A stretch of DNA of 64,000 nucleotides from Eledone cirrhosa. Taxonomy: Eukaryota. The notes below the pieces were generated by a model that was not told the origin of the DNA, searched no databases, and saw only the letters and a program-made list of their open reading frames with translations. Below, piece after piece: positions 1-64,000 of this stretch. Within the stretch, counting starts at the first letter, position 1; each line of letters opens with the position of its first letter. The position numbers and the translations under genes are program-made. The DNA is taken from positions 30,008,001 to 30,072,000 of the forward strand of contig OZ024746.1 in assembly GCA_964016885.1 (NCBI GenBank), given 5' to 3'.

Positions 1-130
1 ACCGAACATTCACTATAATGCTCGTTTGTTTGAATCCATACGTACATATATATATGTGTGCATGTATGTATATATATATACATACTACTGTACGTCTGTA
101 TACATATATGTATGTACGTGTACATACTTA
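1..130 (+). mobile_element. 3' end of another copy of the retrozyme-like family (runs off window)
   Basis: CTACTGTACGTCTGTATACATATATGTATGTACG...CATACTTA is the reverse complement of 18443-18493 and joins (TA)n. Confidence 0.6.
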
Positions 131-215
131 TATATATATATAATTGTTTTGGTACAAGGCCAGCAATTATCCGAGTGCATTACTGATACAATATTTTATC
201 GATCCCATAACAAAC

Positions 216-2038
<1,823 letters not shown>

Positions 2039-2362
2039 TGTATATATATATATATATATGTATATATGCATGTGTGTATATACTGACTTTAGGCTACAAA
2101 GTGCAATCTATCATTATCCATTAAATCAATAACCATAATTGGATATCCACCTTAATATATATATATATATGCGTGTGTGTCTGCGTCCATAGCTATATGT
2201 ACGTGTGCGTGTGTCTTTGTGTGTGTGAAATGACATTTATGATTGTATATTTAAAGTGCAATGATATATTGCTAAGATGTGTCCTAAGGTCAAAGTAACT
2301 ATGACATGAACTCAATAGCGTCATTGATGTGTCATTAGTACAGTTCATTTTTTTTATATGAC

Positions 2363-2418
<56 letters not shown>

Positions 2419-3244
2419 ATGTGTGTGTGTTGCGTGTGTGTTTGTGTGTGTATGTGTATATATGTAAGTGTGTGTGGATATATATATATGTGTGTGTTTG
2501 TGCGCGTGTGTATGTGTTTGTGCGTGCGTGTTGGTATTGATATATGTGTGTGTATAGATTTCCATGTGTGTATTTGTATCTGTGAGTGTGTATGTGTGTG
2601 TGTGGGGGGGTGTATGCGTGTGTCCTAGTTCTGAACCTTGATTTCAGGATCGAATTCATTAGAATATTATTATAAATCAATATGTAATTTATTTCCGAAG
2701 ATAAATGATTTCTAATGTGTTCTTGACAGATAGACGATAAATGACCTTGATTCCCCCCTCCTCCTCTTCCTCATCCTCCACCTCCGCTTCCCCCTCGATA
2801 ACAAATGTTGCAATATAGCACTTGAACATCCCTTGAATTAGTTCACATTTACTATTAGGAGACACGTGTACACGTACACACACACATAAACACACATACT
2901 CACGCTGACACATACACCTACATACACATACACTCTCACAGACATTCCCACAGACACACACACACACCAACACACATACACAAGTACACATACATACTCA
3001 CACACAGATACATACACACACGTTTACACGCACAGAGGTATATATACATACACAAACATATAAACATACACACTCACACAACCATAAATGCATATACACA
3101 CTTACACAGACCCATACACACACGTTCACAAAGAAACAAATATACATATTTGTGCGTGTGTAACTTTGGTGTGTGTATATATGTATGTCCGTGCGTGCGT
3201 GTGTGTGTATGTATGTGTGTGTGTTTATGTGTGTGTGTGCAGGT

Positions 3245-3580
3245 ATTGACGACACAATAAAAGAGGTAAGCAGACAGGTAAAAACTAAGAGCTTAAATCA
3301 GTAAAACTAGTGAAAGGAAAGGCCCGTGGTCAATACATACGCAGAAAAATATGAACAAATTCTACGAATAAGAAGCAAAACGGGGTCTGATGTTTCAGAT
3401 TAAACCCCTCATCAGAGTGTAGTAGGAAAAAAAATAAGAAGAAATAAGAAAAATACCGAACTGAAGATCTGACAAGGTTAAATGTTTATATACAGAGGAA
3501 TGTGACGTTTCACCGAAAGAATGGGAAGTGGGAGAAAAAAAAAACAAGGTGGGTGTGAAGGGAGATACAAGCCTGATTGT
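3245..3580 (-). mobile_element. Probable pLTR fragment with degenerate minimal hammerhead (3386-3415)
   Basis: Minus strand CTGATGA-GGGGTTTAATCT-GAAA-CATC; lies between (TG)n and (CA)n; boundaries approximate. Confidence 0.45.
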
Positions 3581-3624
3581 ACACACGCACGCACACACAC
3601 ACACAGACACACGCATACACACAC

Positions 3625-3925
3625 ATGAGCGTGACCTTGTGATTAGGGAATTTGGCCCGCGACCGTAATGTCACGAGTTCGATTCCCGGCGGGGAACTGT
3701 CCTTGAGCAAGACACATTATTTCACCTTGCTCCAGTCAACTCAGCTGGTAGAAATGAGTTATACCTGTAATTCGAAGAACCAGCCTATCACATTCTGTCT
3801 CACGCAGAATCTCCCTGAGAACTATGTTATGGGTACGGCTGTTTGTGGAGTGCTTAGCTACTTGAAGGTTAATTTCACGAGCAAGCTGTTCCATTGATCG
3901 CATCTAAGGATCCAGGAACTCATCC
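3625..3925 (+). mobile_element. CORE-type tRNA-derived SINE
   Basis: B box GAGTTCGATTCC followed by CORE-like TGTCCTTGAGCAAGACAC...TTGCTCCAGTC.ACTCAGCTG. Confidence 0.7.
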
Positions 3926-4158
3926 TGCATGCCATATCAGCTTTGTAGTTTAGTTGTGTACTCCAGCATAAGTTGTTAAGGTCTTTGTTGTTGTCGGATA
4001 CCACGAAGGTTTCTTCTGAAGGAAGAGAATATGGCAACTTATCCGCATCCCTGGGGAGCAAATTGATCTATAGAAGAAAACGACATATTTGACATAATTA
4101 CTGGTATGATACACAAACATAAAGCGAACAAATAAAAACTATTCGACCAAACATTATA

Positions 4159-4350
4159 GGGCGGTGGATTGGCAGTATCAGTAGAGGGTCAGACGCCATG
4201 CTTTGCAGCAAAGAGTTACGGCCCTTTATGATCTGAGTTCAAATCCCGCCGAGGTTAACTTTGCCTTTCATCCTTACAGGGTCGATAAAATAAAGTACCA
4301 GTAATACACTGGTTAATTGCTGGCCTTGTGCCAAAAGTAGAAACAATTAT
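4159..4350 (+). mobile_element. tRNA-derived SINE (Meta-domain-like body)
   Basis: A box TGGCAGTATCAG, B box GAGTTCAAATCC, body GCCTTTCATCCTTAC.GGGTCGATAAAATAAAGTACCAG; more than 10 copies or fragments in the window. Confidence 0.85.
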
Positions 4351-4950
4351 ATAATATATATTTGTGTTCTTGAGTGGTTCAAATTCTAGCAAAGATTCTT
4401 ATGTCAACCGGATGTTTACACATCTAGCTACAGGCGTAATATCTTCTAAAAGAGAAGACAGCAATCTGTGTACCTGGACTCATTAGTGTAAAGGCTTAAA
4501 GCACTCGCCTGACATCCGAAAGATGTGGGTTTCGGTTCTTCGAAAGCACGTTAATCCACGTTTTGTCATTATCAAGGTTTATTTCAGCCGATTTTTTTCA
4601 TATATTATTTAGAGTGATCAATTAGTAATGTAGTCATTGCTACATTACTTTTGTGTTATCATTAAATAACTGAAATGAAGCATTGATTTGTGCCGTAAGC
4701 TTATTTCGATATCTACGAATATGTGTCCTAGACGCAAATTTGAAGTGTAAGTTCGTTATCTTGACGAAATGGTTTGGGAGAAATTAATGATGAAAGAGTC
4801 ATGGAAATAGTTTTATATTTTTATTAACTTTAGTTAAGAGCTGTGGTATTTAGAATGATCTCCTTAATACGTCGAACACATTATAGCTAGCTCAGTGAGT
4901 ACGAATATACATACATACATATATAAATACATATCTATATCTATATATAT

Positions 4951-5146
4951 ATAGTAACAAGTATGACCCCGACGGCAGAGCTCACCGCCGTTTTGACAGC
5001 TAGTTCTGGACAGAATTAGCCGTCGATACGGTTTGAGCTCTGCCGTCGGGGTCATACTTGTTACTATTACCCACTCTACTACCCTAAGTATTGAGTACTT
5101 TGGTGCGTTGTGGTATATCTGGTTCCTTACCACATTTCCTTCGTTA

Positions 5147-5147
<1 letters not shown>
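4951..5147 (+). mobile_element. Short hairpin-plus-80-nt-tail element, copy 1
   Basis: Hairpin 4951-5067 then TACCCACTCTACTACCCTAAGTATTGAGTAC...TTCGTTAT. Confidence 0.8.
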
Positions 5148-5189
<42 letters not shown>

Positions 5190-5350
5190 CTAAGGCGGGT
5201 AAAATTCCCGAGATCCATGGACGAGTTCTCTCCAGCGGTCTCTGTCCCTCATTATCGCTGCCATATCCTGCATCTCCAATAGACCAGTGTCTGTCCTTAG
5301 GGCATCAACATATGTTAACCTTGGTCTTCCTCTTCTAGTGTGTCCATGTC
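5190..5350 (-). mobile_element. RTE-clade LINE 3' end fragment
   Basis: Minus frame reads HGHTRRGRPRLTYVDALRTDTGL...MRDRDRWRELV, typical of an RTE ORF C-terminus. Confidence 0.7.
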
Positions 5351-5659
5351 TACCATATCTGGTAGAGAATGTTGAGAAGCCAGAGGGGATATATATATAT
5401 ATGTATATATATATATATGTATATATATAAAATCTTTTCCTGGGTCCTGTATTTTCGTTGCTCTAGTGATGCGGCTGGACTGCCGACCACTATATCTGAT
5501 TTGCTAAGCTGTCTGAACGTAATGTCATTACTCTGGGGTCTTTACTCATCTGAGTGCTCAAGCTACAGACCGATTATGCATATACGCTAGCTTGGCCGTA
5601 TTCTAAAGCTTCGTCAATGCTGTACTAAAATTTATATATATATATATATATTTATTTAT

Positions 5660-5741
<82 letters not shown>

Positions 5742-5996
5742 GCGCGCGTATAAGAAGTTGCGCCTTGATTAGACCTGTTTTTTTCACAAATAATTTATTT
5801 TCCGTTTCTATCATTGCACACTCTCCTCTATCTTTCTATGTCATCTTTTTTTCTCATTCTATTTTCTCATTCTATTTCCGAAATATTTAGACTCTTTACC
5901 TACTACTTCAAGCGTAAAACTAATATATTTCTTGATTGTACTCTGCCGTTTGCTTTGTTATACGTGTATGCCTTTTGCATAAATATATATATATAC

Positions 5997-6042
<46 letters not shown>

Positions 6043-6048
<6 letters not shown>

Positions 6049-6512
6049 GATATTAAACAAATGGAAACTATATTTATAAAACCATATTTATTTCATTATA
6101 CATATTTCAGGGATACCATATTAAAAATATGGCATGCCTTCGTCAGATAAAATACAATATATAAACAGTTTTATAAATAATTTTGACGTACCATAAATAT
6201 AAGCGACCATTAAGGTAGGAAGCTGGCTTCCTACCTTAATGGCCAGCTTCCTACCTTAATGGTCGCTTATATTTATGGTACGTCAAAATTATTTATAAAA
6301 CTGTTTATATATTGTATTTTATCTGACGAAGGCATGCCATATTTTTAATATGGTATCCCTGAAATATGTATAATGAAATAAATATGGTTTTATAAATATA
6401 GTTTCCATTTGTTTAATATCGTATATCTACTCCAAAAACTTGTCGAGTGCTTTATATCAGTTATAAAATATTTACTTGTTGTAACCCAACAATTTTAAAT
6501 AAAACTTTTGCC

Positions 6513-6517
<5 letters not shown>
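6043..6517 (+). mobile_element. Fold-back pLTR insertion (palindrome 6043-6426 plus tail) in (TA)n
   Basis: ~185-bp perfect arms; duplicated GCTTCCTACCTTAATGG at the centre; hammerhead inside. Confidence 0.85.
6323..6370 (+). ncRNA. Candidate hammerhead ribozyme
   Basis: CTGACGA-AGGCATGCCATATT-TTT-AATATGGTATCCCT-GAAA-TATGTA; 14-position stem II with one C.C mismatch; stem I weak. Confidence 0.72.
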
Positions 6518-6554
<37 letters not shown>

Positions 6555-6555
6555 C

Positions 6556-6604
<49 letters not shown>

Positions 6605-9038
6605 CACACACACATACACACATATATATATATATCTTTCCTTCTCTTCCACTCTCTCTCTGTCTTCTTCTCTCTCGTTCTATCGTCCCCTTCCTCTCCA
6701 TTTCTTTTTTCTTATCCCTTTTTCTTCCTTATGTGTGGTGCGTTGCAAAGCCTGTTATCGTGGGCTCAACATGCAAAACACATAGACTAAGCAATTTCTT
6801 GCATATTCTATGAAAACCTTTCGTAAAATATGTTTTCAGCTTTATTCACGATGATGAAGATATGCACAATCATTAAGCAGAGAGAGACTAAAGGATGAAC
6901 CAACATTCTATGGGGTTATTTTCTAATATAATCCCACATAATTATGTAATAATTATGTCTATACCATTTGAATTATAGGATGGTCCACAACCAAATTTCG
7001 TTAACTGTTTCATCATATTGAAGGAAACAAAAGCAAAGCTGGGGAATTTAAATATATAAACACCAATTGGTGAGCAATGATTTTTGCTCAGTCCAGAAAT
7101 GCCAAAGGTTAGCTGTTAGCTGACCCGGTTACCAGAGGCAGAGGGAAACTGTTGAATTCATAAGCTTCATTTCATACTAGCCCGTCTGAATCTATCCATG
7201 GTTCTGTGAAGAAGAACGTTCTCTGTGCAAGTATTTGTGTGTAAATCTAAACCTACAGTGGTAGGTTTAGATTTAAACACAAATACTTTGTTTCAAATAT
7301 CAACGGAATGTTTCAAATATCAACGGAAAATTATTTCACTAAATCCCTTAATTTTTCATCATTTAAAAAATGATTGAAATTTATACGCAGAATATTTCAT
7401 TAGTTGTATGGTAATAAAAGGTTTTATTATCGTTTTAGTCGGGAAAGAAAGTGAAGTACCAATCAACTTCAATTATACTGTCTTTGAGACCGTTGAAGAG
7501 GAGGAGAAAAAGTAATAAAATTTGCAACAAACCTTGGGTAGAATGCTTGCAAAAGTGTAGTCACCGCTAATGGCTTGGCCCCTATAAATGTAGTCACAAA
7601 AGAGTGGATGATGCTAAAAACATCCAAGAAAAGGTGGGCCCTGTTAAATGCAGCCAAGAAGTGTAGTGTTGTTAAAGTGGACAACAGTTAGAAAGAACCA
7701 CGCACATATCGTAAATTCACCAAGAACGCTATATAAATGTACGAACATTTTTCCCTTTTTACAAATTATTAGAATTTTGCCTATATACGAAGTCGATTAT
7801 GTTTCTATCGAACCAAATGGTATTTGATGCATTATCCTTGGTTGTGAGCACGCAATTCTTCTGCTACTTTCATATATCCTCACTTATTTCCTTTTTACTC
7901 AGAAATATACTACTACTAATAGCAATAATATAGCAATAATAAAAATGATAATAATGATAAAAGGCAAATAATGAAATGAAATAATACCAGTAAAGTAATA
8001 ATAACAATTTATGTTGATAATAATAACAACAATAACATCTATAGTAATAAGACTACCAATAATATCGACCTTTTATCAAACTGCAATCTAGTTGCTGCTA
8101 GCTAGATCAAGTAAGATTTAATGCAAAAACCGAATGAATTTACTTGTAGGAGAGACCTAACGTATTTTCGTGTGGTGAATACAGGCAAAATAAATGTGAG
8201 CATCATAAAGTATGATTGACTATTACAAAGAATTTATTATATCACTGTTTCAAATCTAAACGTTGCGTGATTTCTTGGAATATGTTGAGACTTTGGGCAG
8301 TGTTCAAACAATAATTGCATCATTTTCGACAGCAGTGAATATAGTTACAACAATATGGTTGCATAGAGAATTATTATACAATCCATAAATTCCCAAAACG
8401 ACAAGGCACACAGTAAATGGCATGTCACGTTGCAGGACCTTCTTAAGTTATCTAATACCCTAGTCATTCATCTACCATACCTACCCGTGATATTGAGATT
8501 TTACAATGATACAGTGATATAATAAATATATCCTATCATAAATTATTTATTTCGAATTGTACATGAAATGACACACGCAATATGAGCGATAGAAATTCCC
8601 TGGCGTAAATACGATACACATCTGAATCTTAAGGGAATTCATTAATGAAGTAATCGTTGAAAAAGTTTAATCTGAAGGATACTGCAACGACACAGACACT
8701 GTCCATCCTCTCATCCACAGATGTGCTGTCTCAAACCCCTTTGCCTTCTATTACTACTCAATGATGTCTGATCGACAAAACTTGCTGGATTCATACCTCT
8801 GCTCGTTAGATTTCTACAGTCACTAAAATATTTTGGTGATAATACGTTATGTGGTGATGCTCTGGAAGATTGGGGGAAATTCACTACAGGATTTGGCAGA
8901 GAAGACTTAGTTCAGTTGGTGTAATAACATAACATATTACCAAGAAATTATTTCAGTGAATGCACAAAAACCTGAAACGAACAATTGTACTAATTCATAT
9001 GTAAGGAAGGCTTACGCTCCTAAGCTTTTCTCTATCAG

Positions 9039-9320
9039 ATGTGCTGTCTCACGTCTGTAGCTGTTTTAATGGTCTCTGCTCCTGGGTACTCTCCATTAAT
9101 CATCACGTGCATTATGTCCAAATACTCCTCATATCTTCACTCTTGTTATGTCCTACCCAACAGGCCTTACACTTGCCACTACGCCCGCCCTTTGTTCAGC
9201 TATCTAACAGTCCGTCTTTGCTCATATCCTTCCAAAAGTGTGTGAACTTGCAACAATTTAAGCGGAACATTAACAGCATCAATTTCTCCGTTCTTGCTCG
9301 GCCTCTGTAGTCTATATATA
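9039..9320 (+). mobile_element. Degenerate CR1/Jockey-like LINE 3' fragment
   Basis: Pieces FNGLCS, HYA and NLQQFKRNINSINF resemble CR1-like ORF2 C-termini. Confidence 0.5.
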
Positions 9321-11616
9321 CTGACGGTTCTCCCATTAACAGCATCAATTTCTGCGATCTTGGTGGGCCACTGTAGTCTATACATCCTGTCACCTCCCCC
9401 ACACCTTCTCCACACCTTCAAGAAAAAATAAACGAACAAGGCCTATATGTATTTTATGTCTGTGTAACCGCGTTAAAAAGGAAAACGAAATTTTTTATTT
9501 TCGTTTTAAACAGCTAATAATGTGTGTGTGTGGGAAGACATCGGTATCGATATAACAAAAGAGAAGCTGAATAGGCAGGTGCACAGAGAACGAAAATCGA
9601 TATCGTTAGATGGAAAAAGGCTCCAGTGAACCCTGAGGATAGAGTGAAGCATAGTCTCTATATAGTTTCCTGTTTTATCGAATAGAACACTAATGTTTGG
9701 GGTTGATATTATTTCTATTCACGACTTACTGATCGAACGAAACGTTATTGATTTGCCACCCCATTTAATCACTTTCAAAGAAAGCAGTTAATAAATAATA
9801 ATAATAAAAAAACCCATACACAAACACATTTTTCCATCTTCCGAACCACTTCAATGATGCTGAAGAAGAAATAAAGAAGAAGGTGCAGTAATTAAATATA
9901 AGCATAAATGTCTCTTATAAAGAAATTAATACTAAACTATGCAGTTGCACCTGGTTTACTTTTTTATTTTTTCCGGTTCTCTCGACGAACAGTGCAAGTA
10001 ATAAAGATGCCATGCTGTAGAATTTTAAAAAAATATTCGTATAAACACACGATACGAGAAACATTAGCTGCCTTCTACTAGAAATTATTGATAGTTGTGT
10101 GGTGGTAGTTACGTCTCAGGTCAGCACTGATTGAACAGACATATGATCAAAGGTATCCAACAAACCCCTGACACATCACTATGTAGCCTATTGAGGAAGA
10201 GAGAGGGGCAGACATACAGAGACAGTGGGAGAGAGAGAGAGACAAACAGAGACAGTGGGAGAGAGAGAGATAAACAGAGACAGTGGGAGAGAAATAGAGA
10301 GAAACTGTGAGAGAGAGAGAAGAAATGGTCAAGATACTTGAATAGTACTTTATTTATATATATTACGGTTGATACTATTCATTCCAGTTGATATTGGGAC
10401 GCAGGAGATATATATCCCTTTCGGCTTCAATTGTAAAAGAAGGTGAGGAATGGTTTGCGAGGGCTTAGTCAAATGAGAGACAAATAGTGAAAGGAGAGAA
10501 ATATGCATGTATAAATGTATGTATGTATGAATGTATGTATGCTTTCATGTATGCATACCTTCTCTGTATAGAGCATAGGAAGATTATGACAGAAAATTTT
10601 GTGTGTGAAATAGTGCGTCTTATACACTGAGGAATATTCTGTAATTTATTCCACTTAGTGAACTATTTACGTTTTATATTGTTTGAAGACCTATTTCTTG
10701 GAGATTTAAATTGAGGATTGACGTAAAGATATTTGTGCGAGCGAGAATTTCCGAAGGTGTGAGAGTAATCACATTTCTCTATATTGAACTGTGAGCTCAC
10801 TTCGATTAAAATTAGAACTTAAGGTTTATACTCATTACTTTCTCTCTTTTTTTTTTCTTTCCGAATTGTTGTTGTTGCTGCTGTTGCTACGGAGTAGAGA
10901 AAATAATCATTTCAGTTGAACAGATGCCAACGAAAATCATGGAAAGATGTCACGTTTAATTAGTTAATTGAGTGTAGTATAATTAGACGATATAAAAAAA
11001 TACTCATATTGCAATTTCGCATAATTACAATACGAATTGTAATCGCCTAAATAATTATACTAAAATCATAATATTTTTTTTTAGTAATAATCATAATATT
11101 CTTCTACCGTCAAAATTCAATCCAAAATTGTAATCAAATATTTTAATTGCTCTTCCCACTATTGGATTTTCCTCAGAGAAGTCAACAGTTCCTAATATTT
11201 ATGAACCCACCAAACCATATATTCTGCTAGTAGCAACGAATGGCCAGTGGGAGTAAATGCACCTGGTCACCCCTACTGCTAGGAAATGACAGCTAGGTTT
11301 CAAATATTTCAAACTTTAACACCTTATCTCTTTATTCACTCTATTTCCAATGAAATATGTTCTATTTCAATTAATTGATGAAGGATATCGAGGAGTTTAT
11401 TAAAATTATTCATTATTTCATTACTAAGATACTAACTTAATATGGTTATAAAATTATCTATATATAAACTTAAGTTGTAATATTCTAATTTAAATAGAAT
11501 GTATTTAAAATGGTTGGATAACATCCATAAACTCGGCTAGTCTCGGTTGGAGACAGTTGCTTCTGACAGGATCCACCAGATGGCGTGCTTGAAACCTCCG
11601 CCCTACATCCTCACAC

Positions 11617-11679
11617 GAAGAAGAAGAAGAAGAAGAAGAAGAAGAAGAAGAAGAAGAAGAAGAAGAAGAAGAAGAAGAA
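11617..11679. repeat. (GAA)n microsatellite
   Basis: About 21 GAA units. Confidence 0.95.
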
Positions 11680-12375
11680 GGTACTTAAAATGTGTGGTTA
11701 TGTCCAGGTGTGTATTAAAGTGGTTACATGGGAAATTCAATAAGACAATACTAAATATACCTCTACAAGACGGGTTGGTCACGGTTAGAATACCTTTAGT
11801 TAAAGATCTATAGGATCAATATTGCTCTGGCGTTCAATAACACTAATAACAAATTAATAAATTTGCTTTAGATTGGGACTCAGTATAGGTTAATATTTGA
11901 AACGATCCAAGGTTTAAACGATTAAAGTGGTAGTGGTGATATAGGTGGAGGTATCAGTAGGTAGTGTGGGTAGTAATGATACCACTGGTGGTGGAGGAGT
12001 GGGGACAAGAAAGAAAGTGGTGGTAGTACAGGTGGTTTTGTGAACACAGCATAACCAAATAGTTAAGAAATACTCTTCACTTTCATTACGCCTCAGATTG
12101 GATCACAATGCGTGACATCTTGGGAAAAGTCACATTTGTCATATCTTCTGATTCAAAGGGCCAAGATTGTCGCACACAATGTCACACATAATCTCACTGA
12201 GAATTTAGTTAAGAGTACTCGGGTATGTATTGTAGAATGGTCAACCACTTGCAAATTAATATTCCGAGCTGGATGTGCTCTACAGCGAAAAACTATAGTA
12301 CTCATCGTCGTAACTGATGATAGACCATTCATTTGCTGGTGGACGTGGTAGGTTTAGTAACTGTGAAATTTCATG

Positions 12376-12406
12376 CAGCAGCAGCAGCGACAGCAGCAGC
12401 AGCACC

Positions 12407-12483
<77 letters not shown>

Positions 12484-12503
12484 CAGCAGCAGAGCAGCAG
12501 CAG
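12376..12503. repeat. (AGC)n/(AGT)n microsatellite
   Basis: Direct reading. Confidence 0.95.
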
Positions 12504-12825
12504 CTTTGATACAGACAAGACTAGGTTTATCTTATCTAATTAAATTTATAAATGCAGAATTCAATCATCTTCATCCATCACAATATCGATGGGAATTTTT
12601 CTGTATTCTCCATTATTTGTAAATCAATTCAATCAAGGATTCGATAAATCGAACACACATAGAAATCATATAAGTGGTAAAGTCCTACGCCGTCTCTCTG
12701 ATAAACCATGATATGCCAAAAATGTGATCAATTGTAATTATTGCCTTCGAACATATCGGAATCGAATCCGACTGGAGATTGGTGTGAAAATTGATAAAAA
12801 TAAAAGCTATCACTTGAATTACATT

Positions 12826-12916
<91 letters not shown>

Positions 12917-13009
12917 TTGTGTGTGAGTGTGTGTGTTGTGTAGTTGTTTGGTGCGTAACGTTCTGTTACTGACGGTTCACCACATCTACATATTTTAATG
13001 TATATATAT

Positions 13010-13020
13010 TTACACACACA

Positions 13021-13068
<48 letters not shown>

Positions 13069-13516
13069 TATATATACATATATACATATATATATATATA
13101 TGTGTGTGTGTCTCTGTGTGTGTGTATGTGTGTGTGTGTGTACATATATGCGAACCTATATATGTAGTCATCTACACACATTCACATTCAGACATCCACG
13201 TACAGACATACACACATACACACACACACATACACACCTATATATATATATACATATATATATATGTGTGTGTGTGTGTCTCTGTGTGTGTACGTGTGTG
13301 TGTGTGTACATATATGCGAACCTATATATGTAGTCATCTACACACATTCACATTCAGACATACACACATACACACACACACACTTATATATATATATACA
13401 TATATATATATATGTGTGTGTATCTCTGTGCGTGTATGTGTGTGTGTGTGTACATATATGCGAACCTATATATGTAGTCATCTACACACATTCACATTCA
13501 GACATCCACGTACAGA

Positions 13517-13609
<93 letters not shown>

Positions 13610-13712
13610 CTGTGTGTGTATGTGTGTGTGTGTACATATATGCGAACCTATATATGTAGTCATCTACACACATTCACATTCAGACATCCACGTACAGACA
13701 TACACACATACA
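13010..13712. repeat. Four-copy compound tandem repeat (~145-180 bp) with variable CA/TA/TG tracts
   Basis: Core TACATATATGCGAACCTATATATGTAGTCATCTACACACATTCACATTCAGACA at 13141, 13307, 13451, 13633. Confidence 0.9.
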
Positions 13713-13839
13713 TGCTTCTAGAAAAATAATTAAATGCGAGTGAAAATGTATCTGTAAGACAGTAGAGAAAGTAACTACTCTCAACGCAATTTTCCCCGGT
13801 TTTCAAAATATTTTAATTACATTTCTCATTCTCCAAACT

Positions 13840-13899
<60 letters not shown>

Positions 13900-14058
13900 A
13901 TCATGATGAAATATTCTCGAGGTAAAAACATTATTTGTTTTATTTAATTTGTCTTCGTTTGTCCTTTATATATTGTAAAGTTTTTTTTCTGAAGTACTCA
14001 TTCAATTATTACATATCTCACAGTGCTTCACATCAACTGTACTACTTTCTTCACACAC

Positions 14059-14176
<118 letters not shown>

Positions 14177-14202
14177 ATACATCTATAAATATATATATAT
14201 AT

Positions 14203-14354
14203 ACATATATTTTTATACTTGGGGAGGGTCATATTTGTGTAATATTGCCAGAATTAATAACAGAACACACTCACTGTTTGGTTGGTTTTCGCTTCTCGCT
14301 GTCTTTTATATCTGCGATCTAACTTAATCGGTCCTCAATGTTGCCATTGACTGA
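14203..14354 (-). mobile_element. Solo 5'UTR/ORF-start fragment of the array PLE family in (TA)n
   Basis: Highly similar to ~39606-39764; encodes MTLPKYKNIC. Confidence 0.9.
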
Positions 14355-14367
14355 TATATACATATAT

Positions 14368-14775
14368 CGGAGTTATCCCAGTTTCCTGAGTTGCCTTCTC
14401 CTGGATCTTGAAGAATGCCCCGACAAAGGCTAGGGGTCCTTCACTCCCAGTGGTTTAACCGCGCGATCGGGTGTCCAGTCCGACTATTTCTATGTTCCAG
14501 CGCATATACATACACATGCACCCACGTATATACACATACACATATACATACATATGTACATGTGTATATACATGCTTACACACTTTTGGATGGCCGTTGA
14601 CTCCTATGAGTTCTTCCGCCCTTTGTCAGCTTTTATTTTTGTCCTGCAGGGTGTCCAAAATCACCCTCCTCACCAAGTAAACTTGATGGAGTTGCCGGTT
14701 TAGTCGCCGACGACCCGACCATGTGACAGGTTGTACTGTGTTACATGTTACCAGTAGCACTCACGAGTGACCCAT
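14368..14775 (-). mobile_element. Probable RTE-type 5'UTR fragments
   Basis: GC-rich blocks including GTTGCCTTCTCCTGGAT, reminiscent of RTE 5'UTRs (recalled, not aligned). Confidence 0.35.
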
Positions 14776-15135
14776 ACATACATGCATGCAAGCATACATG
14801 CATACATACATATACATACAGTGTATTCATATGTACATATATATAGACATATATTTACAACCACCTTAAATAAATACACACGTATAAGTGCACACACACA
14901 CACGTACATATTCTACGTCACGCATAAACATACTAGGACAGACGAACAAAACAATAGGTGACACACCAACATCTTGATTAACTTCATTCCTGAATCTACC
15001 ATCTATTTTGCAGTGTCGTCACATTCACAATAACATACTCCTTTGATTTATACACTAACACAATGCCCGAACCAAACTACGACACACTCTTATATATATT
15101 TATTTATATATACACACACAATCACACATACACAA

Positions 15136-15166
<31 letters not shown>

Positions 15167-15418
15167 CACACACATACACATATGCTTATGCACGTGGTCA
15201 AGAATAGCTCTTTTTACAAAACGGGTTTTTTTTCCATTTCAGGTAGACTCGCCTCATCATCCACTTTTCTAAAAAAACAAATCATACACAAAAGGCCAGC
15301 ACCAACAGTTTTGCAAGAGATGTCAACATGAATGGACCTGTTATTTTTATCTAAAGACATTTTTTAACAATTCCATACAACCCGTCCCCTCAATCTATTT
15401 TATTTCTCATTCTTTCCT

Positions 15419-15447
15419 CTGATGAAGGACTAGCGTCCGAAACGTTA
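15419..15447 (+). ncRNA. Minimal PLE-type hammerhead
   Basis: CTGATGA-A-GGAC-TAGC-GTCC-GAAA-CGTTA with palindromic AACGTT stem III; stem I poor. Confidence 0.68.
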
Positions 15448-15536
15448 AAACCCTCTTTCTGCTATATCAAGCGTTAACCTTATATATCCCTTCCATATAC
15501 TGTACGGATTGTGTGGTCTATTTCTGTTTACCTTTT

Positions 15537-15588
<52 letters not shown>

Positions 15589-15613
15589 CAAAATATTAAT
15601 AAATGAAAAATAA

Positions 15614-15985
15614 TCTCATAATCAAAATATATATTTTAGTATACATACTTCAAAGGTACGATGGTGTTTAAGTACGATTTCATGAGACAAAATATAAGAT
15701 TTTATATGTGACATACCGCTACGGTTTTGATTATTCAATTCCAGTATTGACTGCCAATACTGGAATTGAATAATCAAAACCGTAGCGGTATGTCACATAT
15801 AAAATGTTATAGTTTGTCTGATGAAAACGTACTTAAACACCATTGTACCTTTGAAATATGTATAATAAAATATATATTTTGATTATGAGAATATTAAACA
15901 CTTCAGGAAAATCAACTGTCGAGTGCTTCTATTCTATTGTAAAATTGTATTCGTTGATTAATCAACGAACTATATTAATCTTTGG

Positions 15986-15990
<5 letters not shown>
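15614..15990 (+). mobile_element. Fold-back pLTR insertion (palindrome 15614-15890, loop 15750-15754) related to 6043-6517
   Basis: Inverted arms; shares GAAATATGTATAAT and TGTCGAGTGCTT with the 6043 element; ends in (TA)n. Confidence 0.8.
15818..15862 (+). ncRNA. Candidate hammerhead ribozyme
   Basis: CTGATGA-AAACGTAC...GTACCTTT-GAAA-TATGTA. Confidence 0.68.
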
Positions 15991-16057
<67 letters not shown>

Positions 16058-16060
16058 TAT

Positions 16061-16231
16061 ATAGGAACGAGTGGGACCCCGACGGCTGAGCTCAAGCCGT
16101 TTCGACGGCTAATTCTGGACAGTCCAGCCGTCGGGGTCCCACTCGTTCCTATTACCCACTCTACTACCCTAAGTATTGAGTACTTTGGTGCGTTATGGTC
16201 CATCGGGTTCCTTACCACATTTCCTTCGTTA

Positions 16232-16232
<1 letters not shown>
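16061..16232 (+). mobile_element. Short hairpin-plus-80-nt-tail element, copy 2
   Basis: Hairpin 16061-16152, same tail, within (TA)n. Confidence 0.8.
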
Positions 16233-16266
<34 letters not shown>

Positions 16267-16269
16267 GTA

Positions 16270-16309
<40 letters not shown>

Positions 16310-16366
16310 GTACATACATATGCATATCATGTACATATATATATGCCAGCTGGTGTACATATATTT

Positions 16367-16435
<69 letters not shown>

Positions 16436-16438
<3 letters not shown>

Positions 16439-16575
16439 GGAAAAATTATAACCGCGACGGCTATACTCTGCCGTCGGGGTCATACTTTTTCCTATTTCCC
16501 ACTCTACTACCCTAAGTATTGAGTACTCTGGTGCGTTATGGTCCATCTGGTTCCTTACCACAATTCCTTTGTTAT
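16436..16575 (+). mobile_element. Short hairpin-plus-80-nt-tail element, copy 3
   Basis: Imperfect hairpin 16436-16495, same tail, within (TA)n. Confidence 0.78.
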
Positions 16576-17261
16576 ATATTTATATATATATATATATATA
16601 TTGCCATGTGCTGCTATTAAGTTAGACATGGCCTGGGCCAATACTGGCCAAAACCTATCAAAGTTATCAAAGTTATATTCTGGAATTTGGTTTATGTACT
16701 AACAGGGTCATGATAGTTGAGCCATGTTATATGTGAGTACACAACTGAAACCCCAGAGTAACCAGACTCGAACTCATTCTCAATGAAGTATTTATTAGGC
16801 TGTACAAAGGCATCAATTTCTCATTTTTGCGACCGACAATGCTGTAAAAATATATTCCTGTTAAAGAAGATTTTCTAACAAAGAAATCAAAACCAATTCG
16901 AACAAAACTATTTAAAATTTCATGTCAACGTAAGCTATTTGAACAATTTACTTCTATAAATATGTAAACGTGTGCGATTATAATATAATTTACTTCTATA
17001 AATATGTAATGTTTGCGTTCTTTAACTGCTTCATTTTAAACAGATATATTCAAATATTCACTATAACTAGGAATAATGGAATTCGTAAAAAATATATCAG
17101 AAACTATAGCGTATTAGTTGTTATTTGTTTTTTATTATCCAATATTTTCAATCTTTAGAAAATGACTTCCATTTCTGTTAAAATTTCGATTAATACATAA
17201 ATATTTACACACACGGATATTTTATATTCATACATACACACACAAACACGCAGACACACAC

Positions 17262-17295
<34 letters not shown>

Positions 17296-18048
17296 TGTGC
17301 GCGCGCGCGCGCGTAGATAGATAGATACGTACATGTATATAAATATATATATATATATATAGAATTCACAAGAATCAAAGCTATGTTCAAAGCATTTATT
17401 TACTTACAATTGTTTCATCCAAACCTAGGCTTGGAGTCTTCGGAGCATTTTTCAATGTCTGTACACATAATTGACCTCCTTTTCAACGCAAGAGACATAC
17501 AGATACATATGTATATATTGATGTACAGTGGAGTGACATATATTATATTATATTATTTCTGTATAGCAATTCAAATTCAAAATTAAAATCAAAATTAAAA
17601 TTAAAACAAAATTAAAATACATTCGGCAGTTAACATAGATAATGCAAGAAGTTAGTTTGTTAGTCAGATGTAGTAGTTATTGTATGCGTTATTTACACGT
17701 AGGGCATGCACGTGTGTCTCATTTATATATGATTATTGTGTGGCAGGGTGTTACATGTAATACAATCACTTTGAGCGGGTAAGTAAGAGTATTATGGAGG
17801 TTGTAGTGGTAAGATAGTTGTTGTATATAATAAAAAAGTATGTGTGCAGAAAAATAAAAATAAAAAGGAGAAGCAAAAGAAAATTATGGTTTTCGTATCC
17901 ACCACCATTTTCACATTCAGGAAATGTAATATATAGTTTATACATCCATCACATAAGTAACGATGATTCCGTATTGGATGTTTGATGCATTAAATTAAAT
18001 TCTATATAACTGCTCTGTAGAACAACTGATGTTATTACATTGAGCTAT

Positions 18049-18240
18049 GGGCGGTGGATTGGCAGTATCGGTAGAAGGTTCGGACGCCGTGTTTTCCAGT
18101 ATAGTTACGTCCCTTTACGATCTGAGTTCAAATCCCGCCGAGGTTGACTTTGCCTTTCATCCTTACGGGGTCGATAAAATAAAGTACCAGTTATGCACTG
18201 GGTAATTGCTAGTCTTGTGCCTAAAGTAGAAACAGTTATT
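18049..18240 (+). mobile_element. Same SINE with 18-bp TSD GTTATTACATTGAGCTAT (18031-18048 / 18235-18252)
   Basis: A/B boxes, conserved body, flanking direct repeat. Confidence 0.88.
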
Positions 18241-18362
18241 ACATTGAGCTATTTATCTTACTGTAATAAGGTAGTAATAAATTACTGACCTTCACTGTTT
18301 AGGGTTTAAAATATATATAACTATAAAAAGTTTTAGTATATACATAACCATAAATAGTATCC

Positions 18363-18445
<83 letters not shown>

Positions 18446-18495
18446 AGTATGTATGTATACGTACATACATATATGTATACAGACGTACAGTAGCA

Positions 18496-18549
<54 letters not shown>

Positions 18550-18707
18550 TACATACAGGTACACATACATATATGTGCGCATCAGTTTAGCGGACGCTTA
18601 TTATAGCGCCCGCTTTGTTCGTTTGTAAACAAACTGAACAGCCTGAATTTATGCCGCACGGTGTTAAGGCAACCACGTCACCTTTTTGTTCAACACTGAC
18701 ACAGGAA

Positions 18708-18748
18708 CGATGTACTAGTTTCAAGCTTGTTAGCTATCATCAGCACCG
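18708..18748 (-). ncRNA. Type I hammerhead ribozyme
   Basis: CGGTG-CTGATGA-TAGCT-AACA-AGCTT-GAAA-CTAGTA-CATCG: stem I CGGTG/CATCG, stem II AGCT/AGCT, palindromic stem III ACTAGT, GUA cleavage triplet. Confidence 0.88.
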
Positions 18749-18981
18749 TATACCCTTCTGCCAGATGGTTGAACATTCGAAAGTATATACTATCCTTATG
18801 AAAATTAACGGCTGAGCAGCCTAATTTGCATATCGAGTGAGTTCGGCCAGGCGTACCGAGAACGATAAGTTGTAATAAAATGAAAACGAAATTTCATTTC
18901 TCACTCTTAGTACGGCACTTACTTAAATGTAAGTATGTATGTATACGTACATACATATATGTATACAGACGTACAGTAGCA

Positions 18982-19065
<84 letters not shown>

Positions 19066-19223
19066 TACATACAGGTACACATACATATATGTGCGCATCA
19101 GTTTAGCGGACGCTTATTATAGCGCCCGCTTTGTTCGTTTGTAAACAAACTGAACAGCCTGAATTTATGCCGCACGGTGTTAAGGCAACCACGTCACCTT
19201 TTTGTTCAACACTGACACAGGAA

Positions 19224-19264
19224 CGATGTACTAGTTTCAAGCTTGTTAGCTATCATCAGCACCG
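19224..19264 (-). ncRNA. Type I hammerhead ribozyme, second unit
   Basis: Identical to 18708-18748, 516 bp away. Confidence 0.88.
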
Positions 19265-19497
19265 TATACCCTTCTGCCAGATGGTTGAACATTCGAAAGT
19301 ATATACTATCCTTATGAAAATTAACGGCTGAGCAGCCTAATTTGCATATCGAGTGATTTCGGCCAGGCGTACCGAGAACGATAAGTTGTAATAAAATGAA
19401 AACGAAATTTCATTTCTCACTCTTAGTACGGCACTTACTTAAATGTAAGTATGTATGTATACGTACATACATATATGTATACAGACGTACAGTAGCA

Positions 19498-19565
<68 letters not shown>

Positions 19566-19874
19566 CAGGTACACATACATATATGTACGCATCAGTTTAG
19601 CGGACGCTTATTATATACTTACATTTAAGTAAGTGCCGTAGTAAGAGTGAGAAATGAAATTTCGTTTTCATTTTATTACAACTTATATATATATACTGCA
19701 GATATCACGTTTGTTGTTTGAATCATCAATTCCCCTTCTTGCCATACGTTAAAATGGTTACGTGCTAAACAATAAATATGTAATTGTTAACAGAAAAAAG
19801 AGCACCACTGTATATATACTGTATATATACTGTATATATACTGTATATATACTGCTGCGAATGTACATCTAAGA

Positions 19875-20450
19875 TGCAAGCGTGGTTGTGAGGTTCTGGA
19901 GTTCACTTGTCAAGCACTTGTTATCGAGTAGTTCGGCCCAACTCTGTGGCCCCTTGGAAAATTGTCATCTTCTGGGAACCCATGTTGTCTAACCTCACTG
20001 TGTGACACCTTGGACAAATGTCTTCAACTGGAAACCCACTTCAACCAACCCAACTGTGTAGCACCTTCGTAGGTGCCTTTACTAGACACCCACCATGTCT
20101 AACCTCAGTGAGTGGCACTTCTGCAGACCCATGTTGACTAACCTTACTGTGTGGCACCTTGGGTAAGTGTCTTCTACTGGAGACCCACGTCGACTAAATT
20201 CGTGTTAATAATATTTCAGAGACGGAAACTCTACAGAAATCTGTCATGGCACCTTGAGTAAGTTATTTCTACTGGAGACCCACGTTGACTAACCTCACTT
20301 TGTGGCATCTTGCGTAAGTGTCCTCTACTAGAGACCCATGTTGACTAACCTCACTGTGTGGCACATTGGGTACGTGTCTTCTACTGGAGACCCACGTTAA
20401 CTAAATTCGTGTTAATAATATTTCAGAGACTCTACAGAAATCTGTCATGA
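19875..20450 (+). repeat. ~54-bp minisatellite derived from a CORE-SINE body
   Basis: Repeats of TGTGGCACCTTGGGTAAGTGTCTTCTACTGGAGACCCA.GTTGACTAACCTCAC after a degenerate SINE head. Confidence 0.7.
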
Positions 20451-21328
20451 ATATATATCTATGAATGTGTGTCTCTCTCTCTCTCTCTCCCTGTGCACGC
20501 GTGTGTGAGTATGTGTGTGGGGAAGGGAGGGGTGTTTGTGTGCGTTGTGTGAGTGTATGAATGTGCATATAGATATACGTTTGCTATTTATTAATGTTTT
20601 ATACTATTTTGCAATGTACTACAACACCAACCAAACAAGCAAAAGTCTCTAGGAAAGATGACATGAAATATATATATTATAAAGAAATTCCCACGCGCAA
20701 AGAAAAAACTGATTAATGGTGGAAGCAATGTTAACATAAAGATACAAACAAAATACACTAATCACAAATGCAGCATCTAACCTATTTTGTTTATAGCCAT
20801 ACAGACTCAAATTCTGGCGCTAATCTCTACAGAAATCATATTGTCCTTTGCTATGGTAAAAAGGTAACAACGCTGCACCAATTTCACCTCATCTTAAAGA
20901 ACAGACGACGAAGGCTCAGAAATGTCGACGATCTAATTCGGTTTTTCTCTGATTATAAATATATTTATTTAATACTGTCTCTATATATATCTTAAACACT
21001 GTATCCCTCTATCTTTCGCGCTGCGCTTTCTTTCTTTCTATCTTTCTTTTTCTTCCTCTTATTTTCCCTCTCTCACTCACATTGACATATCTGAAATATT
21101 CCACATACGTAATCAGGTTACTATATAAATGAATAGATCTCGGTCGGTTTAGACGAGGAGTATCTTAGTCGTTTGAGCAACAGAACAGCCGACACATGAA
21201 AATAAAGTACATGTTGCTGAACATATTACAGGCTAGTGTAACCTTAACATATGGAGATGGATATTCGGCATTAGAATGTGTGACAAAACTCACTTTTCGA
21301 ATTACTAATATAGTCCATCTTGCATTAT

Positions 21329-21510
21329 TGGCAGTATCGGTAGAAGGTCTGACGCTATGCTTTGCAGCAAAGAGTTACGCCCCTTTATGGTTTGAGTTCA
21401 AATCCCGCCGAGGTTAACTTTGCCTTTCATCCTTACGGGGTCGATAAAATAAAGTACCAGTAATGTATTGGGTAATTGCTGGCCTTGTGCCAAAAGTAGA
21501 AACAATTATT
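21329..21510 (+). mobile_element. Same SINE, slightly 5'-truncated
   Basis: B box, body and tail match 4159-4350. Confidence 0.85.
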
Positions 21511-21990
21511 GTGCAAGTGGCAAAGCATTCCAAATACTTAACGGGATTTTCGGAGAGAAACAGCGTGACAGAGTGTGTCAAAGCTGGCCGTTTAAATTAC
21601 AGGTGCAGCTCATGTGTCAGTCAGCTTTCCAAAATATTCTTGAGTTACTAATTTCACTCACACACGGTGTGTGTCTATCCCGGGCTATAGTAAATAAGAT
21701 TTGCTCAAGATACCATCAATGAAATCTATCCCATTACTTTATGTCCTGTCTAATTAGAATGGCTACATTGGTTATCAACACAGCTTCGTTGTTTCTGTTA
21801 CGGTAAATGTATGACAGAGACTGTTTCACTCCACTGTTATGTTAAATATATTTAATAGTTTATCTAAATAATTGACAATTAAACATGTCATCGTTAACAC
21901 TTATCTTTTGAAAGAATACTATGAAGTAACAGATGTTTGTGTGTCTATCGATTTATTCGTTCTTCTCTTTCTCATTCACTCTCTTTTTCT

Positions 21991-22119
<129 letters not shown>

Positions 22120-22421
22120 TATTTGTACGTAGTTGATTTTCTCTTTTCCTGCTTCCTATATAGATTAAGGATTAAATGAAAGAAGAGAAGCATATGTAAA
22201 TAAAGGATTTTATTTATGGATGTGATATCACCATGTTTGGAATGTATTTAGACGACAACGAGCAGGCGTCATTTTGATATATGTGCTTCTAGTGATACTA
22301 GGTGGAGATTAATTTTAGAGCAGTTTTTTTTATTTCCACCCTTTCTGAATATTATATGGCTAAGCTTTGCATCTCTTGTCAACAGTTAAAAAGCGCACAA
22401 ATACACCTACGTATGCAACTT

Positions 22422-22603
<182 letters not shown>

Positions 22604-22851
22604 CATATATATATATATGTATATATACAAATAAAGATTCAGTGAGAATCGTATTTTCGGCGGGTAGGAAAGGCGAAGCGAAACGCAAAAATAAGAAATG
22701 ATACTGGCAAAGTGCTCAATAGTTAAAGACCAGAGCTAAACAATGTGTTAAGAAGCCATACAAAACTGAAAAGGTGGTCAAGAAAGCATTAACCACCCAA
22801 GCCAAAAACCAAATCAAGCTAAACAGGTCAAAACAAAATAAATATGTAAAC

Positions 22852-22968
<117 letters not shown>

Positions 22969-24035
22969 TGTATAAATTTATACATTTACAGTTGTATTTA
23001 TGTACCTACCTGATTATATACTGGATTAATATCATAGGCATGACTGTATGTTTAAAGAGTTCGTTTTGTAAACACGCTGTTCCATGTTCAGTCCCAGCTG
23101 TATAGCCTGTAGTCGACTTTTACATGAGATCGACTATTGCTCGAGTCGAAGTCAATGTTCCAGCATATGTACAAACTTTATTTGCATATTAAAATTGTTT
23201 TGATATCTATCAGCTCACAGTATATTCAAGCTGACGGGGCCCCAGTCTTTGTCAATATTGATTGTACTAAGCTAGATTATTAACTTTGATGGATAAGAAT
23301 AAAAGCCCTAGTGTAAATATTTATAAGAGCTCTGCTAGGACGTGTATTTGAATCATAAAATCAGTAATATTATTTATTGTACTTTTTGTTTTATTCGTTT
23401 ATTGATTTGTTGGGCCTCTGCTACTGATACGACACTTTAGATTCTGGCTTCAATTTCAAACCCCCTGCAAGTACTATCCATGTAATAGTCTACCCCGTAA
23501 ATTTAACCTTAATGCACTGTCTAAACATTCTAATTTTACATGAGTTTATATATATATATATATTGTATCACAAAAGAGGTTATAACTTTCACAACTCTAC
23601 TACTCATAGAATTGTGCGGTCTTTCACACTCTTGTGAATAGATCGTTGATAATTGTGACATTTGACACAATTTCAAAAGAAGACAGCCATATTGATATGA
23701 TCTAAATATATTTTACTGGTTTTTCTCCATCATATATTTCACGCCTTCCTCTGAAATGTAATTAAACTGTATTCAGACTATTTCCATTTTGTTTATTTTT
23801 TCTTTCTTTTCAATGAAATGTAAAACAAAATCGTAAGGAAAAGAAATCTTTTCATATGTTTTTATAACAACTGTTGCGATTTAGTTCATTCGACTCGTTT
23901 ACTAATTGCATGACAAGGAGATTTCCTGTAGCCTCTAGACCAAACGAGAAAACTCCGTTATACACCCACAAAACCGCATACTCACTTACACACACACATA
24001 CGTACGCACGCATGCACACACACACACAATACTCA

Positions 24036-24113
<78 letters not shown>

Positions 24114-24434
24114 ATATATATGTTTTCGTTTTATCTCAAAAGAAAGTGTCTTCATTTAATATATTATGGTTGAAATGATGATATAGATTTCTGTTTGAAA
24201 GAGCATAAAAAATCAAAGGAAGATTTTTACTTGGAAATATTTAATTTTCGAAATATTGCATCGTTCCTCTCATCTTATTTACTTTTATCCGTGAATACAT
24301 TGCTGATCTAGGCTTGGCAGAAAGCCAGGTCTTCCAGTCGAAAATTATTCGTCATTCTATTATTAGTACTGTCAAATTACTGAAATCTTAAGCGACATTC
24401 CATTCTCTCTCTCACTTTCTCACATATATATATA

Positions 24435-24572
<138 letters not shown>

Positions 24573-25223
24573 CATATATATAGCATAGGAGGTACATTTA
24601 TTTATGTGTTTTATTAGTAGGATGTGGGTTTTCTTGCGTAGAAACATCGATATTTGTAACATAATTAATTGCTTTTGTGCTCTTTTTATTAATTTAGAGT
24701 CGATTCGGGCTTCTGCTTATCGATATGAGCTTGATAAAGACAAGATCATCAAGAATTTATTTCGCAGTTCCTTTGAAACATCGACCATAAATGAATTCCT
24801 TATACAAAGCAAGAGAAATAAAAAAAATGGCGATTTATTCATCAATATATTTTCTCTTCTAAACAACAGTAATAGAGTAATAATTTTCAGTTGTTCTTAC
24901 TACAATCATGAAAGATTTACAGTAAATCTTATAATCAATGGAATCTTGTTTTTTTATCACCTAAAAGACACCCCCCTCCCCCTCCCCCTCCCCAGCTTGT
25001 GTATCCAATGGTCATTTCAGTTTTAAGAGCCACTGAATTATATAGGTCGTTTCATCTCACAGCTACAATTATGTTCTATATAGAAGGAAGAAAACTGAAA
25101 CAGTTCTTGATTTTATTTCATTTTCTTTGTTCGTTTGCATTCGTTTTATAGCAAGTCACAAATTATTGGAGGCGGGAGGATTTATCGCAGACATTTCCAT
25201 ACATAAATATATATATACTTCCA

Positions 25224-25302
<79 letters not shown>

Positions 25303-25775
25303 TTCTAAAACTGTATATATAACAGCTACGAAACCAATGCCATTCTTCAAGTTTGACAATGTTATACATATACATACATACTCCATAGTTATATACACAA
25401 AAACGAACCTATATATACCTACTTACATACATACATGCATACATACATAACCGATAATTAAAAGCTGAAAATTCTAAACTCAACAGTAGCATAGAATAAA
25501 TGGAAAATAGGGAGGCCAATTTTTAACATGGTTCAAAACAGCTTTATGGCATAGAGCCACGCCCCTTTACGAACTAAGTTCAAATCCTGCCAAGGTTAGC
25601 TTTGTCTTTCTTACGGGGTCGATAAAATAAGGTGCCATCATAGAGTTTCTTTACAGAATTTTATGTTCTGATTTTATTCTTCCTGTGTTGACAAAATAAT
25701 GTACGAGCCAAATATTGTTGTCGAATTAATCTACTTGTGCCTCTTTTTCAAATTGCTTGCCTTGAGCCTAAATAT

Positions 25776-26447
25776 ATAATTGTTTCTACTTTTGGCACAA
25801 GGCCAGCAATTATCCCAGTGCATTACTGGTGCTTTATTTTATCGACCCCGTGAAAGTCAAAGTTAACCTCGGCGGAATTTGAACTCAGACCGTAAAGGGC
25901 CGTAACTCTACACTACATAGCATGGCGTCCGACTCTCTACCGATACTGCCAATCCACCGTAAATATATAATAAAATTTAGTATTAACTTTAAATAATATT
26001 TGGTTAATTTAGGAAGCATTAGAGATTTGAAATTTGAAAATATGACTGTCACAATGTAGAAAAATATAATTGTTTCTACTTTTGGCACAAGGCCATCAAT
26101 TACCCAGTACATTACTTTATCGACCCCGTAAGGATAAAAGGCAAAGTTAACCTCGGCGAGATTTGAACTTAGACCCTAAAGGGACGTAACTATGCCGGTA
26201 AGCAAGGTGTCCGACCCTCTACCAATACTGCCAATCCACCGCCCTTTGTAGAAAAATATAATTGTTTCTACTTTAGGCACAAGGCCAGCAATTACCCAGT
26301 GCATTACTGGTACTTTATTTTATCGACCCCGTAAGGATGAAAGGCAAAGACAACCTCGGCGGGATTTGAACTCAGATCGTAAAGGGACGTAACTATGCTG
26401 GAAAGCATGGCGTCCGACCCTCTACCGATACTGCCAATCCACCGCCC
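25776..26447 (-). mobile_element. Three copies of the same SINE (25776-25959, 26066-26244, 26258-26447)
   Basis: Reverse complements of the SINE; TGTAGAAAAATATAAT repeated three times around the last two. Confidence 0.87.
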
Positions 26448-26796
26448 TTTGTAGAAAAATATAATAGTTGTTAATTATAAATAATGTTTGAAATAATCGG
26501 GTCAAATAGCTCTGGAGACGGAATGACATGGATGTCTGTAGGTACGCAACGTCACACAACCAGGTGTATCTTATATAGTGTCTAACATAAGACCAGTGAT
26601 TTAGGGAGCAGGGAAGTTCAATTAAATCGACTCCAGTACATTATTGGAATTTTATTATATCAATCCCCTAAGGGTGAAAGGCAAATATGACCTCGGTGGG
26701 ATTTAGATGCAGAATGTAAAGAGCACCAATGCCGCAAATCAATGTATTCGAAGCTCTACCAATTCTGTCACTCCAGCGCTCTTGACGTACCCTGTA

Positions 26797-26984
26797 ATAA
26801 TTGTTTCTACTTTTGGCACAAGGCTAGCAATTACTGAGTACATTACTGGTACTTTATTTTATCGACCTCGTAAGGATGAAAGGCAAAGTTAACTTCGGAT
26901 TTGAACTCACTCCGTAAAAGGACGTAACTCTATGCTGGAAAGCATGGCGCCCGACCATTTACTGATACTGCCAATCCACCGCCC
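26797..26984 (-). mobile_element. Same SINE with TSD CCCTGTAATAAT
   Basis: Reverse complement match; direct repeat on both sides. Confidence 0.85.
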
Positions 26985-28717
26985 CTGTAATAATAGTTAT
27001 ATATATCGGTTACATACACCCCGAGACGTCTCTATCCATTTACGTCTGTCTCCTGGGGTACATTATCTGATTTATTTAACTATGCTTCATAGTTACCAAC
27101 TATTAGTATAGTTATCTGGACAGTGGCGACTATATTTTCAAATTAACTTTAAAATATGCTGCGAACAATTTACTGGATATTCATCCACTCTCAAATACAG
27201 TGATTAAAATTTTAAACGATATAAACATTTTAATAGGATATTTTACATGTCAGGCCGCGTGTATCGATAAAATCTTAATGAGAAAACGCAGCTGAAAATG
27301 ACATGCTGCTGAGATTTCATATTTCACCGAGGTATATTTTATATATTTATATATGTATATATATATTGCTATAATTGGCTCCTCCAAATACTATGTTTTA
27401 ATTATGGAATCATTAAATTATTCTAAATAGTAAGATTGTATTGAATAATTCCGCCAATAATATAATTAAAAAAATTAGAAACTTGCTCTTCCACGTCTCA
27501 CCTAATTACATCATAAGGTACACCACTGTGTCGCGTCGTACCAGTGTGCAGTAACACAAAATGTGGAACAACTGTGTTAGATCCTTTTTCTATATACCAC
27601 TAATGTTATTATCACTAAATCAATAACCATTTTATCTATGGACGTTTTACATCTCTCTCTCTTTCTCTCTCTCTCTCTCTTCTAAATTTATGTACTGAAA
27701 GGTTACATTTTGCCGATGTATAGTAGTAGTTATAAAGAATGCAAATCGCTTAATCTATTTTGCTGCTCTTATCAAGGAAGGGGGTGGGGTGACAATACTG
27801 TTGAATTATTCACTGAATATTGTCCTTGCCTTGTGATAGGCAGAAATGAGCTTCCAATATTTCAAACAAAATCCTATTTTATTGTAGGGTGAAGCTCTTT
27901 CATGTGAAAATCTATAGAATGCCTTAGGTTGATTTTTATCATTGATGCAACGATAATTTTCTTTGGTTCTCTCCCACTTTACTCAGGCACATTTCACGCT
28001 GTTTTCAATTTCTATCATTGATATTCTGAAGTGGACGTTTTACCTCTATGAGATTTACCTATTTCAGTTCTTTCGGGCTTTTGTTGTCATCACCTGATGA
28101 TGTTTTTGTCACTTATAAATGATATCTCTGTAATCCTTACACAGATGCCTACATGAAATATATTTTATGGTACAGAGTTTGTCTTCTAGAAATAAATTAT
28201 TTTTGCTTTATGTAATAGTTTTGCATAAAGAGTATTTTGTGTCAATTCGGTTTCCAAATATACTATATATATTATAGCCAATCGGCATTTGGGAAATCCA
28301 AGATGGAGAGGGATAGATTTCAGTTTATGAGAAGCTGAGCTGCATGTTATTTTGTAGCATGTAACTTACATAATAATCTACTATAACTGTTATCTTTATT
28401 ATTTTCTGACATTATAAAAAATATCAAATCCTGCCGAGGTTAACTTTGCCTTTCATCCTTACGGGATCGATAAAATTGAGCTTTAATTCACGCGATAATT
28501 TGTGAGCCAGAACCCCACTCTATTATTCAATATAAATCTCCCACTGAATCTTGTCTGTTGTTTTTTGTTTTTTTTTGTTTTTTTTCGAATTCTATTATTG
28601 GGAAGTCTAGGGCCCTGGAAACTAACCGAAACAATTTTTACCTTGATTAATATTAGTAATAGTAGTAGGGGTAGCGGTGTTAGTACACCACAACCACCCC
28701 ATTATTTTATTTCCGTT

Positions 28718-29132
28718 GATGGTGGATTGGCAGTATTGGCAGAGCGTCAGACATCATTCTTTTCAGAATAGCGATACGTCCCTTCACGTTCTGAGTTCAA
28801 ATCTCACCTTTGCTTTTCATCCTTATGGGGTCTAACAATAAAACACCAGTAATTCACTAGGGTCGATTTAATCGACGTTCCCCTCACCCCAAAATTGTTC
28901 GCTTGTGCCTAAATCAGAAATCATTATGGGTCCGACGTTTATTGTGCCTAAATCAGAAATCACTAGAGGGTCCGACGCCATTCTTTGCAGCACAGTTACG
29001 TCCCTTTACGGTCTGAGTTCAAATCCCGCCGAGGTTAACTTTGCCTTTCATCCCTACGGGGTCGATAAAATAAAGTACCAGTAATACACTGTGATAATTG
29101 CTGGCCTTGTGCCAAAAGTAGAAACAATTATT
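28718..29132 (+). mobile_element. Two adjacent SINE copies (older variant 28718-28926; 28963-29132)
   Basis: GAGTTCAAATC B boxes and shared body. Confidence 0.8.
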
Positions 29133-29989
29133 ATATTTACGTTGATATTACATATATGAATATATGCAAACTTGCAAATCATGTACTTGGTTTCCTGTTC
29201 TGCTATATATTTGATAACCATCATCATCTTCATCATCATCATCATTATTATTATTACTATTATTATTATATCTGCAGAAATCAATCGTAATGAAATAATT
29301 GGCAGAATTACAACAGTTTGGTAATAATTAATTCAATCAAAGAAATGTTTCATTTAAAACAAAGCAAATACTATTACAATATCTATGTGATGTGATGTGA
29401 TGTGATCTGATTAATTTTTCTGTATCTTTGAGAACTCTGCACAATTAGTAATAGGTAAACATGTAATATATAACATATGGAGAATAAATATAGCGGAGGA
29501 ACGGTAGAAGGAAAGTATGTTTGAATGAAGGAGAACTAGAGGAGCGACGGAGTGAAGGAAGAAGAAAGAAAATGTGAGAAGACAGGGGAAAAAAACAAAT
29601 ATAAAAGGAATGAAAGATAGAAAGAAAAAAGGAAAGAAATTAAAACAAATAAAAAAAGAAAATAAAAGAAAGAAGACGACAAAAACGAAACCGAGGAACA
29701 AGAATGAAGACAAAACAAGTTGAAAGAAAGGAAGGAATAGAGGAAGGAAGAAAGCATGTGTGGGTTAGGATGGCAAGAGATAAGTGAAGGTGTTTCGTAA
29801 TATAGTAGACATCAAAGATATTGTAGTGTTAAAGTGTTGATTGTATTAACAGGAGGAAACAAAAATATTATGGGTTGTTATTAGATAACTTTATAAGTGT
29901 GATGATACACTGAACTGTGAATAACACAATAAAAAATAATCTCTCTCACACGAATGCATACACATACAAACACACGGACACACACAGAT

Positions 29990-30197
<208 letters not shown>

Positions 30198-30250
30198 ATA
30201 TATATATATATATATATATCTGTGTGTGTGTGTATACATATATATATATA

Positions 30251-30598
30251 TGGGGTAACAAGTTATCGTTATAGGTAATCCAGTTAGAGGTTGTGAGTAC
30301 TCTGCGTCGTGGATAGTTTTAACGTACGGCTTTGTTTGAGCCAACAAGATGTATCCATAGTTAGGCAGCGAGTTCGCGGTAATTCCTACGCAGATTATAC
30401 TTGGAGTAATAATAGTGAAAGAAGGAAGAGTAACATGGTTGGCTGTACAACAAGGGGCTTTATTTCAGGTATTAAACATTGTTTCATTGATCAGGTGAGT
30501 CTAGAGGTCGCTAATCGCTTCAAGTTGTGTCACTCGATCTCCATTACATTATTTACCTCTGATCAACACATCAGAATACGAAGATATCTTCGTATTCT
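30251..30598 (-). mobile_element. Diverged relative of the 718-2009 pLTR with hammerhead-like motif (30469-30579) and 26-bp terminal palindrome (30573-30598)
   Basis: Shared blocks GGGGTAACAA, GCGAGT.CGC.GTAATTCCTA, CTAGAG.TCGCTA, ACTCGATC; GTATT-CTGATGT-GTTGATCAG...CTGATCAAT-GAAA...AATAC. Confidence 0.72.
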
Positions 30599-30718
30599 AA
30601 AATATATATATACACATGTACAGGCAATATATAGTAGAATGCTGCTGAAGTGTGAATACATTATTTCGAGACACCCTTTATATATGGATAATATAAAAAG
30701 ACATGTACACACGCACAC

Positions 30719-30776
<58 letters not shown>

Positions 30777-30793
30777 ATATATATATGTATATA

Positions 30794-30874
<81 letters not shown>

Positions 30875-30881
<7 letters not shown>

Positions 30882-31546
30882 AAAAAGAAATACACTGATA
30901 CATGCAAATACATACGTATACATGCATATACACACATATATCCCTAAATTTGTGTGGTGCCAACCTTAACCGTTGTTGCTCTATGATTAATAGGGACAAA
31001 ATAATCTGAATGAATTAGATTGACTCAATATCAAAGCAATATAATACATTATAAAGAAAGAAGAAACATTAGACATAAACAAAAAAATATATATACCCCA
31101 TAAATTTACTGATATATGTGTGTATATGCATGTATATGTATGTATTCGTATGTATCTGTGTATTTCTTTTTATTGTCTATAACTCCCTACGGTAGAGTAA
31201 CCATAGAAGTATAGTTACTGCTGTCAAACTTACACTATTTACACTTCTAGCCCTCCTTAGTCACCTCGTCTCTAGCCGAGATATTAATACCCCCTCCGCC
31301 ATTTGTGGTATTTTTCTCTTGGTTGTAAGAGGCTTGACTCTGTTTCTTGACCACTGTATCACGTGATAAGTTCCCCCTTCGACTTACCGGGATTCTCTCT
31401 CACGCCTTGCGGACGTGTTTTGAAACTTTAATGAGGTATTCTCTTGATAAGTTGGCAACCCTCACAAAAATACTGCATCTCTATGATGTAATGTTTTTGC
31501 ATAGTAGCCACGAAACTGCGCAGTCGAGGATGTTGAGAATATTGGG
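30875..31546 (+). mobile_element. pLTR-like insertion between (TA)n runs with inverted repeat 30875-30942 / 31111-31176
   Basis: Inverted arms joined to (TA)n; well-formed hammerhead near the 3' end. Confidence 0.65.
31437..31532 (+). ncRNA. Type I hammerhead with U3-A8 variant core
   Basis: TATTCTC-TTGATAA-GTTGGC...GCCAC-GAAA-CTGCGCAGTC-GAGGATG: 7-bp stem I, palindromic stem III, GUC site. Confidence 0.75.
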
Positions 31547-31740
31547 TATATATATTTTTTTATTTATGTCTAATGTTTCTTCTTTATTTATAATGTATTA
31601 TATATATATATATATAATATATATTATATATAATGTAATATATAATATAATATATATATTATTATATATTATATATTATATATTATAATATTTTATATAT
31701 ATTATATATATAATATAACATAATATATATTATATATAAT

Positions 31741-31841
<101 letters not shown>

Positions 31842-31902
31842 ATAAATTAATAAAAATAATGAATAAAAACAAAGAAACAGATCCTTATATTAAAAAATTC
31901 AT

Positions 31903-32029
31903 CATTTTACGATCGTTTCAAGGATAGATATGTGTGTGTTGGTATGTATATCATATAGATCTATGTAAAAATTTTACAAACTATCAGAGGGAATATACAT
32001 AACTACACATATATGCTGTCTTCAGAAAT
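31903..32029 (-). ncRNA. Hammerhead with ~100-nt stem II in Naiad pLTR (right-arm copy 35152-35279 has GAAA>GAGA)
   Basis: ATTT-CTGAAGA-CAGCATAT...ATCCTT-GAAA-CGATCGTA-AAAT; stem I ATTT/AAAT, palindromic stem III ACGATCGT. Confidence 0.65.
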
Positions 32030-32560
32030 AATGATATTTGTTTATTGAAAAAAAACAACAAAGATTTAATCTAATAGGTCTGTTTGGGAACAGAAAAGTA
32101 GTAAGTGTTTAAGTTGATAGAATAGTATTAGTAGAAATTTAATTTAGGGAATGCATACTTCAGTTTTGAATGGAAAGAGTATTTTGAATGAAAAGATTAC
32201 TTTGGGGATGAAAATAGGTCAAGCCGGTGAAAGGTACACGAAAATTTGATGTTATTAAAGAATAATGCTAATGTTAAAATCTAAGGAGAATAACATTTTA
32301 CGATAAATGTGTTAGTGAAAAATATCAATCTTATTTAAAACATAAGGAATTTAGATCTATAAAAAGAAATTAAATTAATTTAATTGATAGGGATAAATTT
32401 ATATTAATTCATATAAATATGATAAATAAGAGTTACATGTGATTAAAGAATGTTGTTAAAAACGAAGGAAAAAGATTTTGGAGGGGGATAAATGTATTAG
32501 TGAGAAATAACAAACTTATATAGATTACAAGGAATTTAGATTCATAACATAAGAAAACAT

Positions 32561-34430
32561 GTTAATTTACCACTCTGGGAAAACACATCCCAGGTAATTA
32601 ACTCGTTTACTAATATTAGAAATAAATCATCTGCTTCATTTCTCCAATTCGATATAGATGCTTATTATCCCTCTATATCACCAATATTCCTGAACAAAGC
32701 CTTGATATTTGCCAAAAATAGATCAAACTTAACTATGGATGACATAAATATTATCACGCATGCTAGACAAACACTACTGGGATTTCAGAAGGAATACTGG
32801 ACCAGAAATACATATAGTAATCTATTCGACATTACTATGGGCTCTAGTTATTCTGTCCAAATTACCGATCTTTGGGCCTCTTTCTTCTATTTAACATAAA
32901 TGCTCTTTTCCCCACCTTAAAGGTGGTTTATATCGGGATGACTGTCTTCTTTCCACTAATCTTAGCCTATCAGAAATTGAAAAAAATAAAAAACTTATTA
33001 GAACTTTCCTCAAAGACTATTATAGTCTCACTATTACATTTGAAAACACCAGTAAAGTAGTTAATTTCCTTGATATAACTTTAGACTTATCTACGGGTAT
33101 CTACCAACCTTACCATAAACCTAACCAAAACTTACATTACATACATTCACAATCTAATCACCCTAGATCTATCCTTAAAAACCTAGCATATAATATCTCA
33201 CTCAGAATTTCTAACCTTTTATCTAACCAGGATGTATTCGATAAAAATGCGACCTTTTATAACGAAGCTTTAGCTAGAAGCGGCCACAAAAACAAATTAG
33301 TATATATACCTTTTACCAATAATACTACAAACATACAACCCAATATTACCAACAAACACCAAATGAAATATACACACCTAAATGCTACTCACACTATACC
33401 CAAAAATACCAACTTAAAACTTAATTTCTCTATCTCTTCTAATATACAATATAATAACTTTCAAAAAACCATTCATCTTAATATTCCAATATATGTTAAT
33501 AACATTACTAACAAAATTTCTAATAATCAGGGTAAAACACCTAAATCAGTGAATCTAACTAAACATATGTGTAATAAAATAAATAATACTAATTCTCTTA
33601 GTAAACATCAGGATACATCGTATAAAAATAAAAAAACAACATCGAAACCGTAATAGACGAGTTACTTGGTATAATGCTCCATTTAATCTACAAATTAAAG
33701 ATAATATACCTAAAAAATTGTTCACTCTCCTAGAGAAAAACTTCCCGCCAAACCATAAATACCATCAAATTTTAAGTAGATCAACGGTCAAATTCTCCTA
33801 CTCCACAACCAAAAATATACAACAAAATATAAGTGCCTACAATGCATATAAATGTAAAAAAAACATGAATATACCACCAACACATCAAACCTACCATAAT
33901 ACTAAAATAAACCACAGCAAACCACCATCTCATTCACATACAACAAGTCGAGAACATTCCACACCTAATTTGACTAACTCCCCTGATATAACATTCACGA
34001 AAGTTTGTAACTGTAGAAACAAAGCAAATTGCCCATTAAAAGGAAATTGCTTTAGTAATAACATAGTATATAAATGTAAAATTAGCACTAAGGACTCAAC
34101 TTATTCATATATAGGAGCTACTTCTAACCAATTTAAAGTAAGATTTAATACCGACAAACACAGTTTTAAAAATACCGCATTAGCTAATACAACATCCTTA
34201 GCTGAAATAATTAATAATTATAGAAAAAAGAATATCGATTATAACCTGACCTGAAGTGTGCTCAAAAGGGCCACTCCTTATCAAAATAATAGATATGAAT
34301 GTAGATTATGTTCCCAGGAACTTTTTAAAATAATGAAATCAAAGATATCCTATTAAATAAGCGACAAGAATTAATTATATCGTGCAATCATAGAATTAGA
34401 AAAACTTTCAAATATTATAAACCTAATTAA
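32561..34430 (+). pseudogene. Naiad-type PLE RT + GIY-YIG pseudogene (frameshifts/stops)
   Basis: FLQFDIDAYYPSI, FDITMGS, GGLYRDD (YRDD at 32931-32942), NFLDITLDL, SNHP, WYNAPFN, CNCRNKANCPLKGNC, IVYKC...YIGAT...FKVRF, CRLC. Confidence 0.88.
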
Positions 34431-35474
34431 TATACACTTATATTTTACAAATTATTATAATAATTTTTTTTTAATTAAGTTAACCTATAATTAATATTCT
34501 ACTACTAAGAACTACACAATTTTATTTCCCTTTTACAGCTATCTTTTCCTAAAATGTATACCAATAAGTATACATATAAACTATTTTAATTTCCTGTTAT
34601 GAATCTAAATTCCTTGTAATCTATATAAGTTTGTTATTTCTCACTAATACATTTATCCCCACAAAAATCTTTTTCTTTCGTTTTTAACAGCATTCTTTAA
34701 TAACATCTAACTCTTATTTATCATATCTATATGAATTAATATAAATTTATCCCTATAAATATACCTATCAATTAGATTAATTTAATTTCTTTTTATAGAT
34801 CTAAATTCCTTTTGTTTTAAATAAGATTGATTTTTTCACTAACACATTTATCGTAAAATGTTATTCTCCTTAGATTTTAACATTAGCATTATTCTTTAAT
34901 AACATCAAATTTTCGTGTACTTTTCACCGGCTTGACCTATTTTCATCCCCAAAGTAATCTTTTCATTCAAAATACTCTTTCCGTTCAAAACTGAAGTCTG
35001 CATTCCTCTACCCCTAAATTAAATTTCTACTACTACTATTCTATTAACTTAACCACTTACTACTTTTCTATTGGTCAATTCAAAACCTGTTCCCAAACAG
35101 ACCTATTGTATTAAATCTTTGTTGGTTTTTTTTCAATAAACAAATATCATTATTTCTGAAGACAGCATATATATGTGTAGTTATGTATATTCCCTCTGAT
35201 AATTTGTAAAATTTTTACATAGATCTATATGATATACATACCAACACACACATATATATCCTAGAGACGATCGTAAAATGATGAATTTTTTAATATAAGG
35301 AACTGTTTCTTTGTTTTTATTCATTATTTTTATTAATTTATCTTGACTCTGTTTTCCTGTATTTTTCATCGAAAAAATTTTGAATACATCTTCTCTTTTC
35401 ATGATATTTGGATTACATTGAGTTCTTTATCCGGATTTGACACTACCGTATATTTTGGTAGATTTAGCTACATA

Positions 35475-35487
35475 TATATTATAATAT
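35475..35487. repeat. Left putative target-site duplication TATATTATAATAT
   Basis: Identical 13-mer at 62760-62772; overlaps element end by 4 nt of microhomology. Confidence 0.7.
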
Positions 35488-35690
35488 TTGGGGAGGGTCA
35501 TATTTGCGTAATATTGCCAGAATTAATAACAGAACACACTCACTGTTTGGTTGGTTTTCGCTTCTCGCTGTCTTTTATATATATATATCTGCGATCTAAC
35601 TTACTCGGTCCTCAATGTTGCCATTGACTGACCGGCGGTCAAAAATAATACAGATACAATATAGACAAACACATATATATATAGTTTACA

Positions 35691-35724
35691 TAAATCTTTC
35701 GTTGCACATCTGCAACATCGTCAG
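35691..35724 (-). ncRNA. Same candidate hammerhead on minus arm (also 39824-39857, 43958-43991, 48090-48123)
   Basis: Reverse complement of the motif at 50058-50091. Confidence 0.72.
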
Positions 35725-36001
35725 TGGTGTTATATTCATTGTTCCTCCTGTTGTGTTGTATGTCTACGCCATTTTTTTTTTTTTTTTTTTTGTTCAGTCT
35801 GTCTATATATTTATTTATTTATTTGCTTGTTTGTTTATCTTATTTTATTTTGTCTTCTTTGCGCATGCGTTTGCGTGTGTGTATAGTGTTATGTGTGACT
35901 AGTGTGTATAGTGTTGTGTCTGCTGGGTGACTAGTGTGTGTTTATGTGCTTGTGTATGTATTTATTTATCTCATTTTATTTAATTTAATTTACTTATTTA
36001 T

Positions 36002-39000
36002 TTATACTTCTCTTAGGTCAGTGTTGTTTGTTTGGGTGTTGTTGTTGTTCCACTCATTCTTTCTGTTTAGCTTTGGTCTTCTAATTTCTATTTCACTGGC
36101 CTCTCTGATTTGCCTATCTGCTGGGTCATTCCTATGTTTAGATATTATTCTAATTTCTATGTTGTCTATGTTACCGTCATGATGTTGTCTAGCATGTTCG
36201 TATAGTACTGACCCGTTTTTTCGTCCTTTTAGTTCCCCCCAGTGTTGGTCTATCCTTTCACCTATGCTACGAGCTGTCTCACCTATGTATGTTGTTGTCG
36301 TGTTTCTGCAAGTACCCTCTGTACATCTTATGCTATAGACTACGTTTCTAGTTTTACAGTTTATCCGGGGGTTCACCTTACATATGATACATTTCCTATT
36401 GGTACAGTGGGTTTTCTTAAAAGGGTAGGTTTTGCTGATCAGGGATTTTATGGTGGTTCCTGGCTTTTCTACCACCTTTATTTTTAAGTGGGTCTTTCTC
36501 AGGGCCTTTCTACACTGGTTAGCTAATTTCCCTCCAGGGGTGGCGTCCACAAACATGACACTCTGATATCTCTGGTTGTCGTACCATGATGTGGCCTTCC
36601 CTATCTTATGTCTAGCCCTATCTAAGCTATTCCATGATTTGCTCCTGTATAGTGGGCAAATTCCTTTCATGTCCAGTTCTATGAGGGTCTTATACTTTTC
36701 CATGGCTCCTTCGTATACTCTGACTCTGTCTCTTTGGTTGTAGCCAGAGAACTGCATGCGGTTGATGAAGTGTTGGATGTGTCCTTCCATTTCTGTTGGG
36801 TCGCACATGCTGGACACATTCTTCATCACTCGTACCAAATCTGCGATCAGAATATTAAACTTAGCACTACTGGACATTGCTGAGTTTTTGAGTATCAGGT
36901 ATTTGGAGGCCATGGGTTTAGCATAGTGTGAGTGGAGAATTTGGGCTCTCTCGTCTATAGTGTTAATCCAGAGTTCTGTGTCTAATACAGGTAGTCTATT
37001 GTTAGGGTGTTTGGAAGGGAAGTCTATAGTTACAGTTATACTCTGGTGTATGGAATTAGCTATCTGCTGGATGCTTTCCATCGTGCTACGTTCTAAATCA
37101 AACTTGTTAGTGCTCTCTAGTGGGGGTGTTCTTATAACTATATTGATATCGTCTACATAACGAGAGTACATGATGAGGTCTATGGAGCTTTCATTAAGGA
37201 GATCTTTAAGTCTCCTTTCCCACCATACCATGAAAAGGTTGGCAACATCGCCAGCTATGCTGACGCCGATGGCTGCTCCCTCATTTTGGGTGTAGATTTT
37301 CTCATTGAACTTAAATATGTGGCCCTTTAGGGTAGTTTTGATACTAGCCCCTATTGCATGTGCGACCATTTTTCTTACCTGATCAGTGTTTTGGGGGGTC
37401 CGTATAGCTTTGGTCCACCCAATCCACCTTCCTATGGGAGTCTTTTTAGCCATTGAGGTTATGGTGGGGGGTCTACCTCTTATAGGTCTACTAGGGCAGA
37501 AACATCTAAGGTCATGGCTGTCTAGGTAGTCAGTGTCGTAGGTAAGTCTAAGTAGGAGGCCCAGTTCGTCTGTGTCGACGTCGCAGAACTCCACCTCACT
37601 CTCAATGATCATCTCCACACATCTTTTCACAGCAAAATCAATGTTAATGGATGGGTACAGTGACACCACATCCATGCTGCCTATTATGCAGTTGGATAGG
37701 CTCCTGTTTTTGTTGCACTCACTGATTCTGCTGAGGAGGTCCTCTGTACTTTCACATACATCTGGGGACATCTTGATTATGGGGCGTATAACCATTGAGA
37801 GGAAGTAGGAGATCCTGTAGTTGCTAGCTATATTAGCTCCGCATACAGGTCTTGTTGGTGGTCCTATTGTCGGGTCGTCGACTGTCTTGTGGTCTTTGCG
37901 GAGCCCATACAAGGGTGGTATGCCATTGTTAGACGCCTGGAAGTTGTTGGCAGTGCGTCTGCTTGGCTTTAGGATGTCAGTCCACATCATCATGTGAGCG
38001 TTGAGGATTTTTTCTCTCCCATCGTGTGTTAGTTGTGCAACTTCGCTCGTGTTGGTGATGTGGGGTTGCATTGCCTCGATGTAGTTCGGCATGCTATCTA
38101 TTGACATCCTACCAGACTTATCTGTGGGTAGACACACTACCTCACCATCCCTTGTGCGCTGCTTGAGGCTAACCAAGCCTTCTACAGGTTTTATCCCAAG
38201 TTGTTGGGCCTCTGGTCTGCTCTGTCTCATAGTGTACCTGTCTACTACTTGTCTAATCTTATTTCTAGCTATGGTGAACTGTGCCTCCGTCTCGTCATCT
38301 ATTTGTTGTGGTATGCAAACTCTTTTATTAAAGGGTAACCTCGTAGGATAGATATTACCCATCTTATATGTTTTGTCAGCTGGGTTGAAAAATAGTTTCT
38401 CTAAGGGGTTGTCGTTATTTCTATCGTCATAGTTGTGTGTGTTGCTATTATTGTTATCATGGTGGTTGTTGTTGTTTCTATCCTTAGCATTAATATTATT
38501 ATTGTTATGATTGCTAGATGTATTGTTGTTTACTTCACCGTTATTGTTGTTGTTGTTACTGCTATTTCTACCATTGTGGTTGTTACTATTATTATGTTTC
38601 TTGTTTTTGTTGATGTTGCTACATGTACTATTTCCATTATTACCACTGTGGTTATTGTTGTTGTTGTTGTTCGTATTGTTACCGTTATTACTACTGTGGT
38701 CACTGTTGCTGTGTCTGTGGTTAACGTTTCTATTATTATTATTATTGTGGTTGTTGTTGTTCTGTCTATCGCTAGTATTATTACCATTATCACTATTTCT
38801 CACTTTCCTGCCATTGTTATGGTTATGGCTGTTATTTCTATACCCAGAGTTATTGTTTATATTACTACTACCGTTATTATTGTTGTTGTTGTTTACCTTT
38901 GCATTCCAACGTATTTTTGTGAAACACTTTTCCAGCTCCGTTTTGCATTCCATAGGATTAATCTTTTTGTAGATGGCAAATTTTGGTGGTAACTTTAGGA

Positions 39001-39634
39001 TTTGTTGTTCTTGTTCACTGATTAAAGTGTTCCCATAGATATTTACTGTGTGGTCATTGGTAAATTCTTCCGGTAGTTTTACATCACTCATACGGATGTT
39101 GTCGATGTTATCTGGGTATTTTTGAGAATATTCGATTTTCCTTTCTTGTAGTTTTTTCTTATTCATCCATTCTAATTTCTTCTTGAAATGCCTACAGCAT
39201 TCGTTTTGAGCATATTTCGTTTCGCGTCGGATGACGCTCATGAAGTCATCTCTCTCGTTTGCTGTGATGAGATTTCGGATTTCCTTACCGTTGATGCGTT
39301 TTTGTCTGTAGAGTGCGTTGACTTTTGTGTATGTTGTTCTTTTCATATTAACTGTTATTGTGTGTTTTAGCCGTTCAGCTTGTGTTTTGTTCAATAATAA
39401 ATTATTTACTTGTTTTGATATGTTTGTTGTGTATGTTTTGGAGGAAACACAGTGTTTTAAGAAGCGGATTTGTTCTGTTGTTATTGTAGTTTTTATATAA
39501 CAGAAAACAGTGTCTTTCAATAACCTTTCAGCTTGGCACAAGCTAATGCCATAGCGGCGATGAATTAGTTTTGCGAGGTTTTTTATATGAAATCGTGTGT
39601 CGAAACAGATATTGTTATATTTGGGGAGGGTCAT
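36002..39634 (-). CDS. PLE polyprotein (RT + GIY-YIG endonuclease), copy 1
   Basis: RT motifs PPLYGLRKDHK, SMDVVSLYPSI, QNEGAAIG, RYVDD, LPVLD; Cys linker HCTNRKCIIC (Neptune-like); GIY-YIG VVYSIRC...YIGETARSIGERIDQH...REASEI...LNRKNEW. Confidence 0.96.
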   Translation of the reverse strand: MTLPKYNNICFDTRFHIKNLAKLIHRRYGISLCQAERLLKDTVFCYIKTTITTEQIRFLKHCVSSKTYTTNISKQVNNLLLNKTQAERLKHTITVNMKRTTYTKVNALYRQKRINGKEIRNLITANERDDFMSVIRRETKYAQNECCRHFKKKLEWMNKKKLQERKIEYSQKYPDNIDNIRMSDVKLPEEFTNDHTVNIYGNTLISEQEQQILKLPPKFAIYKKINPMECKTELEKCFTKIRWNAKVNNNNNNNGSSNINNNSGYRNNSHNHNNGRKVRNSDNGNNTSDRQNNNNHNNNNNRNVNHRHSNSDHSSNNGNNTNNNNNNNHSGNNGNSTCSNINKNKKHNNSNNHNGRNSSNNNNNNGEVNNNTSSNHNNNNINAKDRNNNNHHDNNNSNTHNYDDRNNDNPLEKLFFNPADKTYKMGNIYPTRLPFNKRVCIPQQIDDETEAQFTIARNKIRQVVDRYTMRQSRPEAQQLGIKPVEGLVSLKQRTRDGEVVCLPTDKSGRMSIDSMPNYIEAMQPHITNTSEVAQLTHDGREKILNAHMMMWTDILKPSRRTANNFQASNNGIPPLYGLRKDHKTVDDPTIGPPTRPVCGANIASNYRISYFLSMVIRPIIKMSPDVCESTEDLLSRISECNKNRSLSNCIIGSMDVVSLYPSINIDFAVKRCVEMIIESEVEFCDVDTDELGLLLRLTYDTDYLDSHDLRCFCPSRPIRGRPPTITSMAKKTPIGRWIGWTKAIRTPQNTDQVRKMVAHAIGASIKTTLKGHIFKFNEKIYTQNEGAAIGVSIAGDVANLFMVWWERRLKDLLNESSIDLIMYSRYVDDINIVIRTPPLESTNKFDLERSTMESIQQIANSIHQSITVTIDFPSKHPNNRLPVLDTELWINTIDERAQILHSHYAKPMASKYLILKNSAMSSSAKFNILIADLVRVMKNVSSMCDPTEMEGHIQHFINRMQFSGYNQRDRVRVYEGAMEKYKTLIELDMKGICPLYRSKSWNSLDRARHKIGKATSWYDNQRYQSVMFVDATPGGKLANQCRKALRKTHLKIKVVEKPGTTIKSLISKTYPFKKTHCTNRKCIICKVNPRINCKTRNVVYSIRCTEGTCRNTTTTYIGETARSIGERIDQHWGELKGRKNGSVLYEHARQHHDGNIDNIEIRIISKHRNDPADRQIREASEIEIRRPKLNRKNEWNNNNTQTNNTDLREV

Positions 39635-40135
39635 ATTTGCGTAATATTGCCAGAATTAATAACAGAACACACTCACTGTTTGGTTGGTTTTCGCTTCTCG
39701 CTGTCTTTTATATATATATATCTGCGATCTAACTTACTCGGTCCTCAATGTTGCCATTGACTGACCGGCGGTCAAAAATAATACAGATACAATATAGACA
39801 AACACATATATATATAGTTTACATAAATCTTTCGTTGCACATCTGCAACATCGTCAGTGGTGTTATATTCATTGTTCCTCCTGTTGTGTTGTATGTCTAC
39901 GCCATTTTTTTTTTTTTTTTTTTTTGTTCAGTCTGTCTATATATTTATTTATTTATTTGCTTGTTTGTTTATCTTATTTTATTTTGTCTTCTTTGCGCAT
40001 GCGTTTGCGTGTGTGTATAGTGTTATGTGTGACTAGTGTGTATAGTGTTGTGTCTGCTGGGTGACTAGTGTGTGTTTATGTGCTTGTGTATGTATTTATT
40101 TATCTCATTTTATTTAATTTAATTTACTTATTTAT

Positions 40136-43100
40136 TTATACTTCTCTTAGGTCAGTGTTGTTTGTTTGGGTGTTGTTGTTGTTCCACTCATTCTTTCTGT
40201 TTAGCTTTGGTCTTCTAATTTCTATTTCACTGGCCTCTCTGATTTGCCTATCTGCTGGGTCATTCCTATGTTTAGATATTATTCTAATTTCTATGTTGTC
40301 TATGTTACCGTCATGATGTTGTCTAGCATGTTCGTATAGTACTGACCCGTTTTTTCGTCCTTTTAGTTCCCCCCAGTGTTGGTCTATCCTTTCACCTATG
40401 CTACGAGCTGTCTCACCTATGTATGTTGTTGTCGTGTTTCTGCAAGTACCCTCTGTACATCTTATGCTATAGACTACGTTTCTAGTTTTACAGTTTATCC
40501 GGGGGTTCACCTTACATATGATACATTTCCTATTGGTACAGTGGGTTTTCTTAAAAGGGTAGGTTTTGCTGATCAGGGATTTTATGGTGGTTCCTGGCTT
40601 TTCTACCACCTTTATTTTTAAGTGGGTCTTTCTCAGGGCCTTTCTACACTGGTTAGCTAATTTCCCTCCAGGGGTGGCGTCCACAAACATGACACTCTGA
40701 TATCTCTGGTTGTCGTACCATGATGTGGCCTTCCCTATCTTATGTCTAGCCCTATCTAAGCTATTCCATGATTTGCTCCTGTATAGTGGGCAAATTCCTT
40801 TCATGTCCAGTTCTATGAGGGTCTTATACTTTTCCATGGCTCCTTCGTATACTCTGACTCTGTCTCTTTGGTTGTAGCCAGAGAACTGCATGCGGTTGAT
40901 GAAGTGTTGGATGTGTCCTTCCATTTCTGTTGGGTCGCACATGCTGGACACATTCTTCATCACTCGTACCAAATCTGCGATCAGAATATTAAACTTAGCA
41001 CTACTGGACATTGCTGAGTTTTTGAGTATCAGGTATTTGGAGGCCATGGGTTTAGCATAGTGTGAGTGGAGAATTTGGGCTCTCTCGTCTATAGTGTTAA
41101 TCCAGAGTTCTGTGTCTAATACAGGTAGTCTATTGTTAGGGTGTTTGGAAGGGAAGTCTATAGTTACAGTTATACTCTGGTGTATGGAATTAGCTATCTG
41201 CTGGATGCTTTCCATCGTGCTACGTTCTAAATCAAACTTGTTAGTGCTCTCTAGTGGGGGTGTTCTTATAACTATATTGATATCGTCTACATAACGAGAG
41301 TACATGATGAGGTCTATGGAGCTTTCATTAAGGAGATCTTTAAGTCTCCTTTCCCACCATACCATGAAAAGGTTGGCAACATCGCCAGCTATGCTGACGC
41401 CGATGGCTGCTCCCTCATTTTGGGTGTAGATTTTCTCATTGAACTTAAATATGTGGCCCTTTAGGGTAGTTTTGATACTAGCCCCTATTGCATGTGCGAC
41501 CATTTTTCTTACCTGATCAGTGTTTTGGGGGGTCCGTATAGCTTTGGTCCACCCAATCCACCTTCCTATGGGAGTCTTTTTAGCCATTGAGGTTATGGTG
41601 GGGGGTCTACCTCTTATAGGTCTACTAGGGCAGAAACATCTAAGGTCATGGCTGTCTAGGTAGTCAGTGTCGTAGGTAAGTCTAAGTAGGAGGCCCAGTT
41701 CGTCTGTGTCGACGTCGCAGAACTCCACCTCACTCTCAATGATCATCTCCACACATCTTTTCACAGCAAAATCAATGTTAATGGATGGGTACAGTGACAC
41801 CACATCCATGCTGCCTATTATGCAGTTGGATAGGCTCCTGTTTTTGTTGCACTCACTGATTCTGCTGAGGAGGTCCTCTGTACTTTCACATACATCTGGG
41901 GACATCTTGATTATGGGGCGTATAACCATTGAGAGGAAGTAGGAGATCCTGTAGTTGCTAGCTATATTAGCTCCGCATACAGGTCTTGTTGGTGGTCCTA
42001 TTGTCGGGTCGTCGACTGTCTTGTGGTCTTTGCGGAGCCCATACAAGGGTGGTATGCCATTGTTAGACGCCTGGAAGTTGTTGGCAGTGCGTCTGCTTGG
42101 CTTTAGGATGTCAGTCCACATCATCATGTGAGCGTTGAGGATTTTTTCTCTCCCATCGTGTGTTAGTTGTGCAACTTCGCTCGTGTTGGTGATGTGGGGT
42201 TGCATTGCCTCGATGTAGTTCGGCATGCTATCTATTGACATCCTACCAGACTTATCTGTGGGTAGACACACTACCTCACCATCCCTTGTGCGCTGCTTGA
42301 GGCTAACCAAGCCTTCTACAGGTTTTATCCCAAGTTGTTGGGCCTCTGGTCTGCTCTGTCTCATAGTGTACCTGTCTACTACTTGTCTAATCTTATTTCT
42401 AGCTATGGTGAACTGTGCCTCCGTCTCGTCATCTATTTGTTGTGGTATGCAAACTCTTTTATTAAAGGGTAACCTCGTAGGATAGATATTACCCATCTTA
42501 TATGTTTTGTCAGCTGGGTTGAAAAATAGTTTCTCTAAGGGGTTGTCGTTATTTCTATCGTCATAGTTGTGTGTGTTGCTATTATTGTTATCATGGTGGT
42601 TGTTGTTGTTTCTATCCTTAGCATTAATATTATTATTGTTATGATTGCTAGATGTATTGTTGTTTACTTCACCGTTATTGTTGTTGTTGTTACTGTTATT
42701 TCTACCATTGTGGTTGTTACTATTATTATGTTTCTTGTTTTTGTTGATGTTGCTACATGTACTATTTCCATTATTACCACTGTGGTTATTGTTGTTGTTG
42801 TTGTTCGTATTGTTACCGTTATTACTACTGTGGTCACTGTTGCTGTGTCTGTGGTTAACGTTTCTATTATTATTATTATTGTGGTTGTTGTTGTTCTGTC
42901 TATCGCTAGTATTATTACCATTATCACTATTTCTCACTTTCCTGCCATTGTTATGGTTATGGCTGTTATTTCTATACCCAGAGTTATTGTTTATATTACT
43001 ACTACCGTTATTATTGTTGTTGTTGTTTACCTTTGCATTCCAACGTATTTTTGTGAAACACTTTTCCAGCTCCGTTTTGCATTCCATAGGATTAATCTTT

Positions 43101-43768
43101 TTGTAGATGGCAAATTTTGGTGGTAACTTTAGGATTTGTTGTTCTTGTTCACTGATTAAAGTGTTCCCATAGATATTTACTGTGTGGTCATTGGTAAATT
43201 CTTCCGGTAGTTTTACATCACTCATACGGATGTTGTCGATGTTATCTGGGTATTTTTGAGAATATTCGATTTTCCTTTCTTGTAGTTTTTTCTTATTCAT
43301 CCATTCTAATTTCTTCTTGAAATGCCTACAGCATTCGTTTTGAGCATATTTCGTTTCGCGTCGGATGACGCTCATGAAGTCATCTCTCTCGTTTGCTGTG
43401 ATGAGATTTCGGATTTCCTTACCGTTGATGCGTTTTTGTCTGTAGAGTGCGTTGACTTTTGTGTATGTTGTTCTTTTCATATTAACTGTTATTGTGTGTT
43501 TTAGCCGTTCAGCTTGTGTTTTGTTCAATAATAAATTATTTACTTGTTTTGATATGTTTGTTGTGTATGTTTTGGAGGAAACACAGTGTTTTAAGAAGCG
43601 GATTTGTTCTGTTGTTATTGTAGTTTTTATATAACAGAAAACAGTGTCTTTCAATAACCTTTCAGCTTGGCACAAGCTAATGCCATAGCGGCGATGAATT
43701 AGTTTTGCGAGGTTTTTTATATGAAATCGTGTGTCGAAACAGATATTGTTATATTTGGGGAGGGTCAT
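40136..43768 (-). CDS. PLE polyprotein, copy 2 (private S>N at 42696)
   Basis: Same 1210-aa ORF; GRNNS instead of GRNSS. Confidence 0.96.
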   Translation of the reverse strand: MTLPKYNNICFDTRFHIKNLAKLIHRRYGISLCQAERLLKDTVFCYIKTTITTEQIRFLKHCVSSKTYTTNISKQVNNLLLNKTQAERLKHTITVNMKRTTYTKVNALYRQKRINGKEIRNLITANERDDFMSVIRRETKYAQNECCRHFKKKLEWMNKKKLQERKIEYSQKYPDNIDNIRMSDVKLPEEFTNDHTVNIYGNTLISEQEQQILKLPPKFAIYKKINPMECKTELEKCFTKIRWNAKVNNNNNNNGSSNINNNSGYRNNSHNHNNGRKVRNSDNGNNTSDRQNNNNHNNNNNRNVNHRHSNSDHSSNNGNNTNNNNNNNHSGNNGNSTCSNINKNKKHNNSNNHNGRNNSNNNNNNGEVNNNTSSNHNNNNINAKDRNNNNHHDNNNSNTHNYDDRNNDNPLEKLFFNPADKTYKMGNIYPTRLPFNKRVCIPQQIDDETEAQFTIARNKIRQVVDRYTMRQSRPEAQQLGIKPVEGLVSLKQRTRDGEVVCLPTDKSGRMSIDSMPNYIEAMQPHITNTSEVAQLTHDGREKILNAHMMMWTDILKPSRRTANNFQASNNGIPPLYGLRKDHKTVDDPTIGPPTRPVCGANIASNYRISYFLSMVIRPIIKMSPDVCESTEDLLSRISECNKNRSLSNCIIGSMDVVSLYPSINIDFAVKRCVEMIIESEVEFCDVDTDELGLLLRLTYDTDYLDSHDLRCFCPSRPIRGRPPTITSMAKKTPIGRWIGWTKAIRTPQNTDQVRKMVAHAIGASIKTTLKGHIFKFNEKIYTQNEGAAIGVSIAGDVANLFMVWWERRLKDLLNESSIDLIMYSRYVDDINIVIRTPPLESTNKFDLERSTMESIQQIANSIHQSITVTIDFPSKHPNNRLPVLDTELWINTIDERAQILHSHYAKPMASKYLILKNSAMSSSAKFNILIADLVRVMKNVSSMCDPTEMEGHIQHFINRMQFSGYNQRDRVRVYEGAMEKYKTLIELDMKGICPLYRSKSWNSLDRARHKIGKATSWYDNQRYQSVMFVDATPGGKLANQCRKALRKTHLKIKVVEKPGTTIKSLISKTYPFKKTHCTNRKCIICKVNPRINCKTRNVVYSIRCTEGTCRNTTTTYIGETARSIGERIDQHWGELKGRKNGSVLYEHARQHHDGNIDNIEIRIISKHRNDPADRQIREASEIEIRRPKLNRKNEWNNNNTQTNNTDLREV

Positions 43769-44267
43769 ATTTGCGTAATATTGCCAGAATTAATAACAGA
43801 ACACACTCACTGTTTGGTTGGTTTTCGCTTCTCGCTGTCTTTTATATATATATATCTGCGATCTAACTTACTCGGTCCTCAATGTTGCCATTGACTGACC
43901 GGCGGTCAAAAATAATACAGATACAATATAGACAAACACATATATATATAGTTTACATAAATCTTTCGTTGCACATCTGCAACATCGTCAGTGGTGTTAT
44001 ATTCATTGTTCCTCCTGTTGTGTTGTATGTCTACGCCATTTTTTTTTTTTTTTTTTTGTTCAGTCTGTCTATATATTTATTTATTTATTTGCTTGTTTGT
44101 TTATCTTATTTTATTTTGTCTTCTTTGCGCATGCGTTTGCGTGTGTGTATAGTGTTATGTGTGACTAGTGTGTATAGTGTTGTGTCTGCTGGGTGACTAG
44201 TGTGTGTTTATGTGCTTGTGTATGTATTTATTTATCTCATTTTATTTAATTTAATTTACTTATTTAT

Positions 44268-47200
44268 TTATACTTCTCTTAGGTCAGTGTTGTTTGTTTG
44301 GGTGTTGTTGTTGTTCCACTCATTCTTTCTGTTTAGCTTTGGTCTTCTAATTTCTATTTCACTGGCCTCTCTGATTTGCCTATCTGCTGGGTCATTCCTA
44401 TGTTTAGATATTATTCTAATTTCTATGTTGTCTATGTTACCGTCATGATGTTGTCTAGCATGTTCGTATAGTACTGACCCGTTTTTTCGTCCTTTTAGTT
44501 CCCCCCAGTGTTGGTCTATCCTTTCACCTATGCTACGAGCTGTCTCACCTATGTATGTTGTTGTCGTGTTTCTGCAAGTACCCTCTGTACATCTTATGCT
44601 ATAGACTACGTTTCTAGTTTTACAGTTTATCCGGGGGTTCACCTTACATATGATACATTTCCTATTGGTACAGTGGGTTTTCTTAAAAGGGTAGGTTTTG
44701 CTGATCAGGGATTTTATGGTGGTTCCTGGCTTTTCTACCACCTTTATTTTTAAGTGGGTCTTTCTCAGGGCCTTTCTACACTGGTTAGCTAATTTCCCTC
44801 CAGGGGTGGCGTCCACAAACATGACACTCTGATATCTCTGGTTGTCGTACCATGATGTGGCCTTCCCTATCTTATGTCTAGCCCTATCTAAGCTATTCCA
44901 TGATTTGCTCCTGTATAGTGGGCAAATTCCTTTCATGTCCAGTTCTATGAGGGTCTTATACTTTTCCATGGCTCCTTCGTATACTCTGACTCTGTCTCTT
45001 TGGTTGTAGCCAGAGAACTGCATGCGGTTGATGAAGTGTTGGATGTGTCCTTCCATTTCTGTTGGGTCGCACATGCTGGACACATTCTTCATCACTCGTA
45101 CCAAATCTGCGATCAGAATATTAAACTTAGCACTACTGGACATTGCTGAGTTTTTGAGTATCAGGTATTTGGAGGCCATGGGTTTAGCATAGTGTGAGTG
45201 GAGAATTTGGGCTCTCTCGTCTATAGTGTTAATCCAGAGTTCTGTGTCTAATACAGGTAGTCTATTGTTAGGGTGTTTGGAAGGGAAGTCTATAGTTACA
45301 GTTATACTCTGGTGTATGGAATTAGCTATCTGCTGGATGCTTTCCATCGTGCTACGTTCTAAATCAAACTTGTTAGTGCTCTCTAGTGGGGGTGTTCTTA
45401 TAACTATATTGATATCGTCTACATAACGAGAGTACATGATGAGGTCTATGGAGCTTTCATTAAGGAGATCTTTAAGTCTCCTTTCCCACCATACCATGAA
45501 AAGGTTGGCAACATCGCCAGCTATGCTGACGCCGATGGCTGCTCCCTCATTTTGGGTGTAGATTTTCTCATTGAACTTAAATATGTGGCCCTTTAGGGTA
45601 GTTTTGATACTAGCCCCTATTGCATGTGCGACCATTTTTCTTACCTGATCAGTGTTTTGGGGGGTCCGTATAGCTTTGGTCCACCCAATCCACCTTCCTA
45701 TGGGAGTCTTTTTAGCCATTGAGGTTATGGTGGGGGGTCTACCTCTTATAGGTCTACTAGGGCAGAAACATCTAAGGTCATGGCTGTCTAGGTAGTCAGT
45801 GTCGTAGGTAAGTCTAAGTAGGAGGCCCAGTTCGTCTGTGTCGACGTCGCAGAACTCCACCTCACTCTCAATGATCATCTCCACACATCTTTTCACAGCA
45901 AAATCAATGTTAATGGATGGGTACAGTGACACCACATCCATGCTGCCTATTATGCAGTTGGATAGGCTCCTGTTTTTGTTGCACTCACTGATTCTGCTGA
46001 GGAGGTCCTCTGTACTTTCACATACATCTGGGGACATCTTGATTATGGGGCGTATAACCATTGAGAGGAAGTAGGAGATCCTGTAGTTGCTAGCTATATT
46101 AGCTCCGCATACAGGTCTTGTTGGTGGTCCTATTGTCGGGTCGTCGACTGTCTTGTGGTCTTTGCGGAGCCCATACAAGGGTGGTATGCCATTGTTAGAC
46201 GCCTGGAAGTTGTTGGCAGTGCGTCTGCTTGGCTTTAGGATGTCAGTCCACATCATCATGTGAGCGTTGAGGATTTTTTCTCTCCCATCGTGTGTTAGTT
46301 GTGCAACTTCGCTCGTGTTGGTGATGTGGGGTTGCATTGCCTCGATGTAGTTCGGCATGCTATCTATTGACATCCTACCAGACTTATCTGTGGGTAGACA
46401 CACTACCTCATCATCCCTTGTGCGCTGCTTGAGGCTAACCAAGCCTTCTACAGGTTTTATCCCAAGTTGTTGGGCCTCTGGTCTGCTCTGTCTCATAGTG
46501 TACCTGTCTACTACTTGTCTAATCTTATTTCTAGCTATGGTGAACTGTGCCTCCGTCTCGTCATCTATTTGTTGTGGTATGCAAACTCTTTTATTAAAGG
46601 GTAACCTCGTAGGATAGATATTACCCATCTTATATGTTTTGTCAGCTGGGTTGAAAAATAGTTTCTCTAAGGGGTTGTCGTTATTTCTATCGTCATAGTT
46701 GTGTGTGTTGCTATTATTGTTATCATGGTGGTTGTTGTTGTTTCTATCCTTAGCATTAATATTATTATTGTTATGATTGCTAGATGTATTGTTGTTTACT
46801 TCACCGTTATTGTTGTTGTTGTTACTGCTATTTCTACCATTGTGGTTGTTACTATTATTATGTTTCTTGTTTTTGTTGATGTTGCTACATGTACTATTTC
46901 CATTATTACCACTGTGGTTATTGTTGTTGTTGTTGTTCGTATTGTTACCGTTATTACTACTGTGGTCACTGTTGCTGTGTCTGTGGTTAACGTTTCTATT
47001 ATTATTATTATTGTGGTTGTTGTTGTTCTGTCTATCGCTAGTATTATTACCATTATCACTATTTCTCACTTTCCTGCCATTGTTATGGTTATGGCTGTTA
47101 TTTCTATACCCAGAGTTATTGTTTATATTACTACTACCGTTATTATTGTTGTTGTTGTTTACCTTTGCATTCCAACGTATTTTTGTGAAACACTTTTCCA

Positions 47201-47900
47201 GCTCCGTTTTGCATTCCATAGGATTAATCTTTTTGTAGATGGCAAATTTTGGTGGTAACTTTAGGATTTGTTGTTCTTGTTCACTGATTAAAGTGTTCCC
47301 ATAGATATTTACTGTGTGGTCATTGGTAAATTCTTCCGGTAGTTTTACATCACTCATACGGATGTTGTCGATGTTATCTGGGTATTTTTGAGAATATTCG
47401 ATTTTCCTTTCTTGTAGTTTTTTCTTATTCATCCATTCTAATTTCTTCTTGAAATGCCTACAGCATTCGTTTTGAGCATATTTCGTTTCGCGTCGGATGA
47501 CGCTCATGAAGTCATCTCTCTCGTTTGCTGTGATGAGATTTCGGATTTCCTTACCGTTGATGCGTTTTTGTCTGTAGAGTGCGTTGACTTTTGTGTATGT
47601 TGTTCTTTTCATATTAACTGTTATTGTGTGTTTTAGCCGTTCAGCTTGTGTTTTGTTCAATAATAAATTATTTACTTGTTTTGATATGTTTGTTGTGTAT
47701 GTTTTGGAGGAAACACAGTGTTTTAAGAAGCGGATTTGTTCTGTTGTTATTGTAGTTTTTATATAACAGAAAACAGTGTCTTTCAATAACCTTTCAGCTT
47801 GGCACAAGCTAATGCCATAGCGGCGATGAATTAGTTTTGCGAGGTTTTTTATATGAAATCGTGTGTCGAAACAGATATTGTTATATTTGGGGAGGGTCAT
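44268..47900 (-). CDS. PLE polyprotein, copy 3 (private G>D at 46411)
   Basis: Same 1210-aa ORF; RDDEV instead of RDGEV. Confidence 0.96.
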   Translation of the reverse strand: MTLPKYNNICFDTRFHIKNLAKLIHRRYGISLCQAERLLKDTVFCYIKTTITTEQIRFLKHCVSSKTYTTNISKQVNNLLLNKTQAERLKHTITVNMKRTTYTKVNALYRQKRINGKEIRNLITANERDDFMSVIRRETKYAQNECCRHFKKKLEWMNKKKLQERKIEYSQKYPDNIDNIRMSDVKLPEEFTNDHTVNIYGNTLISEQEQQILKLPPKFAIYKKINPMECKTELEKCFTKIRWNAKVNNNNNNNGSSNINNNSGYRNNSHNHNNGRKVRNSDNGNNTSDRQNNNNHNNNNNRNVNHRHSNSDHSSNNGNNTNNNNNNNHSGNNGNSTCSNINKNKKHNNSNNHNGRNSSNNNNNNGEVNNNTSSNHNNNNINAKDRNNNNHHDNNNSNTHNYDDRNNDNPLEKLFFNPADKTYKMGNIYPTRLPFNKRVCIPQQIDDETEAQFTIARNKIRQVVDRYTMRQSRPEAQQLGIKPVEGLVSLKQRTRDDEVVCLPTDKSGRMSIDSMPNYIEAMQPHITNTSEVAQLTHDGREKILNAHMMMWTDILKPSRRTANNFQASNNGIPPLYGLRKDHKTVDDPTIGPPTRPVCGANIASNYRISYFLSMVIRPIIKMSPDVCESTEDLLSRISECNKNRSLSNCIIGSMDVVSLYPSINIDFAVKRCVEMIIESEVEFCDVDTDELGLLLRLTYDTDYLDSHDLRCFCPSRPIRGRPPTITSMAKKTPIGRWIGWTKAIRTPQNTDQVRKMVAHAIGASIKTTLKGHIFKFNEKIYTQNEGAAIGVSIAGDVANLFMVWWERRLKDLLNESSIDLIMYSRYVDDINIVIRTPPLESTNKFDLERSTMESIQQIANSIHQSITVTIDFPSKHPNNRLPVLDTELWINTIDERAQILHSHYAKPMASKYLILKNSAMSSSAKFNILIADLVRVMKNVSSMCDPTEMEGHIQHFINRMQFSGYNQRDRVRVYEGAMEKYKTLIELDMKGICPLYRSKSWNSLDRARHKIGKATSWYDNQRYQSVMFVDATPGGKLANQCRKALRKTHLKIKVVEKPGTTIKSLISKTYPFKKTHCTNRKCIICKVNPRINCKTRNVVYSIRCTEGTCRNTTTTYIGETARSIGERIDQHWGELKGRKNGSVLYEHARQHHDGNIDNIEIRIISKHRNDPADRQIREASEIEIRRPKLNRKNEWNNNNTQTNNTDLREV

Positions 47901-48400
47901 ATTTGCGTAATATTGCCAGAATTAATAACAGAACACACTCACTGTTTGGTTGGTTTTCGCTTCTCGCTGTCTTTTATATATATATATCTGCGATCTAACT
48001 TACTCGGTCCTCAATGTTGCCATTGACTGACCGGCGGTCAAAAATAATACAGATACAATATAGACAAACACATATATATATAGTTTACATAAATCTTTCG
48101 TTGCACATCTGCAACATCGTCAGTGGTGTTATATTCATTGTTCCTCCTGTTGTGTTGTATGTCTACGCCATTTTTTTTTTTTTTTTTTTTGTTCAGTCTG
48201 TCTATATATTTATTTATTTATTTGCTTGTTTGTTTATCTTATTTTATTTTGTCTTCTTTGCGCATGCGTTTGCGTGTGTGTATAGTGTTATGTGTGACTA
48301 GTGTGTATAGTGTTGTGTCTGCTGGGTGACTAGTGTGTGTTTATGTGCTTGTGTATGTATTTATTTATCTCATTTTATTTAATTTAATTTACTTATTTAT

Positions 48401-49083
48401 TTATACTTCTCTTAGGTCAGTGTTGTTTGTTTGGGTGTTGTTGTTGTTCCACTCATTCTTTCTGTTTAGCTTTGGTCTTCTAATTTCTATTTCACTGGCC
48501 TCTCTGATTTGCCTATCTGCTGGGTCATTCCTATGTTTAGATATTATTCTAATTTCTATGTTGTCTATGTTACCGTCATGATGTTGTCTAGCATGTTCGT
48601 ATAGTACTGACCCGTTTTTTCGTCCTTTTAGTTCCCCCCAGTGTTGGTCTATCCTTTCACCTATGCTACGAGCTGTCTCACCTATGTATGTTGTTGTCGT
48701 GTTTCTGCAAGTACCCTCTGTACATCTTATGCTATAGACTACGTTTCTAGTTTTACAGTTTATCCGGGGGTTCACCTTACATATGATACATTTCCTATTG
48801 GTACAGTGGGTTTTCTTAAAAGGGTAGGTTTTGCTGATCAGGGATTTTATGGTGGTTCCTGGCTTTTCTACCACCTTTATTTTTAAGTGGGTCTTTCTCA
48901 GGGCCTTTCTACACTGGTTAGCTAATTTCCCTCCAGGGGTGGCGTCCACAAACATGACACTCTGATATCTCTGGTTGTCGTACCATGATGTGGCCTTCCC
49001 TATCTTATGTCTAGCCCTATCTAAGCTATTCCATGATTTGCTCCTGTATAGTGGGCAAATTCCTTTCATGTCCAGTTCTATGA
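48401..49083 (-). pseudogene. 5'-truncated PLE ORF (linker + GIY-YIG) ending at the inversion point
   Basis: Matches the C-terminal part of the ORF from IELDMKG onward; breaks at TTCTATGA|AAACCC. Confidence 0.93.
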
Positions 49084-49358
49084 AAACCCACTGTACCAAT
49101 AGGAAATGTATCATATGTAAGGTGAACCCCCGGATAAACTGTAAAACTAGAAACGTAGTCTATAGCATAAGATGTACAGAGGGTACTTGCAGAAACACGA
49201 CAACAACATACATAGGTGAGACAGCTCGTAGCATAGGTGAAAGGATAGACCAACACTGGGGGGAACTAAAGGGACAAAAAAACGGGTCAGTACTATACGA
49301 ACATGCTAGACAACATCATGACGGTAACATAGACAACATAGAAATTAGAATAATATCT
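49082..49358 (+). pseudogene. Duplicated GIY-YIG fragment at array centre
   Basis: KTHCTNRKC...IEIRIIS, repeated again from 49364. Confidence 0.92.
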
Positions 49359-49363
49359 GTACC

Positions 49364-49780
49364 AAGAAAACCCACTGTACCAATAGGAAATGTATCATAT
49401 GTAAGGTGAACCCCCGGATAAACTGTAAAACTAGAAACGTAGTCTATAGCATAAGATGTACAGAGGGTACTTGCAGAAACACGACAACAACATACATAGG
49501 TGAGACAGCTCGTAGCATAGGTGAAAGGATAGACCAACACTGGGGGGAACTAAAAGGACAAAAAAACGGGTCAGTACTATACGAACATGCTAGACAACAT
49601 CATGACGGTAACATAGACAACATAGAAATTAGAATAATATCTAAACATAGGAATGACCCAGCAGATAGGCAAATCAGAGAGGCCAGTGAAATAGAAATTA
49701 GAAGACCAAAGCTAAACAGAAAGAATGAGTGGAACAACAACAACACCCAAACAAACAACACTGACCTAAGAGAAGTATAA
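49364..49780 (+). pseudogene. 5'-truncated PLE ORF (GIY-YIG), first plus-arm unit
   Basis: Starts AAGAAAACCCAC and runs to the normal stop (DLREV*). Confidence 0.92.
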
Positions 49781-50057
49781 ATAAATAAGTAAATTAAATT
49801 AAATAAAATGAGATAAATAAATACATACACAAGCACATAAACACACACTAGTCACCCAGCAGACACAACACTATACACACTAGTCACACATAACACTATA
49901 CACACACGCAAACGCATGCGCAAAGAAGACAAAATAAAATAAGATAAACAAACAAGCAAATAAATAAATAAATATATAGACAGACTGAACAAAAAAAAAA
50001 AAAAAAAAAATGGCGTTGACATACAACACAACAGGAGGAACAATGAATATAACACCA

Positions 50058-50091
50058 CTGACGATGTTGCAGATGTGCAACGAAAGATTTA
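50058..50091 (+). ncRNA. Candidate minimal type I hammerhead ribozyme in PLE inter-ORF region (also 54190-54223, 58323-58356, 62456-62489)
   Basis: CTGACGA-T-GTTGCA-GATG-TGCAAC-GAAA-GATTTA: core boxes, 6-bp stem II, quasi-palindromic stem III; stem I weak. Confidence 0.72.
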
Positions 50092-50280
50092 TGTAAACTA
50101 TATATATATGTGTTTGTCTATATTGTATCTGTATTATTTTTGACCGCCGGTCAGTCAATGGCAACATTGAGGACCGAGTAAGTTAGATCGCAGATATATA
50201 TATATAAAAGACAGCGAGAAGCGAAAACCAACCAAACAGTGAGTGTGTTCTGTTATTAATTCTGGCAATATTACGCAAAT

Positions 50281-53200
50281 ATGACCCTCCCCAAATATAA
50301 CAATATCTGTTTCGACACACGATTTCATATAAAAAACCTCGCAAAACTAATTCATCGCCGCTATGGCATTAGCTTGTGCCAAGCTGAAAGGTTATTGAAA
50401 GACACTGTTTTCTGTTATATAAAAACTACAATAACAACAGAACAAATCCGCTTCTTAAAACACTGTGTTTCCTCCAAAACATACACAACAAACATATCAA
50501 AACAAGTAAATAATTTATTATTGAACAAAACACAAGCTGAACGGCTAAAACACACAATAACAGTTAATATGAAAAGAACAACATACACAAAAGTCAACGC
50601 ACTCTACAGACAAAAACGCATCAACGGTAAGGAAATCCGAAATCTCATCACAGCAAACGAGAGAGATGACTTCATGAGCGTCATCCGACGCGAAACGAAA
50701 TATGCTCAAAACGAATGCTGTAGGCATTTCAAGAAGAAATTAGAATGGATGAATAAGAAAAAACTACAAGAAAGGAAAATCGAATATTCTCAAAAATACC
50801 CAGATAACATCGACAACATCCGTATGAGTGATGTAAAACTACCGGAAGAATTTACCAATGACCACACAGTAAATATCTATGGGAACACTTTAATCAGTGA
50901 ACAAGAACAACAAATCCTAAAGTTACCACCAAAATTTGCCATCTACAAAAAGATTAATCCTATGGAATGCAAAACGGAGCTGGAAAAGTGTTTCACAAAA
51001 ATACGTTGGAATGCAAAGGTAAACAACAACAACAATAATAACGGTAGTAGTAATATAAACAATAACTCTGGGTATAGAAATAACAGCCATAACCATAACA
51101 ATGGCAGGAAAGTGAGAAATAGTGATAATGGTAATAATACTAGCGATAGACAGAACAACAACAACCACAATAATAATAATAATAGAAACGTTAACCACAG
51201 ACACAGCAACAGTGACCACAGTAGTAATAACGGTAACAATACGAACAACAACAACAACAATAACCACAGTGGTAATAATGGAAATAGTACATGTAGCAAC
51301 ATCAACAAAAACAAGAAACATAATAATAGTAACAACCACAATGGTAGAAATAGCAGTAACAACAACAACAATAACGGTGAAGTAAACAACAATACATCTA
51401 GCAATCATAACAATAATAATATTAATGCTAAGGATAGAAACAACAACAACCACCATGATAACAATAATAGCAACACACACAACTATGACGATAGAAATAA
51501 CGACAACCCCTTAGAGAAACTATTTTTCAACCCAGCTGACAAAACATATAAGATGGGTAATATCTATCCTACGAGGTTACCCTTTAATAAAAGAGTTTGC
51601 ATACCACAACAAATAGATGACGAGACGGAGGCACAGTTCACCATAGCTAGAAATAAGATTAGACAAGTAGTAGACAGGTACACTATGAGACAGAGCAGAC
51701 CAGAGGCCCAACAACTTGGGATAAAACCTGTAGAAGGCTTGGTTAGCCTCAAGCAGCGCACAAGGGATGGTGAGGTAGTGTGTCTACCCACAGATAAGTC
51801 TGGTAGGATGTCAATAGATAGCATGCCGAACTACATCGAGGCAATGCAACCCCACATCACCAACACGAGCGAAGTTGCACAACTAACACACGATGGGAGA
51901 GAAAAAATCCTCAACGCTCACATGATGATGTGGACTGACATCCTAAAGCCAAGCAGACGCACTGCCAACAACTTCCAGGCGTCTAACAATGGCATACCAC
52001 CCTTGTATGGGCTCCGCAAAGACCACAAGACAGTCGACGACCCGACAATAGGACCACCAACAAGACCTGTATGCGGAGCTAATATAGCTAGCAACTACAG
52101 GATCTCCTACTTCCTCTCAATGGTTATACGCCCCATAATCAAGATGTCCCCAGATGTATGTGAAAGTACAGAGGACCTCCTCAGCAGAATCAGTGAGTGC
52201 AACAAAAACAGGAGCCTATCCAACTGCATAATAGGCAGCATGGATGTGATGTCACTGTACCCATCCATTAACATTGATTTTGCTGTGAAAAGATGTGTGG
52301 AGATGATCATTGAGAGTGAGGTGGAGTTCTGCGACGTCGACACAGACGAACTGGGCCTCCTACTTAGACTTACCTACGACACTGACTACCTAGACAGCCA
52401 TGACCTTAGATGTTTCTGCCCTAGTAGACCTATAAGAGGTAGACCCCCCACCATAACCTCAATGGCTAAAAAGACTCCCATAGGAAGGTGGATTGGGTGG
52501 ACCAAAGCTATACGGACCCCCCAAAACACTGATCAGGTAAGAAAAATGGTCGCACATGCAATAGGGGCTAGTATCAAAACTACCCTAAAGGGCCACATAT
52601 TTAAGTTCAATGAGAAAATCTACACCCAAAATGAGGGAGCAGCCATCGGCGTCAGCATAGCTGGCGATGTTGCCAACCTTTTCATGGTATGGTGGGAAAG
52701 GAGACTTAAAGATCTCCTTAATGAAAGCTCCATAGACCTCATCATGTACTCTCGTTATGTAGACGATATCAATATAGTTATAAGAACACCCCCACTAGAG
52801 AGCACTAACAAGTTTGATTTAGAACGTAGCACGATGGAAAGCATCCAGCAGATAGCTAATTCCATACACCAGAGTATAACTGTAACTATAGACTTCCCTT
52901 CCAAACACCCTAACAATAGACTACCTGTATTAGACACAGAACTCTGGATTAACACTATAGACGAGAGAGCCCAAATTCTCCACTCACACTATGCTAAACC
53001 CATGGCCTCCAAATACCTGATACTCAAAAACTCAGCAATGTCCAGTAGTGCTAAGTTTAATATTCTGATCGCAGATTTGGTACGAGTGATGAAGAATGTG
53101 TCCAGCATGTGCGACCCAACAGAAATGGAAGGACACATCCAACACTTCATCAACCGCATGCAGTTCTCTGGCTACAACCAAAGAGACAGAGTCAGAGTAT

Positions 53201-53912
53201 ACGAAGGAGCCATGGAAAAGTATAAGACCCTCATAGAACTGGACATGAAAGGAATTTGCCCACTATACAGGAGCAAATCATGGAATAGCTTAGATAGGGC
53301 TAGACATAAGATAGGGAAGGCCACATCATGGTACGACAACCAGAGATATCAGAGTGTCATGTTTGTGGACGCCACCCCTGGAGGGAAATTAGCTAACCAG
53401 TGTAGAAAGGCCCTGAGAAAGACCCACTTAAAAATAAAGGTGGTAGAAAGCCAGGAACCACCATAAAATCCCTGATCAGCAAAACCTACCCTTTTAAGAA
53501 AACCCACTGTACCAATAGGAAATGTATCATATGTAAGGTGAACCCCCGGATAAACTGTAAAACTAGAAACGTAGTCTATAGCATAAGATGTACAGAGGGT
53601 ACTTGCAGAAACACGACAACAACATACATAGGTGAGACAGCTCGTAGCATAGGTGAAAGGATAGACCAACACTGGGGGGAACTAAAAGGACGAAAAAACG
53701 GGTCAGTACTATACGAACATGCTAGACAACATCATGACGGTAACATAGACAACATAGAAATTAGAATAATATCTAAACATAGGAATGACCCAGCAGATAG
53801 GCAAATCAGAGAGGCCAGTGAAATAGAAATTAGAAGACCAAAGCTAAACAGAAAGAATGAGTGGAACAACAACAACACCCAAACAAACAACACTGACCTA
53901 AGAGAAGTATAA
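50281..53912 (+). pseudogene. PLE polyprotein copy 4, 1-nt deletion frameshift before GIY-YIG
   Basis: GTAGAAAG at ~53444-53450 versus GTAGAAAAG in other copies truncates the ORF at 1061 aa; also V>M at 52249. Could be a sequencing error. Confidence 0.85.
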
Positions 53913-54412
53913 ATAAATAAGTAAATTAAATTAAATAAAATGAGATAAATAAATACATACACAAGCACATAAACACACACTAGTCACCCAGCAGACACAA
54001 CACTATACACACTAGTCACACATAACACTATACACACACGCAAACGCATGCGCAAAGAAGACAAAATAAAATAAGATAAACAAACAAGCAAATAAATAAA
54101 TAAATATATAGACAGACTGAACAAAAAAAAAAAAAAAAAAAATGGCGTAGACATACAACACAACAGGAGGAACAATGAATATAACACCACTGACGATGTT
54201 GCAGATGTGCAACGAAAGATTTATGTAAACTATATATATATGTGTTTGTCTATATTGTATCTGTATTATTTTTGACCGCCGGTCAGTCAATGGCAACATT
54301 GAGGACCGAGTAAGTTAGATCGCAGATATATATATATAAAAGACAGCGAGAAGCGAAAACCAACCAAACAGTGAGTGTGTTCTGTTATTAATTCTGGCAA
54401 TATTACGCAAAT

Positions 54413-57400
54413 ATGACCCTCCCCAAATATAACAATATCTGTTTCGACACACGATTTCATATAAAAAACCTCGCAAAACTAATTCATCGCCGCTATGGCA
54501 TTAGCTTGTGCCAAGCTGAAAGGTTATTGAAAGACACTGTTTTCTGTTATATAAAAACTACAATAACAACAGAACAAATCCGCTTCTTAAAACACTGTGT
54601 TTCCTCCAAAACATACACAACAAACATATCAAAACAAGTAAATAATTTATTATTGAACAAAACACAAGCTGAACGGCTAAAACACACAATAACAGTTAAT
54701 ATGAAAAGAACAACATACACAAAAGTCAACGCACTCTACAGACAAAAACGCATCAACGGTAAGGAAATCCGAAATCTCATCACAGCAAACGAGAGAGATG
54801 ACTTCATGAGCGTCATCCGACGCGAAACGAAATATGCTCAAAACGAATGCTGTAGGCATTTCAAGAAGAAATTAGAATGGATGAATAAGAAAAAACTACA
54901 AGAAAGGAAAATCGAATATTCTCAAAAATACCCAGATAACATCGACAACATCCGTATGAGTGATGTAAAACTACCGGAAGAATTTACCAATGACCACACA
55001 GTAAATATCTATGGGAACACTTTAATCAGTGAACAAGAACAACAAATCCTAAAGTTACCACCAAAATTTGCCATCTACAAAAAGATTAATCCTATGGAAT
55101 GCAAAACGGAGCTGGAAAAGTGTTTCACAAAAATACGTTGGAATGCAAAGGTAAACAACAACAACAATAATAACGGTAGTAGTAATATAAACAATAACTC
55201 TGGGTATAGAAATAACAGCCATAACCATAACAATGGCAGGAAAGTGAGAAATAGTGATAATGGTAATAATACTAGCGATAGACAGAACAACAACAACCAC
55301 AATAATAATAATAATAGAAACGTTAACCACAGACACAGCAACAGTGACCACAGTAGTAATAACGGTAACAATACGAACAACAACAACAACAATAACCACA
55401 GTGGTAATAATGGAAATAGTACATGTAGCAACATCAACAAAAACAAGAAACATAATAATAGTAACAACCACAATGGTAGAAATAGCAGTAACAACAACAA
55501 CAATAACGGTGAAGTAAACAACAATACATCTAGCAATCATAACAATAATAATATTAATGCTAAGGATAGAAACAACAACAACCACCATGATAACAATAAT
55601 AGCAACACACACAACTATGACGATAGAAATAACGACAACCCCTTAGAGAAACTATTTTTCAACCCAGCTGACAAAACATATAAGATGGGTAATATCTATC
55701 CTACGAGGTTACCCTTTAATAAAAGAGTTTGCATACCACAACAAATAGATGACGAGACGGAGGCACAGTTCACCATAGCTAGAAATAAGATTAGACAAGT
55801 AGTAGACAGGTACACTATGAGACAGAGCAGACCAGAGGCCCAACAACTTGGGATAAAACCTGTAGAAGGCTTGGTTAGCCTCAAGCAGCGCACAAGGGAT
55901 GGTGAGGTAGTGTGTCTACCCACAGATAAGTCTGGTAGGATGTCAATAGATAGCATGCCGAACTACATCGAGGCAATGCAACCCCACATCACCAACACGA
56001 GCGAAGTTGCACAACTAACACACGATGGGAGAGAAAAAATCCTCAACGCTCACATGATGATGTGGACTGACATCCTAAAGCCAAGCAGACGCACTGCCAA
56101 CAACTTCCAGGCGTCTAACAATGGCATACCACCCTTGTATGGGCTCCGCAAAGACCACAAGACAGTCGACGACCCGACAATAGGACCACCAACAAGACCT
56201 GTATGCGGAGCTAATATAGCTAGCAACTACAGGATCTCCTACTTCCTCTCAATGGTTATACGCCCCATAATCAAGATGTCCCCAGATGTATGTGAAAGTA
56301 CAGAGGACCTCCTCAGCAGAATCAGTGAGTGCAACAAAAACAGGAGCCTATCCAACTGCATAATAGGCAGCATGGATGTGGTGTCACTGTACCCATCCAT
56401 TAACATTGATTTTGCTGTGAAAAGATGTGTGGAGATGATCATTGAGAGTGAGGTGGAGTTCTGCGACGTCGACACAGACGAACTGGGCCTCCTACTTAGA
56501 CTTACCTACGACACTGACTACCTAGACAGCCATGACCTTAGATGTTTCTGCCCTAGTAGACCTATAAGAGGTAGACCCCCCACCATAACCTCAATGGCTA
56601 AAAAGACTCCCATAGGAAGGTGGATTGGGTGGACCAAAGCTATACGGACCCCCCAAAACACTGATCAGGTAAGAAAAATGGTCGCACATGCAATAGGGGC
56701 TAGTATCAAAACTACCCTAAAGGGCCACATATTTAAGTTCAATGAGAAAATCTACACCCAAAATGAGGGAGCAGCCATCGGCGTCAGCATAGCTGGCGAT
56801 GTTGCCAACCTTTTCATGGTATGGTGGGAAAGGAGACTTAAAGATCTCCTTAATGAAAGCTCCATAGACCTCATCATGTACTCTCGTTATGTAGACGATA
56901 TCAATATAGTTATAAGAACACCCCCACTAGAGAGCACTAACAAGTTTGATTTAGAACGTAGCACGATGGAAAGCATCCAGCAGATAGCTAATTCCATACA
57001 CCAGAGTATAACTGTAACTATAGACTTCCCTTCCAAACACCCTAACAATAGACTACCTGTATTAGACACAGAACTCTGGATTAACACTATAGACGAGAGA
57101 GCCCAAATTCTCCACTCACACTATGCTAAACTCATGGCCTCCAAATACCTGATACTCAAAAACTCAGCAATGTCCAGTAGTGCTAAGTTTAATATTCTGA
57201 TCGCAGATTTGGTACGAGTGATGAAGAATGTGTCCAGCATGTGCGACCCAACAGAAATGGAAGGACACATCCAACACTTCATCAACCGCATGCAGTTCTC
57301 TGGCTACAACCAAAGAGACAGAGTCAGAGTATACGAAGGAGCCATGGAAAAGTATAAGACCCTCATAGAACTGGACATGAAAGGAATGTGCCCACTATAC

Positions 57401-58045
57401 AGGAGCAAATCATGGAATAGCTTAGATAGGGCTAGACATAAGATAGGGAAGGCCACATCATGGTACGACAACCAGAGATATCAGAGTGTCATGTTTGTGG
57501 ACGCCACCCCTGGAGGGAAATTAGCTAACCAGTGTAGAAAGGCCCTGAGAAAGACCCACTTAAAAATAAAGGTGGTAGAAAAGCCAGGAACCACCATAAA
57601 ATCCCTGATCAGCAAAACCTACCCTTTTAAGAAAACCCACTGTACCAATAGGAAATGTATCATATGTAAGGTGAACCCCCGGATAAACTGTAAAACTAGA
57701 AACGTAGTCTATAGCATAAGATGTACAGAGGGTACTTGCAGAAACACGACAACAACATACATAGGTGAGACAGCTCGTAGCATAGGTGAAAGGATAGACC
57801 AACACTGGGGGGAACTAAAAGGACGAAAAAACGGGTCAGTACTATACGAACATGCTAGACAACATCATGACGGTAACATAGACAACATAGAAATTAGAAT
57901 AATATCTAAACATAGGAATGACCCAGCAGATAGGCAAATCAGAGAGGCCAGTGAAATAGAAATTAGAAGACCAAAGCTAAACAGAAAGAATGAGTGGAAC
58001 AACAACAACACCCAAACAAACAACACTGACCTAAGAGAAGTATAA
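54413..58045 (+). CDS. PLE polyprotein, copy 5 (private P>L 57132, I>M 57388)
   Basis: Intact 1210-aa ORF with RT and GIY-YIG motifs. Confidence 0.96.
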   Translation: MTLPKYNNICFDTRFHIKNLAKLIHRRYGISLCQAERLLKDTVFCYIKTTITTEQIRFLKHCVSSKTYTTNISKQVNNLLLNKTQAERLKHTITVNMKRTTYTKVNALYRQKRINGKEIRNLITANERDDFMSVIRRETKYAQNECCRHFKKKLEWMNKKKLQERKIEYSQKYPDNIDNIRMSDVKLPEEFTNDHTVNIYGNTLISEQEQQILKLPPKFAIYKKINPMECKTELEKCFTKIRWNAKVNNNNNNNGSSNINNNSGYRNNSHNHNNGRKVRNSDNGNNTSDRQNNNNHNNNNNRNVNHRHSNSDHSSNNGNNTNNNNNNNHSGNNGNSTCSNINKNKKHNNSNNHNGRNSSNNNNNNGEVNNNTSSNHNNNNINAKDRNNNNHHDNNNSNTHNYDDRNNDNPLEKLFFNPADKTYKMGNIYPTRLPFNKRVCIPQQIDDETEAQFTIARNKIRQVVDRYTMRQSRPEAQQLGIKPVEGLVSLKQRTRDGEVVCLPTDKSGRMSIDSMPNYIEAMQPHITNTSEVAQLTHDGREKILNAHMMMWTDILKPSRRTANNFQASNNGIPPLYGLRKDHKTVDDPTIGPPTRPVCGANIASNYRISYFLSMVIRPIIKMSPDVCESTEDLLSRISECNKNRSLSNCIIGSMDVVSLYPSINIDFAVKRCVEMIIESEVEFCDVDTDELGLLLRLTYDTDYLDSHDLRCFCPSRPIRGRPPTITSMAKKTPIGRWIGWTKAIRTPQNTDQVRKMVAHAIGASIKTTLKGHIFKFNEKIYTQNEGAAIGVSIAGDVANLFMVWWERRLKDLLNESSIDLIMYSRYVDDINIVIRTPPLESTNKFDLERSTMESIQQIANSIHQSITVTIDFPSKHPNNRLPVLDTELWINTIDERAQILHSHYAKLMASKYLILKNSAMSSSAKFNILIADLVRVMKNVSSMCDPTEMEGHIQHFINRMQFSGYNQRDRVRVYEGAMEKYKTLIELDMKGMCPLYRSKSWNSLDRARHKIGKATSWYDNQRYQSVMFVDATPGGKLANQCRKALRKTHLKIKVVEKPGTTIKSLISKTYPFKKTHCTNRKCIICKVNPRINCKTRNVVYSIRCTEGTCRNTTTTYIGETARSIGERIDQHWGELKGRKNGSVLYEHARQHHDGNIDNIEIRIISKHRNDPADRQIREASEIEIRRPKLNRKNEWNNNNTQTNNTDLREV

Positions 58046-58545
58046 ATAAATAAGTAAATTAAATTAAATAAAATGAGATAAATAAATACATACACAAGCA
58101 CATAAACACACACTAGTCACCCAGCAGACACAACACTATACACACTAGTCACACATAACACTATACACACACGCAAACGCATGCGCAAAGAAGACAAAAT
58201 AAAATAAGATAAACAAACAAGCAAATAAATAAATAAATATATAGACAGACTGAACAAAAAAAAAAAAAAAAAAAATGGCGTAGACATACAACACAACAGG
58301 AGGAACAATGAATATAACACCACTGACGATGTTGCAGATGTGCAACGAAAGATTTATGTAAACTATATATATATGTGTTTGTCTATATTGTATCTGTATT
58401 ATTTTTGACCGCCGGTCAGTCAATGGCAACATTGAGGACCGAGTAAGTTAGATCGCAGATATATATATATAAAAGACAGCGAGAAGCGAAAACCAACCAA
58501 ACAGTGAGTGTGTTCTGTTATTAATTCTGGCAATATTACGCAAAT

Positions 58546-61500
58546 ATGACCCTCCCCAAATATAACAATATCTGTTTCGACACACGATTTCATATAAAAA
58601 ACCTCGCAAAACTAATTCATCGCCGCTATGGCATTAGCTTGTGCCAAGCTGAAAGGTTATTGAAAGACACTGTTTTCTGTTATATAAAAACTACAATAAC
58701 AACAGAACAAATCCGCTTCTTAAAACACTGTGTTTCCTCCAAAACATACACAACAAACATATCAAAACAAGTAAATAATTTATTATTGAACAAAACACAA
58801 GCTGAACGGCTAAAACACACAATAACAGTTAATATGAAAAGAACAACATACACAAAAGTCAACGCACTCTACAGACAAAAACGCATCAACGGTAAGGAAA
58901 TCCGAAATCTCATCACAGCAAACGAGAGAGATGACTTCATGAGCGTCATCCGACGCGAAACGAAATATGCTCAAAACGAATGCTGTAGGCATTTCAAGAA
59001 GAAATTAGAATGGATGAATAAGAAAAAACTACAAGAAAGGAAAATCGAATATTCTCAAAAATACCCAGATAACATCGACAACATCCGTATGAGTGATGTA
59101 AAACTACCGGAAGAATTTACCAATGACCACACAGTAAATATCTATGGGAACACTTTAATCAGTGAACAAGAACAACAAATCCTAAAGTTACCACCAAAAT
59201 TTGCCATCTACAAAAAGATTAATCCTATGGAATGCAAAACGGAGCTGGAAAAGTGTTTCACAAAAATACGTTGGAATGCAAAGGTAAACAACAACAACAA
59301 TAATAACGGTAGTAGTAATATAAACAATAACTCTGGGTATAGAAATAACAGCCATAACCATAACAATGGCAGGAAAGTGAGAAATAGTGATAATGGTAAT
59401 AATACTAGCGATAGACAGAACAACAACAACCACAATAATAATAATAATAGAAACGTTAACCACAGACACAGCAACAGTGACCACAGTAGTAATAACGGTA
59501 ACAATACGAACAACAACAACAACAATAACCACAGTGGTAATAATGGAAATAGTACATGTAGCAACATCAACAAAAACAAGAAACATAATAATAGTAACAA
59601 CCACAATGGTAGAAATAGCAGTAACAACAACAACAATAACGGTGAAGTAAACAACAATACATCTAGCAATCATAACAATAATAATATTAATGCTAAGGAT
59701 AGAAACAACAACAACCACCATGATAACAATAATAGCAACACACACAACTATGACGATAGAAATAACGACAACCCCTTAGAGAAACTATTTTTCAACCCAG
59801 CTGACAAAACATATAAGATGGGTAATATCTATCCTACGAGGTTACCCTTTAATAAAAGAGTTTGCATACCACAACAAATAGATGACGAGACGGAGGCACA
59901 GTTCACCATAGCTAGAAATAAGATTAGACAAGTAGTAGACAGGTACACTATGAGACAGAGCAGACCAGAGGCCCAACAACTTGGGATAAAACCTGTAGAA
60001 GGCTTGGTTAGCCTCAAGCAGCGCACAAGGGATGGTGAGGTAGTGTGTCTACCCACAGATAAGTCTGGTAGGATGTCAATAGATAGCATGCCGAACTACA
60101 TCGAGGCAATGCAACCCCACATCACCAACACGAGCGAAGTTGCACAACTAACACACGATGGGAGAGAAAAAATCCTCAACGCTCACATGATGATGTGGAC
60201 TGACATCCTAAAGCCAAGCAGACGCACTGCCAACAACTTCCAGGCGTCTAACAATGGCATACCACCCTTGTATGGGCTCCGCAAAGACCACAAGACAGTC
60301 GACGACCCGACAATAGGACCACCAACAAGACCTGTATGCGGAGCTAATATAGCTAGCAACTACAGGATCTCCTACTTCCTCTCAATGGTTATACGCCCCA
60401 TAATCAAGATGTCCCCAGATGTATGTGAAAGTACAGAGGACCTCCTCAGCAGAATCAGTGAGTGCAACAAAAACAGGAGCCTATCCAACTGCATAATAGG
60501 CAGCATGGATGTGGTGTCACTGTACCCATCCATTAACATTGATTTTGCTGTGAAAAGATGTGTGGAGATGATCATTGAGAGTGAGGTGGAGTTCTGCGAC
60601 GTCGACACAGACGAACTGGGCCTCCTACTTAGACTTACCTACGACACTGACTACCTAGACAGCCATGACCTTAGATGTTTCTGCCCTAGTAGACCTATAA
60701 GAGGTAGACCCCCCACCATAACCTCAATGGCTAAAAAGACTCCCATAGGAAGGTGGATTGGGTGGACCAAAGCTATACGGACCCCCCAAAACACTGATCA
60801 GGTAAGAAAAATGGTCGCACATGCAATAGGGGCTAGTATCAAAACTACCCTAAAGGGCCACATATTTAAGTTCAATGAGAAAATCTACACCCAAAATGAG
60901 GGAGCAGCCATCGGCGTCAGCATAGCTGGCGATGTTGCCAACCTTTTCATGGTATGGTGGGAAAGGAGACTTAAAGATCTCCTTAATGAAAGCTCCATAG
61001 ACCTCATCATGTACTCTCGTTATGTAGACGATATCAATATAGTTATAAGAACACCCCCACTAGAGAGCACTAACAAGTTTGATTTAGAACGTAGCACGAT
61101 GGAAAGCATCCAGCAGATAGCTAATTCCATACACCAGAGTATAACTGTAACTATAGACTTCCCTTCCAAACACCCTAACAATAGACTACCTGTATTAGAC
61201 ACAGAACTCTGGATTAACACTATAGACGAGAGAGCCCAAATTCTCCACTCACACTATGCTAAACCCATGGCCTCCAAATACCTGATACTCAAAAACTCAG
61301 CAATGTCCAGTAGTGCTAAGTTTAATATTCTGATCGCAGATTTGGTACGAGTGATGAAGAATGTGTCCAGCATGTGCGACCCAACAGAAATGGAAGGACA
61401 CATCCAACACTTCATCAACCGCATGCAGTTCTCTGGCTACAACCAAAGAGACAGAGTCAGAGTATACGAAGGAGCCATGGAAAAGTATAAGACCCTCATA

Positions 61501-62178
61501 GAACTGGACATGAAAGGAATTTGCCCACTATACAGGAGCAAATCATGGAATAGCTTAGATAGGGCTAGACATAAGATAGGGAAGGCCACATCATGGTACG
61601 ACAACCAGAGATATCAGAGTGTCATGTTTGTGGACGCCACCCCTGGAGGGAAATTAGCTAACCAGTGTAGAAAGGCCCTGAGAAAGACCCACTTAAAAAT
61701 AAAGGTGGTAGAAAAGCCAGGAACCACCATAAAATCCCTGATCAGCAAAACCTACCCTTTTAAGAAAACCCACTGTACCAATAGGAAATGTATCATATGT
61801 AAGGTGAACCCCCGGATAAACTGTAAAACTAGAAACGTAGTCTATAGCATAAGATGTACAGAGGGTACTTGCAGAAACACGACAACAACATACATAGGTG
61901 AGACAGCTCGTAGCATAGGTGAAAGGATAGACCAACACTGGGGGGAACTAAAAGGACGAAAAAACGGGTCAGTACTATACGAACATGCTAGACAACATCA
62001 TGACGGTAACATAGACAACATAGAAATTAGAATAATATCTAAACATAGGAATGACCCAGCAGATAGGCAAATCAGAGAGGCCAGTGAAATAGAAATTAGA
62101 AGACCAAAGCTAAACAGAAAGAATGAGTGGAACAACAACAACACCCAAACAAACAACACTGACCTAAGAGAAGTATAA
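58546..62178 (+). CDS. PLE polyprotein, copy 6
   Basis: Intact 1210-aa ORF; no amino-acid difference from copy 1 seen by eye. Confidence 0.96.
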   Translation: MTLPKYNNICFDTRFHIKNLAKLIHRRYGISLCQAERLLKDTVFCYIKTTITTEQIRFLKHCVSSKTYTTNISKQVNNLLLNKTQAERLKHTITVNMKRTTYTKVNALYRQKRINGKEIRNLITANERDDFMSVIRRETKYAQNECCRHFKKKLEWMNKKKLQERKIEYSQKYPDNIDNIRMSDVKLPEEFTNDHTVNIYGNTLISEQEQQILKLPPKFAIYKKINPMECKTELEKCFTKIRWNAKVNNNNNNNGSSNINNNSGYRNNSHNHNNGRKVRNSDNGNNTSDRQNNNNHNNNNNRNVNHRHSNSDHSSNNGNNTNNNNNNNHSGNNGNSTCSNINKNKKHNNSNNHNGRNSSNNNNNNGEVNNNTSSNHNNNNINAKDRNNNNHHDNNNSNTHNYDDRNNDNPLEKLFFNPADKTYKMGNIYPTRLPFNKRVCIPQQIDDETEAQFTIARNKIRQVVDRYTMRQSRPEAQQLGIKPVEGLVSLKQRTRDGEVVCLPTDKSGRMSIDSMPNYIEAMQPHITNTSEVAQLTHDGREKILNAHMMMWTDILKPSRRTANNFQASNNGIPPLYGLRKDHKTVDDPTIGPPTRPVCGANIASNYRISYFLSMVIRPIIKMSPDVCESTEDLLSRISECNKNRSLSNCIIGSMDVVSLYPSINIDFAVKRCVEMIIESEVEFCDVDTDELGLLLRLTYDTDYLDSHDLRCFCPSRPIRGRPPTITSMAKKTPIGRWIGWTKAIRTPQNTDQVRKMVAHAIGASIKTTLKGHIFKFNEKIYTQNEGAAIGVSIAGDVANLFMVWWERRLKDLLNESSIDLIMYSRYVDDINIVIRTPPLESTNKFDLERSTMESIQQIANSIHQSITVTIDFPSKHPNNRLPVLDTELWINTIDERAQILHSHYAKPMASKYLILKNSAMSSSAKFNILIADLVRVMKNVSSMCDPTEMEGHIQHFINRMQFSGYNQRDRVRVYEGAMEKYKTLIELDMKGICPLYRSKSWNSLDRARHKIGKATSWYDNQRYQSVMFVDATPGGKLANQCRKALRKTHLKIKVVEKPGTTIKSLISKTYPFKKTHCTNRKCIICKVNPRINCKTRNVVYSIRCTEGTCRNTTTTYIGETARSIGERIDQHWGELKGRKNGSVLYEHARQHHDGNIDNIEIRIISKHRNDPADRQIREASEIEIRRPKLNRKNEWNNNNTQTNNTDLREV

Positions 62179-62678
62179 ATAAATAAGTAAATTAAATTAA
62201 ATAAAATGAGATAAATAAATACATACACAAGCACATAAACACACACTAGTCACCCAGCAGACACAACACTATACACACTAGTCACACATAACACTATACA
62301 CACACGCAAACGCATGCGCAAAGAAGACAAAATAAAATAAGATAAACAAACAAGCAAATAAATAAATAAATATATAGACAGACTGAACAAAAAAAAAAAA
62401 AAAAAAAATGGCGTAGACATACAACACAACAGGAGGAACAATGAATATAACACCACTGACGATGTTGCAGATGTGCAACGAAAGATTTATGTAAACTATA
62501 TATATATGTGTTTGTCTATATTGTATCTGTATTATTTTTGACCGCCGGTCAGTCAATGGCAACATTGAGGACCGAGTAAGTTAGATCGCAGATATATATA
62601 TATAAAAGACAGCGAGAAGCGAAAACCAACCAAACAGTGAGTGTGTTCTGTTATTAATTCTGGCAATATTACGCAAAT

Positions 62679-62762
62679 ATGACCCTCCCCAAATATAACA
62701 ATATCTGTTTCGACACACGATTTCATATAAAAAACCTCGCAAAACTAATTCATCGCCGCTAT
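62679..62762 (+). pseudogene. Terminal 84-nt start of the PLE ORF (pLTR 3' tail)
   Basis: MTLPKYNNIC...IHRRY then abrupt change to AT-rich flank. Confidence 0.9.
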
Positions 62763-62772
62763 ATTATAATAT
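62760..62772. repeat. Right putative target-site duplication TATATTATAATAT
   Basis: Identical 13-mer at 35475-35487; overlaps element end by 3 nt. Confidence 0.7.
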
Positions 62773-63059
62773 ATATATATATAATCTGTTATTTTAATAA
62801 ATATTTGCTCTACGGTTCTTATATATTTGAAATATTTATTTATCCTTATCTAGCCCTCTTTAGATTTTTGTCTTCAAATGTATTATTATTACTATATATA
62901 TATATATACATATATATAAAGAAATATTTATGTTACCACTAAGACCACTGGAATTGAGTTCTTTAGAAAGTCTAAGTAGGAACATTATGTTTGGGCACCG
63001 ATCTGATGCCTTTAATTAATAACCTCAACAAACATCATGATAAAAAAAATACTAACTCA

Positions 63060-63470
63060 TAATAATTGTTTCTACTTTTGGCACAAGGCCAGCAATTATC
63101 CAGGACATTACTGGTACTTTATTTTATCGACCCCGTAAGGATGAAAGGCAAAGCTAACCTCGGCGGGATTTGAACTCAACTAACAATACTAACTTATAAT
63201 AATTGTTTCTACTTTTGGCACAATGCCAGCAATTACTATTAGTATTAATACTTGTTTCTACTTTAGGCACAAGGCCAGCAATTACCCAGTGCATTACTGG
63301 TACTTTATTTTATCGACCCCGTAATACTGACTTATAATAATGAATTCTGATTTAGACAAAGAAATATATATAAATGAGGGCAAAGTTGATTAAATCGACC
63401 GCACTACATGACTTGTTGTTTATCAACCCTGAAAGGATGAAGAGAAAAGTTGATATTGGAGGGATTTGAA
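63060..63470 (-). mobile_element. Cluster of truncated SINE 3' ends
   Basis: Repeated TTGTTTCTACTTT.GGCACAA...TTTATCGACCCCGTAA blocks. Confidence 0.78.
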
Positions 63471-63901
63471 CGTAAACATACGATAATTATTAGAGAGGAA
63501 AGTTTTATTATATACCACATTTATCTAAATTATAATTAATGAAAATGAAAATATAATGTGTAATCAAAATATAATGTTATTTGCAATAAAATCGGAAACG
63601 ATAATAGCAAACATTTGTTACATTTAAATAATATCTGATATCAAAAAATAATATTAAGTAAATATATAAAAATCAATTAGGAAAATATGAAAAAAAACAC
63701 AAAAATCGATATACTTTAATGTGTATTTTAGCACATAGATAATGTAAATATTGTGGAAAATAAATTTCTTTTCTTTTTCTTAAATATCAACGGCTATAGG
63801 ATGTAAAATATGCAACTGTTGTTGAAGAAAATGATAAGAGAATAACCAAGTTCATGTATGTATTATATATAACACGGAACGTGAAATAAACACGTCTTTA
63901 T

Positions 63902-63947
<46 letters not shown>

Positions 63948-64000
63948 GTCTGTGTGTCTGTGCGTATATATATAAATGTGTGTCTGTGTGTGTGCGTATA

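Follow-up and report, generated by a model that had tools for sequence, protein, structure and literature searches.

How a transposable element comes to occupy 27 kb as two back-to-back rows of its own copies, and whether such a structure was laid down at once or grew afterwards, is the question raised by a locus of Eledone cirrhosa (GCA_964016885.1, contig OZ024746.1, positions 30,008,001-30,072,000; this stretch of 64,000 nt is called the window hereafter). It holds a Penelope array with 3.3 units of 4.13 kb facing leftward and 3.3 facing rightward. How Penelope-like elements (PLEs) are copied, and why their copies lie in tandem and inverted with one end tailed, was described as unresolved (PMC11167929 and, as far as its relevant sections go, PMC8557442). 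The array is almost certainly a real insertion made in one event, its arms were probably made at insertion and not later, and it is an oversized case of the normal back-to-back layout of PLEs.

The left arm (35484..49083, minus strand) comprises 13,600 bp or 3.29 units, with its inner end at unit position 2951 and its outer end at ORF +18, the short type of end (+18/+26, 'A'). The right arm (49366..62762, plus strand) comprises 13,397 bp or 3.24 units without the centre duplication, and its outer end at ORF +84 belongs to the long type with a tail ('B'); the first 84 nt of the next ORF (62679..62762, plus strand) include the tail of about 58 nt between the two end sites. The first-pass annotation had proposed about 3.3 units each way at 35484-49083 and 49082-62762, with no host DNA between units, and both arms with their coordinates were borne out, as was the lack of host DNA on unit-by-unit inspection. 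The units are not exact copies, as had been claimed there: full units measure 4132, 4134, 4133, 4132, 4133 and 4133 bp, and differ by seven private substitutions, one 1-nt deletion and A-tract changes of +/-1. Left and right arms are 99.9% identical over 13.3 kb, and all eight differences among the units are singletons, none being common to more than one unit. Nor is the centre (49082..49365, plus strand) a clean inversion; no extra duplication between units had been described. It consists of a 2-nt overlap with the left arm, at which neither TA nor TSD was found, a 277-bp piece (unit 3219-3495) and a templated 7-nt insert (49359-49365) copied from sequence 11 nt further on, after which the element restarts at unit 3219, altogether a 284-bp tandem duplication. 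A private G>A at unit 3413, a CpG, is common to the centre piece and the copy directly after it.

Both outer ends abut the same 13-mer, TATATTATAATAT, and the 3-4 nt of microhomology noted earlier was measured as an overlap of 4 nt between the left TSD copy (35475..35487, plus strand) and the end at ORF +18, and of 3 nt between the right copy (62760..62772, plus strand) and the end at ORF +84. The 13-mer is also present at 31679 and 31831. The left flank is formed by an older, decayed Penelope-like element of another family (31831..35474, no strand assigned), which is built head to head too, with a tail of ~130 nt, and the copy at 31831-31843 is its far-end TSD; because this adjoining element bears the 13-mer at its far end, the 13-mer predates the window insertion. 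In 982 kb of loci examined the 13-mer was matched six times, and judging by coordinates all six are apparently copies of the window's own junctions. The flanks are two different high-copy repeats which are not joined in their other copies, so that the comparison with paralogous empty sites serves only as a plain-(TA)n control; plain (TA)n is what the paralogues of both flanks show at the insertion position. Comparison of the left junction with four public contig sets, in which the many family copies swamp the signal, yielded no empty allele and no bridging piece.

Five of the six ORFs are intact at 1210 aa (36002..39634, 40136..43768 and 44268..47900, minus strand; 54413..58045 and 58546..62178, plus strand), and the innermost right one (50281..53466, plus strand), with a 1-nt deletion, is frameshifted at 1061 aa. 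The protein, as annotated at 36002..39634, comprises an Asn-rich insert, RT, a CX4CX2C linker and, C-terminally, GIY-YIG with CCHH. RVT_1 matched it at E=6e-5, below the curated cut-off, and the motifs DKSG, DVVSLYPS, YSRYVDD and VVY..YIG were recognized. Pfam GIY-YIG gave no match to the 1210-aa protein and weak matches only in the distant homologues P0053 and P0101; the domain is called because of its motifs, not by Pfam. A single ORF with RT followed by C-terminal GIY-YIG corresponds to endonuclease-bearing PLEs, a mark of which is the CCHH motif, its two cysteines lying between GIY box and YIG box (PMC8557442, in the section concerned); here C-TEGT-C lies between VVY and YIG, and HARQHH downstream. 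The CX2-5CxxC linker between RT and endonuclease, the mark of Neptune and Nematis, occurs as CTNRKCIIC at residue 1077. An N-terminal endonuclease, the mark of Naiad and Chlamys, was not found, the endonuclease motifs being C-terminal, and no named reference PLE was found among 101 homologues. As in other PLEs, a pLTR arises from tandem or partial-tandem copies, and an inverted 5'-truncated copy, a one-end tail and a TSD are present.

A further trait of PLEs, a minimal type I hammerhead in the pLTR, is predicted from motif and pairing (62453..62491, plus strand; predicted cut UUA/UG after 62489). The motif recurs at 50055, 54187 and 58320 (plus strand) and at 35689, 39822, 43956 and 48088 (minus strand), and is found in every unit. 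Its core is CUGAYGA/GAAA, with an unpaired base after A9 and G10.1-C11.1; helices I and III each have 2 bp, the loop of helix III being self-complementary. Pairing holds in 94.6% of cells in 13 copies, with eight cells changed on both sides, a level reached by 0 of 500 shuffles; the sequences compared are related, and the covariation is confined to two pairs. Rfam gave no match to the motif. Seamless units, as observed here, would hide the junction of a circle. The A-tract (unit 3844-3862), 6 to 26 long between loci and steady within most of them, was considered as a poly(A) scar of circle ligation and rejected, as older copies encode a run of 4-5 A before ATGGCG and both borders are invariant.

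Whether both arms belong to one event can be judged from the family as a whole. The genome contains about 2,300 exact ends of the +26 type and 1,260 of the +84 type. Among 37 loci anchored on the +84 motif, 25 of the 27 resolved palindromes have an A partner (p=8e-4 given the frequencies of the ends); of 20 loci with the +26 end as anchor, all eight that were resolved have a B partner and A/A did not occur. Of the multi-unit loci 11 of 11, one of which overlaps the +84-anchored sample, are A+B, and partner arms can be as short as 16-21 nt. Against this pairing, locus L055 is B/B, and single arms were seen at 6 of 37 B-anchored and 3 of 12 young A-anchored loci. The family offers a rule that can be counted, by which an insertion has one A end and one B end. 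Family junctions show strands joined head to head via 0-12 nt of microhomology or a templated patch. In a tally of SNPs private among 14 multi-unit loci, 23 are fixed in all covering units of both arms, 39 are singletons and 6 are real subsets, one further subset row being a boundary artefact. The earlier proposal of one insertion primed from both target ends is thus supported by A+B pairing, arm-shared locus variants and the TSD. Neither multi-unit palindromic PLE insertions nor the A+B rule were found in the published literature; Arkhipova 2006, the 2005 Penelope review and supplements may hold cases.

Multi-unit arms recur in the family: the 14 loci include one, C28, of 62 kb, and the long arrays run from 3 to 13 units. 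The window array had been called far beyond the usual PLE insertion, which is justified for its size and not for its layout, since the latter is textbook. Its arms are near-equal, as had been stated, but the family at large does not share such symmetry (arms within 2% at 1 of 14 multi-unit loci), and general equality of arms was rejected (Spearman -0.13; near-equal 4/26 versus 2.4 expected, p=0.22, L055 being omitted as B/B). Survival per further unit is 0.065, 0.09 and 0.125, roughly constant at about 0.1 (counts for two and three passes are small, 8/91 and 1/8), and agrees with the 0.06-0.14 that arm lengths inside the first unit predict, as if the template were endless. In loci of more than one unit, the inner ends of 23 arms spread from 764 to 4028 with no pile-up, and no dominant peak of cDNA run-off at the hammerhead cut was seen among 49 ends in the last 620 nt. 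Under the fitted decay, two independent arms of at least three units are expected ~0.001 times per genome, and either fold-back, exceptional processivity in the event or a later expansion is therefore required at the window locus.

As a best guess, held at somewhat under even confidence and preferred to a multimer left uncleaved or DNA expansion at a later time, the event was the work of an active, endonuclease-bearing PLE using a hammerhead-made circle. The GIY-YIG domain would nick a TA-rich target on both strands with 13 nt between the nicks, a spacing suggested by the observed TSD, and both freed 3' ends would prime reverse transcription on element RNA, near ORF +26 and near +84. Priming would proceed through 3-4 nt of AT pairing; end pairing is observed genome-wide, and such priming would fit in-vitro work on another PLE (PMC11167929). 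Synthesis would run backwards through the pLTR and then through whole units, stopping at random because the proposed template is endless. This template would most likely be the 4,133-nt monomer, which hammerhead cleavage would set free and ligation would close into a circle, and head-to-head joining of the strands by microhomology or templated patch would also prime second-strand synthesis. The second long arm in the window has a little better than an even chance of being an independent long cDNA; nearly as plausibly, it is a fold-back copy of the first, landing on a short stub that was primed from the opposite end. That the template exceeded one unit in length, being circular or multimeric as the first-pass annotation had suggested, is supported, not proven, and the hammerhead motif, missed in that annotation, favours the circle; for a circle or re-read monomer as template the chances fall just short of even. 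Against the circle, variants common to only some units occur in 5 of 12 young multi-unit loci (window and C28 excluded) and are not predicted by one circle, one case being a 131-nt deletion at C1:181.30M that all three right units have and the left one lacks; and another PLE inserted in vitro without hammerhead cleavage, unprocessed multimeric RNA being proposed as substrate (PMC11167929).

We regard as unlikely the alternative of a single twin-primed event without a circle, templated by RNA that was read through a tandem source array with at least four units and left uncleaved. It was proposed for the anole PLE, where ribozyme mutants had no effect on insertion (PMC11167929), the arrays of 3 to 13 units are possible sources, and the subset-shared variants of the five loci form contiguous blocks once units are ordered left arm, then right. 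However, none of the 14 arrays bears the unit-specific variants of another, hence no parent multimer and no parent-daughter pair was found among them; long arms show no run-off pile-up at a fixed 5' end, survival does not drop at two or three units despite the rarity of long sources, and a multimer alone cannot bring new variants to fixation in every unit of one array.

Distinctly less probable is an ordinary short palindrome of about 1.x units per arm whose arms grew by unequal crossover of direct repeats and were evened by arm-to-arm conversion. Variants shared by blocks of neighbouring units at C28 (62 kb) are typical of turnover and point to its later action on DNA; at three loci the two outer right units alone share variants. 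Moreover, since the shared centre variant of the window sits at a CpG, the centre duplication may postdate the insertion. Yet with 0/8 variants shared in the window at least four duplications would have had to precede any mutation, unit-to-unit survival equals the decay within units, and singletons lean towards A on the element sense strand (G>A 16 versus C>T 10, C>A 6 versus G>T 0), which post hoc, at p about 0.05, hints weakly at separate reverse transcription. An assembly artefact, with fold-back reads or a mis-resolved repeat inflating or mirroring the array, is very improbable: no spanning read was seen and near-identical arrays are prone to a wrong unit number, but the arms are unmirrored in ends, flanks, private SNPs and the asymmetric centre, and dozens of loci show the same layout. 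Least probable are two independent back-to-back insertions at the same TA site, for although the site was hit earlier by another PLE and C2:54.49M has back-to-back A-ended copies only 91% alike, both arms carry the same haplotype, the 2-nt central overlap lacks TA and TSD, and A+B pairing is strict.

In LINE-1 twin priming, too, both target 3' ends prime and the strands join head to head with microhomology and a TSD; there the second site lies inside one linear RNA at a position that varies, and the arms have no overlap, whereas the two sites of the Eledone element are fixed, 58 nt apart, and both its arms are copies of one sequence. Already in print are the inverted, tailed layout with its TSD, the pair of start sites and the idea of a circular RNA. 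Canonical endonuclease-bearing PLE insertions have direct and inverted pLTRs, a one-end tail and a TSD, as in Adineta vaga Pen2a and the Naiad and Neptune layouts; as far as these accounts extend, the Eledone element shares the head-to-head layout, one-end tail, TSD, termini that fall within the start of the ORF, a TATA run in the pLTR, (TA)n targets and Asn-rich ORF insert, but where the canonical insertions have a short inverted pLTR its arms comprise several whole units (13 kb each in the window; 55 kb at C28), and it differs further in a tail of about 58 nt versus 30-40 and in A+B pairing counted over dozens of loci (PMC3846280, PMC8557442). With Poseidon of the green anole (PAc), studied by in-vitro TPRT, it has in common two internal start sites that define the tail, cutting and extension of both strands, AT-rich targets, tandem loci and a hammerhead in the repeat; PAc belongs to another clade, in contrast to the Eledone element with its CX2-5CxxC linker, and its hammerhead lies over the ATG instead of about 190 nt upstream. 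In that study multimeric RNA was favoured, circles were not mentioned and the inverted arm was not treated (PMC11167929).

One minimal type I hammerhead per unit in head-to-tail multimers is also known from PLE minimal hammerheads and animal non-LTR retrozymes (PMC4209133, PMC7229834, bioRxiv 10.64898/2026.07.22.740005, in the parts concerned). A circular-RNA template is not new, having been in print since 2014 as a proposal for more-than-unit reverse transcription (PMC4209133, in the passage concerned). In the accounts at hand circles are demonstrated only for non-coding retrozymes of 170-400 nt (PMC7229834, bioRxiv 10.64898/2026.07.22.740005), whereas the Eledone unit is a 4.1-kb autonomous element for which a circle is proposed; with its intact ORF it is neither small nor non-coding and not a member of the retrozymes, though it may work like one.

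The A+B rule links the pair of published start sites with the two strands of the target. With its many-copy arms and a hammerhead motif in every copy, the window array is well suited as a natural test of the long-standing but unproven idea of a circular-RNA template for Penelope elements, in a family that is young, abundant and has intact ORFs. With a defined 4,133-nt candidate circle and a predicted cut site, routine RNA methods can tell circle from multimer. Should each of the long arms be a single cDNA, a run of the enzyme yields more than 13 kb. Taken as a whole, it is rather doubtful that an autonomous 4.1-kb element works via a hammerhead-made circular RNA, its paired enzyme priming the two ends of a single target cut from two fixed sites on the circle and making many turns, more than 13 kb per side, with strands priming each other's second strand, i.e., by rolling-circle target-primed reverse transcription; if true, this would be a protein-coding eukaryotic element with rolling-circle TPRT, and the window locus its near-fresh product.

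The array of the Penelope-like element (PLE) consists of a left arm (35484-49083, minus strand) and a right arm (49082-62762, plus strand), 99.9% alike in self-comparison and palindromic as the first-pass annotation had claimed. The units were described there as exact copies of 4133 bp, which does not hold, as the six full units measure 4132-4134 bp; five of them possess an intact ORF of 1210 aa and the sixth carries a 1-nt deletion. As reported, the array terminates on both sides inside the next ORF, at +18 and +84, and each terminus runs into a copy of the same 13-mer, with overlaps of 4 and 3 nt, respectively. The head-to-head join at the centre was also found, but with a duplicated piece and a templated patch that had been missed: a 2-nt overlap is followed by 277 bp from unit position 3219 (coordinate within one repeat unit), by 7 nt copied from the sequence just downstream and by a restart at 3219. 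None of eight unit differences in the window is mirrored between left and right arms; hence the arms are not mirror images, which is evidence against a fold-back assembly artefact.

The element is an endonuclease-bearing PLE, probably of the Neptune/Nematis type. Pfam support for its protein is weak, the closest named homologue among those listed is a protein of Octopus vulgaris (69% identity), and the other 100 matches listed are mostly without name. AAAATGGCG is presumably YY1-like. Upstream of the RT an Asn-rich in-frame insert (50% N) occupies 59281-59775 (ORF residues 246-410); PMC3846280 reports such inserts in rotifer PLEs at other positions.

The array very probably arose in one event. 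Across the 14 multi-unit loci the two arms of a locus have variants in common: 23 SNPs, private among these loci, are present in all units of either arm that cover the position. In paralogues of both flanks, plain (TA)n occupies the site of the interrupted 13-mer. The left flank (31831-35474) is an older head-to-head PLE of another family with RT remnants on the plus strand, an inverted arm (31842-32549), a tail of ~130 nt and the 13-mer at both ends. Because its far end bears the same 13-mer (31831-31843), the latter pre-dated the insertion and was then duplicated again. The site seems to have had its 13 nt duplicated by two distinct PLEs. At the left junction, where many copies swamp the signal, the empty allele was not seen among public contigs. 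Paralogues of the older PLE likewise occur in head-to-head pairs. Other palindromes of the window (710-1841, 6040-6429, 13020-13712, 15609-15895 and 19381-19686; arm identity 79-97%), at least two of which have (TA)n at one border, may stem from additional PLE-type families inserted head to head.

Head-to-head pairing of a short A end (~+26 into the next ORF) with a long, tailed B end (~+84) is the usual habit of this PLE family. In the surveyed genome (3.0 Gb) the motif ending at +84 occurs 1,572 times without mismatch, and a second pattern marks 1,262 of these copies as terminal; there are also 2,276 terminal +26 ends and 252 ORF starts continuing past +84. Of the 1,572 motif copies, the first 44 were examined and represent 37 loci, 27 of which were palindromes with both ends resolved; in 25 of these 27 an end at +19 to +26 was partnered with one at +81/+84 (the far end of one locus, L088, being taken from the listing of +26 ends), the remaining ones being one B/B and one ambiguous. 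The other ten of the 37 loci comprised one with a nested end, six one-armed and three clipped by the fetch window. Against anchoring bias, 20 ends of the +26 type without an exact +84 match nearby were sampled as well: eight were A+B, none A/A, three single-armed, one unresolved and eight too diverged to read. Multi-unit loci chosen from listings were A+B in 11 of 11 cases, their B ends lying between +69 and +84, as were five loci of the first search, one spanning 62 kb with 1.8 and 13 units. Targets in the sampled loci were (TA)n tracts, and centres showed 0-12 nt overlap or templated patches. At L061 (G000:C1:36133500-36150000) one insertion is present twice, 9.5 kb apart, with identical centres, but the right ends of the two copies differ, at +71 and +26. 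A short single-armed family copy (14202-14354, 91%) lies in a TA tract and ends ~20 nt into the ORF. Near-identical ORF copies also occur under other species labels (contigs with 0-4 differences over 300-800 nt), and 57-63% of query words were present in sequencing runs assigned to other organisms (B, C).

The near-equal arms noted earlier are confirmed for the window (within 2%), but this is the sole such case among the 14 multi-unit loci, the others showing ratios of 1.2 to 45; across 26 sampled loci arm lengths were not correlated. Two independent arms of at least three units each would be expected only about 0.001 times per genome. A known process for comparison is the twin priming of LINE-1. 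In a fold-back, one rare long cDNA would reverse over a 268-nt loop and reach a short stub primed at the opposite end, removing the improbability of two independent long arms. As predicted by fold-back or arm-to-arm conversion, mirror-position units have a variant in common at two loci (C3:170.96M, C2:74.89M). Fold-back is contradicted at C1:181.30M, where all right units have a deletion which the left lacks; at this locus (G000:C1:181298441-181312487), pairwise alignment places a 131-nt deletion in the 3' UTR of three right-arm units, and five private SNPs are common to both arms. An independent second cDNA is favoured by a variant of the window that occurs in the duplicated centre piece and in the copy after it but not in the left arm, though this variant sits at a CpG site.

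A minimal type I hammerhead motif occurs once per unit (eight copies in the window), with an unpaired base after A9, G10.1-C11.1, a long helix II, a self-complementary helix III loop and a 2-bp helix I, features given for PLE hammerheads in PMC4209133; the 2-bp helix I is as in Drosophila virilis. Across 13 copies, 94.6% of cells remain paired, the control being inflated by sequence relatedness, and among these related copies two helix II pairs show both-sided changes. A core variant has 2,892 genome-wide matches. Further CTGATGA...GAAA cores with short stems (15419, plus; 3415, 18743 and 19259, minus) are possibly hammerheads of other repeats. In short arms the inner ends are concentrated at three places: immediately downstream of a TATA/initiator-like site (unit 4097-4104; e.g. 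L080, L087, L089, L139, L153), at an A-tract (3851-3863; e.g. L083, L144) and at hammerhead helix II (3911-3916; e.g. L063); these clusters, weak after multiple testing, may reflect transcript start and RT stalls.

Among the 252 internal ORF starts the first 100 were counted by eye; the arms concerned contained one, two or three starts in a ratio of 83:7:1. Per-unit survival was about 0.065, 0.09 and 0.125, the prediction from 18 arms over 1 kb being 0.06-0.14, and inner ends were scattered in 23 arms from loci with more than one unit; the template therefore acts as if endless. We tentatively regard it as a circle or a re-read monomer. Against a single circle speak variants common to subsets of units in five of 12 other young arrays and blocks of variants in the C28 array (G000:C28:42003927-42066230; 62 kb, 1.8 and about 13 units), one of which is a 4-nt frameshift in three neighbours; its centre has a 51-nt patch repeated three times. 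An uncleaved multimer as template seems less likely, and growth of the arms by later DNA expansion is more doubtful still. Circles made by hammerheads were proposed as templates for more-than-unit copying in PMC4209133, circles are demonstrated for small retrozymes in PMC7229834, and small retrozymes are linked to PLEs in bioRxiv 10.64898/2026.07.22.740005. PMC11167929 describes a pair of start sites, with both strands being extended, together with a predicted dimer and a multimeric RNA.

An inverted layout that includes a tail and a TSD is termed typical in PMC3846280, where self-priming is suggested as well, and in PMC8557442; passages of PMC13282606 and PMC11722881 hold nothing further on structure. 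The insertion had been called far beyond the usual for PLEs, which is true of its scale and not of its layout, and since layout and circle idea are both in print, novelty was overstated. In the openly available literature searched, neither multi-unit palindromic PLE insertions nor a counted A+B end rule turned up. The array is real, very probably the product of a single insertion, and a known architecture at unusual scale, and its importance lies in a young family in which the mechanism of PLEs can be tested.

What the first reader, a model, noticed from the sequence alone, without database searches (positions are those of the whole stretch)
50058..54223. One hammerhead per unit defines an exact coding monomer: candidate protein-coding circular RNA intermediate
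Seen: eight copies of CTGACGA-T-GTTGCA(GATG)TGCAAC-GAAA-GATTTA, each ~190 nt upstream of the ATG and ~280 nt past the previous stop. Cleavage-to-cleavage gives a ~4133-nt RNA with the whole ORF. The array ends lie ~210 and ~270 nt beyond the predicted cleavage site, so the template cannot have been a simple cleaved linear monomer. Established: PLE pLTRs carry minimal type I hammerheads thought to act as dimers, and retrozymes yield circular RNAs. Inference: monomers are ligated into circles that template concatemeric cDNA.
Basis: partly seen in the sequence, partly recalled or inferred. Interest (0 to 1): 0.78.

Follow-up and report, generated by a model that had tools for sequence, protein, structure and literature searches.

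The report
Penelope array from likely RNA circle
This 27-kb palindrome is built from near-identical 4.1-kb units of an abundant Penelope-like jumping gene that run unbroken through a predicted self-cutting RNA motif, which likely means one insertion was copied round and round from a circular RNA, an idea proposed in 2014 for which I found no RNA evidence either way.

Summary
Observation confirmed, with one correction: the flagged unit (50092-54223) is the only one of six full units with a broken ORF (1-nt deletion at 53446). The eight hammerhead motifs belong to one head-to-head insertion (35484-62762, 13-bp target duplication) of a C-terminal GIY-YIG Penelope-like element with about 5,200 exact hammerhead copies in this genome. 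The circle idea is not new: Cervera and de la Pena proposed it in 2014, and a 2024 in vitro study favoured uncut linear RNA. The family allows a genomic test. Arms pass the cut site seamlessly (1 of 83 and 0 of 61 end there). Units within an insertion share variants (0 mosaic sites shared between loci in 18 loci; 249 shared versus 18 mosaic cases in 26 pLTR pairs), so each transposition passes through one unit. Two-armed insertions pair a +215 start with a +258/+273 start (41 of 43), and the downstream arm often stalls at the other's start, which suggests twin priming on one RNA. A hammerhead-cut, ligated circle is the likeliest template (0.55). Strand transfer, DNA circles and unequal crossover remain open. 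No RNA data were available; translation from the circle is unsupported.

The parts
35475..35487 (.). left copy of 13-bp target-site duplication TATATTATAATAT (last 4 nt are microhomology with the element end)
35484..49083 (-). left arm: partial unit from -993, 3 full units, tail ending at +207 (short-start type; +215 in most family members)
49076..49363 (+). centre junction: 283-bp extra copy of the start of the right arm (shares variant -531 G>A with it) plus a 7-nt insert that repeats nearby sequence
49364..62762 (+). right arm: partial unit from -727, 3 full units, tail ending at +273 (long-start type)
62760..62772 (.). right copy of the 13-bp target-site duplication (first 3 nt are microhomology)
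50056..50093 (+). minimal type I hammerhead motif, predicted cut after 50091; 2-bp stem I, extra U before G10.1, 6-bp stem II, self-complementary AGAUUU in place of stem III
54188..54225 (+). hammerhead motif, predicted cut after 54223
58321..58358 (+). hammerhead motif, predicted cut after 58356
62454..62491 (+). hammerhead motif, predicted cut after 62489
48088..48125 (-). hammerhead motif, predicted cut after 48090
43956..43993 (-). hammerhead motif, predicted cut after 43958
39822..39859 (-). hammerhead motif, predicted cut after 39824
35689..35726 (-). hammerhead motif, predicted cut after 35691
50281..53466 (+). ORF of the flagged unit, 1061 aa, frameshifted at 53446 before the linker zinc finger and endonuclease
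54413..58045 (+). intact 1210-aa ORF: Asn-rich insert (aa 245-410, 50% N), RT (DKSG 505, YVDD 826), CX4CxxC linker (1077), GIY-YIG-type endonuclease (VVY 1098, YIG 1116)
58546..62178 (+). intact 1210-aa ORF
44268..47900 (-). intact 1210-aa ORF
40136..43768 (-). intact 1210-aa ORF
36002..39634 (-). intact 1210-aa ORF
62490..62762 (+). terminal stretch past the last cut site, holding both family-wide RT start zones (+207/+215 and +258/+273)

Best explanation
This is a 27-kb head-to-head array of a Penelope-like element, bounded by one target duplication, whose units were likely reverse-transcribed in successive laps from a single-unit RNA circle that the hammerhead is predicted to cut out and a host ligase would close. 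Shown in the sequence: one 13-bp duplication in TA-rich DNA; two outward-facing 3' ends at two fixed family-wide start zones; seamless passage through the cut site; units that share variants within an insertion. Inferred: a read-through transcript covering two hammerheads is translated; the protein binds near the ORF start; the RNA is cut at both motifs and ligated; the endonuclease nicks both strands of a (TA)n target; each 3' end primes RT internally, one at about +215 and one at +258/+273, usually on the same RNA; each RT runs until it drops off (about 0.7-1 stop per kb, so roughly 1 arm in 10-20 completes each further lap); the two cDNA ends join by microhomology. The circle contains the ORF, but it need not be the translated species.
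For: Cut site is not a template end: 1 of 83 first-lap arms and 0 of 61 second-lap arms end within -5..+6; 5,204 exact matches span the cut versus 5,336 for a 31-mer just downstream. Single-unit reset: in 18 multi-lap loci divergence is 0.043% within arms, 0.042% between arms, 0.32% between loci; 38 variants fixed in all covering laps of one locus, 17 fixed and shared, 0 mosaic and shared with another locus. In 26 first/second-lap pLTR pairs, 249 cases of both laps carrying the minor allele versus 18 mosaic, while 121 lap-specific differences show that pairs diverge freely after insertion. Insertion C1:14.38 Mb has the same 1-nt frameshift in 3 of 3 full units and holds 5 of the 9 genome-wide copies of a tail variant. 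A 98-hit subfamily resolves into 89 arms, 8 reaching a second copy and 1 a third, with no longer parent in the assembly. Twin priming: 41 of 43 two-armed insertions pair a short with a long start; 10 of 41 long-start arms stop at +187..+214 (p 2e-8). Second-lap arms stop in excess at +346..+170, where the priming sites would lie on a circle: 25 of 93 (p 4e-5 to 0.009 by baseline). Hammerhead core under selection: 0 of 30 columns with lineage-fixed change versus 48 in 206 flank positions (p 0.001); two compensatory stem II pairs in a related family. Precedent: retrozyme circles closed by RtcB (PMC7229834); both strands nicked and extended, protein-assisted cleavage (PMC11167929).
Against: No RNA evidence for cleavage or a circle. 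In the anole PLE, hammerhead mutants did not affect insertion in vitro and no RNA reads began or ended at the cut (PMC11167929); Naiad PLEs form tandems without canonical hammerheads (PMC8557442). Two of nine loci with a three-lap arm show changes shared by only two laps (C1:181.3 Mb, C3:90.47 Mb), which points to later DNA duplication or mixed templates. In C1:181.3 Mb one arm has a deletion in all 3 laps and the other lacks it. Four of 26 pLTR pairs look mosaic (L127, L181, L209, perhaps L118). The stalls could come from RNA structure or bound protein on any template. Second-lap stop rate is slightly higher than first-lap (1.03 versus 0.71 per kb, p about 0.05). Nothing places the circle's join at the hammerhead rather than elsewhere.
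Confidence: 0.55

Rival explanations
1. The single-unit bottleneck or the extra laps arise at the DNA level: unequal crossover between pLTRs adds units after insertion, or an excised DNA circle is transcribed into a uniform linear multimer that RT then copies.
For: Two laps share changes absent from the third in C1:181.3 Mb and C3:90.47 Mb. A deletion is unique to the three laps of one arm. The window, with 3 full units on both arms, is far outside what independent arms would give. A whole small insertion is tandemly duplicated four times at L060.
Against: Lap numbers fall off at about the rate set by RT drop-off (3 of 90 sampled first-lap arms, 422 versus 5,336 genome-wide matches, 4 of 93, 8 of 89). 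The window's substitutions are single-unit and star-like, apart from one shared by the 283-bp centre piece and its source. Single-lap changes lean G>A over C>T, 16 to 7 (p 0.03), as expected if made on cDNA. Old pLTR pairs diverge freely. A DNA circle would leave the conserved hammerhead without a role.
Confidence: 0.2
2. The template is a linear unit-length RNA (cut at the hammerheads, or with short terminal redundancy); RT primes near its 5' end and jumps or strand-transfers to the 3' end on every lap.
For: It explains the same reset and lap identity. Occasional mosaic tracts next to the hammerhead (L127, L181) could be jumps between molecules.
Against: It needs about 99% efficient, base-exact jumps: 1 of 83 and 0 of 61 arms end at the cut. 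No sharp pile-up of 5' ends at any single upstream position. PLE RTs lack RNase H (recalled).
Confidence: 0.13
3. The template is an uncut read-through RNA from an existing tandem array, and the hammerhead plays no part in templating (model of Frangieh et al. 2024). It might act in translation or RNA turnover instead.
For: In vitro, uncut RNA is the main substrate and hammerhead mutants insert normally (PMC11167929). Self-cleavage can drive cap-independent translation (PMC13725137, abstract). Seamless junctions are expected. A few mosaic pLTR pairs exist.
Against: Upstream and downstream pLTR copies would evolve as separate lineages and arrays could only shorten. Observed instead: 249 shared versus 18 mosaic cases, 0 shared mosaic sites in 18 loci, and no longer parent for the 3-copy arm of the 98-hit subfamily in this assembly.
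Confidence: 0.12

Closest known systems
Canonical C-terminal EN+ Penelope-like elements, Neptune/Nematis type (Craig et al. 2021, PMC8557442)
   Same: Single RT plus GIY-YIG ORF, CX2-5CxxC linker, partial tandems with an inverted 5'-truncated copy, a tail at one end, TA-microsatellite targets, hammerhead in the pLTR. Asn-rich ORF inserts are known from Adineta Penelopes (PMC3846280).
   Different: Three full units on both arms is extreme. The tail is 43 or 58 nt rather than 30-40. Clade not placed by a tree with reference sequences.
PAc (Poseidon of Anolis; Frangieh et al. 2024, PMC11167929)
   Same: Internal RT initiation at two sites just inside the ORF, both target strands nicked and extended, AT-rich target.
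   Different: The hammerhead here lies 190 nt upstream of the ATG rather than overlapping it. There are three start zones. The genomic copies show one short plus one long start per insertion and a single-unit reset, which the paper's linear-multimer model does not give.
Circle hypothesis for PLE hammerheads (Cervera and de la Pena 2014, PMC4209133)
   Same: The same proposal: self-cleavage, ligation, more-than-unit reverse transcription. All four listed minimal-hammerhead traits are present.
   Different: That paper offered it as tentative and without a genomic test in the parts I read; here it is tested on insertion genealogies.
Non-LTR retrozymes (PMC7229834; preprint 10.64898/2026.07.22.740005)
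   Same: Tandem units with one type I hammerhead each; circular RNAs were shown for them.
   Different: They are 170-400 nt, non-coding and non-autonomous. This unit is 4.13 kb and autonomous, and no circle has been shown.
L1 twin priming (recalled)
   Same: Both target ends prime on one RNA, giving an inversion.
   Different: Here it is the rule, at fixed start sites, and both arms can exceed one unit.

Membership tests
C-terminal EN+ PLE | RT core with DKG-like and YxDD motifs | tested here: met
   DKSG 505, YVDD 826; YVDD invariant in 52 aligned proteins; RVT_1 E 1.4e-4, below Pfam's cut-off; the full-length protein had no Pfam hit
C-terminal EN+ PLE | C-terminal GIY-YIG endonuclease with CCHH motif | tested here: met
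   VVY-x3-C-x4-C, YIGET and downstream His by inspection; Pfam GIY-YIG hits 4 of 52 alignment members weakly, not the window protein itself
C-terminal EN+ PLE | pLTR tandems, inverted 5'-truncated copy, tail at one end | tested here: met
C-terminal EN+ PLE | RT groups with PLE/TERT in a phylogeny or by fold | not tested
   no reference PLE set at hand; the structure job had not finished; best PDB profile hit was a bacterial RT, E 5.7e-6
Neptune/Nematis (versus Penelope/Poseidon, Hydra) | CX2-5CxxC linker present and CCHH retained | tested here: met
   CTNRKCIIC at aa 1077; clade traits from PMC8557442
Neptune versus Nematis | RT phylogeny | not tested
   no references
Minimal type I hammerhead of PLEs | CUGANGA and GAAA boxes, UH cut site, extra base before G10.1, G10.1-C11.1 pair, palindromic 15.2-16.2 | tested here: met
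   sequence against the traits listed in PMC4209133
Minimal type I hammerhead of PLEs | conservation and covariation | tested here: met
   0 of 30 core columns with lineage-fixed change; stem II GUCACA/UGUGAC in a family 56% identical in protein, and a G-C in place of the stem III G-U in older subfamilies
Minimal type I hammerhead of PLEs | self-cleavage (as dimer or protein-assisted) | not testable with these tools
   energy folds do not recover the active core
Retrozyme-like circular RNA replicon | circular RNA exists in vivo | not testable with these tools
   no RNA holder listed; a circle junction reads the same as a tandem junction in short reads
Non-LTR retrozyme | short, non-coding, non-autonomous unit | tested here: not met
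   4.13-kb unit with a 1210-aa ORF
Protein-coding circular RNA | translation from the circle | not testable with these tools
   two upstream ATGs at +17 and +67 precede the ORF start at +190

The most novel reading that the evidence does not exclude
An autonomous eukaryotic retrotransposon replicates through a ribozyme-made 4.1-kb RNA circle on which two reverse transcriptases, primed from the two strands of one cut target at two fixed sites, run multiple laps. One mechanism would then explain the pLTRs, tandems, inverted arm and one-sided tail of Penelope-like elements. That the circle is also the translated message is a further, weaker step (about 0.15).
Probability: 0.5. Interest if true: 0.8.

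Novelty: new member of a known kind. Interest (0 to 1): 0.56.

Why it matters
How Penelope-like elements make their tandem and inverted insertions, and what their hammerheads do, is called undefined in the field (PMC8557442), and the only in vitro system found the ribozyme dispensable (PMC11167929). This young family of several thousand copies supplies a natural experiment that rejects strict linear inheritance of tandem units and points to twin priming on a single-unit template. It also gives intact ORFs, exact start sites and a marked-donor design that would settle circle versus linear template. The element itself is an ordinary member of a known class.

Tried and rejected
RNA search: no RNA holder listed; four contig sets of unrecorded kind laid on the unit showed a genomic-looking profile that drops after about +270, and no usable splice or end signal; neither is evidence on expression. 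Rfam: no match at gathering score. Energy folding did not recover the active hammerhead as monomer or dimer. Coupled arm lengths: suggested by the window (13.6 and 13.4 kb) but not general: Spearman -0.02 in 41 pairs, 0.14 (p 0.45) in 31, and 5 near-equal pairs versus 3.2 expected; only a weak tendency for very long arms to co-occur (3 of 9, p 0.03). A transcription start near -200: seven second-lap ends lie at -193..-207 but at different bases, and first-lap arms stop there too, so not accepted. The four short repeats at L060 are a duplicated whole insertion, not a retrozyme. A 5' intron: the GTAAGT at about +86 is not kept in older subfamilies; a second donor-like site could not be tested. 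The A-tract before the hammerhead is shorter and reads AATAAAA in older copies, so it is not a poly(A) relic. Of four 'private' markers checked genome-wide, two were subfamily markers (98 and 111 hits). Structure prediction had not finished, so no fold search was run. Earlier scan notes: none near this place or like this sequence; eight listed by words did not bear on it.
Full report
Observation. The motif occurs 8 times, 4 per strand, against 0 in 100 shuffles. Cut-to-cut units are 4132-4134 nt, the ATG lies at +190 (positions are counted from the predicted cut) and the stop codon 277 nt before the next motif. Self-comparison shows a palindrome: a minus arm 49083 to 35484 and a plus arm 49364 to 62762, 99.9% alike, with a 283-bp extra piece between them. 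Both outer ends carry the same 13-bp TA-rich sequence with 3-4 nt of microhomology to the element, at +207 and +273. I read this as one insertion. Unit number rests on the assembly and was not checked against long reads.

What the element is. [quoted passage not shown] Pfam support is weak (none for the full protein; RVT_1 E 1.4e-4 for the C-terminal 731 aa and GIY-YIG in 4 of 52 aligned proteins). The closest named relative is an Octopus vulgaris RT protein at 69%, so the host is likely an octopod. These traits fit the Neptune/Nematis type of Penelope-like element as described in PMC8557442 (passages). The genome holds 5,204 exact matches to a 38-mer spanning the hammerhead and cut, 5,336 to a 31-mer at +67..+97, 422 at +347..+374 and 248 at +265..+294.

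The hammerhead. It meets the four traits listed for minimal PLE hammerheads in PMC4209133 (parts 1-2 of 4 read). Across 26 insertions of several subfamilies, 0 of 30 core columns carry a lineage-fixed change against 48 columns in 206 flank positions (Fisher p 0.001), although the core took 18 substitutions after insertion. A related family, 56% identical in protein, has two compensatory stem II pairs. Rfam finds nothing and energy folds do not give the active core. Function is inferred, not shown.

Ends and twin priming. I fetched the loci behind the first 100 of the 5,336 matches (contig C1, 0-69 Mb). Of 122 anchored copies, internal laps included, 58 end at +215, 11 at +258 and 15 at +273, nearly all into (TA)n. 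Of 43 two-armed insertions, 41 pair a short start with a long start; L048 (two long starts) and L096 (complex) were left out of the pair counts. Ten of 41 long-start arms stop at +187..+214, just past the partner's start (p 2e-8 against 0.8 stops per kb), and 5 of 23 apparent single arms hide a very short inverted long-start arm. This fits two RTs primed from the two target strands on one RNA. Arm lengths are not correlated in general.

Is the cut site a template end? No. Of 90 first-lap arms (10 of 100 rows dropped: 3 duplicates at L060, 4 internal laps, 1 duplicate-like locus, 2 in L096), 83 reach +6 and 1 ends within -5..+6. Of 93 second-lap arms (first 100 of 422 rows; dropped 5 internal laps, 1 odd fragment, 1 not fetched), 61 reach +6 and none ends there. 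These 5' ends are BLAST ends copied by hand and are good to a few bases. Second-lap arms stop in excess at +346..+170, 25 of 93 (p 4e-5 to 0.009 depending on baseline). On a circle this is where the priming sites are met again, but RNA structure or bound protein would do the same. After +67 the second lap loses arms slightly faster than the first (1.03 versus 0.71 per kb, p about 0.05, in the 92-arm version), without a cliff; 4 of 93 go on to a third lap.

Does each insertion come from one unit? In 18 multi-lap loci, chosen and biased to young copies, with low-complexity stretches masked, divergence is 0.043% within arms, 0.042% between arms and 0.32% between loci. Counting site-by-locus cases: 38 variants fixed in all covering laps and seen in no other of the 18 loci, 17 fixed and shared, 39 in part of the laps and private, 0 in part of the laps and shared. 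In 26 first/second-lap pLTR pairs (16 of 20 newly fetched pieces held the motif, plus 10 from longer loci), both laps carry the minor allele in 249 cases, 18 are mosaic and 121 are lap-specific. Under a strictly linear read-through model the two pLTR copies would be separate lineages, so something resets them at transposition; conversion after insertion is too slow, since old pairs differ freely. One insertion has the same frameshift in 3 of 3 full units and 5 of 9 genome-wide copies of a tail variant. A 98-hit subfamily gives 89 arms, 8 with a second copy and 1 with a third. A source that is polymorphic or missing from the assembly cannot be excluded.

Results against. Three of the 39 partial variants sit in two laps (C1:181.3 Mb twice, C3:90.47 Mb once). 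In C1:181.3 Mb a deletion found nowhere else in the genome is in all 3 laps of one arm and absent from the other. Pairs L127, L181 and L209, and perhaps L118, are mosaic. So DNA-level duplication, conversion or mixed templates occur in a minority. The window, with three full units on both arms, is much rarer than independent arms predict and is not fully explained. The anole study found the ribozyme unnecessary in vitro and no reads ending at the cut. No RNA run was on record.

Mechanism and odds. Most likely (0.55): a transcript spanning two hammerheads is cut and ligated, and the circle is copied by twin target-primed RT. Cleavage, ligation and circularity are inferred; RtcB ligation is borrowed from retrozymes (PMC7229834, passages). 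Rivals: DNA-level circles or unequal crossover (0.2), base-exact jumping on a linear monomer (0.13), uncut multimer (0.12). Translation from the circle has no support; two short upstream ATGs precede the ORF, though self-cleavage can promote cap-independent translation in viral RNAs (PMC13725137, abstract only).

Novelty. The circle hypothesis is in the discussion of PMC4209133. Tandem and inverted structure, tails and Asn-rich inserts are known (PMC8557442; PMC3846280, passages, which proposes self-priming on an antisense template instead). The 2026 retrozyme preprint (part 1 of 5 and passages) and an Octopus repeat annotation (PMC13282606, passages) do not treat this question in what I saw. 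Six searches listed no paper with a genomic test of lap identity or of twin priming in PLEs; I read only the papers named here, the library lacks most subscription journals, and I saw no supplements, which may bear on this claim. L1 twin priming and the lack of RNase H in PLE RTs are recalled. Verdict: a new member of a known kind whose copies make a long-open mechanism testable; interest 0.56.

Noticed in passing
window 14203-14354 (-): Old short copy of the same family (about +60..+215, 92% identical) next to a TA run.
   Followed up: partly
window 15419-15450 (+): A different minimal hammerhead-like motif (stem II GGAC/GUCC); similar motifs in L075 and L195; no RT match in window 1-35400.
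   Followed up: partly
window 718-1835, 6040-6429, 15609-15895: Near-perfect palindromes (93-96%), two of them starting at TA runs; possibly head-to-head inserts of other or non-autonomous elements.
   Followed up: no
window 31839-32549 and 34595-35344: About 730-bp inverted repeat pair (91%) just left of the insertion.
   Followed up: no
L102 (1456-2621), L054, L081, L090, L199: Related Penelope-like family (56% protein identity) with its own hammerhead showing compensatory stem II changes and a 4-bp stem I.
   Followed up: partly
L186, L215: Third hammerhead family with a perfect palindrome ACUAGU in place of stem III; inverted pair in L215.
   Followed up: no
L141-L142 (G000:C1:181.30-181.31 Mb): The two arms of one insertion share four private variants but differ by a 3' UTR deletion present in all three laps of one arm and nowhere else in the genome.
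   Followed up: yes
L037-L038 (G000:C1:14.38-14.40 Mb): Four-lap arm with the same frameshift in all three full units, so likely mobilised in trans or from a faulty RNA.
   Followed up: yes
18 multi-lap loci: Single-lap substitutions lean G>A on the sense strand (16 versus 7 C>T), mostly outside CpG; possible cytosine deamination on cDNA or RT error bias.
   Followed up: partly
L075-type, C1_75, C1_114, L127, L197, L204, L211 pairs: Several subfamilies carry a 9-nt duplication that spans the cut site (TTATGTAAA twice), which keeps the core and stem I intact.
   Followed up: no
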